This document shows, piece after piece, positions 1-64,000 of a stretch of DNA of 64,000 nt. The notes under the pieces are model-generated. The model made no database searches. It worked only from the letters and a program-made list of their open reading frames with translations, and had not been told where the DNA came from. Within the stretch, counting starts at the first letter, position 1, and each line of letters opens with the position of its first letter. The position numbers were made by a program, and so were the translations under genes. The stretch covers positions 434,001-498,000 of the IMG/VR virus record IMGVR_UViG_3300050122_000263; one strand, 5' to 3'.

Positions 1-1560
1 ACAGCAGTTGGTCTAATTGTAGCCTCTTCTTACGGCTACACTCCGGTGGCTACGGTGGATAAGATCACACCTCTGGATGATGGCTCTGTATCTATCGATG
101 ATCAGCTGGGTTTCAACCACAGATTTAAGAGCTTCCAGATGAAGATTGGGCTAGAAGGTGTGGTTATTCGTGTCTTCAAGCACGGAGGCAAGGTCTATCG
201 TGCAACACATCGCACTCTTAACCCAATTCACTCGCATTGGGGTCGATCAACCTATTTCCTGGATATGTACTGGCAACTGGGTGGTCCCAAGGATGAGGAT
301 CTGTTTGATGCGAGTGTTGATTACAGCCCTTGGTGCTATGTCTTTCTGGTTGTTCACCCGGATCTATTAGTCGGTACTAGACAGAAAGTTAGCAAAGGAT
401 ACATTGCCCTACTTACTATCAACAAGATGTGGGATCCTGTTAAGCTGAATGAAAATTACCCTACCACAGTTAACTGGAAGAATGTTGATCAAGGCCCTCA
501 TAAACAGATCAACTTTAACCCGGAGATGCCGGCCATTATTACGGAGCCTTTCATCTACGGGCCCCAGGCTCTTACCCTAGAGCAAGCCAATAACCATCTG
601 CGTAATGGTTATTACGCTGAGTTCCCAGTTAAGGATGAGCGAGCCCGTTCAGGCGAGTTCTTAGTACTTTACAACTTTAACGAGCAGGGCCAGGTAATCA
701 GTCTTCTCAAGGTGCAATCAGACAGTTACACCTGGCGTCTTGAGATGAGAGATGATAATCCCAATATACCTCATCGTTTCTCCCTACTTTGGAATTACGT
801 GCTTATGCCTATCCTGGACCGTCGCCGAGACACAGGATTTGCCGAACTTAAGAGGCGCTTCATCTCTTTCCCCTTGTACAACAAGGAAGCCATCAAACAG
901 CATCTAGAACGGGAAGGGCCCTTCATCACGCTGCAGGAGGCTCAGCTCGATCCCAAAGATCTGGAGACTCAGCAAGGGCGTCTACATCTTATCTGGATCA
1001 ACTTCATCTTCTCACTGCCCCCCAACCAGCAGATCAAGGCTATTAACTTGTTAGATGACTTCAACACTGGTCGTGAGGAGCTGATCCGCTGGGCTGTTGA
1101 GCTCAACGATAATTCCAATGTGACCGAGGATGAAGAAATATCTAGACGTGTGCGTGATATTATCACCTCAGCCCGTCGTGGCAAGGGACAGAGGGGACTA
1201 ACCCGAGAACAAGTAAGACAGAATATCCGAAATCTCATTTTGAAGGAACCAGGCCAAAGTCTCTATAAGATGGTGCGCGAAATGAAGCAAGACAAAGAAC
1301 CCAAACCGGTCGATTCAGCCTCAGTTGCAACACCACTCATTAGTTCAACCACCGCCCCTATTTCAGCATTTCCCATTCCAAGTTCTAATTTTACAACTAC
1401 TACCTCATCCCCCATTTTCTTGCCCACTTCTTCTGCTACAGCAACAACTTCTTCTCCGGTCCAAATCCTACCGACCGGTTTCATCCCAATAGCAGGCTTT
1501 ATTCCAACAAGTGTTCAAAGCACCAGTTTCCAACCCTCAGCCTTATCAGGCGGAGCATAA
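1..1560 (+). CDS. 5'-truncated iridovirus/marseillevirus-type conserved protein (IIV6 229L-like, RNA-ligase-like fold) with Ser/Thr/Pro-rich tail
   Basis: Frame +1 is open from base 1 (TAVGLIVASSYGYTP...), so the GTG at 46 is not the real start. Motifs GLIVASSYGYTP, LEGVVIRVFKHGGKVYRATHRTL and SHWG match the recalled family pattern. Confidence 0.55.
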   Translation, partial: TAVGLIVASSYGYTPVATVDKITPLDDGSVSIDDQLGFNHRFKSFQMKIGLEGVVIRVFKHGGKVYRATHRTLNPIHSHWGRSTYFLDMYWQLGGPKDEDLFDASVDYSPWCYVFLVVHPDLLVGTRQKVSKGYIALLTINKMWDPVKLNENYPTTVNWKNVDQGPHKQINFNPEMPAIITEPFIYGPQALTLEQANNHLRNGYYAEFPVKDERARSGEFLVLYNFNEQGQVISLLKVQSDSYTWRLEMRDDNPNIPHRFSLLWNYVLMPILDRRRDTGFAELKRRFISFPLYNKEAIKQHLEREGPFITLQEAQLDPKDLETQQGRLHLIWINFIFSLPPNQQIKAINLLDDFNTGREELIRWAVELNDNSNVTEDEEISRRVRDIITSARRGKGQRGLTREQVRQNIRNLILKEPGQSLYKMVREMKQDKEPKPVDSASVATPLISSTTAPISAFPIPSSNFTTTTSSPIFLPTSSATATTSSPVQILPTGFIPIAGFIPTSVQSTSFQPSALSGGA

Positions 1561-1577
1561 TGTGAGAGAGATTTAAA

Positions 1578-1603
1578 AAAGTTACCAGTTGACTGGTAAC
1601 TTT
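1578..1603. terminator. Intergenic hairpin (putative 3'-end/polyadenylation signal)
   Basis: aaagttaccagt-tg-actggtaacttt, 12-bp stem just after the stop at 1560. Confidence 0.7.
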
Positions 1604-1627
1604 AAGACATTGTCCAATAAGTAAAGA

Positions 1628-2161
1628 GTGATGGTGCATCAGACTCGAAGTATCCTTGTTATTAGCTCAGGGCTTTTGCTATTCTCAATAATCGCCGTTA
1701 TCCTTGAACTGGTACCAATAAGATCCGTCCTAGAGCAATGCAAGCGCTCGGATCAGAAGGATTTCTTTGATATGATAACAGCCTCAGCACTAATTCGTCT
1801 AGCTTTTTATATGATGTTATCTAGTTATACCCTTGTAATAGCGATTAAGGATTGGAGCATGGAAGAGCCATCAGCTGTATTAATTCGCTCTTGTTTGTGC
1901 TCAATTGTATTAGCCGCCATCGCCATGGTAGTTTCTGTGATAGTCTCTTTCATCAGCATAACCAAGGTGGCTGAGAATGATGGAGAGTGTTATATCAGAT
2001 TTATGCATATCTTCACTCAAGACATAGTGATTGAGGTAGTCTCAATCACTCTGACTATTATTGGGACTGGTATCATAATCCAACAGGTTGTTTCTATTAT
2101 CACCCAACCAGCAGAGATGCGCGAGATATCCATGGCTACAGAGATACAACAGTTACTCTAG
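1628..2161 (+). CDS. Multi-pass membrane protein, paralog of 63234..63878
   Basis: 177 aa with about 4 hydrophobic segments; ENDGECY here vs ENDDTCY in the paralog. Confidence 0.7.
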   Translation: MMVHQTRSILVISSGLLLFSIIAVILELVPIRSVLEQCKRSDQKDFFDMITASALIRLAFYMMLSSYTLVIAIKDWSMEEPSAVLIRSCLCSIVLAAIAMVVSVIVSFISITKVAENDGECYIRFMHIFTQDIVIEVVSITLTIIGTGIIIQQVVSIITQPAEMREISMATEIQQLL

Positions 2162-2174
2162 TATGCTTCAATGT

Positions 2175-2200
2175 AAAAATCCCTAATGCTAGGGATTTTT
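2175..2200. terminator. Bidirectional hairpin between convergent genes
   Basis: aaaaatcccta-atgc-tagggattttt. Confidence 0.75.
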
Positions 2201-2255
2201 TAACTTCAAGCCGTATACTCAATCTTCAGCCTTCTTGTCTCATTGCCTGAGATAA

Positions 2256-3794
2256 TCACTTCTTCTGCTCTGCAAATATGTTGGGATCAAATCCCTTGAC
2301 TGCTATGGATACGGTGCCCAGCCAAGTGATATCCTCGAAATCAGTGACTGCACCGATTGCATCATTGGGCAGCAATTTGCCAACTGCCCAGGTTGTAGTG
2401 CCTTCGTTCTGGAGAATGATGTTGCGATCGTTGGTTATGAACAGATCCCGACCTCTACGGAAACGTCTGACCTGCAACTTGAGACTAGCTGCAGGAAGCT
2501 TAGCTGCAGCGGGCGGCTCATCCACACAGCCAGGGGCATGTGTAGAGCGATATTCGTCGGGCATGATCTGAAAGCCATTCTTATAAGCGTACGACAGATC
2601 ACGCTTGCCAAGTGCTTTACATCTATCACCGTCTCGCTTAGCAATCACTGCCAGAATATTGGCCTCCTTATGCTCGACCACCAGCTGTTGTGTCTGTAAT
2701 ACGAACATATTGTCATCAGGTGAGAACATCTCAATAGCTAGATGCTTGGAGCTATGTTTGATGATACTCTCGGCTGGAGCATGTAGAGGCAGAAAATCTA
2801 ATCCCATGCCCTTGGCATCACTAATAGTTCCTAGGTCAAGAGGAAGAACCTCATCTTGATGTAGATAGCCGATAGCGGTGCGCTTGAAGCGGCCGACGTG
2901 AACAAGCAAATTGCTGTTGACCTCCTTGAAGAGGGCATGATCTGTATTATAGGGAACTAGTACAATGTCTTTCCCCTCTGTCTTAGCCTGAACACCGAGC
3001 GGAATGGTCTCAACGGTGCGAAGCTCATGCTCGATAATCACCGCCAGACAATTTGAGCAGATATAGCATGGGCCCTCCTCGAAGAGTGCTAGATAAGAGG
3101 CCGATTTGCCGCAGGGTACATTCTTGCTGTTGGATGAGAGATTCTTGACTGGGAAGCGGGCCTCCTCACGACCTTTCTTGTCATGTCTGACTGATGAGGG
3201 ATATGTGCAAAGACGCAGCTTGTTGAGCTCCCATTTGGGTGATTCGCTTTGCTTCTCGGCCTTTTCCGCCGTTTCGGTGTGGGTATTGCAATACATGAGA
3301 TGAGGAACGATTGGAAGATTGCAGTAGGTACCCACATATTGACCCAGGGTATAACTGTGAAAGCAGTGACCTGCGCCTTTCCATATACCGTTGTTTGTCA
3401 ACAGTGAGGCTGGCAATCCGGCCGGTAATGTGAATTGTGGTGGAGTTGAGGTAACTGTCTTGCTACCAATAGGCACAGGACCGTTTCTGACTGTCACCAT
3501 ATTAGCTTCACTGATAGCGGGTACTCCAGGTAATCCCATGCCGGCATGTTTCACACAATAGCATGTGCCTTCAACAGCTTGCCTTGAACATCTGACAGGT
3601 TCTTCTTCCGCCCTATGTTTTACCGCTTTGCACCAATATGGGCTGGTGGCGGGCTCCTTCTGTGCTGCTGCAATATTGATGTGTTCAAGGCAGAGGTATT
3701 TGTCCGCAAATTTGGTATCCGTACCGCAGCCACACTCGACCGATTTATCGGCGCTGGTCTTGACAATGAATTCACAGGTTCTTGTTTCGCTCAT
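2256..3794 (-). CDS. CCCH-type Zn-finger repeat protein with three C-terminal ~40-aa modules; tandem paralog of 4052..5590
   Basis: 512 aa; three C-x-C-x-C-x2-H fingers; WELNKLRLC shared with its neighbour. Confidence 0.8.
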   Translation of the reverse strand: MSETRTCEFIVKTSADKSVECGCGTDTKFADKYLCLEHINIAAAQKEPATSPYWCKAVKHRAEEEPVRCSRQAVEGTCYCVKHAGMGLPGVPAISEANMVTVRNGPVPIGSKTVTSTPPQFTLPAGLPASLLTNNGIWKGAGHCFHSYTLGQYVGTYCNLPIVPHLMYCNTHTETAEKAEKQSESPKWELNKLRLCTYPSSVRHDKKGREEARFPVKNLSSNSKNVPCGKSASYLALFEEGPCYICSNCLAVIIEHELRTVETIPLGVQAKTEGKDIVLVPYNTDHALFKEVNSNLLVHVGRFKRTAIGYLHQDEVLPLDLGTISDAKGMGLDFLPLHAPAESIIKHSSKHLAIEMFSPDDNMFVLQTQQLVVEHKEANILAVIAKRDGDRCKALGKRDLSYAYKNGFQIMPDEYRSTHAPGCVDEPPAAAKLPAASLKLQVRRFRRGRDLFITNDRNIILQNEGTTTWAVGKLLPNDAIGAVTDFEDITWLGTVSIAVKGFDPNIFAEQKK

Positions 3795-4012
3795 CTTGCT
3801 TCTCTTTGACTATGTGTAAGAAGGAGGGATGGTAATTCATATTTCCTTAACGTTCACTATTTCTGCCTGTTAAGAATAGATCTCACAATATAGACTATAT
3901 GTTTCTGGGCTGTTGTACTAAGTTCAAGCCTATTATGGCCTGTAATAACAGGCTGGCGACTTAGGTTGATATTCCAAAGTAGTTGGGTTAAAGGGCCTCT
4001 CTTATCAAAAAC

Positions 4013-4040
4013 ATGTTATAAAACACATGTTTTATAACAT
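4013..4040. terminator. Hairpin downstream of 4052..5590
   Basis: atgttataaaac-acat-gttttataacat, perfect 12-bp stem. Confidence 0.7.
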
Positions 4041-4051
4041 CTGCCACTATT

Positions 4052-5590
4052 CTACAACAGATCAGGGACGGGAGAGCGAGAATATGAGATTCTACGAGCC
4101 TTGAGCCAATCAAGGTCATCCTGATCTGTAATAGGTATTATTCCAGATACTGTCGTCTTGCCTACAGCGGCCCATTGTCCCGGGCGCTTAGTTGAACGCA
4201 AGATTATATCCCTGTCCAGCTCTCTATAGAAGCGAACATTTGTGACAGCAGAGAGCTCAATCGGTACATATGACATCTCAAGACCTGGATGGATGGTTAT
4301 GCCGGAGCTTGGCTTAGCTGTCTCAGCCTCCTGAGTTGAGGCTTGGGTTGAGGGTTGAGGCGGCATAATGATCAAGCCATGTTGGTAAGCGAAGCGTAGA
4401 TCATGGCTGTTTAAGGGCTCGCATTCTTCGGCATGATTTGCTTTACCCAGAACTTTGAGTATGCCCGGCTCACTGTGCTCAATAATGAGGCCTGACTGCA
4501 ACAGCACGAATTGGTCAGCTGCAGCATCAAACTCCCTGATTTCAAGGGAGGCCGCCTTATGTTGAACTAGACTTTGTTTCACTGTATCTGTAAGCACTCT
4601 GAAACCCTGCACACAAGCTACATCACGCTCAGCTTGGGTCAAGGGTACAATAGAGGCTTCCTCATCCACTTTTCCAATGACAACAGGATCATTCCTCATG
4701 AACACAATGAATCCTTCAGCTTCAGTCTGATACAAGAAGTTATGAGGATCAAAGGGGAGCAGTTTGAATTGTGGTGAGACAATCGATCTTCGCACTCCCA
4801 GGGGCAGAAGGGAGCCTGTATCGATATGCTTAGCACACTTGTTACAGAGATAAAAGTCGCCACAGTTCAACAGGGCTAAGAATGAGGCCGGTTTACCACA
4901 GAAGTGCTCTCCTACGATACCGCCTGCCGGACATCTGGTACAGAGTTTCAACTTGTTCAGCTCCCAGGGCACTTCTGGAACAGAATTTTCAGGAGGCTGG
5001 GGAGCAGGTATAGGGGAAGGAGGCGGTAGCAGCGAGGATGAGGTAGATGATACTCCCTTGCGCTTAAGCTTAGGGTCTTTAGTGATTGGGGTTGAGGCTG
5101 GAAAACAGATGGGTGAGCTGCAGTCTATCCGATGCGCTGGGCAGATATTTCCATCAATACACGGCAGACCACACTTTCCCTTAATGGTCTGGAAGCTACA
5201 ACGGAAGCCTTTAGGTAAATGCTTATCGCAAAAGTCGCCCTTAACAACAGGCTCTCCACACAGAGTGACACCATTCGTCTTTTGACAGACACGTTCTTGA
5301 CTTAGTATTCTTTGGCCATGCAGTTGATGCAGAGCGCAGTAGCCAAGTCTGGCGACAGGTTTGCTGCAGTAAGTTCCCCTGAACTGGCCTCTAACATAGA
5401 AGTGACGACATTCAGTGCTCTCAAGCAAACTCTCGGGAAGAAATGCTGACACAGCGTCTGTTATTTCAGGCGTCTTGGCACCGAGGTTACTATGGGAAGA
5501 ACAATATTCTGAGCCGGCTTCAGTCGGCATGCCACATTTAGTCTCAACAAAATAACCAGCTTCCATCAAGGCTTGACATTGTCTGCTCAT
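4052..5590 (-). CDS. CCCH-type Zn-finger repeat protein; tandem paralog of 2256..3794
   Basis: 512 aa; four CCCH fingers, WELNKLKLC, CGKPASFLAL vs CGKSASYLAL. Confidence 0.8.
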   Translation of the reverse strand: MSRQCQALMEAGYFVETKCGMPTEAGSEYCSSHSNLGAKTPEITDAVSAFLPESLLESTECRHFYVRGQFRGTYCSKPVARLGYCALHQLHGQRILSQERVCQKTNGVTLCGEPVVKGDFCDKHLPKGFRCSFQTIKGKCGLPCIDGNICPAHRIDCSSPICFPASTPITKDPKLKRKGVSSTSSSLLPPPSPIPAPQPPENSVPEVPWELNKLKLCTRCPAGGIVGEHFCGKPASFLALLNCGDFYLCNKCAKHIDTGSLLPLGVRRSIVSPQFKLLPFDPHNFLYQTEAEGFIVFMRNDPVVIGKVDEEASIVPLTQAERDVACVQGFRVLTDTVKQSLVQHKAASLEIREFDAAADQFVLLQSGLIIEHSEPGILKVLGKANHAEECEPLNSHDLRFAYQHGLIIMPPQPSTQASTQEAETAKPSSGITIHPGLEMSYVPIELSAVTNVRFYRELDRDIILRSTKRPGQWAAVGKTTVSGIIPITDQDDLDWLKARRISYSRSPVPDLL

Positions 5591-5824
5591 TTCTCCTGTT
5601 TTGTATGAGTGTTACTCTGAAGCACGGTAACAATTTTCTTTCTCATCCCCCTATTTTTGAGTCTTTTATCTGCTTATTTGGTGGCGGATATGATCTGGGA
5701 AATATACTAGGATTTCCCATCTTAAAGCCTCCTATCTGATGGGATGAGACAACTCATTCTCTTGCTCAATTTACTCCTCTATTAAGGGGTGAGTAATTAT
5801 ATTTAAGTTATCTCAACTCATTGA

Positions 5825-7633
<1,809 letters not shown>

Positions 7634-7742
7634 GGGCTATATAAATGTAGTCGCGGCTTCACAACTGTTGTAATAATTTCAAACATTCTCATCAATGTTC
7701 GAATTTCTCTGAATTTTTGCCTGAAATTATTCTATTAATAAA

Positions 7743-8234
7743 ATGGCTGCAGGTACACCTTATCTGGGAGAAGTGCGTCTATTCTCATTTAACTTTGCTC
7801 CTAGTGGATGGTTGGCTTGTGATGGACAGACTTTGCCCATCGTAACAAATACAGATCTCTTCGCGCTCATCGGTATCACTTATGGAGGAAATGGTACAAC
7901 CAACTTTGCCTTGCCAGATCTACGAGGTCGAGTTCCCATGCATATAAGCGCTACACATCCAATAGGACAGTCGGCTGGAGAAGAAACTCACACGCTCACT
8001 ATCCCTGAGATCCCCTCCCATACACATAATATCCCGGCAGGCGGTGCAGCTCATAGTGTCAATCCCTCCGATAATAGAGGGCAAACTCCGAATGCTGCTT
8101 ATTCGACCAGTGTATCTGGGACACAGCCAGTTACAGGGGCGACGGGAGGCAGCGGACCTCACAACAATTTACAACCTTATCTCGTCATGAATTGGTGCAT
8201 AGCAGTGCAGGGAGCTATTCCAACACCACCCTAA
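7743..8234 (+). CDS. Phage tail-collar domain protein (microcystin-dependent-protein-like)
   Basis: YLGEVRLFSFNFAPSGWLACDGQ...LFALIGITYGGNGTTNFALPDLRGRVPMH and C-terminal HNNLQPYLVMNWCIAVQG are canonical for the family. Confidence 0.92.
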   Translation: MAAGTPYLGEVRLFSFNFAPSGWLACDGQTLPIVTNTDLFALIGITYGGNGTTNFALPDLRGRVPMHISATHPIGQSAGEETHTLTIPEIPSHTHNIPAGGAAHSVNPSDNRGQTPNAAYSTSVSGTQPVTGATGGSGPHNNLQPYLVMNWCIAVQGAIPTPP

Positions 8235-8336
8235 TCTAGCCCTCAGCTAAAGGGACTTACTTTGAATTTAAAACTCAAACGTTCTCAATATTGTCACTCT
8301 GCCCCTAGAAGACTTGGACTACTAAGCTCAAACTTC

Positions 8337-8360
8337 AAGATTCCAGAATCCTGGAATCTT
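8337..8360. terminator. Hairpin between convergent genes
   Basis: aagattccag-aatc-ctggaatctt followed by a T run. Confidence 0.7.
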
Positions 8361-8362
8361 TT

Positions 8363-8842
8363 TTAAAGTTGTGAATTACAGACTATTGCCCGTATTCCTC
8401 GGCGATGAGCTTCAAGTACAGTGTCTTTGGTGCCCTTACTTGTCTCCCAAGTGTCTGTGAAAGCTACAACCAGGTTAGGCTTAGTGTCGAGCATCTGGCG
8501 ATTACGGATTGGTCCTGCTGCCTTGCCATACTGAGCCCAGTCTGCCTTGAAACTCTGATACGGTATATTTGTTTGCCAGCAGAAACGAGAGGCCAAAGTA
8601 TCTGCTCCTTTGCAGTCACCAGTGATCACCTTAGTCACCTTGAACTGGCGGACTAGCTCTGTCAGCTTTTGACTTATTACTTTGTAATTGGTGAAGTCGC
8701 GAGAGCCACAGACTAGAAGCACAAACTCAGGTTTGACATCATCATCCACAATCTCAAAAATCAACATGTTACTATTGATGCGAGGAAGAAGAGGTGTCGT
8801 GTTGAGAACTGTTTCACCATTCATCTTTGTTGGAACTTGCAT
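8363..8842 (-). CDS. YspA/DUF2493 SLOG-family protein
   Basis: LLVCGSRDF, ITGDCKGAD, ADWAQYGKAAGPIRNRQML, VVAF and SKGTKD motifs. Confidence 0.88.
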   Translation of the reverse strand: MQVPTKMNGETVLNTTPLLPRINSNMLIFEIVDDDVKPEFVLLVCGSRDFTNYKVISQKLTELVRQFKVTKVITGDCKGADTLASRFCWQTNIPYQSFKADWAQYGKAAGPIRNRQMLDTKPNLVVAFTDTWETSKGTKDTVLEAHRRGIRAIVCNSQL

Positions 8843-8927
8843 CTAGCGCGTTGGGTTGTGGGTTGTAATTATACCGATTGGAACAATTTAGATTTCTTTC
8901 TCACGGCTCAAAGAGCCATTAGCCAAG

Positions 8928-9788
8928 ATGGCCTGTGGCGCTGTCTCTCGCATCCCTCGGATAATCCATTTTATGTGGCTCGATAAGAAGGAATATGATA
9001 ATGAAGAACCAATGGTTCGCCAAGAACTTTATGGTAACTATATAGCCGGCTGGAAAGAGAAACATCCCGATTTCCGGTTTATATTTTGGAATCGCCGTAA
9101 GGTAGAGGACCTCTGGAGTCAGCCAGAATATGCACAGTGGCGGCCGCTCTATATGAAACTACAGCAGCATATAGAGAAATGTGATCTGACTCGATATATC
9201 ATTCTGCAGCACTATGGAGGAGTTTATATCGACCTAGACTTTCAATGTCACAAGCCCATTACTCCATTGTTACAGCGTCAAATCCTCATCACTTATGAGC
9301 CAACTGAACATGGGAGGGAATTGCTTTTCAACGGCTTCTTGGGCTCAGTGCCAAAACATTGGCTTTGGCCTGGATTCCTCAACTACATTCAACGCACTTA
9401 TAGCGGCATGGATATAGCGGTAGACAGCACAGGGCCTAGAGCTTTCGGGCGCTATGCTAAGGAGATTAACCTGGAGGGCTTTCATCCTGAGTATTACATA
9501 GACAATTGTTTGATTCTGCCCCTTGTTAATGCTAGTCATGCTAGCAATCTTGTATCCAAGCCCTGCACTGAAAAGTATGGTTCTGAAGCAGCAGCTATGC
9601 GGGAAGCATTTGCTCACACTAAGTGGTCCGAGGAGAGCTTCTGGGGACAGGGTAACAGTATAGGCAAACTGGTGAGCCATCAGAAGAATTACATAGCCAT
9701 CTTCCTGATTATCCTGTTGATTGCAATTGTTGCAATCATTGCCTGCTGGCACTATAATCGTTCTGCCAACAAACTTATGCCAGTTTAG
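8928..9788 (+). CDS. Glycosyltransferase family 32 (DXD, OCH1/Sur1-like) with C-terminal membrane anchor
   Basis: IPRIIHFMW, CDLTRYIILQHYGGVYIDLDF, STGP; hydrophobic IAIFLIILLIAIVAIIA near the C-terminus. Confidence 0.88.
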   Translation: MACGAVSRIPRIIHFMWLDKKEYDNEEPMVRQELYGNYIAGWKEKHPDFRFIFWNRRKVEDLWSQPEYAQWRPLYMKLQQHIEKCDLTRYIILQHYGGVYIDLDFQCHKPITPLLQRQILITYEPTEHGRELLFNGFLGSVPKHWLWPGFLNYIQRTYSGMDIAVDSTGPRAFGRYAKEINLEGFHPEYYIDNCLILPLVNASHASNLVSKPCTEKYGSEAAAMREAFAHTKWSEESFWGQGNSIGKLVSHQKNYIAIFLIILLIAIVAIIACWHYNRSANKLMPV

Positions 9789-9892
9789 ATGAGGGTGCTA
9801 GAGGAGGGTGCAGGAAGAAATGGACATATCTGTGTAGATATGTTTTTTATAACTTGTTGCTTATCAACGTTCTCCTCTAGCGCCCTCTTCTA
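9786..9892. mobile_element. Putative 107-bp MITE-like element: 21-bp terminal inverted repeats around an internal hairpin
   Basis: tagatgagggtgctagaggag (9786-9806) vs the reverse complement of 9872-9892, tagaagagggcgctagaggag (19/21 match); internal acatatct-gtgt-agatatgt at 9824-9843. Confidence 0.45.
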
Positions 9893-11077
9893 GCACTTGA
9901 CTTCGCGGAGCAAGTCTTCGCAGTTGTCAGGGTTACGCTTACGATCTTCTGAACGGGCAATGAAGGAGAGGCGAATTCCAGTGGCACCCAACAGAGGGGG
10001 GTGCAACAATAGTTTGGTGAATTCACGAGCTCCGAACAACGGATTGCCTGGGATAGAACTGCCCAGAACAGTGACATGAATTCTGACATCAAAGCCATTA
10101 GCGGTCACGTTACTGATGATGATCAACACTTGCTCCAACACAGCCGAGAATGGGAAGGGCGGTGAGTTGATGAAGATTCTTTCAGCACCATTATTCTCGA
10201 GAGAGGCCACAACGCTGGGCACATTCCTGAGGCGACGAGCAAAAGTCACATGGAAAGAGATGGTATAGATGGTGGTGTTAGGCAGGAGTTGGCTAACACC
10301 TTCAACAATAGCTTCATCGGCTACAGCATTGTGACCGCGAATTGTTTTGATATCAATCGCTGTGATAGGTGCTCCTACACCGGCTGACGTGAAACTCTGA
10401 ACTTCAAAAGTGCCGGATGTCTCAGCCGGCCTGATGAATTTGAGATCTTCATCACATTTCACGATCTCAACAATACAAGAATCCTCGTCCTTGCAGCCAT
10501 GCTTCCTGTCCTTTCCATGACGGCGATCTTGTTTACGGGGGTGGTTATCTGCGCACTTCTTCTTGGGCTCACGCACTTCCTTTTTCTTGGGTTCACGCGC
10601 CTCCTTTTTCTTGGGTTCACGCGCTTGCTTCTTGGATTCACATACCTGTTTCTTGGGTTCTGCCTCCTTCATGCAGCAAATCGGCTCCTGAACTTCCTTA
10701 GGTGCCTCCTCCTGAACGGGCACATCCTTAGGCACTTCCTTGGGTTCTTCAACCTCAATAGGCACATCCTTAGGCACTTCCTTGGGTTCTTCAACCTCAA
10801 TAGGCACTTCCTTGGTTTCTTGAACTTCCTTGGGCTCAGACTTCTTGGGCTTGGTTTCACGCACTTCCTTCTTGTGCGTCTGTTTCTTGGCCTTGGGCTC
10901 ACGCACTTCCTTCTTGTGGCTCTGCTTCTTGGCCTTAGTTTCATGCTTCTTATGGGATCCCTTGTGTGCACGCTTCTTGTGGTCGGTGGTGACCCGCTTA
11001 TGGGGGTGTTTCTTACCGTGACCGCTGGAGATTTTCTTGATCGGTCCCTCCATGTTTTGCGAGATGAAATTAAACAA
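9890..11077 (-). CDS. Lys/Glu-rich repeat (histone-H1-like) protein with a C-terminal H-type-lectin-like domain; real start probably the downstream ATG (MEGPIKK)
   Basis: KKEVREPK and EVPIEVEEPK repeats; C-terminal VTFARRLRNVPSVVASL...ISNVTANGFDVRI. Confidence 0.6.
   Translation of the reverse strand: MFNFISQNMEGPIKKISSGHGKKHPHKRVTTDHKKRAHKGSHKKHETKAKKQSHKKEVREPKAKKQTHKKEVRETKPKKSEPKEVQETKEVPIEVEEPKEVPKDVPIEVEEPKEVPKDVPVQEEAPKEVQEPICCMKEAEPKKQVCESKKQAREPKKKEAREPKKKEVREPKKKCADNHPRKQDRRHGKDRKHGCKDEDSCIVEIVKCDEDLKFIRPAETSGTFEVQSFTSAGVGAPITAIDIKTIRGHNAVADEAIVEGVSQLLPNTTIYTISFHVTFARRLRNVPSVVASLENNGAERIFINSPPFPFSAVLEQVLIIISNVTANGFDVRIHVTVLGSSIPGNPLFGAREFTKLLLHPPLLGATGIRLSFIARSEDRKRNPDNCEDLLREVKC
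10719..10802 (-). repeat. 42-bp exact tandem repeat (two copies plus a partial)
   Basis: ggcacatccttaggcacttccttgggttcttcaacctcaata at 10719 and 10761. Confidence 0.9.
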
Positions 11078-11223
11078 GAAAAGAATTTCTCTTAAAGTGT
11101 AGGCTGTGATTTCTGCCCACTATTGCTAGCTATTAATAAAGAGCCAAAACTCTGACTTAATCGATATAGTTGTAGTTGAAAATTACACGCCTGATACAGG
11201 GGTTAGTCTGGGTTGCGGACTTA

Positions 11224-11246
11224 ATATATCTTATCATAAGATATAT
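11224..11246. terminator. Hairpin downstream of 11273..12163
   Basis: atatatctta-tca-taagatatat. Confidence 0.65.
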
Positions 11247-11272
11247 CGATTGATTTCACAGTGGATGGGGAG

Positions 11273-12163
11273 TCACTGCTCCCAGATTTCTATTTGTCTG
11301 CCATCATAGGTCAGTACGCGCTGCCCATCGAATAGGATGTCAATTATCTGAACATCATGGGTCGACTTTCTGTAGCTAATAGTCTTAAAGTCGATGTCAC
11401 AACAGGTCACATTGTTGGACAAGCCATAAGAATAGATATGACCCCTATGGAACTTGATCTGATGCCCGTCTGTTAGAGCACAGAGTCTTAGGCGCCTACA
11501 GCCCTTATCATGTAAATCGTAGCGCCACAATGTTCGGGTTGCCAGACCTTGTTTCTCAATAGTCAGCAGATAATGTCCATCATCCGTCAAGGCAGCCCAT
11601 TCCGGAAGAACTCCCATGCTGGAAATGTCGGTACGTCTTGTTTCTCTGGTCACGTCTGTTGACTCTGGGTCACTGTCATAGAAAAGTAGAAACTCTTCCA
11701 GCTCAGGGAACTGGCGCAGCTCAAGCCAGTAGTTGAGATTGATGGGAATCACATTGCGAGCTGGATGCTCGGTCAGAATATCGTTGGCTGGACAGTAGGT
11801 GTAGAAATTGCGCTTAGTGTAGACTGTAACACTTTCATCTGAGAACTTCTTGATCTTGTAGTGATAGTCGTCTCTGGCGGGTACTTGCCTAACAAGCACA
11901 TTCTTGGTCAAATTGTATTCGACCAACCTGGTTTCCTCCATATAGTAGATATTATTGTTGATACAGACAACATGTTTGATATCAGCAACATCAATCTGCT
12001 TCAAGGTCTTGCTCTCACCACTTGTCAGATCATACTGATCGATCGATTGGTATCTGCAATGAGTATCATTGATCGTGTATAATTTGTCTTCGTACAGGAA
12101 GAGTGGCTTGCCAAGGAAGGGGATCGAAAGACTGCGAAAAGTGGAGTTGACTTGTTTCATCAC
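11273..12163 (-). CDS. Hypothetical protein, possibly a beta-propeller
   Basis: 296 aa of short beta-strand-like repeats ending in IEIWEQ. Confidence 0.6.
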   Translation of the reverse strand: MMKQVNSTFRSLSIPFLGKPLFLYEDKLYTINDTHCRYQSIDQYDLTSGESKTLKQIDVADIKHVVCINNNIYYMEETRLVEYNLTKNVLVRQVPARDDYHYKIKKFSDESVTVYTKRNFYTYCPANDILTEHPARNVIPINLNYWLELRQFPELEEFLLFYDSDPESTDVTRETRRTDISSMGVLPEWAALTDDGHYLLTIEKQGLATRTLWRYDLHDKGCRRLRLCALTDGHQIKFHRGHIYSYGLSNNVTCCDIDFKTISYRKSTHDVQIIDILFDGQRVLTYDGRQIEIWEQ

Positions 12164-12237
12164 GAATTTTCAAGAGCTTTATTCTGACCAGAGTTTCTTT
12201 ATACAAAACAGTTTGTGTTTCGGATGTGTGATTGTTT

Positions 12238-12753
12238 TTACCACTCTGCCTTCCAGAAGAAGAGTCCATGCATCTGAATGAAGCTGATGAGATCCGAGCC
12301 ATCAGTCTGCTTGGGCTTGATGTAAAGCAGTTTGTGGCTATTGGCCGAAGTCATACCAGCTGTCACGCTGAAATGCTGCAATGCCGATTTCTTAACAGCC
12401 TGTATAAATGTGCAGATGTGCCACTCCGCCTCTTTCCTCTTGCTGTCATCCTTGTCTCCCTCTAGAAAGACCCATGTTTCGCGGTGGCGGGGGCTCACAT
12501 CCTCCGACTCAATCTCCATGTTAAAGCTGGCTGGGTCTCGTGTGTCGAAACAGACATGCATTCCCAACCGGCGCAAACGGATCAGCTCTAGCAACTTGGC
12601 CTCCTCACTGGCAATGCATTTTCTGTATTCCTGCCAGGACAGCTGCTTTGATTCTTTCAGCTTGAACAGCTCTGATTCCTTACAGTCAGATGGTGAGGTT
12701 GATGTGATCTGTGACCCGGAGACAGCTTGCGTGTTGGAAATTGGTGTTTGCAT
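12238..12753 (-). CDS. Hypothetical protein
   Basis: 171-aa ATG ORF in the same orientation as its neighbour. Confidence 0.55.
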   Translation of the reverse strand: MQTPISNTQAVSGSQITSTSPSDCKESELFKLKESKQLSWQEYRKCIASEEAKLLELIRLRRLGMHVCFDTRDPASFNMEIESEDVSPRHRETWVFLEGDKDDSKRKEAEWHICTFIQAVKKSALQHFSVTAGMTSANSHKLLYIKPKQTDGSDLISFIQMHGLFFWKAEW

Positions 12754-12841
12754 AGTGTTCTTCGTGCTGGTTTATGCTTCGTTAAGGGAAAAGTGGGAGA
12801 TCAGTTGTAGGCCTGACTGACACTTGTGTCAGGAAGACCCG

Positions 12842-12867
12842 CGGTCTGCAGAGAAAACTGCAGACCG
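12842..12867. promoter_or_regulatory. GC-rich hairpin in a divergent intergenic region
   Basis: cggtctgcag-agaaaa-ctgcagaccg, 10-bp stem. Confidence 0.35.
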
Positions 12868-13060
12868 TAAGCCTGATGCTAATTAATCACACTATTAGAG
12901 GCCAAAGCCAGATGAGGAATAATAAGATGGATTCTCTGTGAAGGACTGTCTATTATTCTCTCAGATTGTTGATGCTGTAACAACTCAGCATGAAAAGAAA
13001 CCGATCACAGCATCTTGAGTTAGGCTGACTCAGTAAACAGCTGCACTGTCACAACTTAGG

Positions 13061-13585
13061 ATGATCGAAGCTTGCACGCAAGAACCCTTCACCACTTTCC
13101 AGCTGGCTTTGTATTATATCTTCTCCACTATCGCTCTGCTGTCTCACCTTACTCTGTGGATCTTCTACCAGCGAGAGTGGAAGAACTTTGTTGTCATTGC
13201 TGCAGGCTATGTGCTAACCTTCCCTTATCTGGTGATACTAATTAGAACTGCCATTGTCAATGTCACCGGTCTCCTGAACTGGACTCCACAGGGCATACGA
13301 GCTCAGTATGATGATGGTTGGCTTGTGGTTGCCTCTACCCTACATTACCTTCAGGGGGATCTATTTTGTGCCCTATTCATCATAATACTTGGGCAGCACT
13401 TTGAGGTTAATCGTTGGAAAATACTTCCCATCCTAATCCTCACCTTCGCTTTCGCCCCTGTTGGATGTTTCATTGCATTGATTGTATTCACTCGATGCAT
13501 GATCCAGAAGCAAAAAGAAACCAGAATAATACAACAACAGTCACGGGATCACCTACGGGGTCTACTGGATAGTGACTTGATTTGA
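13061..13585 (+). CDS. ABA4/DUF4281-like membrane protein
   Basis: LHYLQGDLF and LPILILTFAFAPVG match the family pattern HYLxxDLF...LxLTxxxGPxG; several TM segments. Confidence 0.62.
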   Translation: MIEACTQEPFTTFQLALYYIFSTIALLSHLTLWIFYQREWKNFVVIAAGYVLTFPYLVILIRTAIVNVTGLLNWTPQGIRAQYDDGWLVVASTLHYLQGDLFCALFIIILGQHFEVNRWKILPILILTFAFAPVGCFIALIVFTRCMIQKQKETRIIQQQSRDHLRGLLDSDLI

Positions 13586-13609
13586 AAAAACACCCAGCTG
13601 GGTGTTTTT
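13586..13609. terminator. Perfect 24-bp palindrome directly after the stop codon
   Basis: aaaaacacccagctgggtgttttt. Confidence 0.75.
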
Positions 13610-13671
13610 GATCTGCATTTCTGGGCTGTTTACAAGATACAGCGCTATAGCCGATCTGAATTCTCGAACTT

Positions 13672-14706
13672 GTGGATAATAAACAAAAGATGCAGGAACA
13701 AACCCCGTCATCATCGAATGAGCTCACGGATAAGCAGAGCGATCAATTGTTGCAATGCCTGAAAACAGCTGATGACAGGTTGACCAAGCAGGTAGGCAAA
13801 GAGCTTGAAGAGATGTTCAGTTCTTATCATGCTAGCCATGACACAGTCATGCAGTATCATGTGAAGGAGAATGAGCTGAAAGACCAATTCCATCGCATCC
13901 TTGGTATTATGGAGAAGAAACAACTTCGAGAGATCTACTATCAATTTAGTGATAGCAAATTGGCCCCTAAAGTGCCGGGTCACGGTGAACCATTTTACTG
14001 GGTTTCGCTAGCTAATCGAGATGAAATTTTTCGAGAGATCTTCCCAAAATCCTATCAGGCAGAATGGTTTGACGAGCCACTCGGAATGGGGAGTGGCTGG
14101 ACTGATACCTCCGTCACTATAACCAACAGCAGCATCCCGTTTACAGAGAAGCTTATGGACGAAAGGGATCTGTATGGTATGCTTCACAGGGTTAAGCAAT
14201 ATCTGATCAGAAAAGGGTCAACTCAGGCTCTGGCATCCACTTTTGACAGAGAAGTGGGCTGTTATGGAGTACTTGATGTGTCAGAAGAAGATCGTAATCA
14301 GCTTTTCCATGAGCTCTTCGGAGAGAACTATGAAATTGAGTGGGAGGAGAAAACTGATGTATTTGGCGATAAGCACTTCAGCTACACGAAGGTCGCTATC
14401 AAACTAACGGATGGAAAAGAGGACACACTTCCCATTAAACAGGCCATTGTTACCAAGATGGAATTTCTTGGCAATCTCCATCGGAAACAGGGAGAGATGG
14501 TGGCAGCAGGCGAAAACACGTTACATCTCTTTGGAGATGCAGGAGATGTGTTTTATACAGTGGACTTCCCCAGCCGCGACAAGATTGTGCGCTCCGTCTT
14601 CGGCAAGAGGTGCCAGTTCAAATGGATTGAAGGGAAGCGCATCATCCGCGGCAAAGAGTACCGCCATACCGATTTAACTGTGACTGTACCGAGAGCTGGC
14701 AAATGA
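13672..14706 (+). CDS. Hypothetical protein with three internal ~100-aa repeats
   Basis: RDEIFREIFPKSYQAEW / RNQLFHELFGENYEIEW / RDKIVRSVFGKRCQFKW. Confidence 0.75.
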   Translation: MDNKQKMQEQTPSSSNELTDKQSDQLLQCLKTADDRLTKQVGKELEEMFSSYHASHDTVMQYHVKENELKDQFHRILGIMEKKQLREIYYQFSDSKLAPKVPGHGEPFYWVSLANRDEIFREIFPKSYQAEWFDEPLGMGSGWTDTSVTITNSSIPFTEKLMDERDLYGMLHRVKQYLIRKGSTQALASTFDREVGCYGVLDVSEEDRNQLFHELFGENYEIEWEEKTDVFGDKHFSYTKVAIKLTDGKEDTLPIKQAIVTKMEFLGNLHRKQGEMVAAGENTLHLFGDAGDVFYTVDFPSRDKIVRSVFGKRCQFKWIEGKRIIRGKEYRHTDLTVTVPRAGK

Positions 14707-14716
14707 GGCCTTGATT

Positions 14717-14740
14717 AAAAACATCTTACAAGATGTTTTT
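14717..14740. terminator. Bidirectional hairpin between convergent genes
   Basis: aaaaacatctt-ac-aagatgttttt. Confidence 0.75.
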
Positions 14741-14774
14741 TCTGTTCTGGCTGAGCAGCTGTGAAGTTGTGAAA

Positions 14775-17700
14775 TCAATAGAACACCTTGAAGGCCCTAA
14801 GTAACTTGAAGCTGCCATTACAACGCATTGGTTCTGGTGATCTAGGTGGTGACTCTTCGCGCAGATACGGCATCTGAATGCAGATGCAGTTGAAGCGTTC
14901 TCCAGCCACTTTATCGGCATCCATAATCCAATCTGCCTCATCTAAGAAGATACCATAGGAAAGGAAGGCGGAGAATTGAACCTGTACCCACCGACGCTGT
15001 AGCGTTTCTCGATAGCGAAGCATATATTTGTCGTAGACTCTACGACGTTCGATTTCGATTTTCTCTAGTTCGTATTCATACTCCTCTTGTGTCATCGAGT
15101 TATTTGCTCTGTTAATTTTGATCAGCTCATTCCAATCTCGGGTCTTGACGCCGGCGCGGAAAGTAGCAGCTTCAAAGACTCTGCCTCCAGTCATAAGCAA
15201 CTCATTAAGTTGAATCCACTCCTCTTGATTATCCGTATTAAACAGGGGAAGCTCGGCAACCTGCTCCTCCGACAAAGGTACAGGTTGATGTAGATCTAAG
15301 GGGATGTCAACGAATCCCTCATCATAACCGATTAATTCTATCAGACCTGTGATCCTGATAGGGATCTCACGGATACCCAAGCGAGATTGTGGCAGATTAG
15401 GGATGCGGGTTAAATCTGGCTCGATTGTTTGATGAGCACTATCCTGTCTCACAATCACATGAGGGAAGTCCCGCCCCACTGTATCGTGATCGCCATAAGT
15501 TGTAGCTTGAATTTGAGCCAGGAGGTGTGGGTTTGCCATCTGACCAACTCCCATGATAAGCTCTGGGCCATTGCCTCGATAGTTGGTCCATGATGTTTCT
15601 TTGATATAGTCGCGAGCATCGGCATCTGGCTGCTCAAACCTGATAGCAGGCTCAGTTGGCAGAGCCGTGGGTATCAGTAACTGTCGAGCAGATATTTGCC
15701 GTGCGGTGGGTCTAACCTTCCAGCCATAATGCAGCTCTGGTAGCAGCTCGATCTGACAGTCTCGCAGCAAGAGACGACGTCCCTCTTTGGCGCGATACAT
15801 GGGATCATCTTCACCTAGATTGGCCCCAATAACTGGCTGTATTTGGATACCTGTTTGCTCGATGTAATCATCAAAGCCATTGCGAAAACGGCCGTCTAAT
15901 TTGAGTTGGTCTAGATCGAGCTCCTCTGTTCTGGGTGCCCCTCTGGGATGGAAGGCTTCCTTATCAGCTGCTCTAACACGGAGTGTGTCATATCTCTGAT
16001 CATTAAAGACGACATGGTAGTTGCCCTCATCACCCGGTAGACTCCAATACTGCTCCTGAGGAGCACGCCGTGTAGGTCGTTCTAGAGGACGTGGACGATC
16101 TGCTACTCTCACGCCAGCTGCTTCTAGCGTCTTGGAGATGAGAACAGGCTTACCTTTGGTTAACTCAAACTGCTCAAAAGATCCTCTATTACTTGTGATG
16201 AAGGAATAAGGCATAATCAGCTTAACAGAGAAGCCCCGATATAAAGCCTTAACCAGGCGGACAGCACGGATATTGTAGCGGATCAGGACAGCCTCTCTTT
16301 TACGGTAATACAGGGAAAAGAGAGGAGCACAACAGAGCCCATGATGGATATCATAGCCAACCTGAATGTTGGAGGTGTCAAAGTTCATCAGCACTTCTAA
16401 CGGAGTCTGGCAATCTGTGGCAATGATCTGTAGAACAAAGACCTGGTTGGGGCTAAGACGTCGAGTTAGGGTCAAAACCGACTTTCTAATGGCATAGTAG
16501 TATTCATCGGTTGGCATATATTGCTGCAGCCACTCCAGTAGCAGCTCATACATGACACTTCGGGCGTCGTGAGTTTTCCCATAGATGAAGAGATCAACAT
16601 CCGTCTTGTCAACAAAACGCTCATACAACCAGTCATCCATGACAATGGAGAAAAGGCCGCCACCCAATACATAACCAAGGGGTGGATGCTCTTCACCGGG
16701 TGCTGGTAGATGAAAGCCTTCACGAGCATGTGCTTCTTGACGCTCTAATAGCATTTCTTGTATGCGCCTTGTTAACCAGTCATTCATCTGCAGTAGTTGG
16801 GGGAAGACTTGAAGCAGCCGATCCGTAACTCGCTCTTTACTAGCGAGCGTCACAGTGGCGGGTGGTGGAACTCTAAATGAGCCAGCCGGAATGGCAGCAC
16901 AGGGCTCAGCGTCCATGTAATCTGGCAGAAGGGGTCTGCTGTCTCGTAATGGGTCTAATAAGAAGAGGTGCCTGTTGAAGCGGTTGATCCGCTCTGGCTT
17001 AGTGTAAGGGTAGGCATGGGGCATGAGAGCGTAGGCAAACTGTTCATTGACAGCAATCAACCGTTGATAGTAGTTGATAATCTCCTGTGTGAACGAGTCG
17101 CTAGCATACAGTGCGTCAGATAAGCGTCGTAGATATTGGGCTGTGGCTGCGGGTGCTTGCTGGAAAAGCTCAACCACTGTGTCAAAGGGTAGCAGGGTGC
17201 CTTCTGGCACTTGGTCGAGATATCGCCAGATAAGTGGCAGGAAGCGCGAACAAATATTCTCTGGCCGCAGTTGTGCTACCACAGCCTCTGGGAGTGTTCC
17301 TGAAGTTGTCGGAGCTCCTGGAGTTATGAAGCGCTGTCTGAAGGGTCCGAGGGCCCTGGGAGCTGTTTGTGCAAAAATTGCTAAACCCTCCAGAGGCTCT
17401 GTAACCGCTTCTTCTTTGCCTTTGCCTCCATCTGCAGCTTTGACTTCTGGCTGAACAGCTTGTGCCTGACACTTCAGCACTCTTACGGCGGCTAACAGGG
17501 CAAAGAAAACAGTTTCACTCACATTTTCATCAAGATACCCTCTACCAAAGAGCGCATATAGATTTCGGATAAAAGAGTCAAGATCACTAAGATGCCTAAA
17601 AACATCGGGACCGATTTCTTGCTCAGACAGGATGAAGCGGTAACGATCTGGATCTGTGATATTCTGCCTCTCGTTGAACAAGAACAGCGTTTCCAGCGCT

Positions 17701-17837
17701 TCACTATTAGCTATAGCTAAATCACGGGGCAGCAGGAAACTATTGGCGTCATTAGCTCCTATCTGCAGAGTCACATATTGAGGCGCTTGCATCGGTCTCC
17801 CTTTTGTTCTGAGCAAAACAATACCAATGTTAAGCAT
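14775..17837 (-). CDS. Large Pol-beta-superfamily nucleotidyltransferase-like protein, family member A, with possible BTB-like N-terminus
   Basis: YVLGGGLFSI...KTDVDLFIYG (GG + DxD), LQII, NFDTSNIQVGYD and KALYRGF; homologous to 22477 and 55212. Confidence 0.75.
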   Translation of the reverse strand: MLNIGIVLLRTKGRPMQAPQYVTLQIGANDANSFLLPRDLAIANSEALETLFLFNERQNITDPDRYRFILSEQEIGPDVFRHLSDLDSFIRNLYALFGRGYLDENVSETVFFALLAAVRVLKCQAQAVQPEVKAADGGKGKEEAVTEPLEGLAIFAQTAPRALGPFRQRFITPGAPTTSGTLPEAVVAQLRPENICSRFLPLIWRYLDQVPEGTLLPFDTVVELFQQAPAATAQYLRRLSDALYASDSFTQEIINYYQRLIAVNEQFAYALMPHAYPYTKPERINRFNRHLFLLDPLRDSRPLLPDYMDAEPCAAIPAGSFRVPPPATVTLASKERVTDRLLQVFPQLLQMNDWLTRRIQEMLLERQEAHAREGFHLPAPGEEHPPLGYVLGGGLFSIVMDDWLYERFVDKTDVDLFIYGKTHDARSVMYELLLEWLQQYMPTDEYYYAIRKSVLTLTRRLSPNQVFVLQIIATDCQTPLEVLMNFDTSNIQVGYDIHHGLCCAPLFSLYYRKREAVLIRYNIRAVRLVKALYRGFSVKLIMPYSFITSNRGSFEQFELTKGKPVLISKTLEAAGVRVADRPRPLERPTRRAPQEQYWSLPGDEGNYHVVFNDQRYDTLRVRAADKEAFHPRGAPRTEELDLDQLKLDGRFRNGFDDYIEQTGIQIQPVIGANLGEDDPMYRAKEGRRLLLRDCQIELLPELHYGWKVRPTARQISARQLLIPTALPTEPAIRFEQPDADARDYIKETSWTNYRGNGPELIMGVGQMANPHLLAQIQATTYGDHDTVGRDFPHVIVRQDSAHQTIEPDLTRIPNLPQSRLGIREIPIRITGLIELIGYDEGFVDIPLDLHQPVPLSEEQVAELPLFNTDNQEEWIQLNELLMTGGRVFEAATFRAGVKTRDWNELIKINRANNSMTQEEYEYELEKIEIERRRVYDKYMLRYRETLQRRWVQVQFSAFLSYGIFLDEADWIMDADKVAGERFNCICIQMPYLREESPPRSPEPMRCNGSFKLLRAFKVFY

Positions 17838-17879
17838 TTCTCAACATTGTTGTTCTGAGCTCAGACAATCTCAAGCGCG

Positions 17880-17903
17880 AAGATCATTGAGATGAATGAT
17901 CTT
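17880..17903. terminator. Hairpin downstream of 17949..18203
   Basis: aagatcatt-gagatg-aatgatctt. Confidence 0.6.
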
Positions 17904-17948
17904 TTTCTACACCCTAATCTTGAGGCTAGAGTCTCAAGGAGGGACTTT

Positions 17949-18203
17949 TTAACCTGAATAATTAGTTAATTCCCGCTGATAGCGTAGATGCCATATAGTT
18001 GTGGCAATTCCGATGAAACCACATACTACAATGAGAGGTAGCCTAAGCAGGAAGCGTCTACGAGTCAGCCTGTGTTCAATGTATTCTTGTATGGACTCAT
18101 TGAGTAGATAGAGGCCAATGCCTAGGATGAAGAGTGCTATCACCAGAGTGAGACTTGCCCCAGCAACCTCGAGGAATTTGTAGAGAGTCTTCAAAGGTAT
18201 CAT
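17949..18203 (-). CDS. Small two-TM protein, paralog of 20062..20322
   Basis: 84 aa; EYIEHRL...LLRLP...IG...WH..Q pattern shared with the paralog. Confidence 0.6.
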   Translation of the reverse strand: MIPLKTLYKFLEVAGASLTLVIALFILGIGLYLLNESIQEYIEHRLTRRRFLLRLPLIVVCGFIGIATTIWHLRYQRELTNYSG

Positions 18204-18356
18204 AACTACTGTGCTGTAGGTGGCTTTGCTGTGAACTAAACAGCATGATGGAATATCGATTTCTCCAGTGTGTTTCTATTCCATCAAGTTATCAACAGGG
18301 CTGTTAAGTAATAACAACAGCTTGGGTTGCAGATTCAAACTTCGCTCAAGAAAGTT

Positions 18357-18381
18357 AAAATATCTTGACATAAGGTGTTTT
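18357..18381. terminator. Imperfect hairpin downstream of the methyltransferase
   Basis: aaaatatctt-gacat-aaggtgtttt. Confidence 0.55.
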
Positions 18382-18387
18382 TATCAT

Positions 18388-19860
18388 TCATCTTACCTTC
18401 ACCGCCAAGTAGGGATATTTCCGTTGGAAGAGCAGATCAAACCTGTCTTTGATTGAGCTGGGTGTTAAGGGCTGAAACAGGTGATACCCAATAGCAACGC
18501 CCTCGCCCTTCTGCCAGATCCAAGCTGGATAGCAAGCTCTGGTGGTGGTCTCAATTCCAATCACTCCTGCATAATGAGCATTGGGTAAGTAGGCTCCAAT
18601 AAAGAGGTTAGCTACTTCTGTCAGCTGAACCGTAATATTGTCATGCAGATAGAGTATCATGCTGCCTCCTTCACGCAGAGCAGCCCAGCTCTTACGCAGA
18701 AGACAGAAAAGAAACTTCTCCAACCAAGCGTTAAGATTTGGATAAGCCACAGAGGATTGTGTGGGTGAGAAGCTGTATTTCTCCAGATTGAAACAAGGTG
18801 GGCAGGCCATAACCAAATCATATTTCTCTGTTAGGATCACTTTGTCCGACTCAAATGGCTGGTAGATGATCTGATAGTTTTGCTTCTGTCTGGCAAATGT
18901 CTCGATGATCTTGTCGTGGCCCAGTCCTAGGGCTATATTGGGGTCGAAACCATGGTAGATAACTCCAGCTGAGATGGCTCCAATCAGACGGTCACCCCAG
19001 CCAGCTGATGGATCAAGCACTTTCATTGTCTCGCCGCGTTTTACAGTCACCACATGGTTGATGACATCACAATGGGCAGGTGGCTGAAAGATATCGATCA
19101 AAGCTCTGGCAGCACTGGGATTGAAGATCTTGCACTCTCGTATAAAAGTGTAGAGTGCTTCTTTCAGATTGGCTGGTGTCAGATTCCATTCATTGCGAAT
19201 CAATATATCAAAGGCGCGATCCAGTATCTTGCGATCCTTCCATATAGTTAGGGGTGCTTGGCCTTTGCCAAACCTAGCTTGTAGCCTCACTTCCTCGGTG
19301 AAGAAGGAGTTGATACCATCATAAGCCGCATAATGATCCTTTTCGGTCGGCAGGTAGGAATGACACCCATCCTCAAAGGAGAGGAGGCAGCGCCTAACCT
19401 CGTCAGACATCATAACACCATGCAGAGGCAGCGGATTTGGGAGTAGCATGTCTGGAATGAGGTGGCTGTGAACATCACATAAGTTGTTGTACATAACAGT
19501 TGCAATCTTTTGATCACGATATCTGACAGTCAGAGGGAAACCCAGTCTCTGAATATCGCATAGTATATTCCACCGCCTGTTTGGGTCAGTTAGCGTACGC
19601 CAGTGATAGTCATAGTCTAAGGGAGTAATCCTAGCCTTTTGAACTATACGTTGGCTTGTATTATTATCATCCTGCTTGGCATTCTCGGGGCTGAGTTGAG
19701 GAGATTGTGGCTTCATCTGCTGTACTGGCTGGGTTGCCTGGCCAGGTTGCTTGAGCTGAACAGATAAGTTATTCGGCACGTGCACTGAAGTTGGCCCTTG
19801 TTTCCCCGAATGGGAAACAGGACGGTATGTCTTCATAACACCACGCTGCATCACTTGCAT
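18388..19860 (-). CDS. SAM-dependent amino (m4C/m6A)-type DNA methyltransferase with atypical catalytic motif
   Basis: Motif I VLDPSAGWGDRLIGA; motif IV reads YDLVMACPPCFNLEKY where the family has TSPPYF; IFNPSAA upstream. Confidence 0.8.
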   Translation of the reverse strand: MQVMQRGVMKTYRPVSHSGKQGPTSVHVPNNLSVQLKQPGQATQPVQQMKPQSPQLSPENAKQDDNNTSQRIVQKARITPLDYDYHWRTLTDPNRRWNILCDIQRLGFPLTVRYRDQKIATVMYNNLCDVHSHLIPDMLLPNPLPLHGVMMSDEVRRCLLSFEDGCHSYLPTEKDHYAAYDGINSFFTEEVRLQARFGKGQAPLTIWKDRKILDRAFDILIRNEWNLTPANLKEALYTFIRECKIFNPSAARALIDIFQPPAHCDVINHVVTVKRGETMKVLDPSAGWGDRLIGAISAGVIYHGFDPNIALGLGHDKIIETFARQKQNYQIIYQPFESDKVILTEKYDLVMACPPCFNLEKYSFSPTQSSVAYPNLNAWLEKFLFCLLRKSWAALREGGSMILYLHDNITVQLTEVANLFIGAYLPNAHYAGVIGIETTTRACYPAWIWQKGEGVAIGYHLFQPLTPSSIKDRFDLLFQRKYPYLAVKVR

Positions 19861-20032
19861 GAGTTTACCGAATTTTATGGTGGGGTGTTATCTCACTCTT
19901 GCTATCAGGGCCTAATTATTTGGCCTTTATTATATAGCCACCTTGGGCTTTATGACATCTTGAGTTACTTACCTGAATATTTGCCTTAATTGAGAAGCTG
20001 CTATTGAGTGTTGATATTTACGGCTACTCTCG

Positions 20033-20057
20033 AAATCTGCCTATACTAGGTGGATTT
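20033..20057. terminator. Hairpin downstream of 20062..20322
   Basis: aaatctgccta-tac-taggtggattt with G-T pairs. Confidence 0.55.
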
Positions 20058-20061
20058 TTTA

Positions 20062-20322
20062 TTACGAATCATATCGTGGGATATGAAGTGAGTTAGCTAA
20101 GGGGAGAGATCCCTGATGCTTTGTATGCCAGTGGAGAGCTAGACATCCAATACACAGCAGAACTAGTGAGGGGACTGTGATAAGTAACATGAAACCAGTC
20201 CTGACTCGCTTTGCAACATATTGTTCTAGGCCATATGTGAAGACCGCGAAACCCAGTGTGGTACATGTAATACCTGTTATAGTGACTAGATAAGGAAGAA
20301 AGATAGTGAGTAATTCATCCAT
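20062..20322 (-). CDS. Small two-TM protein, paralog of 17949..18203
   Basis: 86 aa; EQYVAKRV...LLITVP...IG...WH..Q. Confidence 0.6.
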   Translation of the reverse strand: MDELLTIFLPYLVTITGITCTTLGFAVFTYGLEQYVAKRVRTGFMLLITVPSLVLLCIGCLALHWHTKHQGSLPLANSLHIPRYDS

Positions 20323-20479
20323 CGAAGCGATGTGTTAAAATCAATGTTACCAAGAAACAGTTTTCAGCTTTAACAAGCACTTTTTATATTTGGTTATAGT
20401 TATGGCAGATCACTTCAACTCTCTACTAAGTGGCTGAGCTCTGAAAATCTTTTTCTCGTTTCTTGGCTGGCTGGCAAAG

Positions 20480-22024
20480 ATGGAGTTTCAGATGCAGGAG
20501 CCTAGCTCAAAACGAGCGATTGAACCTGAGAAGGAGTGCCAGATAGATGTCCTATTAAATGAGTATAAGTCTGATGTAACTTGTTCCACCCTTCGCTGGC
20601 TCAAGGAACACGGCATTACTCAGAAGCAAGTGAAGGATTGGTTAGAAGAGAGACGTCTCGTATTTCCATGGAGCACTCGGTACGATTCTGTACGACTCTA
20701 CTACAACCGTCTGATCCAGTACTTTCCCCTTATGCTAGTCAGAGTCAGGAAGCAGAGTGATATTCAATGGGCTCTGCGCTTCTGTCATCATTATAAGGCC
20801 CCGTTTGCTATCCGCAGTGGAGCTCACAGTACAGCCGGCTTCTCCGCTTCCACAGGCGTTATCATTGATTTGATGAAGTATGATAGGGTGAAGATCCTAT
20901 CTCATGAGAAGGGGCTAGTCAGAGTGGCTGCTGGAGCTCGAATTGGTGAAGTGGCTAAGATACTGGCTCAATCTGGGTTAGCTCTGGTGGCCGGTACATG
21001 TCAAAACACAGGTGTGGGTGGCCTGACTTTGGGCGGAGGTCTTGGCTTCTTAACTCGCAAATATGGGCTAACCATTGACAGTGTGGTAGAGCTCAATATT
21101 ATCCTGGCTAATGGTAGGCGCGTGACAGCCAACAAAGAGAGTCATCCTCAGCTGTTCTGGGCTTGTTGTGGGGCAGGCAACGGCAACTTCGGTGTTGTCA
21201 CTAGCTTTGTCTTCCAGACTTATCGAATCAAGGAAGTTGTTTTGTTCCAACTTTGGTTTGAGAAGAAGTACTTGAAGCCTGTATTTGAGTTTTGGCAGGG
21301 CTGGTGCTCCACAACAGATCCGAGTTTGACCACCGAACTCAAGATACGCAATGATGCTAGTAAACCTGGTCACATCTTGATTGAGGGGCAAGGCGATCCC
21401 TCCCCTTGTCGTAGGAAAGAATGTCCCAGCCCTTGCGACCCAACCAAGCATGTGGAGCATCTCATCACTCCTTTCTTCCAATGGGCGCCTAAGGTCAAGA
21501 TCTGGCTGACCAGTTTTGCTGATGCTGTTCGTCACTTCTCAACTCCGATTCCAGATATGTTCTTCAAGTATAACACGTCATTCGTTTACCGTCCTCTTCC
21601 GCGGAAGGCCATTAATATTATCGACAAGGCCTTCTCAGAAACGCCACCACAAATCTACATCTCATTCCACTCATTTGGAGGGCGTGTAGCTGAGATTGGT
21701 GAGTCAGAGACCGCTTTCCGTTGGCGCAAGTCGCTGTATTGGTTGTACATCCGCTCTTCTTGGAAAGATCCCCAGTTACAGGAGCAGCTACAAGCGGTTA
21801 ATGAGCGCATCTATCTACAACTCTGGCCCTTCCTAACTTCGGAGTTCAAAGTGCCTCGACTGTATGCGAACTTTAACGCCTTTAATGTTGGGCCTAAATA
21901 TGGGGAGGCTTATTGGGGTAAGAATTATAAAGCTCTACGCGTGATCAAGGCCTGCTATGATCCGGACAATTTCTTCACTTCGCCCCAACCGATCCAGCCT
22001 GCTAAGGTGATTACTGTGGAGTAA
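20480..22024 (+). CDS. FAD-linked oxidase, berberine-bridge-enzyme/AA7-like (FAD_binding_4 + BBE domain)
   Basis: AIRSGAHS, GTCQNTGVGGLTLGGGLG, GAGNGNFGVVTSF, YANF and YWGKNYKALRVIKACYDPDNFF. Confidence 0.92.
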   Translation: MEFQMQEPSSKRAIEPEKECQIDVLLNEYKSDVTCSTLRWLKEHGITQKQVKDWLEERRLVFPWSTRYDSVRLYYNRLIQYFPLMLVRVRKQSDIQWALRFCHHYKAPFAIRSGAHSTAGFSASTGVIIDLMKYDRVKILSHEKGLVRVAAGARIGEVAKILAQSGLALVAGTCQNTGVGGLTLGGGLGFLTRKYGLTIDSVVELNIILANGRRVTANKESHPQLFWACCGAGNGNFGVVTSFVFQTYRIKEVVLFQLWFEKKYLKPVFEFWQGWCSTTDPSLTTELKIRNDASKPGHILIEGQGDPSPCRRKECPSPCDPTKHVEHLITPFFQWAPKVKIWLTSFADAVRHFSTPIPDMFFKYNTSFVYRPLPRKAINIIDKAFSETPPQIYISFHSFGGRVAEIGESETAFRWRKSLYWLYIRSSWKDPQLQEQLQAVNERIYLQLWPFLTSEFKVPRLYANFNAFNVGPKYGEAYWGKNYKALRVIKACYDPDNFFTSPQPIQPAKVITVE

Positions 22025-22037
22025 ATGTGGAGTAACC

Positions 22038-22059
22038 ATCATATCTAGCTAGATATGAT
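22038..22059. terminator. Perfect 22-bp palindrome; first copy of a 19-bp direct repeat
   Basis: atcatatctagctagatatgat. Confidence 0.75.
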
Positions 22060-22081
22060 TACCATCATAAGAATCGAGCAT

Positions 22082-22414
22082 TTAAGCAATCATACAGGAA
22101 TGGTCTTTTATATCAACCCCGGCTAACCAACCTCCCATTGTTGATGGAGAAAATTGAATAGATCTTCTCTCATTATATATCAGTATATAAGATCCTCTCC
22201 AATTAGAAAATCTATTACTAGATGCCGCCTGGTCAGAGCCGTTAGGACATATAATTTGTCCATAGTGTTGTAATTTAGTTTGTAGATTACAGAGAGCCTC
22301 TTCTGGGGTAGCACCCCAGCTCTGTTGATAATTGAAGCTAGGCAGCTCAGGACCATGGGAATATAATGCCATTTCTATGTTATTTATTTCACGGGCCTCT
22401 ATGCTTTGGCACAT
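22082..22414 (-). CDS. Small AT-rich hypothetical protein with a HicB-like GxTxEEAxxN motif
   Basis: 110 aa; SWGATPEEALCNLQ; about 39% GC by hand count of 300 nt vs about 50% in the neighbouring oxidase. Confidence 0.5.
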   Translation of the reverse strand: MCQSIEAREINNIEMALYSHGPELPSFNYQQSWGATPEEALCNLQTKLQHYGQIICPNGSDQAASSNRFSNWRGSYILIYNERRSIQFSPSTMGGWLAGVDIKDHSCMIA

Positions 22415-22436
22415 GATTAATTCCGGCTAAACCGTT

Positions 22437-22455
22437 ATATCTAGCTAGATATGAT
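22437..22455. repeat. Second copy of the 19-bp palindromic direct repeat
   Basis: atatctagctagatatgat, identical to 22041-22059. Confidence 0.85.
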
Positions 22456-22476
22456 CATTGAAATCTTATCTATTTA

Positions 22477-25083
22477 TTGGAAATCGCTATGGAACCACCA
22501 CCGATCCGCCTAGTGCTACCGAGCTTTGTGCTGATCATTCCTGCAGACAAAGCCAATCGCTCTAGGGTGCTACGTGGAGTATATGCTTTCAATCAAGAAC
22601 TCAGGAGAGAAGGGGATATCTACCAGCAGTTCACTGTACCGTTAGATGAGTTACCTGAATCTGTGCTTACCAGTGTTGAGCAGCAACAAGCGTTAACCAG
22701 CTATGTGGGGTATCTCTTCGATCTAGCTCCTTTACCAGAGCAACATAATACTACAGCGCTACTTGCAGCCTTATCCGTAGGACGTCTGCTGGAGTGCCAA
22801 GAACTTATGTGTCAAAGGTTGAGTGAGATAGCTCGACTCTACTTCGGCCGTGCTGGCTTCGATCAATTGCCTGATGCGGAATTTATGATCTGGCTTTTTG
22901 GCCTCGCTCCACAGCAGGCAGCCACGTATCTGAAACAGTTCTCCAACCATATCTACGAACAGGATAGTTTTAACCGAGAGATTCTGTTGTATTGGCAAAC
23001 GTTGATCCAGGCTAACGAGCAATATGCTTACGCGTTGCAACCACACGGCTACCCATTTACTCGCAGAGAGCGGATTGATCGTCTAGCACCTAGTCTTTTT
23101 CTGTTGGATCCCTTACGCAACTCTCCACAGGTAGAGGACTATATGGGGGCTGATGTGGTGGCATTTATCGAACCAGATGCTTACAAGAATGCTCCGCCTC
23201 CTGTTGAGTTAGTTACAAAAGAATTAGTTGTTGAGCGTATCAGTCAAACCTTCCCGCTTATTATCCGACTCAATGAGAGATTAAGGGATATTGTCGTTCA
23301 GCGCTTCCCAGCTCTTGATGCTGGCTTTATCTTCGGGGGAGAGTTGTTCACAATTTTGCTTGATAAGTGGCTTTTCACCTATTTCAATGATAAACCAACC
23401 ATCACATTGAGTATATATGGACCAACTCAAGCTGTTAGAGCCCAAATTTCGGAACTGTTATTTGACGAGCTATCGGCCACATGGGAGGTCAACAAATTGC
23501 ATCAAGGTCGCCTGACAGCTATAATGTTCAATGGACACCACTATATTGTTACGTTACTCAATGATGATCGAGCTCACACTCCTCTAGAAGCCCTAATGGA
23601 TATGCCCCTCTCTAGCACACAAGTTGGTTACGACGTGCATAGAGGTTTGGTCTGCTCAGCCGCATTCTCTTTGTATTATCGAAAGCGTCAGGATGTTATT
23701 CTGAGTTACGGCGTCCCAGAACGCAGTGCAATCAAAACTCTGTATCGCGGCTTCTCCCTGCGTGTGATCGCTCCCTATGCTTACGTACTAGTGCAGGTTT
23801 CGCGATACAAGAGGAGACTGGAAGCATACATTCAAGAAACTCCTTTAATGCGTATCTCCAATGTTACCCTCATCAAAGGGCAACCGCTCTTGTTGATTGC
23901 TGATCCTCAAGCACCTCGTCTAGGGCGGGCTGACGAACCAAATGCCGTTGATCCACGCGCATTTACACATGCTGATCGTGCTATAGAGGCAAAACTACTG
24001 GGACAATGGGGACAGTATTATTTCCTGCCTTATAAACAGGGCGGTAATATCAGCATAGAATTTAACGGCGCCATGTCAGTTGCTGACATAAAACAGATCG
24101 CTTTACAAGCTGCCCTAGATAGAGGGGATTACGAGCTCGGATCAAATATCGTAATTGGCTCCAACGTCTTTCAGACAACACCTCTGATTAAGGTTTTTTG
24201 GGGTTACAGACATCTCTTCGGAATACGCGCCGCCGACCTCACGAGGGAACATATTATTCCCTCGTTTTTCATGACAGGGGCTCAGCTCAAACTCTTCGTC
24301 AGAAACTGTCGTATAAGCCAGGCAGATCAATACAATTTTGCCTGGCAGCACAATAGTCCCAATACGCTGATCCGGAAAGCGACGAGAGTTTTTGTCGAAC
24401 GTGATCCACGACAGGTGGAGAATGGGCCGCCACCTGTGCCTGCCATGCCAGCAGCACCCGAACTTAAACCGTTTAGACAGCGTAAACTAGTTGCCGTACA
24501 AACACAAGAGAATCCTGGGCCTCTCGATCATCCAGAGATGTTACGTATGGAGCGCTACGAATATCCAGTCCGGTTGACAGGCATCATTCAGCTAACTGGA
24601 GATCCCACTGCGCCTGAGGATCTACATGAACCACTGATGCTGACTGCAGAGGAAGAAAGAAATATGATAACTCTTGATCTTACTCAGCCTCTGCAGATGC
24701 GACAGGTGGAAGACTACTTCTTTCTGTCTAATACAGAGTATGTTAGACAGATGCTTGCGTACCGGGCAATGTTCGATGAAATCAGAGAACTCAGTAATGA
24801 TGCGTTTAGAATGAATCAAGAAGATGTTATTCGACGAGGAGATGCTCTGGACTTTACGGAGCAGATCCGGGGTATGCAAGCTGGTCTGCCTCGCTACATC
24901 CGCATTATATTTGATGTCCACATCGCACAATGGATGTTCTTGGATGAAGCCCATTGGTTGATGAGCTTCCAAGATATGTTAGCCTCCCAGTTGAACTGTG
25001 TTTTGTTTCGTCGATTCCAGCGCCGGAAAGGAGTTGATATGGTTCATTATTTCATCACACAGGGCTTCAAGCAGCTACCTTAA
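22477..25083 (+). CDS. Nucleotidyltransferase-like family member B, catalytically degenerate
   Basis: Homologous to 14775 and 55212 (YPFTRRERIDRLAPSLFLLDPL, QVGYD, LYRGF, FLDEAHW), but DVD is replaced by TIT and NFD by DMP. Confidence 0.75.
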   Translation: MEIAMEPPPIRLVLPSFVLIIPADKANRSRVLRGVYAFNQELRREGDIYQQFTVPLDELPESVLTSVEQQQALTSYVGYLFDLAPLPEQHNTTALLAALSVGRLLECQELMCQRLSEIARLYFGRAGFDQLPDAEFMIWLFGLAPQQAATYLKQFSNHIYEQDSFNREILLYWQTLIQANEQYAYALQPHGYPFTRRERIDRLAPSLFLLDPLRNSPQVEDYMGADVVAFIEPDAYKNAPPPVELVTKELVVERISQTFPLIIRLNERLRDIVVQRFPALDAGFIFGGELFTILLDKWLFTYFNDKPTITLSIYGPTQAVRAQISELLFDELSATWEVNKLHQGRLTAIMFNGHHYIVTLLNDDRAHTPLEALMDMPLSSTQVGYDVHRGLVCSAAFSLYYRKRQDVILSYGVPERSAIKTLYRGFSLRVIAPYAYVLVQVSRYKRRLEAYIQETPLMRISNVTLIKGQPLLLIADPQAPRLGRADEPNAVDPRAFTHADRAIEAKLLGQWGQYYFLPYKQGGNISIEFNGAMSVADIKQIALQAALDRGDYELGSNIVIGSNVFQTTPLIKVFWGYRHLFGIRAADLTREHIIPSFFMTGAQLKLFVRNCRISQADQYNFAWQHNSPNTLIRKATRVFVERDPRQVENGPPPVPAMPAAPELKPFRQRKLVAVQTQENPGPLDHPEMLRMERYEYPVRLTGIIQLTGDPTAPEDLHEPLMLTAEEERNMITLDLTQPLQMRQVEDYFFLSNTEYVRQMLAYRAMFDEIRELSNDAFRMNQEDVIRRGDALDFTEQIRGMQAGLPRYIRIIFDVHIAQWMFLDEAHWLMSFQDMLASQLNCVLFRRFQRRKGVDMVHYFITQGFKQLP

Positions 25084-25153
25084 CAGTCTGTATCAAATCT
25101 ACTTATTATTCACAATACAATCAGTGTAATACTCAAGACCCATAGTTAAAATA

Positions 25154-25180
25154 AAAACGAATCTACTCCAGATTTGTTTT
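25154..25180. terminator. Hairpin downstream of 22477..25083
   Basis: aaaacgaatct-actcc-agatttgtttt. Confidence 0.55.
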
Positions 25181-25219
25181 GTTGATGAGAAATCAAAACG
25201 TTAGAAAAGTCACATATAG

Positions 25220-25861
25220 ATGTTCACATCAGGCAGCCCCGCATCAGAAGAATATTTGAGATATGAGAGTTCCATTTTCAGAAGACTCTCCTTTCCAGCG
25301 GCTGGTTTGTCACTGTTACTCTCTTTAACCAATATCTGGGTTCTGTCTGAGCAGCCAACCAAGCTACTTGGTCCTGACTACTTCATGTTGTTGTTCTGGA
25401 TTATGACCACTCTTGGCCCTTGTCTGGCATATATTGATTTCCTAGCTTTACTCGCTTGGCTCAACTCTGTGGTGGCTTCAGCCTCGACTCCAGCCCCAGC
25501 TTCAGAGCCTGCTCCAGAGCTGAAATACAAAGATATCAGAGCCAAGCTAGCTCGCTTCTTCCACAATCATAACGCCCAATCCGTCACAATCAAACTCTTC
25601 ACCGCCCTGATCTTAGCCGATGTTGCTTGGATCTTCACCTTTTACACCCACTACTACAAGTTGGCCTATGTTGCGGCTTGGCTGCGAATTGGCATCTGTC
25701 TGGTATCAAGCATTCCGTTCCGGGCTGAAGCTCCCACTATCACTTACTGTCTGTTGCCTGGCATCCTCTTCTACATGTACAACGCTTTTGCCTTGACACC
25801 TGAACTTTTCTCTGACTGTAATGCCGCCCTCTGTCAGTTCCTTAACAGTGTATCACAATAG
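25220..25861 (+). CDS. Multi-pass membrane protein
   Basis: 213 aa with about 5 hydrophobic segments. Confidence 0.65.
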   Translation: MFTSGSPASEEYLRYESSIFRRLSFPAAGLSLLLSLTNIWVLSEQPTKLLGPDYFMLLFWIMTTLGPCLAYIDFLALLAWLNSVVASASTPAPASEPAPELKYKDIRAKLARFFHNHNAQSVTIKLFTALILADVAWIFTFYTHYYKLAYVAAWLRIGICLVSSIPFRAEAPTITYCLLPGILFYMYNAFALTPELFSDCNAALCQFLNSVSQ

Positions 25862-25969
25862 ATAGCTTCAGATGAACATAATTAAAAACATCTGATCAAA
25901 TGTTTCCTAGCTTGAAATCTGTCAATATGGCTCCTTCCACAAGACAGAATAAGTTACCCGAAACTACCC

Positions 25970-25994
25970 AAAAATCCCTACGTTAGGGATTTTT
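25970..25994. terminator. Bidirectional hairpin (AAAAATCCCTA family)
   Basis: aaaaatcccta-cgt-tagggattttt; stem identical to 2175-2200. Confidence 0.75.
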
Positions 25995-26000
25995 TTACAT

Positions 26001-27506
26001 CTAAAAGCCGTAGAGGCCGCCCATGATCTGGATGATCATACGGCGCAGCTTCTTGGCTGATGGCAGCTCGCTCATCGTGTTGAGGCGACGCTCGATAAGC
26101 ACAGTGACCTGTAACGCCAGTTTCTGGTCCTCCTCACTAACTTCAGGCAGAAGTAGTGCAAACATATAGATCGCCTTTAAGAGAGGGTCATTCTCCACAC
26201 GAGCTCGATTAAGTGCGTCTTGCTCAGTCTCCCAATGTTGCTCGAGTACCTGAATGTGACTGGGATTTCTCTCCACCATCTTCAGACAGGCCTTATCAAA
26301 GTGGTCACCTTTAACGATCTTCCGAAGATGCTGTAAGAGACGGAGCGTCGATTTACTTGCCTTTACGGTGGTTGACTCAGCTTCCTTTCTCTGTTGAAGG
26401 GCTTGCTTCAACAGTCTCATGTTGTTGTGTTTGCGGCAGAAGAGGGATTGTATTCCATCATGGCCTGTGATAGTGGGACGAGAGCAAGATTTCTTCTTAC
26501 AGTTCAACTGGCTGAATTCCTCACTTAAGGCCTCATCCGAGGGTTCGTCCGGAATATTTGTTCTCGGACTGTAAGCAGGGTAGTCTGGACAGTCGTGGAA
26601 GCAACATCGATCCTTCACCAGCACCATGTTACAGGTATCTCCCACATGCGACTTCTTGTTGCAGAACAGCAATCCCTGCAACCAGTAAGGCATGTGGCTC
26701 TTGTCCAGGATATCGCTCTGATAGATACATTCATCGCAGAGCAGAATGTCAACCCGAACAGAAGGGGCGTCTATCAGCATGTCTGGGTTGAGAGCGTATG
26801 TGACATGCTGATAGATCTGATTGCTACAGCGTCGCTCATGCCTCAAGTCGAAATATTCACAGCTTCCCTGAATAATGTCCCTTGGGTTGTGATGCTTCTT
26901 CTTGTTACAATCGGTGCAGAGACGATAGATATCAAGATTGGGCTCCTCACGAAAAATGACACCTGCCTTGTTACGCTGTTGTTCTCTGCATTTCGCAATA
27001 TGACAGAGAGGAGCTTGTTTGATCAGCAGCTCTTGCAAGAGTTCCTTGTCTGTATGTATCTCACAGGTGCCAACATGTTCTCGGAAGGGCATGTTGGAGC
27101 AGCCTTTCTGATTACACGTTTTGTGTTTCAGCTTGGCATATTCTTGTACCACATTGAAGAGCCCATAAGGATATTCCGTCCTTTCGATGATCTCTTTGCG
27201 TTCACTGCATCGCTTACAGATGAGGAGTGGACCCTCCACATAAGGTAGAGAGTATGTTTGTGTTGCCCTGCCGTGACACTGGACTCCAGTAACACTGCAT
27301 TCACAGCCGATGAGACCGTATGGTTTCATTTCTTCTCCGTAGAGTTCTTCACAACGTAGACAGTGGCGAATTAAATCCTTCTGATGTGACAGAGGAGAAG
27401 CCTTGGTAGCGAGACGACCACAGGGATTGCCTTCAACCTTCACTTGACATGTCATGGCTAGTTTTCTCATTTGTTCTTGATGATTGAGTTTGAACGAAGT
27501 CTCCAC
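26001..27506 (-). CDS. Cys/His-rich multi-Zn-finger protein with helical C-terminus
   Basis: 501 aa; repeated C-x4-C...C-x2-H and CxxC units; annotated start is GTG, so MRKLAM may be the real start. Confidence 0.75.
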   Translation of the reverse strand: METSFKLNHQEQMRKLAMTCQVKVEGNPCGRLATKASPLSHQKDLIRHCLRCEELYGEEMKPYGLIGCECSVTGVQCHGRATQTYSLPYVEGPLLICKRCSERKEIIERTEYPYGLFNVVQEYAKLKHKTCNQKGCSNMPFREHVGTCEIHTDKELLQELLIKQAPLCHIAKCREQQRNKAGVIFREEPNLDIYRLCTDCNKKKHHNPRDIIQGSCEYFDLRHERRCSNQIYQHVTYALNPDMLIDAPSVRVDILLCDECIYQSDILDKSHMPYWLQGLLFCNKKSHVGDTCNMVLVKDRCCFHDCPDYPAYSPRTNIPDEPSDEALSEEFSQLNCKKKSCSRPTITGHDGIQSLFCRKHNNMRLLKQALQQRKEAESTTVKASKSTLRLLQHLRKIVKGDHFDKACLKMVERNPSHIQVLEQHWETEQDALNRARVENDPLLKAIYMFALLLPEVSEEDQKLALQVTVLIERRLNTMSELPSAKKLRRMIIQIMGGLYGF

Positions 27507-27713
27507 TAATAGGGCGTGTGCCTATTTACTCGAAGAAATAAATAACATCACAGGCTCATTTTCTCTTATGCTCGGGTAGATTGGCTCATGTTATTGGGCT
27601 GAATAGATGGATAATTCACCTGGTGTCTCTCATTCTAATAATAGAGGGATATAAAGCTGAAACTTTTTTGTAATGTTACAAACAACACTGTTTTTGAAAT
27701 AGCGTTAATAGTC

Positions 27714-27983
27714 TCACTCATTTAGGGACAGTTGGTTACAGCTTGGACAGCGTGAGCTTCGAGTATCAGAGCGACCGTCTTTATCTTCTGTGTAGTACAC
27801 AGTGATTTTGCGACAGTACATCACATGATGGGCAATACAATAGATCATACTATGATTTAGCTGTCTACAGTCTGAGTGAGCACAGAAAATAGTTTGCATC
27901 GCACTCCAGCTTTTGCGCTTAGTATTGCCGGATGGCTGCTCTAAACCATAGCCACTGACAAGATTGGTTTCCATTTGTTGCAT
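27714..27983 (-). CDS. Small Cys-rich hypothetical protein
   Basis: 89-aa ATG ORF with CxxxxC and CxxC motifs filling an intergenic gap. Confidence 0.45.
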   Translation of the reverse strand: MQQMETNLVSGYGLEQPSGNTKRKSWSAMQTIFCAHSDCRQLNHSMIYCIAHHVMYCRKITVYYTEDKDGRSDTRSSRCPSCNQLSLNE

Positions 27984-28005
27984 CTCTGTTTATTTATCTT
28001 TCAAG

Positions 28006-28026
28006 ACAACCCTATTTGAGGGTTGT
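28006..28026. terminator. Hairpin downstream of 28036..29304
   Basis: acaaccct-atttg-agggttgt followed by a T run. Confidence 0.6.
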
Positions 28027-28035
28027 TTTTATTTT

Positions 28036-29304
28036 TTATTTTGGCCCAGCACCGCAGCTATAGTCTGGCAACATACTTAAAGCGGCTTGTAAGTAGTGCT
28101 TGGCCTCTTGACTCCTGCACTCAAGTTGTCTATATGCCAGGGTGAGTCGTTCAATCTCTACCTGATAAGGTGTTATACAAGAGCATTGTTGATTGACGGG
28201 CTGCATCTTCTGCATTTCTTGTGTCAGATTGGCCACTCTGTTCTCAGCGGCAAAGAGGGCGAAACTCAGCTCCTGGATGGCCTGATCCTGCTCCTTAATC
28301 TTGGCCAACAACTGTTGCTCTGAGGGACTTGTCAACTTGAACTTCTCTATGATTGGGACATCGGTTGTGTTGGAGGGAATGGATGGAACGTCTGGCACCA
28401 TCGGAGCTGAGATTAAGACCGAGGTTGGAATTTCCTCCATAACAGGTGTTGTACCAGAAGCTGAAGTAACTGTTGATGTGGGAATTGGTGGTGGATTAAT
28501 CATATCAGCTTCCTCGTATCGCAGGGGTAGAACCCAGATCTTCTCCTCATGGGCCTTATTGCTCTTCTGTCCCAGCTTGAAGTGAAAAGTGCCCCTGAGT
28601 CGCTTTTCGAACGAGAGGAGATCTGCTTCGAAATGGTACGTCTTCTTTGCACCCTTGACCTTGGCCGGCACATAGGACAAGCAATAGCGGACAGTTCGCT
28701 GCTTGTCCTGATTGTGGCGAACTGTGGCGAGTGCAAGCGTGGCCAACCCATGTTGTAGCAAGGTTTGAATGAAAAAGAGAACAGAGGGGGCTGTGTGTAG
28801 AAAATCTATCTTCTCAATAGCTTCACTTGGTGAATAAGGCGTCTGAAGCTCAACTATGCTGAAGGCCTGGGGTAGTTTTCGTCTCTTCCATCCCAGCTCT
28901 GAGGTCATGGTCAATGGTATGGCTGATCTGGAGGCTGATTTGAGAGTTGTTCTAGAAGCTGATTTGGGGGCTATTGAAGAGATTGATGGCAGAAGTTGAG
29001 TGGCTTCTGCCACTAAAGCTAGCAGATTGCGAGTGTCTTTCTGTACAGCCTTGCCGCTAATGACGGGACTGTTATCAGAACTATAACCACTTTCGGTGCT
29101 CATATCAGAGTCAGTCCTGGAGAATGTGGAGGTGGATGTCTTGCTCATTTTGAAGTTGACACGCTTAGTGCCGGTCTTACTCTTAATAACCTTGGTAGTG
29201 CGGATCTCTGCACTTTCGTGCGTCATTTGAGGTGTCTCTGGGCTGGCCAGTCCAGCAGCCAGGACATCTTCCACATTCTTTCTTTTCTGCGTTGTTTCTT
29301 CCAT
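28036..29304 (-). CDS. Hypothetical protein with Ser/Thr/Lys-rich N-terminus and C-terminal coiled coil
   Basis: 422-aa ORF; heptad-like QQLLAKIKEQDQAIQELS region. Confidence 0.75.
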   Translation of the reverse strand: MEETTQKRKNVEDVLAAGLASPETPQMTHESAEIRTTKVIKSKTGTKRVNFKMSKTSTSTFSRTDSDMSTESGYSSDNSPVISGKAVQKDTRNLLALVAEATQLLPSISSIAPKSASRTTLKSASRSAIPLTMTSELGWKRRKLPQAFSIVELQTPYSPSEAIEKIDFLHTAPSVLFFIQTLLQHGLATLALATVRHNQDKQRTVRYCLSYVPAKVKGAKKTYHFEADLLSFEKRLRGTFHFKLGQKSNKAHEEKIWVLPLRYEEADMINPPPIPTSTVTSASGTTPVMEEIPTSVLISAPMVPDVPSIPSNTTDVPIIEKFKLTSPSEQQLLAKIKEQDQAIQELSFALFAAENRVANLTQEMQKMQPVNQQCSCITPYQVEIERLTLAYRQLECRSQEAKHYLQAALSMLPDYSCGAGPK

Positions 29305-29450
29305 GATGAATCGAGTTAGTAAGTTGTGGTGAGCCGATTGCTATGCTGCTTTATGCAAGGCTCAAGATTTTCCCACAGCCCAAGATCAAAATTGTTGGAT
29401 ATGTCTTAAAAGTTATAGAGAATAAAGCCACAAATAAGTAAAGAGGAGTT

Positions 29451-30803
29451 ATGCAGGGATTGGGCACCTTCAATATAGGCGTAGAGATCAGTAAATCGAG
29501 ATTATCGGCGCGAAGCAAGCCATTCACCAGATTGAGGTCACGACCGCCCAAACAAGCCAGTCCCAGAGGTGTAGAGGTGCCTGCTTGGAATCTCGATCTA
29601 CAAAGGACAATGAGAGTGGCAGAGCAGAGCCCTCAGTTTTTCGAGCTATGCCGTCAATTACCTCGCATTCAAGAGGAAGTCAACATCGAGATTAATGTTG
29701 ATGGCAATGGCAATATTATCTGTGGTGCTGACAAGGAACAGATCCCATACAAATACGGTTGGTGTGAGGATAAAGAGGGGCGTATGGTGATTATGCTAGG
29801 TCAACACACTTTGTTGCAACCCTTCCCAGGTAAAGGCGATGATCCTAGTCATGAATCGTGTATCGTCTACGAGAGGAAGGGAGCCGATAGATGGGGTGTG
29901 CCACCTAGTCTGGCCTACTACAGTTCAGTTGTGAAGTCGGCCCTGTCGGGAGGTAAATACTATGCAGAACAGGATGTTCAACCTGCTTCACCTCCTCAAC
30001 CCTCTCAACCCACCTCCGAGGTTCAACCCACACCCCTTCCGGAGGAGGGGGCACTTCCCTTCTTCATTGGGGATAAGGCAGATCCACCTGCCGGCTTCTT
30101 TGAGAAGATCTATCCAAGCAATCGCGTTCACAGATTGGTTGAACAGTTCCAGGTCTTTCTACGAGGTACTGGAGCCCTCAACCCAGCTTGTTTCATGGTG
30201 CAGCTGCACTTCTGGCAGCGCAGCCCTAGGAAAGGCTCTGTCGGCAGTTCTTGCAGTTGTCCTACAGCTATCAAGTTGGATATGCTTGTACCGGAAGACA
30301 TGGCTGCAGAGCGAGTTAGAGATGTGAACATGGCTCAGCTCACTGTTATGCTGAGCCACCGGTTGGGTGGGGCCACCAGTTATGAATCCGTTGAGATCCG
30401 GCCTGATCCCTACGTTATTTTGCTTGAGCATCCTCGTCCATTATTCCTGGAATTGGAGAACTTTCCGGTCCTAGCTGAACAGATTGAGTTGAAGACACCT
30501 CAGCCAGATATTCACCTTGATCGCCCTGCCAGTCAGCTTGATCCAAACGATTTTGTCCTGACCATTCTGATTGAGAGTATTAACGACTGTCAATGTTACA
30601 CAGTTGCCTGCTACATTGCCAACACAGTACTTGAGGTTAGAGAGGCCCTAGCCAAGAAGATGGAGAAACAGGTTGAGAAACTGGCTCTCTATATGGACAA
30701 TGGAGTAACTGAAGGACACGACCGAACAAAGTTAGGCGATGAAGTTCGAGTCGGGGAGATCAGATCCATTCATATCTGTAAACTCTTCATGCTAACTTGT
30801 TAA
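29451..30803 (+). CDS. Hypothetical protein with a possible C-terminal ubiquitin-like domain; start uncertain
   Basis: C-terminal TVLEVREALAKKMEKQVEKLALYM...HDRTKLGD resembles a beta-grasp pattern. Confidence 0.6.
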   Translation: MQGLGTFNIGVEISKSRLSARSKPFTRLRSRPPKQASPRGVEVPAWNLDLQRTMRVAEQSPQFFELCRQLPRIQEEVNIEINVDGNGNIICGADKEQIPYKYGWCEDKEGRMVIMLGQHTLLQPFPGKGDDPSHESCIVYERKGADRWGVPPSLAYYSSVVKSALSGGKYYAEQDVQPASPPQPSQPTSEVQPTPLPEEGALPFFIGDKADPPAGFFEKIYPSNRVHRLVEQFQVFLRGTGALNPACFMVQLHFWQRSPRKGSVGSSCSCPTAIKLDMLVPEDMAAERVRDVNMAQLTVMLSHRLGGATSYESVEIRPDPYVILLEHPRPLFLELENFPVLAEQIELKTPQPDIHLDRPASQLDPNDFVLTILIESINDCQCYTVACYIANTVLEVREALAKKMEKQVEKLALYMDNGVTEGHDRTKLGDEVRVGEIRSIHICKLFMLTC

Positions 30804-30828
30804 AAACACCTTACGTGGAGGTGTTTTT
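30802..30828. terminator. Bidirectional hairpin between convergent genes
   Basis: aaaaacacctt-acgtg-gaggtgttttt. Confidence 0.7.
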
Positions 30829-30858
30829 TGAAATTGTTGTTACAAGTTCTGTGGAGTG

Positions 30859-31821
30859 CTAGGGGTTGAGTTCCAACTTGATAGAACCGCCTGTCCTGTT
30901 ACTAAAACTGAGCAGCAGCTTGAACCCAATTTCTTGCTGTTCGAGCCCATCTTTCTGGACACACTCATGCATGATGTATTTCTGCTCATCCCGAGACCAG
31001 ACCGCATAATCGGCATCAACATAGCCCTCCATCTGGATCAGCTTATGGGTGACCAGGGGAGCCACTTTGGCCAAGGGTTCATGGTAGACTGGCAGATGAG
31101 TCTGGAAGTCATAGGAGACCATCTCTTGTAGGAAGATTTGGTTGGGAAACTTGAGTGAGGGTATAATCCTGAGAGTAAAGGGTAACTTACGCGTTACTGA
31201 TTGGTGTTCTCTGCGGATGATTGCGTAAGGTTGGCAGCGAAGTGAGGGGCCATCACTGTTAGGTTGATCCACAAAGAAGATCTTAAGTGTTGAGTCGAGC
31301 GGGAACCAGTTGCCCAGCAAAGCTTTGATATCAATCGCCTCTCTAGTCCACAGCTTAATTATGGGCGTTTTGACAGACCAATTTGGCTCTTCTGCTTTAC
31401 CTGTAAGACAAGGGATAATAGCCTTGAAGACAAAAGCTCCATATGGTGTCAATGCATACTCCTGGAAGAGTTTCCCCAGCAAGCGAGACATCTGATCATC
31501 TGAGAGAACAGCAACTGCAATACGCTCTCCCTTAATCTTCTCCTTCCACCAGAGCAAATCTCTGGAATCTTTGTCGTTCTTATTCTCCTTGCTAGAGACC
31601 TCTTCTATCTGGGTGATCCGTTTCGCTATTGCCTCCAGCTTGGCGTTACCGGCCTCTTGTAATAGAGTTAACTGTCTCAGCTGTTCCGAAGCTTCAGCAC
31701 TCTGCTTCTTAAGGGCTTGAACTTCCTGCGCTATTTGATCCAGCTTACTCAATAGGGTCTGCCTAGAGGAAGAGGCAGCCGTGAAAAAGCCAGTAATAGC
31801 TTCGTCAATTAATTCTTCCAT
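30859..31821 (-). CDS. Hypothetical protein with N-terminal coiled coil
   Basis: 320-aa ORF. Confidence 0.7.
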   Translation of the reverse strand: MEELIDEAITGFFTAASSSRQTLLSKLDQIAQEVQALKKQSAEASEQLRQLTLLQEAGNAKLEAIAKRITQIEEVSSKENKNDKDSRDLLWWKEKIKGERIAVAVLSDDQMSRLLGKLFQEYALTPYGAFVFKAIIPCLTGKAEEPNWSVKTPIIKLWTREAIDIKALLGNWFPLDSTLKIFFVDQPNSDGPSLRCQPYAIIRREHQSVTRKLPFTLRIIPSLKFPNQIFLQEMVSYDFQTHLPVYHEPLAKVAPLVTHKLIQMEGYVDADYAVWSRDEQKYIMHECVQKDGLEQQEIGFKLLLSFSNRTGGSIKLELNP

Positions 31822-31928
31822 ATCTGAATTGAGCTGTTCTGGTGGGGTGGCGGTTTAAGCTCGGAGTCACACTGATGGATTCCACACAATCAATCTCCGA
31901 TTCCGGTGGGATAGGGTAATATCTCAAG

Positions 31929-31952
31929 AAAATGCCTTGTATAAGGCATTTT
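31929..31952. terminator. Hairpin abutting the stop codon at 31953
   Basis: aaaatgcctt-gtat-aaggcatttt. Confidence 0.7.
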
Positions 31953-33188
31953 TTAATCATCTGACTCTTCCCCTCCTTTAGTCTGCCTATGCTTGTAGAC
32001 ACTATACTCAAATTCCAGGGGCATGTTATCTGCTGCTGCTCTATACTGCTCAGCAAAGATCTGGAAGCATTTGAGTACTGCCTCGCCCAACTCCGGATTC
32101 TCTATCTGCAGCCCTGTAATCTCATTTAAGAGTTGGCAGACTGCAGTCCGCTGTTCCTCTATCATGAACTCCTCCTGCTCAAGACATAGTCGTACCAATT
32201 CGGAGTGTATCCGTTCTACTGGAAGCCCCTTAATAGCCCCTTCCATCACTTGGATGGGATTATACGTGAAGGCCGGTGAGCTTCCCTTCAAAAACGATGT
32301 ATAATAGCAAGCCGCGTAACTATTTCTGTCGTGACAGACTGGGCAGCTCTTTCCCAAACACCCAACTGGTCGATACTTCCGTTTATAAGCGCAAAGATTG
32401 ACTCTGTGATGGCGCGCTTCACCCACACAGCTGAGAATACAACTCTCGCAGATAGCCAGATCAGTATGCTTCCTAATACAGAGGATAGCTTTACCGTTAC
32501 AAACTCTGTAATGTCCGTCTGTTACTATGACACTTTGGCATTTGGCTCGGGACTTCTGCGCTTTGCTGAGCTCTATATCATGTCTGAGATCAGCTTCACG
32601 TACATCATTTACTCCATAATAATATAGGCTTGAGTCAAGCTTCTCCTTGTCGGTGAGAGATATCAGTTTATCTCCTTCTACCCTGCCCAGTGCAATAAGA
32701 TCAAGGAAACGGTGTGAATCGAAGAATACGATGTTTGAGCTGATTATGCGGTACAATCTATGATTGTATTGTGTACCGTGCAGCATGATCTCAACTTTCC
32801 CTCGTTTGCCTTTCATATGGTAGACCTTGTGTGGCTCGACCGCCGCATGAATGAAATCAATCTTTTCCAATAGAAGTGGATCTTTCTTAGCTGGGACTTG
32901 TTTGGCTGGGCTCTGTTGTTTCGGTTCTTCTTTGGCCTTTACAACGACGGGAGGATCTTCTCGCTTCTTAAACGGAACGGCTGGTATTTTCCAGGCCGTC
33001 TTCTTGGCTACTTCTACCTTGGTTGATTCAATCTTGTTGTCCAGAGCGGATGGGAAACACTCAGTGCAGTACCACTTAGTTCGCTTCTTCTTGCCCATGC
33101 GACAGTTAGCGGGTTTGTTGCAGATCTTGTCCTGAACCTGTCGTTGACAACGATGTTCCATCCGCTTTATCTTTGTGTTAGTTGGCAA
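31953..33188 (-). CDS. Zn-ribbon-containing hypothetical protein with one copy of the shared ~40-aa module
   Basis: 411 aa (TTG start; MEHRCQ is a likelier start); Cys clusters; IALGRVEGDKLISLTDKEK. Confidence 0.7.
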   Translation of the reverse strand: MPTNTKIKRMEHRCQRQVQDKICNKPANCRMGKKKRTKWYCTECFPSALDNKIESTKVEVAKKTAWKIPAVPFKKREDPPVVVKAKEEPKQQSPAKQVPAKKDPLLLEKIDFIHAAVEPHKVYHMKGKRGKVEIMLHGTQYNHRLYRIISSNIVFFDSHRFLDLIALGRVEGDKLISLTDKEKLDSSLYYYGVNDVREADLRHDIELSKAQKSRAKCQSVIVTDGHYRVCNGKAILCIRKHTDLAICESCILSCVGEARHHRVNLCAYKRKYRPVGCLGKSCPVCHDRNSYAACYYTSFLKGSSPAFTYNPIQVMEGAIKGLPVERIHSELVRLCLEQEEFMIEEQRTAVCQLLNEITGLQIENPELGEAVLKCFQIFAEQYRAAADNMPLEFEYSVYKHRQTKGGEESDD

Positions 33189-33326
33189 GAGTGGGAAACA
33201 ATTCTAAACTATTCCTGACAGATTGTTGGTTAAATGGGGCTTACCTGAGCAAATAGATCACTGTAACTAAATAATCTGAATTATCACATCAATAACTATG
33301 ATACCATGATGTATCACTACTTCTGG

Positions 33327-33352
33327 AAAAATCCCTAAACTCAGGGATTTTT
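33327..33352. terminator. Hairpin (AAAAATCCCT family)
   Basis: aaaaatccct-aaactc-agggattttt. Confidence 0.75.
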
Positions 33353-33361
33353 TAACTCTGT

Positions 33362-34153
33362 CTATGGATTCTGTTGAACTGGATCCCGTGCACCAAGCTG
33401 CAGGCCCATTCCCACTGCGATGGCTTGTTCAGCAGCAGTAAGAGGTAGTTCAATTCCTGCCTCCTCACGAGCAAATACATAAATAGCTCCGTTCTCCTGA
33501 TAGATGAGAAAATTGCGTTGAATCTCTCTATAAACCGGGTTGCCACGTACCTCTGGATGTTGAGTCGACCTGACATGTAGGCGAACAGCACCATTGTCTG
33601 CGGGTGCGTGTGCTACAGCTTCAGCGGTGCGAATATCGACATCGGCTTGGGCGATCACGGCTGCAGCTTGATTATCTTCATCTGCCTCAGCCTCGGCCAT
33701 AGCGTCCTGATCCACAGTGGTATTGATTAAGATCTCTCTCACCTGTTGAAAGTAGCGCTGCCAATCTATCTCAGCCTCGTCGATGAAGGGTTGGCGTTGT
33801 TCCTGCGTCATCTGGCCCCATTCCTCTCCTATCGTGAGCAGTTCCTCCACTGGATCATATGGAGGTTCTTCAGCCATAAATTGAGCTATACGGCCTTTAG
33901 CGTAGTAGGAGACAGCCGGCTTGGGCTTAGGAAGATCAAAGGCGTGGATATCTTCGATCGTTCCTCTCACCATTTCAGCTTGATCCTTGGCATCAAGCTC
34001 AAAGACCATGCGAGCTCCAACTAAGTTCCTATGGGCATAGCAGAAGAACCGAATATTAGGCGCCTCATTGTGAGTCACGCAGAATAAGGCAGTGACATGA
34101 CATCCCTCAGCTTGGCAGATGATTTCTCCACTTGGTGTGATTGTTTGCTCCAT
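33362..34153 (-). CDS. Zn-finger + HMG-box-like protein with C-terminal shared module; tandem paralog of 34412
   Basis: CQAEGCHVTALFCVTH...CYAH; KPKPAVSYYAK...ELLTIGEEWGQMTQEQRQPFIDEAEIDWQRY fits the HMG-box helix pattern. Confidence 0.7.
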   Translation of the reverse strand: MEQTITPSGEIICQAEGCHVTALFCVTHNEAPNIRFFCYAHRNLVGARMVFELDAKDQAEMVRGTIEDIHAFDLPKPKPAVSYYAKGRIAQFMAEEPPYDPVEELLTIGEEWGQMTQEQRQPFIDEAEIDWQRYFQQVREILINTTVDQDAMAEAEADEDNQAAAVIAQADVDIRTAEAVAHAPADNGAVRLHVRSTQHPEVRGNPVYREIQRNFLIYQENGAIYVFAREEAGIELPLTAAEQAIAVGMGLQLGARDPVQQNP

Positions 34154-34257
34154 ACTCTAGTGTTGGCCTTGTTTAGGCTTAAACATTATGAATGTGATGG
34201 AGTTCAATCTCACTCTACTTGTTAAATTTCGCCCTCTCAGAGTGGGGCTACAAGCAG

Positions 34258-34282
34258 AAAATCTCTTATGGTAAGAGATTTT
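34258..34282. terminator. Intergenic hairpin
   Basis: aaaatctctta-tgg-taagagatttt. Confidence 0.6.
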
Positions 34283-34332
34283 CATTAATCTGCCTTCTTA
34301 ATGCTCAATCAAGAGCAGATGGCTACTCCTAC

Positions 34333-34356
34333 AAAAATCTCTAACTAGGGATTTTT
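34333..34356. terminator. Hairpin downstream of 34412..34972
   Basis: aaaaatctcta-ac-tagggattttt. Confidence 0.65.
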
Positions 34357-34411
34357 TACTACAATGCTACTGAGTTGGATCTAACACATCCTTAATTGCT
34401 CGGTGTCAACC

Positions 34412-34972
34412 TCAGTAGTCAGCATCGACTTGATGCTGGGCTTTCTCAGCTCCTGCTTCCTCAAGTAACTGCGCGTCTATTTCTTCACGTATCGCCTTAA
34501 ATAGCTTCTCTTCCACTTCCTTATCCACCTTAACTAAGGGATGAACCAAAACATCCTTTACCTGGTGAACGTAATGGTGGTACTCTACTCCATCTTCATA
34601 AAAGAAAGGTTGACGTTGATGCTCATTCATTTGAGCCCATTCCTTCCCTATCTCAAGAAAATCTCGTGAAAAATTATACACAATATCCCTAGGATGCTTA
34701 TCCCTAAGCTGAGTCATACGGAACTTGGCATAACAAACGATAGATGGATTGCGCGTTCCAAGAAGATATAAGTTCCTGAGCTCTCCTCTTGCCATTTCAA
34801 CAAATGTGATCTCAAACCGAGCGTCCATGTTGCTAAAAAACGCACCCAAATGAGATTGGCAATAGAAACGAATATTGGGTGCATCATTGTGAGTCACACA
34901 GAAGAGGGAGGAAGTGCTACATCCTTCAATTTGACAGGTAATCTCTTCACCTAATGCTAAAGTCTGGTCCAT
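34412..34972 (-). CDS. Zn-finger + HMG-box-like protein; tandem paralog of 33362
   Basis: CQIEGCSTSSLFCVTHNDAPNIRFYCQSH; FLEIGKEWAQMNEHQRQPF. Confidence 0.7.
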   Translation of the reverse strand: MDQTLALGEEITCQIEGCSTSSLFCVTHNDAPNIRFYCQSHLGAFFSNMDARFEITFVEMARGELRNLYLLGTRNPSIVCYAKFRMTQLRDKHPRDIVYNFSRDFLEIGKEWAQMNEHQRQPFFYEDGVEYHHYVHQVKDVLVHPLVKVDKEVEEKLFKAIREEIDAQLLEEAGAEKAQHQVDADY

Positions 34973-35141
34973 GCTCTGGTGTTGGCCTTGTTTAGACCTG
35001 TATTATAACAGAAGGTGAAAATTCAATCTCTGGTTCTTGCTGATAGAACACTCAGACAAATCAAGCAGATTTAAGTCACAAGATTCAAGACCGATCTGCC
35101 ATCTTTTATCAATGTGATTGCAATAAAGCGGGCTAAATAGA

Positions 35142-36284
35142 ATGTGGCAAGCTGTTCAAACTCCAACTCGTGAAGGCCTGGCCGTAATGACCGTTGTACA
35201 GATTAAGGAGATTGCTAAGCAGTACCAAATACAAGCCCCAAGTAAGCTGAAGAAAGCGGAGCTCATTCAATATATCTTGGGTAAGCTGCAGGAGCGAAAC
35301 ACAGGCACAGTTCGGGGTGAGAACCTCCCTGTGCGCTATGACGAGCTTGTGCCAGTTTACATGGATTTGTCAGAGTATCAGAAATACGCCTCAGAAGAAC
35401 AACCGGCATGGCTCATCCATCTACATCTCCATGGTTACGCAACCGTACCAATAGCTGGTCTAGATGTGGCCTGGGCTCAGAGCAAGTTCTTTGACTTCCT
35501 AGAGTTGTGTTCTGCCAACTTCAAACGCCAGGATCCAACTACCTGGACCAGACATAATCTGCCACCCTTGTTACATGGCATCTTGAAGCATTATTGTGGT
35601 CACACAGAATTACAATGGGTGGTGAGGGAGTTATGTACCCCCATCTTCGCCAAAATCTGGAAGGTGGCGGAGCGTGATCTTCTCAGCTCCTTCGATGGTA
35701 TCAGCTTCCGTCCCCCTGATCTTAAACAAGCTGTTTGGAAGTCATGGCTACATAATGATCAGCATCGCAATGAGCACGGTTTCTGTTGTGTGCAAGGAGT
35801 AGCCACCCTCATGGAATGCGGCGCGCAGGATGGTGGTTTGGTTGTGTTAGAGGGGTCCCATCACGTGTTTGAAGAATATATGGCCAGACACCCTTGCGAC
35901 AACCTCAACTTTACCAAGGCGGATCTCAATGATCCAGCCCTACAAGGCCGTAGACGCTTGAAGATCTGTGCTCCAGCTGGCAGCATTCTACTCTGGAGAT
36001 CAGACATGATGCATGAGTCTAGCTGTCCTCAAGGCCAAATACCCAGGATGGGCCTCTATATGTGCCAACAACCAAGGCGAGGAGCAGACCAAATCACGCT
36101 CAATAAGAGGATAGAAGCTTATCAGAAAGGCAGAGTCAGCTCTCATTCCTGTTATGGGCCTTGGTTCAGCATCAATCCTGAGCATCCTCGCACATGGGGC
36201 TCGGAGGTGAACACTCCCACAGTCATTGAGATTGCAATGGTGCAACCTGGCTCACTGAGAGCTCGCCTGATCGGCTATGATTAA
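35142..36284 (+). CDS. Fe(II)/2-oxoglutarate dioxygenase (PhyH-like) with N-terminal Rho-N/SAP-like helical domain
   Basis: WLHNDQ (HxD), CVQG, GGLVVLEGSH, AGSILLWRSDMMHES and R in PRMGLY; N-terminal MTVVQIKEIAKQYQI...KLKKAELIQYI. Confidence 0.82.
   Translation: MWQAVQTPTREGLAVMTVVQIKEIAKQYQIQAPSKLKKAELIQYILGKLQERNTGTVRGENLPVRYDELVPVYMDLSEYQKYASEEQPAWLIHLHLHGYATVPIAGLDVAWAQSKFFDFLELCSANFKRQDPTTWTRHNLPPLLHGILKHYCGHTELQWVVRELCTPIFAKIWKVAERDLLSSFDGISFRPPDLKQAVWKSWLHNDQHRNEHGFCCVQGVATLMECGAQDGGLVVLEGSHHVFEEYMARHPCDNLNFTKADLNDPALQGRRRLKICAPAGSILLWRSDMMHESSCPQGQIPRMGLYMCQQPRRGADQITLNKRIEAYQKGRVSSHSCYGPWFSINPEHPRTWGSEVNTPTVIEIAMVQPGSLRARLIGYD
36225..36284 (+). repeat. 60-bp direct repeat, copy 1 (3' end of the dioxygenase)
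   Basis: 52/60 identical to 37132-37191. Confidence 0.9.
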
Positions 36285-36288
36285 AAAA

Positions 36289-36312
36289 TTGTAGATATTT
36301 AAATATCTACAA
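36289..36312. terminator. Perfect 24-bp palindrome after the dioxygenase stop
   Basis: ttgtagatatttaaatatctacaa. Confidence 0.75.
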
Positions 36313-36327
36313 CTTCAGAAATCGCAA

Positions 36328-37047
36328 ATGGAAGGAAGCCGTCATCGTCACGGTAAACATCGCAAGCGTCACGGAAAGACTATTAAGGCTCGCAAGGTTG
36401 TATGTGACAAGTTGATTGTTGATGAGCTCTGGATTGATGGTGAGGCTATGGATATCAGAGAATTAAGAGAGAAACTGTTATTCCGTCATATTCGCTTGTT
36501 GCCCGGACTGAACCACGTTAGACAAATATCTAATTTCCTACCAGTCATCCCGGCAGGTACTAGTGCCCAAGGGGGAGGTGGATTGTCTTTTCCGGTTGCG
36601 ATGATCAACTCAAGTGGAACCCGCGTTCCATTACGGGAGGCGAAGGCAACTTTCAATTATTCAGCACCAGGAAATAAGCAATACTATGCAGTACTGGTCA
36701 TCCCAACCAGTTCCAGCTATCCCGACGGAGCGTTCATCGATCTAACCAACAAATCTGTTACTTCTGCTGATCAAGTGACACAGGCTGATGTATCGAAGTT
36801 TTATCTGTATGATAGTGGAGTGACACAATCTACAAGTCAACCTATTGATGTGACCCTGTCCGCAGATGAGGGACAATATCTACTGGATCTCTCCGATGTG
36901 ACCCCACCTCCAGGAGTTATTATTGCTTCTGGATCGATTCAACCTACCTCTGGCGGCGTCTACCTTGTATTCGTAGCTGCTAGTACTGGCACTGATCCTA
37001 TCTCTGGTAACTTTAGTGCTAGTAATGTGAATTATACATATCAGTAA
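36328..37047 (+). CDS. Hypothetical protein with His/Arg/Lys-rich leader and beta-rich C-terminal domain
   Basis: 239 aa; MEGSRHRHGKHRKRHGK leader. Confidence 0.75.
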   Translation: MEGSRHRHGKHRKRHGKTIKARKVVCDKLIVDELWIDGEAMDIRELREKLLFRHIRLLPGLNHVRQISNFLPVIPAGTSAQGGGGLSFPVAMINSSGTRVPLREAKATFNYSAPGNKQYYAVLVIPTSSSYPDGAFIDLTNKSVTSADQVTQADVSKFYLYDSGVTQSTSQPIDVTLSADEGQYLLDLSDVTPPPGVIIASGSIQPTSGGVYLVFVAASTGTDPISGNFSASNVNYTYQ

Positions 37048-37086
37048 ACTTAACAGAAAAGCGATAGTAGTATTGAGAATATAAAG

Positions 37087-37113
37087 GATCATCTCATAAC
37101 CGATGAGATGATC
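37087..37113. terminator. Hairpin downstream of 36328..37047
   Basis: gatcatctcat-aaccg-atgagatgatc. Confidence 0.7.
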
Positions 37114-37131
37114 TAAAATATGCCGCTCATG

Positions 37132-37191
37132 ATTGAGCTTGCATAGGTATAAGCTGGCTCGTTGAGAGCTCGCCTGATCGGCTATGATTAA
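37132..37191 (+). pseudogene. Decayed duplicate of the last 20 codons of the dioxygenase (direct repeat copy 2)
   Basis: Translates as IELA*V*AGSLRARLIGYD* vs IEIAMVQPGSLRARLIGYD*. Confidence 0.85.
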
Positions 37192-37214
37192 AAACACCTC
37201 ATATGAGGTATTTT
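37191..37214. terminator. Hairpin sharing a 19-bp core with 40921-40948
   Basis: aaaacacctcatatgaggtatttt. Confidence 0.7.
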
Positions 37215-37328
37215 GTGAGTAGGAGCTTCAAACCAAGTCCAGAGCACATAATTCTAATATATTCTAGTTATAAGCAATGACCCCCGCTGACGGTGTTGTT
37301 AAGTTTTCCAGAAAAATCTCTATGCTAA

Positions 37329-40229
37329 ATGAAGGGCAAGAAGTGTCAATGCGACAAACGCACTGAGAAGCTGAAGAAGCTGAGCAAAACCAAGACTGTC
37401 AAGCCTGCGCCTAAGACCAAGGAGCCTAAGGCTGCAGCCAAGACGGAGCAAGTCAAGAAGTGCTCCACCCAGGCTCCAGCCAAAACAGTGGTCAAGTGCA
37501 AACATGGCAAGAAGCATCAGCCCAAAGAGGTTGAGGCCACCTTAACATCTGATCTCTTGGTCAATAACACCGTCTTTGTTGATACTCAGTTCGGCAGCAA
37601 TGTGACCGGCATCCGAGAGGATGAGTCGAGACCAGTACAGACCATAGCCCAGGCTGTCTCTATCGCTATTGCTGGGGATACCATTTATGTACAACCAGGT
37701 GACTACAATGAGAGCGGCTTTGTCCTCAAGGATGGAGTGAATTACTATTTCACTGAAGGTGCCAGTGTGATTGGAGCTTCAGGCTCAGTCTTCACAGACA
37801 CAGGTGCTGCTGCGCCAGTCACAGTCACTATCACTGGCTATGGCCGTTTCAGCTCTTCCGATGGACCCATCCTGTCACTGAGTCAAGCCTCTACAGTGAC
37901 CCTGCAGGGAGATTCATTCAGCGCCACTGGCAGCCCCGCATTGATTGAGATAACTTCCGCCTCAACAGCCACTCTCAACGTAAAGAGCACTTCCCTAACT
38001 GCTACTGGAACTACTCAGCTCTTACGCATCACTGGAGCTGCAAACATCACTGCCCAGCTGGGCAAGCTCAGCGCTGAATCTCAACATATCTTCATTTCCG
38101 ACACTGCTTCTGGGCGGGCCAATGTACAAGCCAACTCCATCAGTGGTGGTCAGGATGACGTGGCTGGAGCAGGCGCTATCTTCGTAGCTAGCAATGATTT
38201 TGTCTTGTCGGTCAGTGCCCAGACCTTTGAGCCGGTCACTACCACTCATGCTATTCAAGTGCTGGTGGCAGCTACAGCCCCAAATAACACTCGCTGCCAG
38301 TTCAACTTCCAATACGTGAAAGTGGCAGGAGGAGTGCTCCGGGTGGCTGGATCCAGCTCGGCAGCTCGCAGCCAGTCTGCCACTCAACCTGCCGCGCAGT
38401 CCCTCATGCCTGTTACCCAGTGCCGCAACCGATCTCTCACCCAGTTTCCCGCCCCCACTAGCCAACTTCTCAACCAGCTCTCCAGCCAGTTCAAAACACA
38501 AGGTGTGCCTCATACAGCTGAGGTTGGTGTGTCATCGCTTCTTGACCAACCCCGCGTGAACCTCAATGTTCATAGGCTGCTTTCCAGTTCTCCAGATGTG
38601 TCTGCTTTCGACCTAGCCAGTAGCATAGTTAATCTCAACCTGGATTTCTTTTTCTACGAGTTGGGTGATGACACATATGCCTTCGTCTTTGCTGAGGGTG
38701 TCCTTGTGGCACTCAATTGTCAGCAGCTCGGCGCTTCAGCCGGGGGAGCCTCCCCAGGTATGTTTCGCGTGATTGGATCCACTGATCCCAGTGCACCCAC
38801 CATGGCAAGGCTGCAGTCCAATCTGATCTTCTCACCAGGTACCATGCTGCACGAGACAGACGATAATCTTAACGTTACTCTGAGGACAGAGCAAATGGTT
38901 ATTGTGGTGCCGCCAGGGGTTTCTGCAGCCATAATCAATGGACAGAACTTGTTAACCATCGACATGCTGGTGATCTACCCTAATGGTGATCCATTTGTGG
39001 GTTCACCAGTTCCAGTCTTCGATATCAGCAACACCTATGCGATTCTGCAAATCGGTGTGATGCTGTACAACATCAGCAACAGTATTGGCATACGTTCTCG
39101 CAACTCTTCTGTCACCTACGCTGGCTCCCGTATTGAAGCTGGGGCTACTGATACACTGATCTTTGATGTAGGTGGTGAGTTGAATCTGCGCCTAGACAGT
39201 ATCGGCGCTTATGCAGGTGGTAACGTCATCTCGGTCAGTGAGGTTGGCTCAGCTAATGTCAACATCAACAACATCTACGTGGGAGGCAGTGGCTACGGCA
39301 TCCTGCTTAATGGAGGCGAGAGCTCAGGCGGTCATCTAAATGGATTTATCTCCATCCTGGGCACTACCCTGGGCCCAGCCATCAGGAGTACCAGTCAAGG
39401 CATTATCCATCTCCTTTTCAACACCATTGAGACTCAGGGTGGCGATGGCATGGGTGGTTTTGGAGGAATCTGTATTGACCTGCCTGGTAAGGGTGACACT
39501 TATCTCATTGGTAGTCGCATCAATCTTAATTATTGCCAGACCGGCATTACTGTTGGAGATCCTTTGGCGGAGGGAGATGGAGCTCTTCTCACATTGAGAG
39601 TGGGTGATATCTACTCCAATTTGGCGGAAGACATTATCCGTATTAACGCACCAGGTGGCGGGGCTGTGCTGGACTTCCAGACTGTGCGCAGTAATACCGT
39701 GACACACGCTGGCATCTGGGCTAGTGCTGGCTCGGTTGAGATTACGGGAGGCACACTACAGGTCAAATCCTTCGTGACTGATATCTACCCTACTGGTATT
39801 CTGGTGGATGGCGTTACTCACTTCAACGCCAACATAGGTTCAGTGCTAGTCACTGGTCCTGCTATCTACGTGAGCACTGATAACCAGTTCTGGTATAAAG
39901 CGGTGCGTACTGAGGTGGAAGGCCCCGCCAACCACAACGTCATTACTGTGGAGGCACAAAATGAATACGCCCAATACACCTTCGGTGGCTACATGAGGAC
40001 CAATGGGCCCAATACAGTGGAAATAGTTGGAGCTTTCACCGCCAACTTGAGATTCTCAGGCTCTACCTTCGTCTCTGATTCTAGTGGTGGATACAGCATT
40101 CTCAACAGCACGGCCAACTCAGCTAGGGCTACCATCCAGCAGTCCATCGCAACCAACGATGTCAGCTCAAACGTCAATATTGTGCCCAATACATCCATCG
40201 TGCTAGTGGTAGACTCCCAGGTCTCCTGA
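37329..40229 (+). CDS. Large right-handed beta-helix (pectate-lyase-like) surface protein with Lys-rich leader
   Basis: VFVDTQFG...PVQTIAQAV...GDTIYVQPGDYNE is the typical start of a beta-helix domain; long G/S/N/I-rich beta repeats; 966 aa. Confidence 0.78.
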   Translation: MKGKKCQCDKRTEKLKKLSKTKTVKPAPKTKEPKAAAKTEQVKKCSTQAPAKTVVKCKHGKKHQPKEVEATLTSDLLVNNTVFVDTQFGSNVTGIREDESRPVQTIAQAVSIAIAGDTIYVQPGDYNESGFVLKDGVNYYFTEGASVIGASGSVFTDTGAAAPVTVTITGYGRFSSSDGPILSLSQASTVTLQGDSFSATGSPALIEITSASTATLNVKSTSLTATGTTQLLRITGAANITAQLGKLSAESQHIFISDTASGRANVQANSISGGQDDVAGAGAIFVASNDFVLSVSAQTFEPVTTTHAIQVLVAATAPNNTRCQFNFQYVKVAGGVLRVAGSSSAARSQSATQPAAQSLMPVTQCRNRSLTQFPAPTSQLLNQLSSQFKTQGVPHTAEVGVSSLLDQPRVNLNVHRLLSSSPDVSAFDLASSIVNLNLDFFFYELGDDTYAFVFAEGVLVALNCQQLGASAGGASPGMFRVIGSTDPSAPTMARLQSNLIFSPGTMLHETDDNLNVTLRTEQMVIVVPPGVSAAIINGQNLLTIDMLVIYPNGDPFVGSPVPVFDISNTYAILQIGVMLYNISNSIGIRSRNSSVTYAGSRIEAGATDTLIFDVGGELNLRLDSIGAYAGGNVISVSEVGSANVNINNIYVGGSGYGILLNGGESSGGHLNGFISILGTTLGPAIRSTSQGIIHLLFNTIETQGGDGMGGFGGICIDLPGKGDTYLIGSRINLNYCQTGITVGDPLAEGDGALLTLRVGDIYSNLAEDIIRINAPGGGAVLDFQTVRSNTVTHAGIWASAGSVEITGGTLQVKSFVTDIYPTGILVDGVTHFNANIGSVLVTGPAIYVSTDNQFWYKAVRTEVEGPANHNVITVEAQNEYAQYTFGGYMRTNGPNTVEIVGAFTANLRFSGSTFVSDSSGGYSILNSTANSARATIQQSIATNDVSSNVNIVPNTSIVLVVDSQVS

Positions 40230-40253
40230 GCTCCAGTTTGAGCTCTGAATAAG

Positions 40254-40275
40254 AGATATCTCATGCAAGATATCT
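40254..40275. terminator. Hairpin downstream of the beta-helix gene
   Basis: agatatct-catgca-agatatct. Confidence 0.55.
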
Positions 40276-40358
40276 TCACGTATCGGAGCCTTATAAGACT
40301 CGTCATGATAAATCAACATCACCAGTCAACAGCTCAAATTTGTTTTAAGGTGTGAGCT

Positions 40359-40838
40359 GTGATAGTAAAAGGCATGAGACAAGCAGTCACTTCAACCCAT
40401 GGTATAGTTCATATCTCATTACCTGAATGCTTCTACCTCAACCAAGATCCAATCCGAAATCAGCCCTTTGTTTGGGGCAACCTAGCACGCGAAGGCTCCT
40501 CAGCTCAGATAGCCTCTGAACAGTTTAAGGCGGAGATGCTGCAGAAACATCCCGTTCTGGTTAACACTCAAGTCTGGGCCCAAGTTAAGGAAGAAGATGA
40601 AGAGACGGTGACAATTAAGCCAGATATCTGTTTCCTCATCTCACTGATTCCAATTCAGGATAAGATGTTCAAGAAGCTTGACATCATGTCCCATGAGGCT
40701 ATGGAGCACGGCTTGTCGATTATCTCACAATCAGTGGATGTTGATGGCGTTACCTATCGTCTAGTCGTGATCATGGAGAGTGAAGTTCTGTCATTTGATG
40801 CCGTTCAGTTCGCCAAGATGCAATTCGCAGCCAAATAA
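40359..40838 (+). CDS. Hypothetical protein (GTG start; ATG MRQAV is plausible)
   Basis: 159-aa ORF bounded by hairpins. Confidence 0.6.
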   Translation: MIVKGMRQAVTSTHGIVHISLPECFYLNQDPIRNQPFVWGNLAREGSSAQIASEQFKAEMLQKHPVLVNTQVWAQVKEEDEETVTIKPDICFLISLIPIQDKMFKKLDIMSHEAMEHGLSIISQSVDVDGVTYRLVVIMESEVLSFDAVQFAKMQFAAK

Positions 40839-40920
40839 GTAGATGGTTTAACCCTATTTGTCAAAAACTCCCATTATACTTCATCAGTCAGACTGCCCGC
40901 TAAGTTAAGCGGAGCTTCAA

Positions 40921-40948
40921 AAAAAATACCTCATATGAGGTATTTTTT
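40921..40948. terminator. Perfect 28-bp palindrome between convergent genes
   Basis: aaaaaatacctcatatgaggtatttttt. Confidence 0.8.
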
Positions 40949-40957
40949 AATAATAGG

Positions 40958-41701
40958 CTATAGCAAGTCCTCCAATTTGGCTAGTACGAAAACAGCGGAT
41001 TTGACACAATCATCGAAGAACTTGTTGGATAGCTCTGGTGTGATAATGTTGAGGAGGGTCAGGCCACATGTGTCTCTTGCCATGGGGATGGTGGGATATT
41101 GATACTCATACTCATTATCGCGAGGAGACACGGAGGTGAAGAAATCCTCGTGGAAGGGGTCATCTGTGCCAACCTTACGGTTAAGATGGGCTGGTACGAC
41201 ATCATCAACACCAAGGACAGAAAAATTCTCAAGCCCTAGCACCTCAGGCGCCTGTTCAGCGTTGTGGGTGAGAGAGACGAGACAAGTGGGATGCAGTTCC
41301 CTTAACTTCTCAACAAAGAGATGAACGTGTTCAGTTCTATACCAACAGACAAGGTAGGGTCTTTGGATGATCTCATCCAATCCAGTGTAGGAGACATACT
41401 GCCTGTGAGGTTGGGAGTTAACAGTGATGCAGCCAAACAGATTGAGCTTAGTGAGCTGGGATACAATAGCCTCTGACTCTGAGTCGAGGCGATCAAGGTG
41501 AAGGGTGCTACAGATCAGGTTTCCTTGGATATTGAGAACATAGGCGGCCTGCAACTGCTCCACGCTACTTACGCTATACCACACACTTTGCTCGGATTCA
41601 CTATCGAGGGGATATTGAGAGAGATTGTAAGCGCTGTGTCCTTGCATGCTTGAGTGTCTTTCACGGCATGTATTACTGAAAACTGGGAATTCATTCTCCA
41701 C
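40958..41701 (-). CDS. Hypothetical protein with an MTHFR-C-terminal/DUF6919-like motif
   Basis: LNLFGCITVNSQP...IQRPYL resembles GfLTxxSQP...QRAY. Confidence 0.55.
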   Translation of the reverse strand: MENEFPVFSNTCRERHSSMQGHSAYNLSQYPLDSESEQSVWYSVSSVEQLQAAYVLNIQGNLICSTLHLDRLDSESEAIVSQLTKLNLFGCITVNSQPHRQYVSYTGLDEIIQRPYLVCWYRTEHVHLFVEKLRELHPTCLVSLTHNAEQAPEVLGLENFSVLGVDDVVPAHLNRKVGTDDPFHEDFFTSVSPRDNEYEYQYPTIPMARDTCGLTLLNIITPELSNKFFDDCVKSAVFVLAKLEDLL

Positions 41702-41843
41702 AGGCTTGTGTGGAGAATTATTATTTTAAAGGGCGAGTTGCTAAAGAAAAGAGTTGTTCTCTACAAATTTAAAACTATGAGCTTATTGATGCGAGACTTA
41801 CCTAGACTGCTTAATATATCACAACACAGAGACAACGGCCATA

Positions 41844-42605
41844 TTAACGCCCGGGTCTTACTCTTCTGATAGGTCGTTTGTTAGTTTGTTTACATGTCTT
41901 AAAATGGACGTGTTTAATTTTGCGTTGCTCTGCTCTGTTAACTTGGAGTTTATAGGTCTTGAGTGCCTGTTCATTCTGTTTATCAGCTACAATGCTTTGT
42001 TCAGCTCTAATGGCTACGTTGCAAATACAGAGTGTACGGCGCGGAGTCCAGCAGGTACACTCCCGAGCTGGCCACTGCACTTTTGGAATTTTCTCCGCAA
42101 TTCGGTTAAACAAACAGGGCTGCAAGTGCACATAACTCGAGTTATGTTCTTGACATAGAGAACTGCAGCTGTAAGGATTGAAACTTTGCAGATTGAAACA
42201 ACCAGCTATAAGACAATAACAATCCGGAATAAAGACTGGTTCTGCTAGAAACTGACGCAGGAAACGTTTATATCCATCCCCTTGCCAATTATCCCTAGAA
42301 CATCCGGGTACACCCGTCATACCCTCTTCTCCCATAGCCCATCCTTGATTCAATGCGTCTGTTTGTCTGATAACACGTTCCGAGGTGCAATCATGACAGC
42401 GCTGATACATCTGATGTGGTTGATAGTCATCAACTGGGCCAAAACAACGGGAGCAGTATTTATGATAGATATATTGCATCTGGAAGGAGTCACGCCAAGA
42501 GAGAATACGGGGCTTCTCCGCACTATAGGGTGCCTGTGTTAGGGTGATCTGTTCAAATTGATAGCGCTCGGCTTCGAGCTGCCAGAAGGGCTCTTGATTC
42601 AGCAT
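41844..42605 (-). CDS. Cys/His-rich hypothetical protein (start revised to MLNQEPF)
   Basis: The computed start at 42734 overlaps the upstream gene and spans that gene's hairpin (42618-42644); the next ATG is at 42605. Confidence 0.6.
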   Translation of the reverse strand: MLNQEPFWQLEAERYQFEQITLTQAPYSAEKPRILSWRDSFQMQYIYHKYCSRCFGPVDDYQPHQMYQRCHDCTSERVIRQTDALNQGWAMGEEGMTGVPGCSRDNWQGDGYKRFLRQFLAEPVFIPDCYCLIAGCFNLQSFNPYSCSSLCQEHNSSYVHLQPCLFNRIAEKIPKVQWPARECTCWTPRRTLCICNVAIRAEQSIVADKQNEQALKTYKLQVNRAEQRKIKHVHFKTCKQTNKRPIRRVRPGR

Positions 42606-42617
42606 ATCTTTTGAGAT

Positions 42618-42644
42618 AAAATTTCTCACCTTATGAGAAATTTT
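42618..42644. terminator. Hairpin downstream of 42658..43290
   Basis: aaaatttctca-cctta-tgagaaatttt. Confidence 0.7.
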
Positions 42645-42657
42645 AAAATTAGAGCGA

Positions 42658-43290
42658 CTAGTAATGCTGATTGGTGATGATGGCCAGAATAGAGGCGATG
42701 ACAATGGCGTAGATTGCGAAACGGTAAATCTCATTGCACATCAGGCCATCATTGGCATCCTCATCTGCAAATTCTGTTTCAACAACGTCAACAGCTGCAG
42801 CCTTATCGTCGGGCTCTTCGGCTGTATCACTAGAATCGTCAGAATCTTCAGCAGTCTTCTCAATTTCACCATTATCGGGTGAAGAAGCATCCTGTACATC
42901 TAGATCATCAGCAATGGGCTTTGTGTTAAAGTATGGGATCTGCTCAGGCAAGACCGGTTTGGTGATCTTACCCTCCTCCTGCATATCATAAATGTTACCG
43001 AGTAACTTATGAGCATGTTGTAGTTCGGAATAGATGAGACGTTCAAGCTCAGCCCGGGTACACACTCCAATCGTGCCCGCTATCCCGACTGCCCCTGATC
43101 CAGCGCTCTGTCTGGCAATATAGCCGCAAAGATCATGTAGGAACGTATTAAACGTGCGGGCTAGTTGGCGTAACTGCTCGTCAGTATATTCTGACATAGA
43201 ATGAGGCGGTATGCCCAAGTGGAAGGGGCAAAATGAGTCATAAACTTTAAGCCAAAGTTCATATTGAGTAGGATCCCTTTCCTTGTTCAT
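42658..43290 (-). CDS. Tail-anchored membrane protein, family member 1
   Basis: LWLKVY...SMSEYTDEQL...GKITKPVLPEQIPYFN; C-terminal TM. Confidence 0.7.
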   Translation of the reverse strand: MNKERDPTQYELWLKVYDSFCPFHLGIPPHSMSEYTDEQLRQLARTFNTFLHDLCGYIARQSAGSGAVGIAGTIGVCTRAELERLIYSELQHAHKLLGNIYDMQEEGKITKPVLPEQIPYFNTKPIADDLDVQDASSPDNGEIEKTAEDSDDSSDTAEEPDDKAAAVDVVETEFADEDANDGLMCNEIYRFAIYAIVIASILAIITNQHY

Positions 43291-43439
43291 CTTTTAATGG
43301 GAAAGTCTCTACACTAGCTTCCTGATCAATTACAGTTTCTCACCACAATCTTCCACGGTGTTCTCAACTTGAGTTCAAGATACCTTCCTGCTTCTATCTG
43401 TCTGTGAAAAATTGTCTCTGGTGATTTCCCTTTATTATC

Positions 43440-43461
43440 AATACCCAAAGCATTGGGTATT
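43440..43461. terminator. Hairpin downstream of 43476..43895
   Basis: aatacccaa-agca-ttgggtatt followed by a T run. Confidence 0.65.
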
Positions 43462-43475
43462 TTTTTAGAGATATG

Positions 43476-43895
43476 CTAGACTGAATCAGTGGCTGGAGTA
43501 GGCTGATTCGAGTTGTTTGAGTCAAATACTTTGTCTAAGAGCTCTATAAATAAACTCTTAGATGAAGTGCGTTGAGACATCATGTGATTCATCTTTTCTA
43601 GCCATGGGTTAAACCCTTTCTTCTCCATGCAGGCAGCTGCATATCTCAGGTAGAAATCTTTCAAGTCTTTATCCGGCATGACAGTCAAGAGTTCAGCTTC
43701 TAGTAGCTCCAGCTCAGAATCTACGACTGGATCTATCGAGTCAGGAAGTGTGGTGGGTTTCACCGTCTGTATGGGTAGGATAGAAGGAGGTTGCTCGTAA
43801 TGGACAGCTCTACCTGAGAGGATTTCGTGTACTCTTTCTGCGCCTTTAGTAAGGCGTTCATCGCGTCTGTCGGGATCCAGGTTTGTAGAGTGCAT
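43476..43895 (-). CDS. Hypothetical protein
   Basis: 139-aa ATG ORF followed by a hairpin. Confidence 0.65.
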   Translation of the reverse strand: MHSTNLDPDRRDERLTKGAERVHEILSGRAVHYEQPPSILPIQTVKPTTLPDSIDPVVDSELELLEAELLTVMPDKDLKDFYLRYAAACMEKKGFNPWLEKMNHMMSQRTSSKSLFIELLDKVFDSNNSNQPTPATDSV

Positions 43896-44057
43896 GCTGT
43901 GTCTTCGTTTAAATTCTGCTCAAACTCAGCTGTTGCTAGACAGTTCTAGCAATGGGTTTCTATAAGACAGGGGATGTAGTCACACAACTTAACCTGTGTG
44001 ATTAGTGTAACTTAATACAGATTTCTTTACCCTCATTATAAGGATATTAATTGAGTG

Positions 44058-44079
44058 GAAATATCTGAGTAGATATTTC
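44058..44079. terminator. Hairpin downstream of 44088..44699
   Basis: gaaatatct-gagt-agatatttc. Confidence 0.65.
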
Positions 44080-44087
44080 TTAACAGC

Positions 44088-44699
44088 CTAGATCAGAATC
44101 GGGAAGAAGGTGGAGAAGATAGCCACTGCTAGTATTAAATAGCAAGCCCATTTATTGATGTTGCTAGCAGTTTGAGATAGGGAAAGATCCTTGCCTGATA
44201 GTTTGCTCCTTGGAACTGGACTATCTCGTAGACTGGTCGTTTCTTGCATGCGTTCTAGTTTGCCCATATATCTCATGTAATTAGGCTTCTCAGGGAAAGA
44301 GAAATCTGTGATCTTATTAGCCTCATTCAACTCCTCGATCTGGATGAAATGGCTTTCAAGGCGTTGCAGCTTAGCACGGATAGAACGGATTGTGCTACTA
44401 GCATCAATGAACTTAATCAGAACTGGTGCTAAAGCCAGCCCAAATCTAAGCTCTACACCTTGGCGTGAGAGGAAAACAGTCACATCATACAACAAGGCAT
44501 GGACAGCATAGTAGATTTGCTCGAGCTCTTGATCCCCATAGCTATCCAGAGACACAGCGAACTGCTCGAATGGCAGCGGTGCAATAGTGCCATACAACTC
44601 TAACCAGCGGTGATATGCCTGTAGTTGGCCATCTCCTTGTATCACAAGTGTCTCAACCTGGCCGCAAAGGTATGTTGGCAGCTCAGTACTCCCCTGCAT
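44088..44699 (-). CDS. Tail-anchored membrane protein, family member 2
   Basis: RWLELY...VSLDSYGDQEL...NKITDFSFPEKPNY; C-terminal TM. Confidence 0.7.
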   Translation of the reverse strand: MQGSTELPTYLCGQVETLVIQGDGQLQAYHRWLELYGTIAPLPFEQFAVSLDSYGDQELEQIYYAVHALLYDVTVFLSRQGVELRFGLALAPVLIKFIDASSTIRSIRAKLQRLESHFIQIEELNEANKITDFSFPEKPNYMRYMGKLERMQETTSLRDSPVPRSKLSGKDLSLSQTASNINKWACYLILAVAIFSTFFPILI

Positions 44700-44756
44700 C
44701 TTATCTATTTCTTATTCTTAGCTTAAGACACTGAAGTTTTTAGCATCTCAAGCATC

Positions 44757-45272
44757 TCAAGCTTCCAGTGCATCTTCCCGAGCCAAGTTTGAACGTGTTA
44801 GTAGCTCATATTCCTGTAACGACCTACTGATGTTGGGAGACCAGATGCAACGTAGTAGAATTAAACCAGCCAGAATGGTACCGATACCAGTTAGCATGAG
44901 GAAGAGGAAAGTGCCGGAGAAGTCGTCCTTGGAGGGTAACACTCTAAGCACACCGAAGGAATTGAAACAGAACACTTCTTTGCCTATTGGGTATAAGCCC
45001 CCATCACAGCTTGATGTTAGGTTCTTGGGACAGGAGTAGTGTTCTCTACATTTGGCCTTTGCAGCCGCTGTCTCATTGCTGGGTAGCAGAACAGTCACTA
45101 TTCCATAGATAGCGCAGCCATTCTCATCAGCCTGTGCTTGGGTGCCATAAACCGACTTGACCCAGCAAGTGGTGTTATCAAATTGGGAGATCTTTATACC
45201 TAAGGCAAAGAAGCCTATGCCACCTAGCAGCAGTATTATATTGAGAACCACAGCGCAAACTCTACCACTCAT
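44757..45272 (-). CDS. Two-TM protein with Cys-rich loop, family member 1
   Basis: TM-C.V..V.GT....C.IYGIVTVLL...C....C...C.GG.Y.IG..VFC...FG.L.V-TM. Confidence 0.75.
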   Translation of the reverse strand: MSGRVCAVVLNIILLLGGIGFFALGIKISQFDNTTCWVKSVYGTQAQADENGCAIYGIVTVLLPSNETAAAKAKCREHYSCPKNLTSSCDGGLYPIGKEVFCFNSFGVLRVLPSKDDFSGTFLFLMLTGIGTILAGLILLRCIWSPNISRSLQEYELLTRSNLAREDALEA

Positions 45273-45372
45273 CTCAACCTGCTGCTGGTAAGCTTTATTA
45301 TTGCTGCTAACACTTATGACTGATTATGAACAAATACCTGAATAATTCAACTCGTAAGTTGAGTTTTTAAGC

Positions 45373-47526
45373 TCAGCGGATACTGGCCATCATCTCATCA
45401 ACTTCGGTGTCATGTTGGAAGAACAGCTTCAAGTAATGGGTGGCACTGCCAATGAAGATGGTGCTATTCTCTCGAATACAGAGTTTCTCTGTCATAACAC
45501 CCTTAACATGAGTTGAAATGGAAGTGTTGAGGCGCTTAATCACGCCGTCTCTAGCATCGATGGCTGGCATACCTGAGAAGAGAGTTCGGTAGAAGCTGGG
45601 TAACTTGTTAAGAGAGGCGTACATCTGTGAGATCGCTTTTCCCACCGATATATCAACTTGCTGTGTTCCAACCGTCATGATAACAGAAACTGGATAGGGA
45701 TAACCAGGTCCCTTCCACTGCCGCATATACATGCCAGCCTGGAACAGCTTGATCAAAGCGGTCTTAATCAAGAGCTTGTCGTCGCTCTCGAGCTGACGGA
45801 ACTGTAACAGTAGTGAGCGATCAGATCTCTCGAGCTCTATACCCAGCTTAAGGGCTTGATCGATAGACTGAATCAACTCCTGCACAGAGCCGAGCCACCA
45901 TGGCTTACTTGAAATGAGAGATCGAAGTTGTTTCACCTGTGCTCTCGAGAAATAGGTAGTTGGATCGTGAGGCTTGCGGAAAGAGTAGATTCCGTCCTCA
46001 TTAGCAGAGAAGGCCCAGATTAAGTCGTTGATCTCGTAAACCTGGTAGGAGAGCCAGGTGCCATAAGCCACGAATGGTAGGTTGGCAGTGACTTCACTCA
46101 GACTGGAGAGAGTAGTTTGATTGGTTGCGTAGTGTCGTCGTGCATCAACAGGCATGAAAAAGTTGGGCTCAGCGTAGAGGCGGCTGACTGTGTTTATCAA
46201 CTCCTCCCTACTCGTATAATAAGGAAAGACGCCAGTCTGGCGAATAATAGCGATATCTGTCAACTCTTGCAGGTAGCCCAAGCGCCACTCGCTAACCTTG
46301 AAGATGGGGTCTTGTGGTGCAACTACAATGCGCTCAGGTTGAATATAGCGACATGCCACCAGATTATCAAATAAGTATGTTTTCCTAGTATCGTCATCCA
46401 TCAAGGGAGTACTACAAGTTGAGATACTTAGAGAAGCATGCCCACAGTTGAATGGGACCAAACCATACATGTGATAGACAGGGCTGGGAGCGAGATCACC
46501 CACCAGCAGGCGTTCAGCGATGCTGGGAGCTTGCACCAAGATCTTATAGATAGGCATACCATCATGAAATTTGACAAGTAGTTCCTGTTGTTTGTCAAAG
46601 TCGATGCGAGATAACCGGGCATGTCTTTCGCTGAAATCGGATGGTAGCTGTCTCAAGACAATGGCTTTAATCTGCTCCTTTCTTGAAAGCACACCAGCAG
46701 CTGGAAACTTCGGAAAGAAGGCCTGATCTAGAAGAGCCTGTAAGAGCAGAGGAGATAATGTGTTAAGCTTCAGACTCATTGCCTTAGGCAGGGGTCCTCT
46801 AGCCAGGTAGTAGCAATAGACTAAGTATTTACCAATATCCCGTCTCTCCTTCAGCGTGTTGGGAATGAAGAACTTGAAAATCTCGGCCCATATCAGTAGG
46901 TTGATCTTTGACGTGGTGGGCAGTTGTTGTACAGGAATCGTGTAAATCTGAAAGAGCCAGGCCGGTTCTATTTGGTCTATGGCCCTCAACTTCTCGACGT
47001 TGAGCTCTTCTATTGAGATGTCCCGATGGATGTAGACAGAGTGCACGTCAGGAGGAGTCAGCCCATCATAGACATTGTATTCTTGTGCGATAGCCAGCAT
47101 CTGTTTGACTTCTGGATCATTCAGATCCACAGGTGGTAGGGTTATGACCTGAGGTTGGATTTGAGCCTGTAGTTGAGTCTCGAGCCGCAGGAAATCGTTC
47201 AGCGTGATCTCATCACGCCCAGTTAACTGTCTCAATGTCCCCATGTCAATAGGGGCAGCTAAGGTATCGTTTTCACGTAGACCGTCAATTTCAACATTGC
47301 GGCGTTGACCTGGGTGTGCCATGATAGCAGCACCGAAGAGATGAGCAAGCAAGGCTGCAGCATTATCAGTCATCTGATCAACATCATCTCCCGCTTGACC
47401 CGTATCCACATCAGCTCCAGCTACACCTAAAGCCAGACCTACACCTTCATCTACACCCGCCTCCTCACCCGCAGCATTTTCAAACTCCTCAGTTAAGTTG
47501 CGGTTTACAGGCGGACGACGGGCCAT
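45373..47526 (-). CDS. Giant-virus conserved hypothetical protein with acidic N-terminus
   Basis: 717 aa; LFQAGMYMRQWKGPGYPYP and CIRENS motifs recalled from Pimascovirales-type hypothetical proteins. Confidence 0.65.
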   Translation of the reverse strand: MARRPPVNRNLTEEFENAAGEEAGVDEGVGLALGVAGADVDTGQAGDDVDQMTDNAAALLAHLFGAAIMAHPGQRRNVEIDGLRENDTLAAPIDMGTLRQLTGRDEITLNDFLRLETQLQAQIQPQVITLPPVDLNDPEVKQMLAIAQEYNVYDGLTPPDVHSVYIHRDISIEELNVEKLRAIDQIEPAWLFQIYTIPVQQLPTTSKINLLIWAEIFKFFIPNTLKERRDIGKYLVYCYYLARGPLPKAMSLKLNTLSPLLLQALLDQAFFPKFPAAGVLSRKEQIKAIVLRQLPSDFSERHARLSRIDFDKQQELLVKFHDGMPIYKILVQAPSIAERLLVGDLAPSPVYHMYGLVPFNCGHASLSISTCSTPLMDDDTRKTYLFDNLVACRYIQPERIVVAPQDPIFKVSEWRLGYLQELTDIAIIRQTGVFPYYTSREELINTVSRLYAEPNFFMPVDARRHYATNQTTLSSLSEVTANLPFVAYGTWLSYQVYEINDLIWAFSANEDGIYSFRKPHDPTTYFSRAQVKQLRSLISSKPWWLGSVQELIQSIDQALKLGIELERSDRSLLLQFRQLESDDKLLIKTALIKLFQAGMYMRQWKGPGYPYPVSVIMTVGTQQVDISVGKAISQMYASLNKLPSFYRTLFSGMPAIDARDGVIKRLNTSISTHVKGVMTEKLCIRENSTIFIGSATHYLKLFFQHDTEVDEMMASIR

Positions 47527-47664
47527 TTACTGAGCAACCAAGCAGTTCCGTTTTAATCTATTTTATCTTTATTCTTCAATTTTCTCATTTTAATGACCCT
47601 ATATTTGAGATGAGAGATGGTTTCTGTTTGATAGATAATGTAGCATGTAATTTTACCTGCTACG

Positions 47665-48249
47665 TTAGAGTGCGAAGATAGCTACGATAATCGCTATGAA
47701 CATGGGATAGAAGGCCACAATGAAAGCGAGATACAGCACAAGTTGTAACATCATCGATGACTGCTCTAAATCCCCATCTTGGGGATCAAGGGCTATGCCT
47801 AACACATGTGTCTGGCGACGCTCTGATGAGGGCATCCAGCGAATGTGAAGTTTTAATTTCACCTGGCTACCATCTCGGTTATAATTTGGGCTCTGGGGTA
47901 TCATCCAGTTGGTGATCTGACCATAGAGCTCTAGCCGTGAAATCTCATCGTGACAACTTTGAATTTGTAACAGTCGATACCAAATCTCTGTGATTAAAGA
48001 CTCTCGTTTTGTGATGAATGGATTGGTTTGATTATAGCGATCCAGTTTAAGTATAGTGGGTTGAGCTGTCAGGAAATCCTGCAGATCATCTAGATGCTGA
48101 GATATAGAGCGATTTAAACGCTCTAGTTGGTTCAGATGCATCCCTTCGAGGGAGACAGCCAGGTGGGGTGGTGCTAAAGTTGAGATTGTATGATATAACA
48201 TGACCCATTGCTGAGCCACATTTAAGCTTAAGTATGGCATTGCTACCAC
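47665..48249 (-). CDS. Tail-anchored membrane protein, family member 3
   Basis: QWVMLY...VSLEGMHLNQL...GQITNWMIPQSPNYN; C-terminal TM. Confidence 0.7.
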   Translation of the reverse strand: MVAMPYLSLNVAQQWVMLYHTISTLAPPHLAVSLEGMHLNQLERLNRSISQHLDDLQDFLTAQPTILKLDRYNQTNPFITKRESLITEIWYRLLQIQSCHDEISRLELYGQITNWMIPQSPNYNRDGSQVKLKLHIRWMPSSERRQTHVLGIALDPQDGDLEQSSMMLQLVLYLAFIVAFYPMFIAIIVAIFAL

Positions 48250-48334
48250 TCGGGTCCAACTGTGATGATGGATTTATTTGTCTCTCTATTAACTGCAATT
48301 ACTTGTTGAGATCAAGGGCTCAGCACTTGGAAGG

Positions 48335-48973
48335 TTGAGTGGGAGCACACAGCATTTAAGCCATGCTGTATTGTTAAAATCTGAACCAACTAATCTTAAG
48401 CTCTTTGCAGTTCAGAAAAAGATGTGTTCTGTTTCGCGAGTGGCAGGCATGATTTTTGGCCTAGTTATCGTGTTGGTCGGTGCAACCCTGGTGGCTGTCG
48501 GGGCCAAGGTGGGTCGAGGTCAGGAGATCAGTTGTCAGGTTAAGGCTATGGTGGGTACGCGGGTGCAGATGAATAATGACAACTGCATGGTCTACGGCAC
48601 CATCACGGTCATGTTGACTGATGAGCAACTTATCCCGATCGAGAATGTAGCATGTAAAATAGCATCTCTCTGTCCTAACAGCACAAGCTTGAATAGTGGC
48701 TGTGATGATGGCTATTACAAGACTGGGCAACCAGGCTATTGTTACAGAGCATTCGGTATCCTGGGCATTGAGCCAAATAAGATCAGGTTTCCGAGTCTGT
48801 TTATTGTTCTGATCACATTCGGAGCTCTTATGATTATAGCTGGGCTCATGTTGATTGTGGTGATTGGACGCTTACTCAACAGGACGCCTGAACTTAAAGT
48901 TGATGACTTTGAATTTCTAGATAGAGTTGAGGCTCACAAATTGTTGTCTGGTACACATTACCAAATTCCTTAA
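48335..48973 (+). CDS. Two-TM protein with Cys-rich loop, family member 2 (real start probably MCSVSR)
   Basis: CQVKAMVGT...CMVYGTITVML...C...C...CDDGYY..G...CY...G. Confidence 0.75.
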   Translation: MSGSTQHLSHAVLLKSEPTNLKLFAVQKKMCSVSRVAGMIFGLVIVLVGATLVAVGAKVGRGQEISCQVKAMVGTRVQMNNDNCMVYGTITVMLTDEQLIPIENVACKIASLCPNSTSLNSGCDDGYYKTGQPGYCYRAFGILGIEPNKIRFPSLFIVLITFGALMIIAGLMLIVVIGRLLNRTPELKVDDFEFLDRVEAHKLLSGTHYQIP

Positions 48974-49028
48974 GTGCAACTTATACCATGTTTAAGTATA
49001 AGTGGAAAATATAACAGTCTAAAAGCAA

Positions 49029-49511
49029 ATGCATTATTCAGCCACCACTCCAGAGAACGCCCTATACATACAAGGTTATCAGCATGGACGACAGGAAGCA
49101 GAGGATGCTCAGGCAGAATATGTGGTTCTAGCCCCCGAACCCGAGGATTATGTTGAGCCCGCTGTGGCTATCACAATTGACACCTATGAATTGGGCGAGA
49201 ATGACAAGAAGACCAAGACACTGAGTCACATCTTCTACGGTGATGATCTACAACGTGCAGCAGCAATAGCCCACTCCCACCTAATCAGTGACTATTTCTA
49301 TTCTTCCTCATTCGTTGGGGAGATGTCCTGGCGCAACAAAACACTGCGCTTTACCAACTGTGGTCAGATAGTTGGAGTCTATAATCTCAGTGAGGCTGAA
49401 GCGGCTGAGCTGCTGGGTAAGTTGATACAGGCTGCCCAAGAGATCCACCAAGAGCAGGATCGCGATGCTATTGGCAAAGTTGTCAATCAACTCAGCCTTA
49501 AGTTCAAGTGA
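49029..49511 (+). CDS. Hypothetical protein
   Basis: 160-aa ORF; N-terminal YIQGYQHG motif. Confidence 0.65.
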   Translation: MHYSATTPENALYIQGYQHGRQEAEDAQAEYVVLAPEPEDYVEPAVAITIDTYELGENDKKTKTLSHIFYGDDLQRAAAIAHSHLISDYFYSSSFVGEMSWRNKTLRFTNCGQIVGVYNLSEAEAAELLGKLIQAAQEIHQEQDRDAIGKVVNQLSLKFK

Positions 49512-49542
49512 ACCATAATATGTGATGGAAACTATCATGTAA

Positions 49543-49566
49543 ATTTATCCCACGTCTGGGATAAAT
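49543..49566. terminator. Bidirectional hairpin between convergent genes
   Basis: atttatccca-cgtc-tgggataaat. Confidence 0.7.
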
Positions 49567-49573
49567 GAAGTTT

Positions 49574-50905
49574 TTATTTCTTGTAGAAGTACTTGCCATA
49601 CAACTTTAAGTTCTGGCCATGAGTGTTCTGTGTGTCACCGGTGATTATCTCGAAGGGTTTGCAGCGCCAACGTGGTAGTGACTGAGTTGGGCTGACTTGC
49701 TTAAGTGTCAACTGCGTGTAGTTGTCCATATTCTGACCCCTGATTGCACAATTACGGCAGACAACTTCCTCATTTTGACTCCAATAAGCCTTGTTAGGGG
49801 TGAACATCTGACCATGCACGGTACAGCCAACGCCGCAGCTGTGGCAGTAGATGACCAGCTGCCCTTCACATATGTCGTAGTAGATTGTGCTACCCGAGTG
49901 AGTTGTTCCTGGTTGGTAGTTAAGACGTTGTATCCTCTCAAAGCGCCCCTGAATATAACGCATGTACAGGAGTAGGCGTTTGAACTTATGTTCAGGACTC
50001 TCCGTGCTGGCTATGAGGGGATGAGGAGGTGCTCCAGTTAAAGGAGTTTGCTTCATCTCCCCAACTTCAGCCATAATATGTGGGAAGCGACTCTGTAGAG
50101 GTGAGATAGCCCTCAACAGTTGACTCATCCTCTTCCGCAGGGAGTGCGATGAATCCCAACCTATAGCTTCACAGATAGACTCGACTTCGCCTAAGAAGAT
50201 CGGGAGAGCGTCGCCCAACTCTGCTGGGCATAGCCCCTGCAAACCCCTCAGGGGTTTGCTTAGTGCGTCAAGTGGTGAAAGTAGTTGTGACGCCTGGTTA
50301 TCTCGCTTTAATGAGAGGTCTAGGCTTGTTAGATATCGGTGTTGTTTCCACTCTGGGTAGCCCTGGGCTTGTGCAAGCTTATCTATGAATGATGGATTAG
50401 CTGTTATGAGTGGAGAGGCATCAATAGTTCTGGTTTGTGGCGGAGATTCCACTACTTCAATTAAAACCTCGTTGAGATCAGGACTGGGCGAGTCAAACCG
50501 TATATTAGTGTTATTATCCACCAAGCAGCTAGGGCTGAGTGAGCGCTCTGAAACTTGCTCTAGAGCTTGAGAGGTTTGTTCTGGGGGCTGAGCTGAGATC
50601 TGCTCTGAAATCTGTTCAGGTGAATCAGAGCGCGTGAGTGATTCTCCACTGCTAGATCTATCAACTTCCGCCTTACTTAGGGCATCATACTGAGTCAGGA
50701 TGACTCTCACAGATCCTTTCCTGGCAGCAGTCTTAGTGACAGGTGTCTTAGTATTTCCTTCTGATCTTGTCCTGCGCTGAACCTCTATCCATTTTCCCTT
50801 AGGGCTGTTGCGTCTCATTTTCCAACTGTTGTTCCTACTAGCCTTTGTGCTGCTTTGATGTTGTTTAACGACAGTGGGGTGAATCAATCCCACCACTCTA
50901 CTCAC
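49574..50905 (-). CDS. Hypothetical protein with disordered basic/Ser-rich N-terminus and C-terminal Zn ribbon
   Basis: YCHSC...VCRNC; start uncertain (GTG; MRRNSP is an alternative). Confidence 0.65.
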   Translation of the reverse strand: MSRVVGLIHPTVVKQHQSSTKASRNNSWKMRRNSPKGKWIEVQRRTRSEGNTKTPVTKTAARKGSVRVILTQYDALSKAEVDRSSSGESLTRSDSPEQISEQISAQPPEQTSQALEQVSERSLSPSCLVDNNTNIRFDSPSPDLNEVLIEVVESPPQTRTIDASPLITANPSFIDKLAQAQGYPEWKQHRYLTSLDLSLKRDNQASQLLSPLDALSKPLRGLQGLCPAELGDALPIFLGEVESICEAIGWDSSHSLRKRMSQLLRAISPLQSRFPHIMAEVGEMKQTPLTGAPPHPLIASTESPEHKFKRLLLYMRYIQGRFERIQRLNYQPGTTHSGSTIYYDICEGQLVIYCHSCGVGCTVHGQMFTPNKAYWSQNEEVVCRNCAIRGQNMDNYTQLTLKQVSPTQSLPRWRCKPFEIITGDTQNTHGQNLKLYGKYFYKK

Positions 50906-50921
50906 AATTCAGCCCAGTTAA

Positions 50922-52241
50922 TTGGGTCGTTTTATTAAGTCAGATTCTAGTTTTAACGGCAATCTCTCAGTCATGGAGAAATTGATCACTCTATCCAGAG
51001 ACAATCACTTGGAAATGCAGAAGTCTACCATAATTGAAGAGAAGCTCAAAGTCACCCTAACTGGTGAGCAGAGATTTCATCTAGCCCATCGCATCCATGT
51101 CTGGCGCTCTGTAAAGGACACTTATGATAGAGATGCTTTTATCGGACATTTCACTGAGGCTGAGCTTAGATCACCCTTTTTCCGAGCAAATAGCTTAAGT
51201 GTCTTCACCACCAATACTCGCTATAAGACTCTATTTGCAGCACTGCAACAAACTGGATTGCATGTTCTGATTGGAGGCTCTAGCCCTCTACGCTTTCTTT
51301 GTAGCTGGGCTGAATATCGCCCCTCTGATATCGACATCTATACTAAGCAGATTAATCGAGATAAAGTTTTGCTTATAGATAGAGCAATAAGATTGGCCTA
51401 TCCGGGCACTGATATTGTGCTGGTGAGAACTTCACTGACCCTCTCCTGGATGATCTGGAATCTCAAGCAAGGCATCATAATCGAAACTATTCAGTTGTCT
51501 TTGATGAGGATTGAGACAAGTTGGAGCGAACTGTTTGTCGTGATTCACAGCGATTTTCTCTGTCTTGCCTTTGAGCTCTCTGAACTGCGTTTTATCTATA
51601 TGAAGGGTCGTTTCGAGCACTGTGTCACCGCCTATCAGGAGCAGAGTACTGCATATTTCTGCAACATCTTCAACTGTGATACAAAACTAACTCTTGAACG
51701 GGCGTCTCAGAAATATGGTCATAGAGGCTTTCTGTCTGAGATGCTCTATATAGAAGAGGCTGTTGATATAGACACTTTAACATCGGAACTAGCCGTGGAG
51801 ATAGCCCAAGTTAAGGCCATTACTCTACAGATTAGTATAAGTGATGAGCGTCGAAAACCGAAGGAAAAACACCAGCAGACTGGTAAGAAAGAGCGGAGAG
51901 CTTCAGCTTACTTATATCTGCTGTGTCAATACCGGACTCTAGCAGGTATTGCTTTCAACTGGAACATTGAGCTGATCTACCCAGCTGATAATGTTATTCC
52001 ACCCATCCTGGAGAAGCGTTGGCTGGTGCAGAAATATCCGGACTGGTTCCAACAACTCTTCGCCATAGCAGGTAGCAAAGACTCAACTGTCTGGGTTTCT
52101 AACCGAAATTGTGAGCACCGCTCCACTATGCAAGAATGTCTGCACGCCCCTGTACAGAAGACAGATCAACATAAGTTCATGCAGTATTGCCCTCTGTGTC
52201 AGGCTTGTTGGAGTCCACATCCCATCTCCCCTCCCGAATAG
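50922..52241 (+). CDS. Pol-beta-superfamily nucleotidyltransferase (standalone), C-terminal Cys cluster
   Basis: LIGGSSPLR...PSDIDIYT (GGS + DxD), IQL, QKYGHRGF; start may be a downstream ATG (MEKLIT). Confidence 0.72.
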   Translation: MGRFIKSDSSFNGNLSVMEKLITLSRDNHLEMQKSTIIEEKLKVTLTGEQRFHLAHRIHVWRSVKDTYDRDAFIGHFTEAELRSPFFRANSLSVFTTNTRYKTLFAALQQTGLHVLIGGSSPLRFLCSWAEYRPSDIDIYTKQINRDKVLLIDRAIRLAYPGTDIVLVRTSLTLSWMIWNLKQGIIIETIQLSLMRIETSWSELFVVIHSDFLCLAFELSELRFIYMKGRFEHCVTAYQEQSTAYFCNIFNCDTKLTLERASQKYGHRGFLSEMLYIEEAVDIDTLTSELAVEIAQVKAITLQISISDERRKPKEKHQQTGKKERRASAYLYLLCQYRTLAGIAFNWNIELIYPADNVIPPILEKRWLVQKYPDWFQQLFAIAGSKDSTVWVSNRNCEHRSTMQECLHAPVQKTDQHKFMQYCPLCQACWSPHPISPPE

Positions 52242-52280
52242 CTATACTTATCTTAATAAGTATGTTTTTACATCTGGCCA

Positions 52281-52592
52281 TTATGCTTCATTATGTTTAA
52301 TGTCAGACCAATTTAAGTATGAGCCATAAGGGCTATCATCATCGAAGTGCTCAAGCTTGAACTGAGGAGCTAGACACTCTACCATCTTGGCACGATTGAA
52401 TCTACCTCGCCAAAAGGTTCGGCTCTTCTGCAGGCAATCACAAATTCGTTTGACATCTTCCTCTTTCTTCAACACATTGGAGCCACCGGGATGCACACTG
52501 CCATTATGCGCCCAAGAATCCTGATAATCCAGAAGATGAGCCCCACTGCCTACCCTAGCACCGCAATGAAACGGTTCACGCCAAAAATTCAT
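52281..52592 (-). CDS. Hypothetical protein
   Basis: 103-aa ATG ORF. Confidence 0.45.
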   Translation of the reverse strand: MNFWREPFHCGARVGSGAHLLDYQDSWAHNGSVHPGGSNVLKKEEDVKRICDCLQKSRTFWRGRFNRAKMVECLAPQFKLEHFDDDSPYGSYLNWSDIKHNEA

Positions 52593-52669
52593 GTTGCTTT
52601 ATCTCTGTACAGAAGTTGCTGAGCCAGTTCAAATCGGGTTTCTCATTTCTAAGTTACAGCGCTTGTAAG

Positions 52670-52695
52670 AAACATCCCTAGAATGGGGTGTTTTT
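52670..52695. terminator. Hairpin downstream of 52700..53269
   Basis: aaacatccc-tagaat-ggggtgttt followed by a T run. Confidence 0.6.
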
Positions 52696-52699
52696 AGCG

Positions 52700-53269
52700 T
52701 TAGTCAAAGTGACCGGCCATCTCGAACTGCAACTTGTGGCCTTCGATGAAAGCCCGAACAGCTCTGAAACCGGTCTTATCTGCCTCCATTGATCTGAATG
52801 TTACCTCGAAATGACATTGTTCATCTTTCAAAGGTAGCTCTTTGACTGAACCGAAACTTAGTGTCAAGAGATTTGCTATCCAGTCTCTGTGCTTCTTGGG
52901 GCAGAACACACGAGCTCCAACTCCCAGGAAATAGATACCTATATTATCCTTCTTGTAGCGGAACTGCCAGCCTGTCTCCATCAGACGACAGAGCTTGTAA
53001 GTTTCATGGCCAGGACACGCTTTAAATTGTTCGACGTCAATAGTTCGCTTAAGCCAGCCACCATCCCGTTTAGTGAAGTTGTCCAGCTTAACTGGGATAG
53101 CCTCAGCTAAACAGTCTTTCCAGTTGGAATGAACTAGAGGCCATCCTGCATAATAAAATGTGAAAATAGCCTGGCAGTCGTGCTCGTCGAGCATCTTCAC
53201 ATCCTCTGCTGTGGATCCGATAGTAATCTTGCGGAGATGAGCCAACAACTCCGTCTGCCCTTCCATCAA
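52700..53269 (-). CDS. Hypothetical protein
   Basis: 189-aa ATG ORF followed by a hairpin. Confidence 0.65.
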   Translation of the reverse strand: MMEGQTELLAHLRKITIGSTAEDVKMLDEHDCQAIFTFYYAGWPLVHSNWKDCLAEAIPVKLDNFTKRDGGWLKRTIDVEQFKACPGHETYKLCRLMETGWQFRYKKDNIGIYFLGVGARVFCPKKHRDWIANLLTLSFGSVKELPLKDEQCHFEVTFRSMEADKTGFRAVRAFIEGHKLQFEMAGHFD

Positions 53270-53425
53270 CGTTTTGCAACATACGCCGTGTGGGAGGTAA
53301 TTCAGATTTTGTAACCTTCCTTTCTGGTTTAAGGCACTGATCGGGTTAGTCCAGGAGTCCTGACAGATTTAATCCATTATCCACAGTCAAGCCAATATTA
53401 AGGCTGGGTTGTGATATAACACCTG

Positions 53426-53447
53426 TTATCTCTAACGTTAGAGATAA
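53426..53447. terminator. Perfect 22-bp palindrome downstream of 53462..53983
   Basis: ttatctctaacgttagagataa. Confidence 0.7.
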
Positions 53448-53461
53448 GGGTTTATATTGTC

Positions 53462-53983
53462 TTATTCATCATTTGTGGCTACTACTGTGTAAGTATGTGG
53501 GTAGCTGGACTCTTGACTGTATTCTTTGTTGATGCGTTTGCAATAGCCACAACATGAGCCAATATAACGTACGGCCAGTATTATTAGTAGCAGACAGATA
53601 ACCAGCATGCAGATGATAAAAAGACCAACTATACCACATAGAATAGGCTCGTTCCTGGTACAGCCTGGATAATCCACGCTGTGATCTTTATCCCAGCTAT
53701 CCACAACAAACATAGACCAAATAGCCCCTAGCCCGTAGGAGATGGAACCACTCAAACCAACTGCCAGGATTATGCCTATAGACCAGAAGAGACTACGGGC
53801 TAAGTTACATCTCATGTGGCCGCAAAGACACTCATCTAGACAGAGGCGACGGCAAATGTAGGAGCAATGTTTGTAACGACTCTTACAGCAGCCCGGCTGT
53901 ATATAGAAGACATGCTCATCCACATCGTACATATCTTCAGAGGAGTCTGACAACACAGAGTCTAACTGATCTGAGAGACTCAT
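53462..53983 (-). CDS. Two-TM Cys-rich membrane protein
   Basis: 173 aa; juxtamembrane Cys clusters. Confidence 0.7.
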   Translation of the reverse strand: MSLSDQLDSVLSDSSEDMYDVDEHVFYIQPGCCKSRYKHCSYICRRLCLDECLCGHMRCNLARSLFWSIGIILAVGLSGSISYGLGAIWSMFVVDSWDKDHSVDYPGCTRNEPILCGIVGLFIICMLVICLLLIILAVRYIGSCCGYCKRINKEYSQESSYPHTYTVVATNDE

Positions 53984-54072
53984 TTATCCTATCCTCTTTA
54001 CTTTTAATGGATAAGATGGAAGAAAAAGCTTGCAAGCTTTTTAACAGTGATTCACCCCCGAACTTGATAGAC

Positions 54073-54399
54073 TTAACGGAACTGGGTGGGGGTGAAAGCG
54101 CCCTGGAAAGTATTGGCTGGTTGGAAGGGTTGAGGTTGGAAGGGTTGGAAGGGTTGAGGTTGGAAGGGTTGGAAGGTCTGAGTTGGAAGAGTTGCAGTTG
54201 GAAGGGCTGGGGTTGGAAGGGTTGCTGTTCTTCTTGCCACTATTCTTCGAAGAAGGCCTTCTTTCCCTTCAATCATGGACATAAGTGATTGACCAGGCTG
54301 GGGGATAAATTGCTGTGCTGGCTGAGGTTGCAGAGCCGCAACTTGTCTCTGTGCCTCGGCAAATCCGGCTTGATAACCTTCATCATAAGCTCCTTCCAT
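54073..54399 (-). CDS. Small Gln/Pro/Phe-rich protein
   Basis: 108 aa; AYDEGYQAG at the N-terminus, QPF repeats at the C-terminus. Confidence 0.55.
   Translation of the reverse strand: MEGAYDEGYQAGFAEAQRQVAALQPQPAQQFIPQPGQSLMSMIEGKEGLLRRIVARRTATLPTPALPTATLPTQTFQPFQPQPFQPFQPQPFQPANTFQGAFTPTQFR
54121..54176 (-). repeat. 24-bp tandem repeat (two copies plus a partial) encoding QPFQPFQP
   Basis: ttggaagggttgaggttggaaggg at 54121 and 54145. Confidence 0.85.
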
Positions 54400-54615
54400 G
54401 TTTACAGACTCGGTAAATTAAATTTCTAACAACTTGCATCATTTCGAGTTATTCATTTCTCTCTAACTTCTCCCTTAATCATGGGCTTATTTCCAAGAAA
54501 TTGCAGAGAAGTTCTGCAAACAAATTCTCGCTTGATAGGAGACCAAATACTCAAGCAAATTTCCCACATTATGTAAAATGATTGTCACAACCTCAATCAA
54601 AGTTAAGGCCAAACA

Positions 54616-55119
54616 ATGACATGTGTTGGTAAAGCTCTAACTCTCGGTATCGGCTCTCTATTTGCAGCGCTTGGTATAACATTAATTGTGGTTAGTGTGG
54701 TTCTCTTCCATAACAGTGAGATACCCTGTCTAGTTGAGACCATGATTGGCACAAGCATTACAGGTGATGAGAGCGGATGTTCCGTCTATGGGACTGTGAC
54801 TGTTGGACTTCAGAACAATCAAAGTGTTACCATCGAGCATCTGGTCTGTAACTACAAGTTCAAATGTCCCACTATCGTGGCTGATGGCTGTGAAGGAGGC
54901 TACTTTCAGATCGGTAAGAATGCATATTGCTATATGAGCTTGGGCAAACTGATGGTTCAGCGCTCTAGAGGCGATCTCTCGGCTGGCTTGGTTTTCCTGA
55001 TCGTGATGGGCTCTGTGCTTATTGCAACGGGTATTGCTGTCAGCACTACTCTCTGGTGTATAAACTACCGAGGGCGCCGGGCTCACGGTGTTGCTGAGCA
55101 TGAGGTCCTGATTAATTAA
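54616..55119 (+). CDS. Two-TM protein with Cys-rich loop, family member 3
   Basis: CLVETMIGT...CSVYGTVTVGL...C...C...CEGGYF.IG..AYCY..LG. Confidence 0.75.
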   Translation: MTCVGKALTLGIGSLFAALGITLIVVSVVLFHNSEIPCLVETMIGTSITGDESGCSVYGTVTVGLQNNQSVTIEHLVCNYKFKCPTIVADGCEGGYFQIGKNAYCYMSLGKLMVQRSRGDLSAGLVFLIVMGSVLIATGIAVSTTLWCINYRGRRAHGVAEHEVLIN

Positions 55120-55211
55120 TGATGTTAAAACTAGCCCATAAGTACTGTGAAATATATGCCATGATTGACATATAGTTTTTTTCAAATATCTCAAGCTCTT
55201 CACTAGTATCC

Positions 55212-58037
55212 CTAGTGAAGGACGCGGAAAGCTCGCAGAATACGCAGCCGGCCATCGTTAGCACCGACACCATGCTCATCCTCTTCATCACGGTTAGGAG
55301 CCTCGGGCCGGGAGACCTGACAGAGACAGTTGAATTCGCCCTTATAGAGCTCCTCGTCAAGCAGGGTCCAGTCAGCCTCATCTAGGATAATTGTGTGAGA
55401 CATGCGAGCCGGACCCTCATAGCGGAATAGGGGCCGTCTAGCAGCACCAGCTTCAACAGCTCGTCGTAGAGGTTCAGCGATCTGATTGCGGAGGACGCGT
55501 CGCTCAGCACGTCTTTTCTTGATGTGCTTCTTCATATTAGGCAGACCACGGTAAGATTCAATGGTATCGCTGAGCCTCTGAATCTTGTGCTGTACGCCTG
55601 GGAAGAGAAGTTCCACTTCATGAGCAGCGTGCTCATAGGGTGAGTGTTCCATGATGGTGGTGGCTAAATTGGAAGTGGTCACAGGCTCCCTGTCCAGGAT
55701 GAAGGGTAAGTGGAGATCGCGTGGATAATTACCACTAAAGTGAAAGAAGCCCGTTAAGGTAACGGCAATCTCTAACTTGTCGGCAGAGCGCTTCTCGAAG
55801 GGTGGATCGGGAAGCTCAGCGTCGATGGTCTCGATTCTATTTGAACCAACCACATTAAAGGCGACGACACCGACGCGCTGAATTTGACAGCCCCACAGCA
55901 TGAAACGGTATATACTATGCATGCTGTGCCAAGGGATGGCGCTTAAGGTGGGACCTCGCTCGATGTAGTAATCAAAGCCATTGCGAAAGCGACCATCTAT
56001 TTTGACATCTTCCAACAAACAGACCAGACCCAGATCCTTACGATTGAGGCGCAGTGCTTGGTTATCTTTCTCTATCACTTTTATCACCCTTTTGGAGGGG
56101 TTTTCACCATAAACATCAGTAACCATGTAATAACCCGGATCGCCAAGTAGATGGGCTGAGCCTAGTCTGTCTGACCTATGCGCGTCTGCATTCGGTACTT
56201 CAACATCTCTTGCGCGATAGCTTATAACTTCTCTCTTAAAAACTGCAGCCACACCTTTCTTCAAAATGAGATTGCTGTAGAAATCGCCCTTTGGCTTGGT
56301 GATGGTTGAATAGGGCATAATTAACTTGATGACAAAGCCACGGTAGATTGTCTTAATCAGACGGGCAGCTCGGATATTGTAGCGTACCAGAACCGCTTCG
56401 CGCCGCCGATAATAGAGTGCGAAGAGAGGAGTGCAACAAAGTCCGCGATACAGGTCATAGCCGACTTGAATGTTGCTGGTGTCAAAGTTCATGAGTACTT
56501 CTAGCGGATTCAAGCAATCTGTGTTGATAACCTGTAATGCAAAAGCTCCCCGCTTAGTAGGCTGACTCAGAGTTATCACACTTCGATTGACAAAGTAGAA
56601 ATAGTCGCGAGACGGCAGGTTGATTGTTAGCCAACCTAGTAGAATCTCCAATATCTGTCGGCGCGCCTCTGTAGTTGGGCCGTAAATAAAGAGATCGACA
56701 TCTGTCTTATCGGCAAAACGGTCATATAACCAGTCGTTCAGGATGATGGAGAAGAGACCGCCACCCAGCACATAGCCGGCATCTCTGTTGGGAAACTGTT
56801 GCAGAATAAGTTGTTCCAGTTGCTGATTCATAGTTAGCACCTGTGGAAAGATGTTGATGAGGCGTTCTGCAATAACTACCTGCCCACTGATGTTAAAGCT
56901 TGGTGGAGGGGGTACTTTGAAGACTTTGATACCGTATTTGCGCTGCCAATGACTCAGCTCACGTGTAGCCGCATAATATGCTGTTCTTTCTTCTACCCTT
57001 TGTGCTTCTTCAGCTTCCTGTTTCTCGCGTTCCTCAGGTGTGTTTGCTGGAACTCTTTGAGGAGGTTTCAGTAGATGAGCTGGCTGCTCTGGTATCGGCG
57101 GTCGAGGTGGAACAGTAAATTCTCCCTCCAGGCTAAGGCGTACAATGTCACTGGGATTGAGAGCAGCTACCTGTGCTCTCATATAGTCCGGTACTATGGG
57201 GCTTGTGATTTTGAGTGGATCGAGCAGGAAGAGATGGGGCGCTAAGCGATCTAAGCGTTCTGCCCGCGTGTACGGATAGGCATGAGGCATTAAACAGTAG
57301 GCAAATTGTGGCTCTAGTTCAATCAGATCTCTGATGTATTTAATTACCTCCATAGTGAAGGCATCTTGCTCATACAGCAGATCAACCACTTTGCGTAGAT
57401 ATTGGGTTGTCATTGTCGCATCTACACGCAGCAGGTAATACATGCGCTCATGCAGAGTGCCTAGTGGCAGGCGGGCAAAGTAGAGTCTTGTTAGTTGAGT
57501 GATTTGGGGACAGAAACCTGGCTCGCATTGGAGCTCAGCCACCAGCACGATCAACAATTCTAATGCTTCCAGAGAAAGCTTACTCTCATCAGGTAGCCCT
57601 AGTTCACCTGATCGTGCTAGATAATCCACCAGCTCCTGGTGAACAGCCGGGTCGTTAGTGACTGCTGCTACTCTGTCTGGTGCCAGATTGTAGACATATT
57701 GGGCTGGGGCTGCCTGGTTGCGCTGGTTGAACTCGATCAGACGTTCTAGCACTGGGAATGCCTTGATGAATGTGGGGGATGGAGTGAAACTAGCCGCACC
57801 CACAAAGAGGTGTAGAGGTGGACCCTGAACTTGTGGGGCTTCAGCTACAATGATGGTTGGCTGCAGCTGTGGCAGAGTGCCGGCAGGAGCGATCTGTCGC
57901 TGCATGGCTGGTTTACTAAGATTGCAGAAAGATTTCTGCAATATCTCATTTGTGTGGGGGTTGTACCTTGTTTCAGGTATTGCTGAGTGGAGTTTGAGTT
58001 GTTGTGATTTGCGAGTTATATGCGATGGTTTAGGCAA
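55212..58037 (-). CDS. Nucleotidyltransferase-like family member C (intact motifs); start may be MQRQIAP
   Basis: GYVLGGGLFSII...DKTDVDLFIYG, LQVI, NFDTSNIQVGYD, KTIYRGF, FRNGFDYYIE, ILDEADW. Confidence 0.75.
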   Translation of the reverse strand: MPKPSHITRKSQQLKLHSAIPETRYNPHTNEILQKSFCNLSKPAMQRQIAPAGTLPQLQPTIIVAEAPQVQGPPLHLFVGAASFTPSPTFIKAFPVLERLIEFNQRNQAAPAQYVYNLAPDRVAAVTNDPAVHQELVDYLARSGELGLPDESKLSLEALELLIVLVAELQCEPGFCPQITQLTRLYFARLPLGTLHERMYYLLRVDATMTTQYLRKVVDLLYEQDAFTMEVIKYIRDLIELEPQFAYCLMPHAYPYTRAERLDRLAPHLFLLDPLKITSPIVPDYMRAQVAALNPSDIVRLSLEGEFTVPPRPPIPEQPAHLLKPPQRVPANTPEEREKQEAEEAQRVEERTAYYAATRELSHWQRKYGIKVFKVPPPPSFNISGQVVIAERLINIFPQVLTMNQQLEQLILQQFPNRDAGYVLGGGLFSIILNDWLYDRFADKTDVDLFIYGPTTEARRQILEILLGWLTINLPSRDYFYFVNRSVITLSQPTKRGAFALQVINTDCLNPLEVLMNFDTSNIQVGYDLYRGLCCTPLFALYYRRREAVLVRYNIRAARLIKTIYRGFVIKLIMPYSTITKPKGDFYSNLILKKGVAAVFKREVISYRARDVEVPNADAHRSDRLGSAHLLGDPGYYMVTDVYGENPSKRVIKVIEKDNQALRLNRKDLGLVCLLEDVKIDGRFRNGFDYYIERGPTLSAIPWHSMHSIYRFMLWGCQIQRVGVVAFNVVGSNRIETIDAELPDPPFEKRSADKLEIAVTLTGFFHFSGNYPRDLHLPFILDREPVTTSNLATTIMEHSPYEHAAHEVELLFPGVQHKIQRLSDTIESYRGLPNMKKHIKKRRAERRVLRNQIAEPLRRAVEAGAARRPLFRYEGPARMSHTIILDEADWTLLDEELYKGEFNCLCQVSRPEAPNRDEEDEHGVGANDGRLRILRAFRVLH

Positions 58038-58176
58038 TCTCTGCCCTAAACTGATAAGTCGGACTAGTTTGGTTAATGTTTATGGTTAATCCATTCTAAC
58101 ACCTTGATGTTGGAATTGCGGCAGTAAGGGTATACAATACCTGTAGAATTTTTCCGGTTATTTAAGGTGATAGTAA

Positions 58177-60819
<2,643 letters not shown>

Positions 60820-60836
60820 AAGATATAATCTTTTTA

Positions 60837-60860
60837 AAAAATATCTACACAGATATTTTA
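60837..60860. terminator. Hairpin downstream of fibre 2
   Basis: aaaaatatct-acac-agatattttt. Confidence 0.7.
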
Positions 60861-61070
60861 TACCAACTTCAGCTTTGTGACCCTGCACTCTGAACATCTC
60901 ATCACATAACTTTACTTCAGATGGCTCAGCTCTTATTGTCTCAGCTCCATGAAATTGTAAGGGAATGAGGTCAATACCCGATAACCCATCAAACACTCTG
61001 TGTTACAGCTGTCAGAGTCTTACTACAGATACTATGTTGGTAATTTTTCTTATTTGTGGTGATACAGTAA

Positions 61071-63140
<2,070 letters not shown>

Positions 63141-63173
63141 CGTTCTTGCGATAATTTGAGCCTAGAGCTCATG

Positions 63174-63189
63174 AGTTTTTTAAAAAACT
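63174..63189. terminator. 16-bp palindrome downstream of fibre 3
   Basis: agttttttaaaaaact, preceded by tgagc-ctaga-gctca. Confidence 0.5.
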
Positions 63190-63233
63190 TGAACTGAACA
63201 TCTCCTGCGTTCTTGTGTGGAAGTTAAATAGTT

Positions 63234-63878
63234 ATGACATTAGGGCAGAGTAAGCTGACATCAGCCATGGCTGCACTTGCATGCAGCATTTATATTGTAA
63301 TTTGGTATTTTGAGTTCTGGGTTCCAAGTGAGCTGACTGAGATCTGCACAAGACCAGAGCAAATCTGGTGTCACCAGCTATTACAAGTCGTGTCCTCTAT
63401 GCGAGCTGCTTTATCTCTATATCTGCTGGTGTATGCTTTAGCTCTGCACTTCTATCAATACAGAGTTGAACGTCGAGTTAAGGAGAGTTTGATGCTGCAA
63501 GATGAACATGCTGATCTAAGTTTGAGAGATGTGTCTCCTCTACTGCTGAAGTTGCAGTGTGGCTTCATCATATCTATTATGTTCTTCTGTGTTGGTTTCG
63601 CTTTCACAGCCTACTTTACCTTCGGCTATCCAATGAATGTGGAAAATGATGATACCTGTTACACCAAGTACAGTTACCTCTATGATATGTACACCTGGTT
63701 GGAGATGAGCACAATTCCAATAAGTTTATCCTATGGCGGCGGCATTGCAGTGGTTATGTATCAAGACCATCACTATAAGACCTGTTGCTGTAGTAGTCAG
63801 ACTGAGAAATCTGAAGTCAAGCGGGAGAAACATGATAGAAGTGTCCCTGTGGAGGAGAGACCATTACTCATCAACTAA
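63234..63878 (+). CDS. Multi-pass membrane protein, paralog of 1628..2161
   Basis: 214 aa with about 4 TM segments; ELTEICTR vs VLEQCKR, SMRAALSLY vs LIRLAFYM, ENDDTCY. Confidence 0.7.
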   Translation: MTLGQSKLTSAMAALACSIYIVIWYFEFWVPSELTEICTRPEQIWCHQLLQVVSSMRAALSLYLLVYALALHFYQYRVERRVKESLMLQDEHADLSLRDVSPLLLKLQCGFIISIMFFCVGFAFTAYFTFGYPMNVENDDTCYTKYSYLYDMYTWLEMSTIPISLSYGGGIAVVMYQDHHYKTCCCSSQTEKSEVKREKHDRSVPVEERPLLIN

Positions 63879-64000
63879 AAACTCTGCTGTGCTGAGTTGC
63901 GGATTAAATTACATCTAAGTTAGATGTGATGATTGATTTTGGCTTGCATCCCTTGAAACCCCTAACAATAAAGATTAGTTCTGGCTGTTAAAATTCAAAC

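What the first reader, a model, noticed from the sequence alone, without database searches (positions are those of the whole stretch)
14775..58037. Family of three large Pol-beta-like nucleotidyltransferases, including a pseudo-enzyme
Seen: 14775 (1020 aa), 22477 (868 aa) and 55212 (941 aa) share their whole architecture: an N-terminal BTB-like segment, HxYPxTxxERxxR...FLLDPL, the NTase core, LTG...DLHxP and LDEAxW. Two keep GGGLFSI...TDVDLFIYG and NFD. In 22477 these read GGELFTI...PTITLSIYG and DMP, so the metal-binding aspartates are lost while the frame stays intact. Known: hG[GS]x(9-13)Dh[DE]h defines this superfamily (CCA-adding enzymes, poly(A) polymerases, cGAS/CD-NTases, AMPylases). 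Inferred: active and dead paralogs may form an enzyme/regulator or decoy set, for RNA tailing, protein AMPylation or nucleotide signalling.
Basis: partly seen in the sequence, partly recalled or inferred. Interest (0 to 1): 0.72.

Follow-up and report, generated by a model that had tools for sequence, protein, structure and literature searches.

The report
Giant-virus BTB-nucleotidyltransferase family, mostly dead copies
An uncultured giant virus from peat carries eleven copies of a large protein that joins a BTB protein-binding domain to a CCA-enzyme-like nucleotidyltransferase domain. Only three copies keep the catalytic residues; the other eight lost them once, long ago, yet selection has kept them intact.

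Summary
The window belongs to a 582 kb giant-virus (NCLDV) contig from peat that holds 11 full-length paralogs, not three.

Predicted structures of 14775 and 22477 show the same layout: an N-terminal BTB(-BACK-like) domain, a nucleotidyltransferase (NTase) domain, a variable linker and an unassigned C-terminal domain. The best NTase matches are class II CCA/A-adding enzymes (Z 10.7 and 10.3). BTB matches reach Z 6-8.

A profile search found 113 distant relatives that nearly all keep an 11-residue signature (G393, D413, D415, F417, Q470, F486, D487, Q492, R527, K530, G535). Three paralogs in this genome keep 11/11: 14775, 55212 and one outside the window. 22477 keeps 4/11.

The eight degenerate copies form one well-supported clade. 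Their synonymous sites are saturated, dN/dS is at most about 0.16, and 22477 has no stop codon where about 44 are expected. So they are selected pseudo-enzymes, not decaying genes.

The architecture was already described computationally for Pandoravirus "cluster 7". Protein-language-model features also point to the Gad2-type NTase family. What is new is the large, old pseudo-enzyme clade with a remodelled pocket.

The substrate and function remain unknown. The contig encodes no tRNA, which weakens the viral tRNA-maturation idea.

The parts
14775..17837 (-). Paralog with an intact NTase signature (1020 aa). Layout by residue: BTB about 18-125 plus helices 195-215, split by a disordered insert at 126-192; BACK-like helices and a conserved linker, 216-330; NTase, 331-548; variable low-confidence region, 549-822; C-terminal domain, 823-1020.
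   Evidence: AF2 model. VIA-align. Keeps 11/11 signature residues.
17193..17786 (-). BTB domain of 14775 (residues 18-215, including the disordered insert at 126-192).
   Evidence: VIA-align Z 7-8 to the BTB domains 8p2n, 6xmx and 2vpk over model residues 18-210. Atlas features point to BTB families. Coordinates checked.
16194..16847 (-). NTase domain of 14775 (residues 331-548).
   Evidence: VIA-align gives 3wfo_A Z 10.7, 3h37_A 9.5 and 6jyj_A 8.6. Foldseek against PDB. pLDDT is about 85-94.
16578..16676 (-). Motif A of 14775: GYVLGGGLFSIVMDDWLYERFVDKTDVDLFIYG (G392/G393, D413, D415, F417).
   Evidence: Model strands E388-392 and E414-419 flank helices 394-411, the classic strand-GG-helix-strand-DxD arrangement. 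Conservation in 113 distant relatives.
16377..16385 (-). NFD (residues 485-487) of 14775, the motif-B-like FD.
   Evidence: F486 and D487 are each 99% conserved in distant relatives.
14778..15371 (-). C-terminal domain of 14775 (residues 823-1020): strand ITGLIELIG, a long helical hairpin, and a small sheet carrying LDEADW...FNC.
   Evidence: D966 and N983 are invariant in 14 sequences. No fold or family was assigned.
22489..25083 (+). Pseudo-enzyme paralog (864 aa from ATG 22489; the mechanical ORF starts at TTG 22477). It has the same four-part architecture.
   Evidence: AF2 model: pLDDT 73.7, pTM 0.76. VIA-align: 3wfo_A Z 10.3 and BTB Z 6-7. Keeps 4/11 signature residues. No stop codon against about 44 expected.
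23323..23421 (+). Degenerate motif A of 22477: GFIFGGELFTILLDKWLFTYFNDKPTITLSIYG (D413->T, D415->T, F417->S).
23599..23607 (+). DMP in 22477, in place of NFD.
55212..57905 (-). Second paralog in the window with an intact signature (897 aa from ATG 57905; the mechanical ORF reaches TTG 58037). It carries a Pro/Glu-rich insert before the NTase domain.
   Evidence: Keeps 11/11 signature residues.
56679..56777 (-). Motif A of 55212: GYVLGGGLFSIILNDWLYDRFADKTDVDLFIYG.
56481..56489 (-). NFD of 55212.

Best explanation
**Shown.** The three genes belong to an 11-copy, lineage-specific expansion in an uncultured peat giant virus. The multidomain protein has four parts: a BTB(-BACK-like) domain, a class-II-like (CCA/poly(A)-polymerase-head-like, Gad2-type) nucleotidyltransferase domain, a variable linker, and a conserved C-terminal domain of unknown fold.

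The intact catalytic signature is ancestral: GG-x19-DxD, a conserved Gln at 470, FD in place of motif B's RRD, and R527/K530. Three copies keep it (14775, 55212 and genome 36378). It was lost once in the ancestor of a clade that then grew to eight copies, including 22477. That clade has stayed under purifying selection with the whole architecture preserved.

**Inferred.**
- The three intact copies are active enzymes that transfer a nucleotide from an NTP to a hydroxyl acceptor. By fold, the acceptor is most likely an RNA 3' end.
- The BTB domain makes them oligomeric and/or docks them on a host partner such as a cullin-3 ligase.
- The eight dead copies no longer catalyse and probably no longer bind NTP, because R527 is replaced in all eight and K530 and R534 in the five-member subclade.
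- They most likely act as non-catalytic partners, either as BTB-mediated hetero-oligomers with the active copies or as binding adaptors or decoys towards the same host target.
For: **Family size and motif states.**

**Ancestral signature.** Of 113 distant relatives from a search of 1.84 billion representatives, 89-100% keep each of the 11 signature residues. The close metagenomic homologs P0004, P0005, P0006 and P0014 keep all 11.

**Fold.** Both the intact 14775 and the dead 22477 match class II CCA/A-adding enzymes (Z 10.7 and 10.3) and BTB domains (Z 6-8).

**Same architecture elsewhere.** BFVD hits to BTB proteins of Fadolivirus and Pandoravirus reach E 3e-12 to 3e-10 over 640-1100 alignment columns. 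An Atlas cluster pairs BTB_2 with Gad2.

**Single loss.** The eight dead copies form one clade (support 95/94). A dead homolog from another contig, P0015, is their sister (84/95).

**Purifying selection.**
- For the closest dead pair, dN is 0.37 against a saturated dS of 2.3.
- In 22477, 4-fold degenerate sites match its paralogs at about the random level, while 31-36% of amino acids are kept.
- Its frame has no stop codon against about 44 expected; the other five frames have 35-61.

**Remodelled, not eroded, pocket.** The five-member subclade has fixed E415, R470, Q486, R/Q487 and E/K527.
Against: - No enzymology, expression or interaction data exist. No RNA run holding the gene was listed.
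- No sequence-level hit to any Pfam, NCBIfam or PDB NTase. The fold call rests on AF2 models built from shallow alignments of 14-16 sequences.
- The canonical third carboxylate is absent (Gln at 470) and the GG-DxD spacing is atypical, so even the 'intact' copies might bind rather than catalyse.
- Where the Cul3-contact phi-x-(D/E) motif is expected, the sequence reads F-N-E in 14775 but F-N-Q or another non-acidic residue in all other genome copies. Cullin docking is therefore not supported by sequence.
- Hetero-oligomerisation could not be modelled.
Confidence: 0.6

Rival explanations
1. **All eleven are non-catalytic BTB substrate adaptors.** The NTase-like domain serves only as a recognition module that hands host proteins to a cullin-3 ligase, as poxvirus BTB-kelch proteins do. 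On this view the DxD in three copies is an ancestral leftover.
For: - BTB and BTB-BACK matches include the vaccinia A55-Cul3 complex 6i2m (Z 6.3 and 5.5).
- Structural relatives of the same NTase domain are annotated with F-box, KCTD-type BTB or ankyrin domains, and one sequence relative has a RING finger. Several of these are ubiquitin-ligase modules.
- Most copies here lack catalytic residues.
Against: - The 11-residue signature is kept 11/11 in the three intact copies and in four close homologs, across more than one substitution per site. It is kept at 89-100% per position in 113 distant relatives. That level of conservation indicates selection on the active site.
- No acidic residue occupies the expected Cul3-contact position in most copies.
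Confidence: 0.15
2. **The intact copies are viral CCA-adding or tRNA-repair enzymes.** This is the role proposed for Pandoravirus cluster 7.
For: - The best structural matches are class II CC-, A- and CCA-adding enzymes.
- The proposal is made in bioRxiv 10.1101/2023.12.02.569716.
Against: - ARAGORN finds no tRNA gene in the 582 kb contig.
- Motif B (RRD) is replaced by NFD.
- By inspection, no EDxxR base-recognition motif is present.
- No recognisable tRNA-binding body or tail domain is present.
- PF01743 does not match these proteins.
- A separate small ORF elsewhere in the genome has the canonical class II head motif.
Confidence: 0.08
3. **The 'dead' clade has a new activity or ligand.** The remodelled charged pocket (E415, R470, R487, E527 in five copies) would bind or process a different, probably anionic, ligand. 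On this view these copies are not merely scaffolds.
For: The replacement residues are themselves conserved within the subclade across saturated synonymous divergence. The fold is retained with high model confidence.
Against: - The three-member subclade containing 22477 has a different replacement set (T415, P487), so there is no common new pocket.
- A Glu/Arg network may simply be a salt bridge that fills the former metal site.
Confidence: 0.12
4. **22477 and its kin are decaying pseudogenes or annotation artefacts.**
For: Loss of all catalytic carboxylates. No Pfam hit.
Against: - Open frames of 864-905 codons persist in all eight copies.
- 22477 has no stop codon against about 44 expected.
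- dN is far below the saturated dS.
- Non-catalytic motifs are conserved and the AF2 model is confident.
Confidence: 0.02

Closest known systems
Pandoravirus 'cluster 7' BTB-nucleotidyltransferase proteins (e.g. A0A2U7UAG2; bioRxiv 10.1101/2023.12.02.569716)
   Same: - About 900 aa, with an N-terminal BTB(-BACK), a class-II-like NTase and a third C-terminal globular region.
- The same best PDB matches: 3wfr/3wfo at Z about 10.5, BTB 2vkp, and A55 6i2m.
- Motif A is present. A conserved Gln stands where the third carboxylate is expected, xFD replaces RRD, and basic residues are conserved downstream.
- The family is multi-copy in each genome.
- BFVD Foldseek matches Pandoravirus proteins at E 1.5e-11 to 3e-10.
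   Different: - Only 12-16% identity in structural alignments. The host virus is unrelated in composition (46.6% GC) and has a major capsid protein gene.
- The preprint reports the catalytic motifs conserved across cluster 7. Here 8 of 11 copies have lost them.
- No tRNA genes occur here.
Gad2 (Gabija anti-defence 2) family, Pfam PF26128, and phage NTases of phrog_1614
   Same: - Language-model features put the 14775 core next to PF26128 clusters (score 0.94, 186 of 256 features shared).
- An Atlas structure cluster with BTB_2 plus Gad2 is the best shape match.
- Distant sequence relatives of the family hit phrog_1614 'nucleotidyltransferase' at E about 1e-8.
   Different: - Gad2 is a phage protein of about 400 aa without BTB, acting against a bacterial system. 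Its own mechanism is unknown.
- The PF26128 model is not in the local Pfam copy, so membership could not be scored.
- tblastn against phage genomes found nothing.
Class II CCA-adding / A-adding enzymes and bacterial poly(A) polymerase (PF01743 head domain)
   Same: - Best solved-structure matches: 3wfo Z 10.7, 3h37 9.5, 9kma 8.9, 3aql 8.7.
- A strand-GG-helix-strand-DxD arrangement.
- A D-h-[ST] motif where RRDFTIN lies.
   Different: - No HMM match.
- GG-DxD spacing is 19, not 9-13.
- RRD is replaced by NFD.
- No EDxxR motif.
- No tRNA-binding body or tail domain.
Pseudo-NTases paired with or derived from active NTases (NF45/NF90 DZF domains, MiD51)
   Same: The NTase fold is retained without catalytic carboxylates and used for protein-protein assembly. 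NF90/NF45 appear among the Foldseek hits.
   Different: Those proteins still bind nucleotides. Here the conserved basic pocket residues are also largely replaced, and no heterodimer has been shown.
Poxvirus BTB-(BACK)-kelch proteins such as vaccinia A55
   Same: A viral N-terminal BTB-BACK-like module (6i2m Z 6.3 and 5.5), found in multi-copy families in large DNA viruses.
   Different: The C-terminal partner domain is an NTase rather than kelch. The acidic Cul3-contact residue is not conserved.

Membership tests
Pol-beta-like nucleotidyltransferase fold superfamily | Alpha/beta NTase core fold | tested here: met
   AF2 models of 14775 and 22477 have core pLDDT of about 85-95. VIA-align gives Z 10.7 and 10.3 to 3wfo_A. 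Foldseek gives probability 1.0 to CCA enzymes, TENT5 and NF90. This is a prediction, not an experimental structure.
Pol-beta-like nucleotidyltransferase fold superfamily | hG[GS] followed by Dh[DE]h on the next strand | tested here: met
   Met in 14775, 55212 and genome 36378 (LGGG...DVDLF). Not met in 22477 or the seven other dead copies.
Pol-beta-like nucleotidyltransferase fold superfamily | Spacing x(9-13) between G[GS] and DxD | tested here: not met
   19 residues separate G393 from D413. The whole wider family shares the long helix pair.
Pol-beta-like nucleotidyltransferase fold superfamily | Third catalytic carboxylate on a neighbouring strand | tested here: inconclusive
   The conserved residue on the strand at 465-473 is Q470, which is 95% Gln in distant relatives. 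The Pandoravirus preprint places its conserved Gln at the third-carboxylate site. No 3D superposition was available here.
Class II CCA-adding enzyme / poly(A) polymerase (PF01743) | Match to the PolyA_pol head HMM | tested here: not met
   No Pfam hit at E<=1 for the three proteins. A six-frame PF01743 search of the genome hits only an unrelated 360-aa ORF.
Class II CCA-adding enzyme / poly(A) polymerase (PF01743) | Motif B (RRD) and motif D (EDxxR) | tested here: not met
   NFD replaces RRD. No EDxxR is seen in residues 500-548 by inspection of the alignment.
Class II CCA-adding enzyme / poly(A) polymerase (PF01743) | A tRNA substrate available (viral tRNAs) | tested here: not met
   ARAGORN finds no tRNA genes in the 582 kb contig. 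Host tRNAs remain possible substrates.
Pandoravirus cluster-7-type BTB-NTase proteins | BTB(-BACK) N-terminus | tested here: met
   BTB matches at Z 6-8. A55 BTB-BACK at Z 6.3 and 5.5. The BTB HMM PF00651 itself does not match.
Pandoravirus cluster-7-type BTB-NTase proteins | Class-II-like NTase with motif A, a conserved Gln, xFD, and downstream basic residues | tested here: met
   Met in the three intact copies. Not met in the eight dead copies.
Pandoravirus cluster-7-type BTB-NTase proteins | Direct similarity to Pandoravirus members | tested here: met
   BFVD Foldseek matches P. inopinatum and P. salinus proteins at E 1.5e-11 to 3.3e-10 over 637-1102 alignment columns. The similarity is structural only.
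Pandoravirus cluster-7-type BTB-NTase proteins | Third C-terminal globular domain | tested here: inconclusive
   A conserved, moderately confident C-terminal domain exists. Its homology to the Pandoravirus C-terminal region was not tested separately.
Gad2 family (PF26128) | Match to the family HMM | not testable with these tools
   PF26128 is absent from the local Pfam copy. Only Atlas feature and shape similarity are available, plus a transitive link to phrog_1614.
Gad2 family (PF26128) | Anti-Gabija activity | not testable with these tools
   Gabija is a bacterial system. The host here is presumably a protist.
BTB-Cul3 substrate adaptors | phi-x-(D/E) Cul3-contact motif | tested here: inconclusive
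   At the position expected from the S-x-x-[LF]-x-x-[LM]-F pattern, the sequence reads F-N-E in 14775 but F-N-Q, F-I-Q, F-N-L, F-N-R or F-N-A in the others. The register was judged by eye, without superposition.

The most novel reading that the evidence does not exclude
The virus would run an enzyme/pseudo-enzyme system. The eight dead copies, with their conserved charge-swapped pockets, would be specialised regulatory or targeting subunits. They would hetero-oligomerise through BTB with the three active Gad2-like NTases, or compete with them for a host target. That would diversify an anti-host or counter-defence nucleotidyl-transfer activity, a eukaryotic-virus counterpart of phage Gad2.
Probability: 0.2. 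Interest if true: 0.7.

Novelty: new variant of a known kind. Interest (0 to 1): 0.5.

Why it matters
BTB-NTase proteins are among the large multi-copy families of unknown function in giant viruses. Their NTase domain appears to be the same kind as phage Gad2, whose mechanism is also unknown.

This genome offers a natural contrast set within one virus: three copies with every signature residue, and eight selected copies lacking them in two different remodelled states. That makes clear experiments possible. One can ask which residues matter, whether the dead copies bind the active ones or the same host partner, and what the acceptor is.

The result also shows that annotating such paralogs uniformly as "nucleotidyltransferase" would be wrong for most of them.

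Tried and rejected
**Searches that found nothing**
- Pfam (E<=1), NCBIfam and PHROGs on the three proteins gave no meaningful hit.
- PDB sequence searches with the three-member profile and with a 76-member wide profile gave nothing, or one spurious hit.
- tblastn against 50,697 phage records with 14775 and with a short distant relative found no match.
- Cluster look-up of ten distant relatives returned no names or organisms.
- PolB homologs are all unnamed metagenomic proteins at 50% identity or less over most of the query, so the virus lineage could not be named.
- The IMG/VR scan found the family only in a twin record of the same virus.
- The record holding homolog P0005 is not searchable.

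**Tests that could not be run or gave no signal**
- PF26128 is not in the local Pfam copy.
- A pN/pS test from population data failed. The virus is in at least six peat runs, but the contigs show no variants in 22477.
- No RNA run was listed, so there is no transcription evidence.
- Hetero-oligomer modelling was not attempted. The tool is offered only for bacteria, archaea and their viruses.

**Ideas rejected**
- A standalone C-terminal domain. P0026, P0038 and P0048 are contig-end fragments of full-length homologs.
- C-terminal domain identity. Atlas features score 0.84 or less and VIA-align gives only generic helical-hairpin matches.
- The viral tRNA-maturation role was weakened, because the contig has no tRNA genes.
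Full report
**1. What is there**

The three ORFs exist as stated and translate to the quoted sequences. They align over their whole length at 30-39% identity, with every quoted motif in register.

The mechanical ORFs of two of them start at TTG. The first ATGs give 864 aa (22489-25083, +) and 897 aa (55212-57905, -). 14775-17837 (-) is 1020 aa.

The window is bases 434001-498000 of a 582,007-base virus record with 46.6% GC. The record encodes an NCLDV-type major capsid protein and a family B DNA polymerase. The polymerase's nearest relatives are unnamed metagenomic proteins at 50% identity or less over most of its length. The same sequence occurs in at least six peat-metagenome runs without variants and in an IMG/VR twin record.

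**2. The family is eleven, not three**

A six-frame search and a phmmer/hmmsearch pass over all ORFs of the genome find 11 full-length paralogs of 864-1020 aa. They sit at genome positions of about 36, 43, 50, 398, 449, 456, 489, 539, 569, 572 and 574 kb. The last three form a same-strand tandem array.

Only three keep GG...TD[VI]DLFIYG and NFD: window 14775, window 55212 and genome 36378. The other eight, including window 22477, have lost them.

**3. Fold**

No Pfam, NCBIfam or PDB sequence match exists. AlphaFold2 models were built from the family alignments.

| Model | Mean pLDDT | pTM | Core pLDDT |
|---|---|---|---|
| 14775 | 65 | 0.69 | 85-95 (residues 20-125 and 190-550) |
| 22477 | 73.7 | 0.76 | about 90 |

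The structural matches agree between the two models:
- Foldseek against PDB returns only NTase-fold proteins at the top. These are class II CC-, A- and CCA-adding enzymes, TENT5/FAM46, NF90/NF45 and poly(A) polymerase, at E from 4e-4 and probability 1.0.
- The independent VIA-align scan of 48,161 chains gives 3wfo_A at Z 10.7 (14775) and 10.3 (22477). Next come 3h37, 9kma, 3aql, 4wby and TENT5B.
- Many BTB domains match the N-terminus at Z 6-8.
- The vaccinia A55 BTB-BACK/Cul3 complex matches at Z 6.3 and 5.5.

In the 14775 model, strand 388-392 ends in GG, helices 394-411 follow, and strand 414-419 carries D413-x-D415. That is the classic NTase arrangement.

The architecture by residue of 14775 is:
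- BTB, about 18-125 plus helices 195-215. In 14775 it is split by a disordered insert at 126-192.
- BACK-like helices and a conserved extended linker (HxYPxT..ER..FLLDPL..DYM), 216-330.
- NTase, 331-548.
- A variable, low-confidence region, 549-822.
- A conserved C-terminal domain, 823-1020. It carries ITG..., a long helical hairpin and LDEAxW...FNC, and its fold could not be assigned.

**4. The intact state is ancestral and strongly conserved**

A profile of the family was scored against 1.84 billion representative proteins and found 131 hits. Thirteen are family members: ten are products of this genome, and P0026, P0038 and P0048 are contig-end fragments. Five are close full-length-type homologs from other metagenomic contigs (P0004, P0005, P0014, P0015, P0016); a sixth, P0006, came from the first homolog search. 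The remaining 113 are distant relatives that match only the NTase core.

Aligned to the core, these 113 give an 11-residue signature in 14775 numbering:

| Residue | Share of the 113 relatives that keep it |
|---|---|
| G393 | 100% |
| D413 | 96% |
| D415 | 99% |
| F417 | 93% |
| Q470 | 95% |
| F486 | 99% |
| D487 | 99% |
| Q492 | 89% |
| R527 | 99% |
| K530 | 99% |
| G535 | 100% |

The three intact paralogs and P0004, P0005, P0006 and P0014 keep 11 of 11. 22477 keeps 4 of 11 (G393, Q492, K530, G535).

The sequence after NFD (D-h-[ST]-x-h-Q, then a strand ending in D) resembles RRDFTINA of class II enzymes. The D of NFD is therefore more likely the motif B equivalent, which reads the ribose, than a metal ligand. 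The Pandoravirus preprint reaches the same assignment.

**5. One loss, then expansion under selection**

A maximum-likelihood tree of the 11 paralogs plus five homologs puts the eight dead copies in one starred clade (95/94). A dead homolog from another contig, P0015, is their sister (84/95). The intact copies lie outside. End branches are about one substitution per site.

Evidence for purifying selection on the dead copies:
- For the closest dead pair, dN is 0.37 and dS is 2.3 and saturated, so omega is at most about 0.16.
- In 22477, 4-fold degenerate sites match its paralogs at 0.20-0.39, against 0.25-0.29 expected by chance. Meanwhile 31-36% of amino acids are conserved over about 800 positions.
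- Its frame has no stop codon against about 44 expected. The other five frames carry 35-61.

Neutral decay is therefore excluded.

The lost pocket is not random either:
- The five-member subclade has fixed E415, R470, Q486, R/Q487 and E/K527. This is a charge-swapped constellation that could close the former metal site with salt bridges.
- The three-member subclade with 22477 has T415 and P487 and keeps K/R530 and R534.
- The basic residue R527, 99% conserved in the superfamily, is replaced in all eight. K530 and R534 are replaced in the five-member subclade. NTP binding is therefore unlikely there.

**6. What it is closest to**

BFVD Foldseek gives its best hits to BTB/POZ proteins of Fadolivirus, Faunusvirus and Hyperionvirus, and to several Pandoravirus proteins. 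E-values run from 3e-12 to 3e-8 over 370-1100 alignment columns.

AlphaFold DB clusters give eukaryotic and giant-virus proteins annotated as "Poly A polymerase head", "Nucleotidyltransferase", KCTD-type BTB, F-box or ankyrin.

The ESM Atlas places the core next to clusters carrying Pfam PF26128 (Gad2), at score 0.94 with 186 of 256 features shared. Its best shape match is a BTB_2 plus Gad2 cluster. PF26128 is missing from the local Pfam copy, so this stays a lead. As a transitive sequence link, distant relatives hit phrog_1614 "nucleotidyltransferase" at about 1e-8.

Gad2 is a phage anti-Gabija protein predicted to be an NTase, and its mechanism is unknown.

A preprint (bioRxiv 10.1101/2023.12.02.569716) describes Pandoravirus "cluster 7". 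It comprises 23 proteins of about 900 aa with these features:
- BTB(-BACK), a class II NTase and a possible third domain.
- The same PDB matches: 3wfr Z 10.5, 2vkp and 6i2m.
- Motif A conserved in all members.
- A conserved Gln at the third-carboxylate site.
- DFD in place of RRD.

So the architecture is already known. The new element is the large, old, selected pseudo-enzyme clade.

**7. Function**

What is shown is the architecture, the ancestry of the signature, a single loss, and purifying selection.

What is inferred is as follows. The intact copies are active nucleotidyl-transferases, by fold probably acting on an RNA 3' end. BTB oligomerises them or docks them to a host partner. The dead copies are non-catalytic partners, adaptors or decoys.

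The viral tRNA-maturation idea is weakened here:
- ARAGORN finds no tRNA gene in the contig.
- No EDxxR motif or tRNA-binding body is apparent.
- A separate 360-aa ORF at genome 62858-63940 carries the canonical class II head motif.

A cullin-3 adaptor role is possible but unsupported. The BTB HMM does not match. The acidic residue of the expected phi-x-(D/E) contact is present only in 14775.

No expression data could be found.

**8. Verdict**

The family is a divergent variant of a computationally described giant-virus family. Interest is moderate.

Noticed in passing
window 2256-3794 (-) and 4052-5590 (-): Two adjacent 512-aa ORFs are paralogs (28% identity, E 1e-25) with repeated Cys/His-containing segments. 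Neither has a Pfam match.
   Followed up: partly
window 5882-7633 (+), 58177-60819 (+), 61071-63140 (+): Three collagen-triple-helix repeat proteins. One carries a Peptidase_S74 intramolecular-chaperone domain and one a BclA-like C-terminal domain. They are probably fibre or surface proteins of the virion.
   Followed up: no
window 20480-22024 (+): An FAD-binding, berberine-bridge-type oxidase (PF01565 plus PF08031) lies between two family members.
   Followed up: no
window 35142-36284 (+) and 8928-9788 (+): One ORF has a Rho_N/HeH (SAP-like) N-terminus fused to a PhyH-type dioxygenase. The other is a DXD-motif glycosyltransferase.
   Followed up: no
genome G000:C1:62858-63940 (+), outside the window: A 360-aa ORF carries a canonical class II NTase head motif (GGYLRDLIAG..DIDVV, then DFSVNLLAF) and a weak PF01743 match (16.9 bits). 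It is a separate, conventional-looking NTase in the same virus.
   Followed up: partly
whole genome G000 (582 kb): ARAGORN finds no tRNA gene. The 11 family members cluster towards the two ends of the contig, with a same-strand tandem trio at 568.9-577.1 kb.
   Followed up: partly
window 17262-17462 (-), residues 126-192 of 14775; window about 56800-57000 (-), in 55212: Copy-specific disordered inserts. 14775 has an Ala/Glu/Gly/Lys-rich loop inside its BTB domain. 55212 has a Pro/Glu-rich stretch (PRPPIPEQP...EEREKQEAEEAQR) before its NTase domain.
   Followed up: no
protein P0001 (675 aa) on a 13.3 kb contig: A shorter protein is 100% identical to residues 230-570 of 14775 and comes from another assembly. 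It is probably a truncated gene call or a contig-end fragment of the same virus.
   Followed up: no
window 22477-25083, in runs X1-X7: The virus recurs in at least six peat-metagenome runs from different samples or studies. The assembled contigs show no sequence differences over this gene. One short piece (window 23011-23055), matching with 6 other letters, probably comes from a paralog.
   Followed up: partly

What the first reader, a model, noticed from the sequence alone, without database searches (positions are those of the whole stretch)
22038..22455. AT-rich ORFan flanked by identical 19-bp palindromic direct repeats
Seen: atatctagctagatatgat occurs at 22041-22059 and 22437-22455, bracketing only the 110-aa minus-strand ORF. 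That ORF is about 39% GC (hand count) against about 50% in its neighbours. The left copy is the hairpin ending the FAD-oxidase gene. The protein contains SWGATPEEALCNLQ, resembling the HicB/UPF0150 GxTxEEAxxN motif. Inferred: a foreign gene cassette inserted into a terminator hairpin with target duplication.
Basis: partly seen in the sequence, partly recalled or inferred. Interest (0 to 1): 0.68.

Follow-up and report, generated by a model that had tools for sequence, protein, structure and literature searches.

The report
Orphan gene between duplicated terminator hairpins

Summary
The 19-mer stands at 22041-22059 and 22437-22455 and nowhere else in the 582-kb record. It brackets only the 110-aa minus-strand ORF, which is 39.3% GC against 48.3% and 46.9% in its neighbours.

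The genome is a giant virus (NCLDV) from peat, not a bacterium. It holds about 300 hairpin palindromes concentrated just after stop codons, and it encodes an RNase III. This fits the known giant-virus 'hairpin rule' for mRNA 3' ends. The left palindrome is an ordinary member, placed to end both convergent genes.

The repeat is really about 41 nt: the FAD-oxidase stop codon, a spacer and the hairpin. The flank has decayed while the 19-mer is intact in both copies.

The bracketed 355-nt segment is unique in the genome. Its codon usage looks like intergenic DNA, and its ORF has no relatives among 1.84 billion cluster representatives. HicB is not supported.

At least three or four other genes in this genome carry similar flank duplications, among them a low-GC HNH homing endonuclease. 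An insertion with target duplication is therefore the best reading (about 0.55).

No empty site could be found, because no close relative exists in the collections. No RNA data exist. Interest is modest.

The parts
20480..22024 (+). FAD-linked oxidase gene (514 aa; FAD_binding_4 and BBE domains). It is intact up to its C-terminal BBE domain.
22019..22059 (.). Left copy of the roughly 41-nt repeat unit: last codon and stop of the FAD oxidase (GAGTAA), a spacer and the hairpin.
22038..22059 (.). Perfect 22-bp palindrome (11-nt arms). It lies 13 nt after the FAD-oxidase stop and 22 nt after the ORF110 stop. It is the candidate two-way mRNA 3'-end hairpin (RNA fold -8.8 kcal/mol on the + strand, -9.7 on the - strand).
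22035..22069 (.). 9-bp exact direct repeat ACCATCATA (22035-22043 and 22061-22069) straddling the left palindrome. GTGGAGTAA also occurs twice, at 22016-22024 and 22027-35. These are small slippage-type duplications at the left junction.
   Evidence: (D5)
22060..22414 (.). Unique AT-rich segment between the repeat units. It has no similarity to any other part of the 582-kb record.
22082..22414 (-). ORF110, an orphan ORF of 110 aa with 39.3% GC. Its codon score is 0.042 (long genes 0.141 +/- 0.042). An ORF this long arises in 0.15% of shuffles of the gap.
22415..22455 (.). Right copy of the repeat unit. GATTAA, a relic of GAGTAA, abuts the ORF110 start codon. The unit lies in the 74-nt divergent gap before the 864-aa gene.
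22437..22452 (.). Right palindrome, perfect over 16 bp. On + strand RNA it extends to 11 pairs through two G-U pairs (-6.5 kcal/mol). On the - strand the hairpin is not the best fold.
22489..25083 (+). 864-aa gene, one of at least 10 paralogues in this virus with no relatives outside it. Its N-terminus is intact.

Best explanation
The window comes from an uncultured giant virus (Nucleocytoviricota) from peat. In this genome, hairpin-forming palindromes placed a few to some tens of nucleotides after stop codons mark the 3' ends of genes. In mimiviruses and marseilleviruses such hairpins in the RNA are recognised and cut by a viral RNase III and then polyadenylated.

The 22-bp palindrome at 22038-22059 is one of these signals. 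Being a perfect palindrome between two convergent genes, it most likely ends both the FAD-oxidase and the ORF110 transcripts.

The second copy belongs to a roughly 41-nt duplicate of 'FAD-oxidase stop codon + spacer + hairpin'. The ancestral layout was most likely FAD oxidase -> hairpin -> 864-aa gene, with a gap of about 69 nt. About 355-396 bp of AT-rich DNA carrying ORF110 then entered at the hairpin's edge, and the target was duplicated. A replicative template switch or illegitimate recombination at the hairpin is the likeliest route, not a transposase. As a result the resident gene and the newcomer share one hairpin copy at their 3' ends, and the other copy stays upstream of the 864-aa gene.

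ORF110 is an orphan of unknown function and is not HicB.

Shown: the repeats, the genome-wide hairpin pattern, the composition, the lack of relatives, and analogous scars elsewhere in the genome. Inferred: the insertion event and its mechanism, 3'-end processing at the hairpin, and expression of ORF110.
For: Giant virus: a major capsid protein and a family-B DNA polymerase are present.

Hairpin rule:
- There are 299 hairpins with stems of at least 10 bp, against 18 in a block-shuffled genome.
- They occur in 87/118 convergent, 106/223 tandem and only 22/118 divergent gaps.
- 280/460 genes have one in their 3' gap, at a median of 18 nt after the stop.
- 47 perfect palindromes have arms of at least 11 nt, against 0.14 expected.
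- The record encodes an RNase III.
- The mechanism is described in PMC4402537 and PMC5413956.

Duplication:
- The 19-mer is exact twice and absent elsewhere.
- The unit extends to 41 nt, and the extension has chance P=0.002.
- There are 0/19 differences in the 19-mer against 9/22 in the rest (Fisher P=0.0017).
- The rightward flanks are unrelated (6/22).
- The segment between has no similarity anywhere in the genome, which excludes a simple tandem duplication.
- Both neighbouring genes are intact.

Same kind of scar elsewhere in the genome:
- 16 of 458 genes have flanking-gap similarity above the control 99th percentile.
- A 239-aa gene in the window (36328-37047) lies between 63-nt copies of the upstream gene's 3' end.
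- A 106-aa gene is bracketed in the same way.
- An HNH homing endonuclease gene of 39.5% GC lies between 43-nt copies of the downstream gene's 5' end.
- In 3 of the 5 scars I picked out and measured by hand, a repeat boundary lies within 4 nt of a hairpin edge; this gives P about 0.02.

Composition: all HNH_3 genes are among the 15 lowest-GC genes, and so is ORF110.

ORF110: an ORF this long is unlikely by chance (P=0.0015).
Against: - No empty site or orthologous locus was found. Every other contig holding the locus is 99.9-100% identical, and no read or contig skips the segment.
- No RNA run holds the locus, so neither 3'-end formation at the hairpin nor expression of ORF110 is shown.
- The 22-nt extension of the repeat rests on 13/22 matches.
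- If the flank decay is real, the event is old. It is then unclear why ORF110 still has intergenic-like codon usage.
- Hairpins do occur in 19% of divergent gaps, so a hairpin at the right-hand position is not in itself abnormal.
- Identical hairpins also recur at distant loci, so some copying or convergence of hairpins happens without an insertion.
- The segment brings no visible promoter of its own.
Confidence: 0.55

Rival explanations
1. There is no gene. The 355-nt segment is non-coding filler or the decayed remnant of a mobile element such as a homing endonuclease gene, and the 110-codon frame is fortuitous. The duplication is still an insertion scar, but nothing is expressed as protein.
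For: - The codon score of 0.042 lies within the range of stop-free triplets drawn from intergenic DNA (0.023 +/- 0.041). It is in the bottom 6.7% of small called genes.
- GC is 39.3% against 37.3% for intergenic DNA.
- There is no homologue of any kind.
- The AlphaFold single-sequence model has pLDDT 36.
- 21 other gaps of at least 450 bp exist in the genome.
Against: - An ORF of at least 110 aa appears in only 0.15% of shuffles of the 464-bp gap.
- The ORF fills 110 of the 114 open codons.
- Its frame scores best of the six.
- Its stop lies 22 nt from the hairpin, like real genes.
- The ESM Atlas model is moderately confident (pLDDT 0.62).
- If the flank decay of the repeat is real, an unselected frame should have acquired stops.
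Confidence: 0.2
2. De novo gene birth in place. The terminator unit was duplicated locally by slippage, the spacer between the copies grew from the virus's own non-coding DNA, and an ORF arose in it. This is what was proposed for strain-specific ORFans of pandoraviruses.
For: - Codon usage and GC are intergenic-like, and there is no homologue.
- Small slippage duplications occur at the left junction: ACCATCATA twice and GTGGAGTAA twice.
Against: - No source for 355 nt of spacer is visible in the genome.
- A 110-codon ORF in 39% GC DNA is improbable (P=0.0015).
- Other bracketed genes in this genome are clearly imported or moved genes: an HNH endonuclease, and a 239-aa gene with a distant paralogue.
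Confidence: 0.12
3. ORF110 is an old resident gene, and the two palindromes are independent hairpins made alike by gene conversion or shared sequence constraints. There was no insertion.
For: - Identical or near-identical hairpins recur at distant loci: 27 nt at G000 309163/474922, 24 nt at 220321/556591 and 20 nt at 297936/430191.
- Hairpins occur in 22/118 divergent gaps.
- The 19-mer is conserved far better than its flank.
Against: - Similarity continues for 22 nt beyond the palindrome into the FAD-oxidase stop codon (P=0.002). Constraint on a hairpin does not explain this.
- ORF110 has the third-lowest GC of 460 genes and a poor codon score.
- I estimate about 0.03 adjacent hairpin pairs identical by chance, taking about 5 identical pairs among about 45,000 pairs (own arithmetic).
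Confidence: 0.1
4. This is a site-specific gene cassette. A small circle carrying ORF110 and one palindromic recombination site integrated at the matching hairpin, in the manner of an integron cassette or phage att site. The first reader's HicB-antitoxin cassette is a variant of this idea.
For: - A palindromic site flanks a single ORF on both sides.
- An arm-spacer-arm layout (8+6+8) is conceivable for a tyrosine recombinase site (own knowledge).
Against: - The site occurs only twice in 582 kb and in no other viral contig.
- There is no Phage_integrase match in the record.
- Repeat lengths at the other scars vary from 26 to 63 nt and consist of gene ends, not a common site.
- There is no HicB, HicA or any defence-family match.
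- The host is a virus of eukaryotes.
Confidence: 0.03

Closest known systems
Giant-virus 'hairpin rule' for mRNA 3'-end formation (Mimiviridae, Pithovirus, Marseilleviridae; PMC4402537, PMC5413956, Byrne et al. 2009 as cited there)
   Same: - Palindromes are strongly enriched between genes and tied to upstream stop codons, whatever the orientation of the next gene.
- A virus-encoded RNase III is present.
- The left palindrome sits at the usual distance from two stop codons.
   Different: - The virus has no close cultured relative: its capsid protein is at most 43% identical to anything held.
- Cleavage and polyadenylation at the hairpins are not shown here.
- The stems are short perfect palindromes, often of the form AAAAAC...GTTTTT.
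- The special point at this locus is that one hairpin has been duplicated on both sides of a gene.
Free-standing homing endonuclease gene insertions (as in T4-like phages, own knowledge; and the HNH gene of this same genome at G000 389178-390662)
   Same: - A low-GC gene (39.5% against 39.3%) lies between two intact resident genes.
- It is bracketed by an imperfect duplicate of a neighbour's end, with a hairpin at the repeat boundary.
   Different: ORF110 has no nuclease domain or any other recognisable domain. It is a quarter of the size, and nothing shows that it can move itself.
Strain-specific ORFans of pandoraviruses and the de novo gene creation proposal (PMC5995976)
   Same: An orphan with no extant homologue whose composition resembles intergenic DNA.
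   Different: - Here the orphan carries an insertion-type scar, which argues for arrival of the DNA rather than birth from resident spacer.
- This genome is 46.6% GC, so long random ORFs are rarer than in pandoraviruses.
HicB / UPF0150 antitoxins
   Same: Only a short G-x-T-x-EEA-like string at the start of a predicted helix.
   Different: - No profile match.
- No adjacent HicA candidate: the flanking genes are an FAD oxidase and an 864-aa protein with no Pfam match; the 58-aa ORF nested in ORF110 was not scanned.
- The predicted order of secondary structure (helix, helix, strands) does not fit, though the model has low confidence.
- The context is a giant virus of eukaryotes.
Transposon or MITE insertions with target-site duplication in giant viruses (Pandoravirus salinus MITEs, PMC4495683; pithovirus repeats, PMC10664404; both listed, not read)
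   Same: A direct repeat of the target flanks an inserted segment.
   Different: - Single copy, with no terminal inverted repeats beyond the palindrome itself and no transposase.
- The duplication is long (19-41 nt) and imperfect.
GNA-type (bulb-type, B-lectin) mannose-binding lectins
   Same: The five best PDB sequence matches all belong to this family. They are about 110 aa and collinear with the query over residues 31-93 (E=0.13-1.1).
   Different: - The scores are below significance.
- The Pfam B_lectin profile finds nothing.
- The QxDxNxVxY sugar-binding motifs are not kept (read from the alignment, own knowledge of the motif).

Membership tests
Giant-virus hairpin-rule 3'-end signal | Genome-wide excess of hairpin palindromes, concentrated after stop codons whatever the orientation of the next gene | tested here: met
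   There are 299 hairpins against 18 in the shuffled genome. They occur in 74% of convergent, 48% of tandem and 19% of divergent gaps. The median distance after the stop is 18 nt.
Giant-virus hairpin-rule 3'-end signal | This palindrome lies just downstream of a stop codon and folds as an RNA hairpin | tested here: met
   It lies 13 nt after the FAD-oxidase stop and 22 nt after the ORF110 stop. It folds at -8.8 and -9.7 kcal/mol, with z -3.1 and -2.1.
Giant-virus hairpin-rule 3'-end signal | The virus encodes the RNase III-type processing enzyme | tested here: met
   Ribonuclease_3 scores 53.5 bits and Ribonucleas_3_3 41 bits in a 437-aa frame at G000 313.2 kb. A poly(A) polymerase was not searched for.
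Giant-virus hairpin-rule 3'-end signal | Transcripts are cut and polyadenylated inside the hairpin | not testable with these tools
   No RNA run holds the locus.
HicB / UPF0150 antitoxin | Match to the family profiles | tested here: not met
   Pfam gives 0 families at E<=1. HicB_lk_antitox gives no match in the record at E<=10, while the control rings in 11 of 14 genomes. NCBIfam and PADLOC give nothing.
HicB / UPF0150 antitoxin | Adjacent HicA toxin gene in an operon | tested here: not met
   The neighbours are a 514-aa FAD oxidase and an 864-aa paralogue-family protein that matches no Pfam family. Between the repeat copies the only other ORF of 40 aa or more is a 58-aa one nested inside ORF110 in another frame; it was not scanned for HicA.
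HicB / UPF0150 antitoxin | The fold characteristic of the family (strands before the helix that carries the motif) | tested here: inconclusive
   The model has pLDDT 36 and gives helix, helix, then strands. The nearest structures to the ESM Atlas model are HATPase_c- or Cache-like at TM<0.5, and none is HicB-like.
Transposable element with target-site duplication | Transposase or terminal inverted repeats, and more than one copy | tested here: not met
   No domain was found. No inverted repeats exist beyond the palindrome. The segment is unique in the genome.
Site-specific cassette (integron- or att-like) | A recombinase in the genome and the same site at several cassette borders | tested here: not met
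   No Phage_integrase match was found. The site is present only twice. Serine recombinases were not searched for, and the record is 61% complete.
De novo (proto-)gene | No homologue anywhere; composition like non-coding DNA | tested here: met
   Searches are; the only hits are repeat proteins matched in 4-7 short stretches each, which I read as spurious (three of the five were inspected). The codon score of 0.042 compares with 0.023 +/- 0.041 for intergenic triplets.
De novo (proto-)gene | Homologous non-coding sequence at the same locus in a close relative | not testable with these tools
   No relative closer than 43% capsid identity is held.
B-lectin (GNA-type) | Match to the family profile and conserved sugar-binding motifs | tested here: not met
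   Only sub-threshold pairwise matches were found (E=0.13-1.1). The B_lectin profile finds nothing.

The most novel reading that the evidence does not exclude
In this giant virus, the 3'-end hairpins are preferred entry points for new DNA. Replication or recombination breaks at the palindromes let a foreign or new gene in and duplicate the hairpin or the adjoining gene end. The resident gene keeps its terminator and the newcomer receives one. This would be a cassette-like route of orphan-gene gain that needs no transposase, and it would leave datable scars.
Probability: 0.2. Interest if true: 0.6.

Novelty: new member of a known kind. Interest (0 to 1): 0.38.

Why it matters
Where the many orphan genes of giant viruses come from is an open question. 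The candidates are import, fast divergence and birth from non-coding DNA. An orphan that still carries a recognisable insertion scar gives a concrete case to test. So does a genome with several such scars whose breakpoints lie near terminator hairpins, one of them around a bona fide mobile gene.

If relatives of this virus are sequenced, the filled and empty sites would show directly how and when a gene was gained. The locus also adds an uncultured, deep-branching soil virus to the lineages that appear to use hairpins to end their messages.

By itself, and without an empty site or RNA data, it is a modest finding.

Tried and rejected
- **Empty site.** I searched the virus collection with both neighbouring proteins and the metagenome collection with the FAD oxidase. 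I also searched with the 19-mer and with the predicted empty-site junction. Only the same virus came back, and the metagenome hits were at most 26% identical over any substantial length (a 34-residue piece reached 59%).
- **Population variants.** Contigs of four peat runs laid on 20400-25100 (4,701 letters, within the operators' limit) showed no skipped form and no differences.
- **RNA evidence.** No RNA run holds the locus.
- **Relatives of ORF110.** The word search returned only ORF110 itself. The exhaustive HMMER search returned five weak hits, each matched in 4-7 short stretches; the three I inspected are tandem-repeat proteins, and I judge all five spurious. There is no paralogue in the genome.
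- **Structure.** The single-sequence AlphaFold model is too poor (pLDDT 36) for a fold search, so none was run. ESM Atlas neighbours are all below TM 0.5.
- **HicB.** Rejected.
- **B-lectin lead.** It came from PDB matches and is not confirmed by the profile.
- **Simple tandem duplication.** Rejected, because neither flank resembles the bracketed segment.
- **LINE-type retro-insertion** (known for poxvirus gene capture, own knowledge). Rejected, because there is no A or T run at either junction.
- **Known RNA genes.** None were found.
- **Promoter reading of the repeat's ATATGAT end.** AAATGAT is enriched in sense orientation 21-60 nt upstream of starts (18 sense against 3 antisense). The ATATGAT variant is not enriched, so I dropped this.
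- **Genetic code.** No alternative code was used.

Full report
**Observation**

ATATCTAGCTAGATATGAT is exact at 22041-22059 and 22437-22455. The 16-bp palindromic core occurs at these two places and nowhere else in the 582,007-bp record that holds the window. In the virus collection the 19-mer occurs only in another assembly of the same virus.

Between the copies lies the 110-aa minus-strand ORF 22082-22414, together with a 58-aa ORF nested inside it in another frame. Its GC is 39.3%, against 48.3% and 46.9% for its neighbours, and it ranks third lowest of 460 called genes. Contigs from several peat samples carry the same arrangement at 99.9-100% identity, and contigs of four further runs bridge both copies. 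It is therefore not an assembly artefact.

**What genome this is**

The record encodes an NCLDV major capsid protein and a family-B DNA polymerase. The runs that hold it are peat metagenomes. The capsid protein is at most 43% identical to anything in the protein collection. The 864-aa neighbour has at least 10 paralogues inside the genome and none outside. The window therefore belongs to an uncultured, isolated giant virus of eukaryotes, and bacterial terminator and toxin-antitoxin logic does not apply.

**The palindrome**

The genome has 47 perfect palindromes with arms of 11 nt or more, where 0.14 are expected. It has 299 hairpins with stems of at least 10 bp, against 18 in a block-shuffled genome. 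These hairpins lie in 74% of convergent gaps, 48% of tandem gaps and only 19% of divergent gaps. In total, 61% of genes have one in their 3' gap, at a median of 18 nt after the stop.

This is the 'hairpin rule' described for mimiviruses, Pithovirus and marseilleviruses. There a viral RNase III cuts the hairpin in the RNA and a viral polymerase adds the tail (PMC4402537, PMC5413956). The record encodes an RNase III.

The left palindrome (22038-22059) is perfect over 22 bp. It lies 13 nt after the FAD-oxidase stop and 22 nt after the ORF110 stop, and it folds well on both strands. It is an ordinary member of this class, placed to serve both convergent genes. Processing at it is inferred, because no RNA data exist.

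**The repeat is longer and older than a 19-bp target duplication**

In register, the similarity runs over 41 nt, 22019-22059 against 22415-22455, at 78% identity. The 22 positions left of the 19-mer match at 13/22 (chance P=0.002). The 22 positions to the right match at 6/22, which is chance level.

The unit begins at the last codon and stop of the FAD oxidase (GAGTAA). Its counterpart GATTAA abuts the ORF110 start codon. The 19-mer has no differences while the rest of the unit has 9/22 (Fisher P=0.0017). Either both hairpin copies are kept by selection or conversion, or the true duplication is 19-26 nt and the rest is chance.

On + strand RNA the right copy keeps 11 pairs through two G-U pairs. 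On the minus strand the hairpin is not the best fold. The left junction also carries small slippage-type repeats: ACCATCATA twice, 26 nt apart, and GTGGAGTAA twice.

**The bracketed segment**

The segment 22060-22436 has no similarity to anything else in the genome at DNA or translated level. Neither flank resembles it, so a simple tandem duplication is excluded.

ORF110 has no relatives. The word search returned only itself. The exhaustive HMMER search of 1.84 billion representatives returned five weak hits, each matched in 4-7 short stretches. The three I inspected are tandem-repeat proteins, and I take all five as spurious. Pfam, NCBIfam and PADLOC give nothing.

Its codon score is 0.042. 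That is far below long genes (0.141 +/- 0.042) and in the bottom 6.7% of small genes. It sits inside the range of stop-free triplets drawn from the virus's own intergenic DNA (0.023 +/- 0.041).

Against a chance frame: an ORF this long arises in 0.15% of shuffles of the gap. It fills 110 of 114 open codons. Its frame scores best of the six.

The HicB idea fails. There is no profile match even at E<=10 and no adjacent HicA candidate. The motif is a common helix N-cap (own knowledge).

A weak but consistent lead points to GNA-type lectins of the same length (E=0.13-1.1). The B_lectin profile does not confirm it. The AlphaFold model (pLDDT 36) is unusable.

**Other scars in the same genome**

I compared the gaps on either side of every gene. 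In 16 of 458 cases the two gaps are more alike than the control 99th percentile. Some of these are tandem paralogues. The others are single genes between imperfect direct repeats made of a neighbour's end:

- The 239-aa gene in the window (36328-37047) lies between 63-nt copies of the upstream gene's 3' end (36225-36287 and 37132-37194).
- A 106-aa gene lies at G000 292.8 kb.
- A 150-aa gene lies at 335.4 kb.
- A 494-aa HNH homing endonuclease gene of 39.5% GC lies between 43-nt copies of the downstream gene's first codons, which differ mostly at third positions.

All genes with HNH_3 domains are among the 15 lowest-GC genes, as is ORF110. I then measured five of these scars chosen by hand, including the finding's own locus. 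In three of the five a repeat boundary lies within 4 nt of a hairpin edge, which gives P about 0.02. This is a rough figure, because the alignment ends are fuzzy and the five cases were hand-picked.

**Interpretation**

The best reading is an insertion of about 355-396 bp at the edge of the FAD-oxidase hairpin, into an ancestral FAD oxidase -> hairpin -> 864-aa gene arrangement, with duplication of the target. Four features argue against a transposase or site-specific recombinase, and for template switching or illegitimate recombination at palindromes:

- the repeat lengths vary between loci;
- there are no terminal inverted repeats;
- there are no other copies;
- there is no tyrosine recombinase.

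This mechanism is inferred, not shown. I give the insertion reading about 0.55. Its rivals are:

- a non-coding or decayed remnant with a chance ORF (0.2);
- birth of the ORF in place from expanded spacer, as proposed for pandoravirus orphans (PMC5995976) (0.12);
- an old resident gene with hairpins made alike by conversion (0.1);
- a site-specific cassette (0.03).

**Limits**

No empty site could be found because no close relative exists in the collections. No RNA evidence exists. My gene calls are crude: longest ATG ORFs of at least 70 aa. No alternative genetic code was used.

**Verdict**

The palindrome belongs to a known kind of signal. The duplicated hairpin around an orphan gene is a plausible insertion scar of modest interest. 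Its value would rise sharply if relatives with the empty site are found.

Noticed in passing
window about 50190-50270 (core CATAGCCCC at 50229-50237, element in minus orientation), plus about 30 further copies across G000: A dispersed two-hairpin element of about 70 nt. Its consensus is GCTCCAAGC-[stem-loop 1]-CAGGGGCTATG-[stem-loop 2]-CGACGCTCC. The 9-nt core occurs 37 times where about 4 are expected. The stems differ between copies but stay complementary. Box-to-box spacings differ mostly in steps of 3 (52, 55, 58). About 30 of the 37 cores lie inside long called ORFs, mostly antisense to them. It has no Rfam match, and the ORF that holds the window copy has no Pfam match. It recalls the Rickettsia palindromic elements that insert in frame into genes (own knowledge). 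It may be the most unusual thing in this genome.
   Followed up: partly
window 36225-37214: A 239-aa gene (36328-37047) is bracketed by 63-nt imperfect copies of the 3' end, including the stop, of the upstream 380-aa PhyH-like gene. Each copy is followed directly by a different hairpin. The gene has a 27%-identical paralogue at G000 243.4 kb.
   Followed up: partly
L018:3098-4782 (G000 389098-390782): A 494-aa HNH homing endonuclease gene (three HNH_3 domains plus NUMOD4, 39.5% GC) lies between a helicase gene and an Exo_endo_phos gene. It is bracketed by 43-nt copies of the downstream gene's first 14 codons, which differ mostly at synonymous positions. A hairpin sits 2 nt from the repeat boundary.
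   Followed up: partly
whole record; in the window at 37196-37214 and 40922-40948: Identical hairpin palindromes recur at distant loci. AAAAATACCTCATATGAGGTATTTTT-type copies lie at G000 309163, 471196 and 474922. A 24-nt copy lies at 220321/556591 and a 20-nt copy at 297936/430191. Many hairpins begin right at the stop as TAAAAAC...GTTTTT.
   Followed up: partly
window 22489-25083, 14775-17837 and 55212-57905, plus seven or more loci elsewhere in G000: The 864-aa neighbour belongs to a family of at least 10 paralogues (27-34% identical; three lie in tandem at 568.9-577.1 kb). The family has no Pfam domain and no homologue outside this virus in the word search.
   Followed up: partly
G000-wide, upstream of about 18 genes: AAATGAT is enriched in sense orientation 21-60 nt upstream of start codons (18 sense against 3 antisense). 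It may be a promoter element for a subset of genes. No strong general promoter motif emerged.
   Followed up: partly
G000 500.4-505.7 kb (outside the window): An AT-rich island of 38-41% GC holds two small HNH_3 genes, several small ORFs, a 1-kb gap and a perfect 45-nt direct repeat 373 bp apart (503227/503600) with no gene between the copies.
   Followed up: no
window 34100-35030: The regions around the starts of two adjacent minus-strand genes (263 aa and 186 aa) are about 70% alike over 112 nt. They look like tandem paralogues.
   Followed up: no

What the first reader, a model, noticed from the sequence alone, without database searches (positions are those of the whole stretch)
36225..37191. 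Single gene bounded by a 60-bp duplication of the upstream gene's 3' end
Seen: the last 20 codons of the dioxygenase (36225-36284) recur 907 bp downstream (37132-37191, 52/60 identical). The second copy has two in-frame stops. Each copy is followed by an A run and a hairpin. Between them lies one complete gene (36328..37047) with its own hairpin. Inferred: this is the footprint of an insertion at a gene end with target duplication, like attL/attR after integration. No integrase is visible in the window.
Basis: partly seen in the sequence, partly recalled or inferred. Interest (0 to 1): 0.72.

Follow-up and report, generated by a model that had tools for sequence, protein, structure and literature searches.

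The report
Gene-end duplication scar around an inserted orphan gene
In an uncultured giant virus from peat, a 63-base copy of the end of a dioxygenase gene sits dead just after the neighbouring orphan gene; this is most likely a recombination scar from how that gene arrived, not the footprint of an integrase-driven mobile element.

Summary
The last 31 nt are identical and all 8 mismatches lie in the first 32 nt. The repeat has no other copy in the 582-kb genome, is far beyond chance, and is identical in several independent peat-metagenome assemblies.

Copy 1 is the true 3' end of a SAP/HeH + PhyH dioxygenase. Copy 2 is a dead relic with two in-frame stops. It keeps a two-codon 'GS' insertion seen only in this lineage's dioxygenase, so it derives from this virus's own gene.

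The 844 bp between the copies carry one real gene (239 aa). It is an orphan whose only detectable relative is a distant paralog elsewhere in the same genome.

Every gene end here follows a stop, A-run, hairpin pattern, which holds genome-wide. The A runs and hairpins are therefore ordinary gene ends, not att features.

I found no integrase, terminal inverted repeats, poly(A), extra copies, empty site or circle.

Best reading: a recombination or break-repair scar next to a terminator palindrome. A second case in the genome supports this: a 44-nt stop-anchored duplication around a 14-nt filler. Interest is modest.

The parts
35142..36284 (+). Dioxygenase gene (380 aa): N-terminal SAP/HeH-like DNA-binding motif plus PhyH (phytanoyl-CoA dioxygenase-like) domain. 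Single copy in the genome.
   Evidence: ORF; Pfam Rho_N/HeH/PhyH; 46 homologues at 47% identity or less, mostly on large virus-like contigs; single copy.
36225..36287 (+). Repeat copy 1: the last 19 codons, TAA and AAAAA of the dioxygenase. This is the functional copy and encodes the family-conserved C-terminal motif IEIA...LRxRLIGYD.
   Evidence: C-terminal conservation in alignment A1.
36289..36312 (+). Hairpin A: a perfect 12-bp palindrome 4 nt after the dioxygenase stop, and 15 nt before the next gene's ATG. Terminator/polyadenylation-type hairpin.
   Evidence: I3; z -3.7.
36328..37047 (+). Gene239 (P0001, 239 aa): an orphan with a basic His/Arg/Lys-rich N-terminus and a beta-rich remainder. 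Its only relative is paralog P0049 at G000 243290-244279 (28-30% identity).
   Evidence: No Pfam family. GC3 0.38 against a genome mean of 0.46 +/- 0.06.
37086..37114 (+). Hairpin C: 12-bp stem, gene239's own terminator-type hairpin, 39 nt after its stop.
   Evidence: (z -4.7).
37132..37194 (+). Repeat copy 2: a dead relic of the dioxygenase 3' end, with in-frame stops at 37144-37146 and 37150-37152. It retains the lineage-specific GS codons. The last 31 nt are identical to copy 1.
   Evidence: tblastn relic hit.
37191..37214 (+). Hairpin B: A-run, 5-bp GC-containing stem, T-run, directly after the relic. The same hairpin sequence recurs at window 40922-40956 and at G000 309162-309188, with no homology beyond the hairpin.
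   Evidence: I6; z -1.5.
37329..40229 (+). Downstream gene (966 aa): Lys-rich N-terminus, no Pfam family, one paralog at G000 89940-93539 (34% identity).

Best explanation
The repeat is the scar of a recombinational gene gain, not a site-specific one, at the 3' end of the dioxygenase gene of a giant virus (Nucleocytoviricota). A DNA break or replication stall beside the gene's palindromic terminator was repaired by end joining or template switching. An equivalent route is one homologous plus one illegitimate crossover with a sibling genome. The repair duplicated the last ~63 nt of the gene and placed an ~844-bp cassette between the two copies: hairpin A, the orphan gene239 and hairpin C. The upstream copy still completes the working dioxygenase. 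The downstream copy lost its function and picked up two stop codons, and it still sits in front of a terminator hairpin (B). Shown: the repeat, its polarity (copy 2 is the degenerate one), its origin from this lineage's own gene, the unrelated interior, the genome-wide hairpin rule, and a second stop-anchored duplication in the same genome. Inferred: the break-repair mechanism, the order of events, and that gene239 arrived rather than always being there. The 31-nt exact core in direct orientation predicts that homologous recombination can delete gene239 as a 907-bp circle while leaving the dioxygenase intact.
For: The repeat is real, unique and significant. The relic keeps the two-codon GS insertion that is absent from all 23 aligned homologues, so it comes from this lineage's own gene. 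Copy 1 keeps the family-conserved residue I364 and has an intact frame, while copy 2 has L there plus two stops, so copy 2 is the decaying one. The interior shows no nucleotide or translated similarity to the dioxygenase above shuffles, which excludes a simple 907-nt tandem repeat. Gene239 belongs to its own two-member family. The genome obeys a hairpin rule, 318/468 against 51/468, as described for Mimiviridae and Pithovirus (PMC4402537). The right edge of the repeat therefore abuts a DNA palindrome. A second case exists in the same genome. The last 13 codons plus stop of ORF G000 276182-277000 are duplicated perfectly (44 nt) around a 14-nt filler, and the second copy again abuts the terminator hairpin. 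These two are the only outliers among 468 gene tails (scores 43 and 39.5 against a 95th percentile of 11.5). A third gene, ORF106 at G000 292836-293156, is bracketed by ~270-nt diverged repeats of a whole intergenic region including a hairpin. There is no integrase, and there are no TIRs or extra copies.
Against: No empty site, deletion joint or circle was seen. However, only k=31 contigs at about 6x depth were available, and they cannot show these forms. There is no close relative to give the ancestral state: the best is 47% protein identity with no synteny. The mismatches are not spread as simple neutral decay predicts: 8 in the first 32 nt and 0 in the last 31 (P = 0.003; 0.03 using only the 5 changes attributed to copy 2: I to L, P to A and the three stop-creating bases). 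Explaining that needs an extra assumption: gene conversion, junction-proximal mutagenesis, donor/recipient divergence, or function. No donor locus for the cassette flanks was found. Gene239's composition is only mildly unusual (GC3 1.5 SD low).
Confidence: 0.5

Rival explanations
1. Larger tandem duplication followed by deletion. A segment containing the whole dioxygenase (with or without gene239) was duplicated in tandem, and later deletions removed all of the second dioxygenase copy except its last 63 nt.
For: Tandem duplication is active in this neighbourhood and genome. The two genes just upstream (33362-34153, 34412-34972) are tandem paralogs, and there are several other tandem paralog pairs. 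The patchy-to-perfect identity gradient could be the surviving tip of a longer decayed copy; tblastn stretches the relic by 5 weak codons.
Against: It needs at least two or three events, one of them a deletion ending just after gene239's hairpin. No other dioxygenase fragment exists anywhere in the genome. The hairpins after the two copies are unrelated. The 44-nt/14-nt case shows that short tail-only duplications do arise directly.
Confidence: 0.22
2. Site-specific integration. Gene239 is a small non-autonomous cassette inserted by a recombinase supplied in trans. That recombinase would recognise the 31-nt core at the dioxygenase end. The imperfect 32 nt would be an arm carried by the element.
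For: An exact core next to imperfect flanking similarity is typical of attL/attR pairs at gene 3' ends (general knowledge). Mismatch clustering is significant. A Logan unitig runs exactly from core to core (L031), which is compatible with a circle but equally with the linear form.
Against: The 582-kb record has no tyrosine or serine recombinase, though it is estimated to be only 61% complete. The core occurs only twice, and nowhere else in IMG/VR or the JGI metagenome contigs. The cassette is single copy, and its only paralog has no such flanks. The imperfect arm carries the host gene's own lineage-specific insertion.
Confidence: 0.08
3. The duplicate is kept because it is functional. The dioxygenase tail may carry a regulatory signal, such as a promoter-like element or part of a 3'-end processing signal, that had to be duplicated when a gene was placed between the dioxygenase and the 966-aa gene. 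Selection would then preserve the 31-nt core.
For: The 31-nt core is perfectly conserved while the rest decays. A promoter-like motif AAATGAT(T) clusters at -36 to -52 from start codons. The tail's TATGATT lies at about -53 from gene239's ATG, whose whole upstream spacer is only 43 nt.
Against: The relic lies 135-197 nt upstream of the 966-aa gene's ATG, outside the motif's usual window. The match to the motif is imperfect, and the sequence is also explained by the conserved Y-D-stop codons. Hairpins in this system are not conserved in sequence (PMC4402537).
Confidence: 0.08
4. Assembly artefact or chimera.
For: It is a metagenome assembly, and the repeat length is close to typical k-mer sizes.
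Against: Contigs from separate samples and assemblers cross both copies with 0 mismatches. The core k-mer depth is twice that of the flanks.
Confidence: 0.02

Closest known systems
PeSL-mediated modular shuffling and mini-circles in T4-type phages (Arbiol et al. 2010, PMC2839356)
   Same: Orphan genes in a large DNA virus are bracketed by short direct repeats that include or abut terminator stem-loops. Recombination between the repeats can add or remove a single gene and would release a small circle.
   Different: PeSLs are a dispersed family of promoter plus stem-loop cassettes. Here the repeat is a one-off copy of a coding 3' end, the hairpins after the two copies are unrelated, and no circles or alternative arrangements were observed.
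attL/attR of integrative elements that target the 3' end of a gene
   Same: A direct repeat covers a gene's 3' end. The upstream copy keeps the gene intact and the displaced copy decays. An exact core is flanked by imperfect similarity.
   Different: There is no integrase, the cassette is single copy and only 0.84 kb with one orphan gene, and no empty site or circle was found.
Break-repair insertions with flanking duplication and filler DNA (end joining, or template switching at palindromes)
   Same: A short tandem duplication has unrelated DNA captured at the junction, next to a palindrome. The 44-nt/14-nt filler case in the same genome has exactly this form.
   Different: The mechanism is inferred from the layout only. 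Capture of a whole expressed gene with its own hairpins is larger than typical filler.
LINE-1-mediated gene capture in poxviruses (PMC9578705)
   Same: A single gene was added to a large DNA virus genome, flanked by a target duplication ending in an A-rich site.
   Different: The insert has no poly(A) tail at its 3' end (37100-37131). The 63-nt duplication is much longer than usual. The gene has no cellular homologue.
Hairpin rule of Mimiviridae and Pithovirus transcripts (Byrne et al. 2009; PMC4402537)
   Same: 68% of ORFs here are followed within 80 nt by a perfect palindrome of at least 7 bp. This explains the hairpin after each repeat copy and after gene239.
   Different: It explains the hairpins, not the duplication. 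Transcript ends were not mapped here.

Membership tests
Integrase-type integrated element (attL/attR) | Direct repeats (att core) at both ends | tested here: met
   31-nt exact core within a 63-nt repeat.
Integrase-type integrated element (attL/attR) | Tyrosine or serine recombinase in the element or genome | tested here: not met
   The insert encodes only P0001, which has no Pfam family. PF00589 and PF00239 are absent from the 582-kb record, while the control genomes were positive. The record is estimated to be 61% complete.
Integrase-type integrated element (attL/attR) | Empty site in relatives, or an excised circle | tested here: inconclusive
   No contig shows an empty site or a junction. 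However, only k=31 contigs at about 6x were available, and there is no relative closer than 47% protein identity.
DNA transposon / MITE with target-site duplication | Terminal inverted repeats and a short (2-15 bp) TSD | tested here: not met
   No inverted repeat joins the ends of the insert. The duplication is 63 nt.
DNA transposon / MITE with target-site duplication | Multiple copies in the genome | tested here: not met
   Insert and flanks are unique. The only paralog is 28-30% identical in protein.
Retrotransposition-mediated capture (LINE-1 type) | Poly(A) at the 3' end of the insert, and a cellular source gene | tested here: not met
   The sequence before copy 2 has no A tract. There is no homologue outside this virus in libraries of 5.8 and 1.84 billion proteins.
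Simple tandem duplication (907-nt unit) | Similarity along the whole unit | tested here: not met
   Local nucleotide score 19 against shuffles 21 +/- 2. No translated match with E below 0.4.
PeSL-like regulatory-cassette shuffling | The flanking repeats belong to a dispersed family of promoter/stem-loop cassettes | tested here: not met
   The 63-mer occurs only at these two places. Dispersed intergenic repeat families do exist elsewhere in the genome, and one gene (ORF106) is flanked by a duplicated intergenic region.
Hairpin-rule gene ends (Mimiviridae-like 3'-end signals) | A palindrome shortly after most stop codons | tested here: met
   318/468 ORFs against 51/468 random sites, median 17 nt after the stop. 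Hairpins A and C have z-scores of -3.7 and -4.7. Cleavage and polyadenylation were not tested.

The most novel reading that the evidence does not exclude
Terminator palindromes may act as recurrent break points in this giant virus lineage. Repair there would duplicate the adjacent gene tail and capture DNA, from a 14-nt filler up to a whole orphan gene. The resulting direct repeats would make the new gene reversibly excisable as a mini-circle. That would be a giant-virus counterpart of PeSL shuffling and a concrete route for orphan-gene turnover.
Probability: 0.15. Interest if true: 0.65.

Novelty: new member of a known kind. Interest (0 to 1): 0.3.

Why it matters
Giant virus genomes are full of lineage-specific orphan genes, and how these get inserted is poorly documented. 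This locus, together with the 44-nt/14-nt case in the same genome, preserves the junctions of such an event. It ties them to the palindromic gene-end signals, which gives a hypothesis testable with deep reads or an isolate. On present evidence it is one or two scars in one clonal metagenomic population. It is useful as an example of gene turnover, but not evidence for a new mobile element.

Tried and rejected
- **Empty-site comparison with relatives.** Only the same virus was found in IMG/VR. The 31-mer is absent from the JGI metagenome contigs.
- **Dioxygenase homologues.** They reach at most 47% identity. In four relatives the downstream neighbour differs each time (243-aa unknown, 170-aa on the opposite strand, HtrL_YibB, Cu-oxidase). 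None shares synteny with this genome or has a tail duplicate.
- **Read-level test for deletion or circle joints.** Only Logan contigs were served, and no joints were listed. The result is uninformative because k=31 breaks at the core.
- **Function of gene239.**
  - No Pfam family.
  - The profile search found only itself and its paralog.
  - The AlphaFold2 model was unusable, mean pLDDT 33.7, so no fold search was run.
  - ESM Atlas feature hits to CRESS-DNA virus capsid clusters scored only 0.79-0.81, and shuffled or reversed proteins reach 0.8 about a third of the time. Structural TM-scores were 0.40 or less. I do not claim any fold from this.
- **Simple tandem-duplication model.** Rejected.
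- **Donor locus for the cassette flanks.** None found.
- **Rfam.** No family in the window.
- **Bacterial-type promoter/terminator scan.** It only re-found the hairpins.
- **Shared hairpin B at three sites.** Homology is limited to the hairpin itself.

Full report
**Context**

The window is bases 434001-498000 of a 582-kb IMG/VR virus record. The record carries an NCLDV major-capsid domain. It also has collagen-like fibre proteins and many orphan genes. Sequencing runs that hold it are peat metagenomes. It is therefore an uncultured giant virus (Nucleocytoviricota). GC is about 46-47%, and no tRNA genes were found.

**The observation**

- The repeat is as described: 36225-36287 and 37132-37194, 63 nt, 907 nt apart, 55/63 identical.
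- The last 31 nt are identical. They were never matched in 100 shuffles.
- In a genome-wide self-comparison the pair scores E = 3e-11 and has no third copy.
- Copy 1 is the end of ORF 35142-36284. This ORF is a 380-aa protein with an N-terminal SAP/HeH-like motif and a PhyH dioxygenase domain.
- Copy 2, in the same register, reads I-E-L-A-stop-V-stop-A-G-S-L-R-A-R-L-I-G-Y-D-stop. The stops are at 37144-37146 and 37150-37152.
- Hairpins follow each copy and the intervening gene.

**Is it an artefact?**

No. JGI contigs from two other samples cross both copies without a mismatch (L029 and L030). A further contig, L011, crosses the left junction. Logan k=31 contigs end exactly at the 31-mer. The core unitig has depth 14 against 5.6 and 7.1 in the flanks, as expected for two copies per genome. 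All assemblies are identical, so they sample one clonal population.

**What the pieces are**

- *Dioxygenase family.* The dioxygenase has 46 homologues at 47% identity or less, most of them on large virus-like metagenomic contigs. Their C-terminus is highly conserved (IEIAPLNP-LRRRLIGYD).
- *Origin of the relic.* This virus alone has two extra codons (GS) before the LRxRLIGYD motif, and the relic has them too. The relic therefore descends from this lineage's own gene, not from a foreign homologue.
- *Which copy decays.* Copy 1 keeps the family-conserved residue I364 and has an intact frame. Copy 2 has L there and two stops, so copy 2 is the decaying one.
- *The interior.* The interior (36288-37131) shows no nucleotide or translated similarity to the dioxygenase above shuffled controls. 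This rules out a plain 907-nt tandem repeat.
- *Gene239.* The gene at 36328-37047 (P0001, 239 aa) is real. It has a paralog elsewhere in the genome (P0049, G000 243290-244279), with 28-30% identity spread over the whole domain. Neither has any other relative in 5.8 billion or 1.84 billion proteins.
- *Fold of gene239.* It remains unknown. The model had pLDDT 33.7, and the Atlas feature similarity to CRESS-virus capsids is at chance level.

**The A runs and hairpins are ordinary**

Of 468 ORFs, 318 have a perfect palindrome of at least 7 bp within 80 nt after the stop, against 51 of 468 random positions. The median distance from the stop is 17 nt. TTAAAAAC-type words are among the commonest around gene ends. 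Distant relatives' dioxygenase genes also end in TAA, an A-run and a hairpin. This is the hairpin rule described for Mimiviridae and Pithovirus (PMC4402537). These features say nothing about integration.

**Tests of the mobile-element reading**

- There is no tyrosine or serine recombinase in the record.
- The insert has no terminal inverted repeats and no poly(A) at its end.
- There are no further copies of the cassette, its flanks or the core.
- No contig shows an empty site or an altered neighbour.
- The closest relatives are too distant to give an ancestral state. They share no synteny with this genome, and each has a different gene after the dioxygenase.

**Other cases in the same genome**

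I aligned every gene tail to its downstream 4 kb. Only two of 468 tails were outliers: this locus (score 43) and ORF G000 276182-277000 (score 39.5). The 95th percentile was 11.5.

- *Second stop-anchored case.* In ORF G000 276182-277000 the last 13 codons plus stop are duplicated perfectly (44 nt). Only a 14-nt filler lies between the copies, and the second copy abuts the terminator hairpin. The same structure is present in the second assembly. It has the same topology as the finding, with a tiny insert.
- *Third bracketed gene.* ORF106 (G000 292836-293156) is bracketed by ~270-nt diverged repeats of a whole intergenic region that includes a hairpin.

**Mechanism**

The simplest account is break repair or template switching beside the terminator palindrome. 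It would duplicate the adjacent gene tail and capture DNA at the junction. A formally equivalent route is one homologous and one illegitimate crossover with a sibling genome that already had gene239 after the dioxygenase.

One observation needs an extra assumption. All 8 mismatches lie in the first 32 nt (P = 0.003, or 0.03 using only the five changes attributed to copy 2: I to L, P to A and the three stop-creating bases). Four explanations are possible and I could not separate them:

- gene conversion seeded near the hairpin;
- mutagenic synthesis at the junction, which the 44-nt case hints at, since it also has patchy similarity just 5' of its perfect block;
- pre-existing divergence between donor and recipient in the less-constrained codons;
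- selection on the core. A promoter-like AAATGAT(T) motif clusters at -36 to -52 from start codons, and the dioxygenase tail resembles it at -53 from gene239. But the relic lies 135-197 nt upstream of the next gene's start.

**Verdict**

The attL/attR analogy fails its defining tests. A larger duplication followed by deletion remains a live rival.

The nearest functional analogue is PeSL-type modular shuffling in T4-like phages (PMC2839356), but this locus does not belong to that class. The finding is a tidy example of gene turnover in a giant virus. It comes with one testable prediction, repeat-mediated pop-out of gene239. It is not a new kind of element.

Noticed in passing
G000 276958-277059 (outside the window; locus L022): A perfect 44-nt duplication of the last 13 codons plus stop of ORF 276182-277000. 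The copies are separated by a 14-nt filler, and the second copy abuts the terminator hairpin. The same structure is in the second assembly. It has the same topology as the finding, but with almost no insert.
   Followed up: partly
G000 292543-293400 (locus L023): A 106-aa orphan ORF (292836-293156) is bracketed by ~270-nt diverged direct repeats of a whole intergenic region, including the upstream gene's hairpin (alignment score 135 against shuffles 31 +/- 5).
   Followed up: partly
window 50205-50262, and G000 182058, 184578, 192339, 170087(-), 289164(-), 338131(-): A dispersed structured repeat. A conserved GAGCGTCGCCCAAC-NNNN-GTTGGGCATAGCCCCT (itself a small stem-loop) is followed by a hairpin. 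The hairpin's sequence differs at every copy but always pairs, and it is followed by GGAGCG. There is no Rfam match in the window.
   Followed up: partly
G000 76805, 178774, 292616, 392258(-), 502888(-), 503229, 503602: A dispersed intergenic repeat beginning AAAAAGTTCAGCTTAAGTGT...TTTTGATACAGC. Two perfect 45-nt copies lie 373 nt apart upstream of ORF 503684-505150.
   Followed up: no
window 33362-34153 and 34412-34972 (- strand): Tandem paralogs just upstream of the dioxygenase: 38% protein identity over the first 154 residues, and 75-78% nucleotide identity near their 5' ends. The longer one has an HMG box.
   Followed up: partly
genome-wide; e.g. upstream of window 54616-55119: A promoter-like motif AAATGAT(T) occurs 27 times in the 150-nt upstream regions. 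About two thirds of these lie 36-52 nt upstream of predicted start codons, and it is about 15-fold enriched.
   Followed up: partly
window 37191-37214, 40922-40956; G000 309162-309188: The same terminator hairpin sequence (A-run, ACCTCATATGAGGT, T-run) recurs at three unrelated gene ends, with no homology beyond the hairpin.
   Followed up: yes
whole record: IMG/VR labels both records (582 kb and 391 kb) 'provirus', and the parent contigs are about 619-620 kb. The dioxygenase sits at a different offset in the two records. The assemblies are therefore broken or trimmed at different points, possibly because of a circular or permuted map or over-trimming by the classifier.
   Followed up: no
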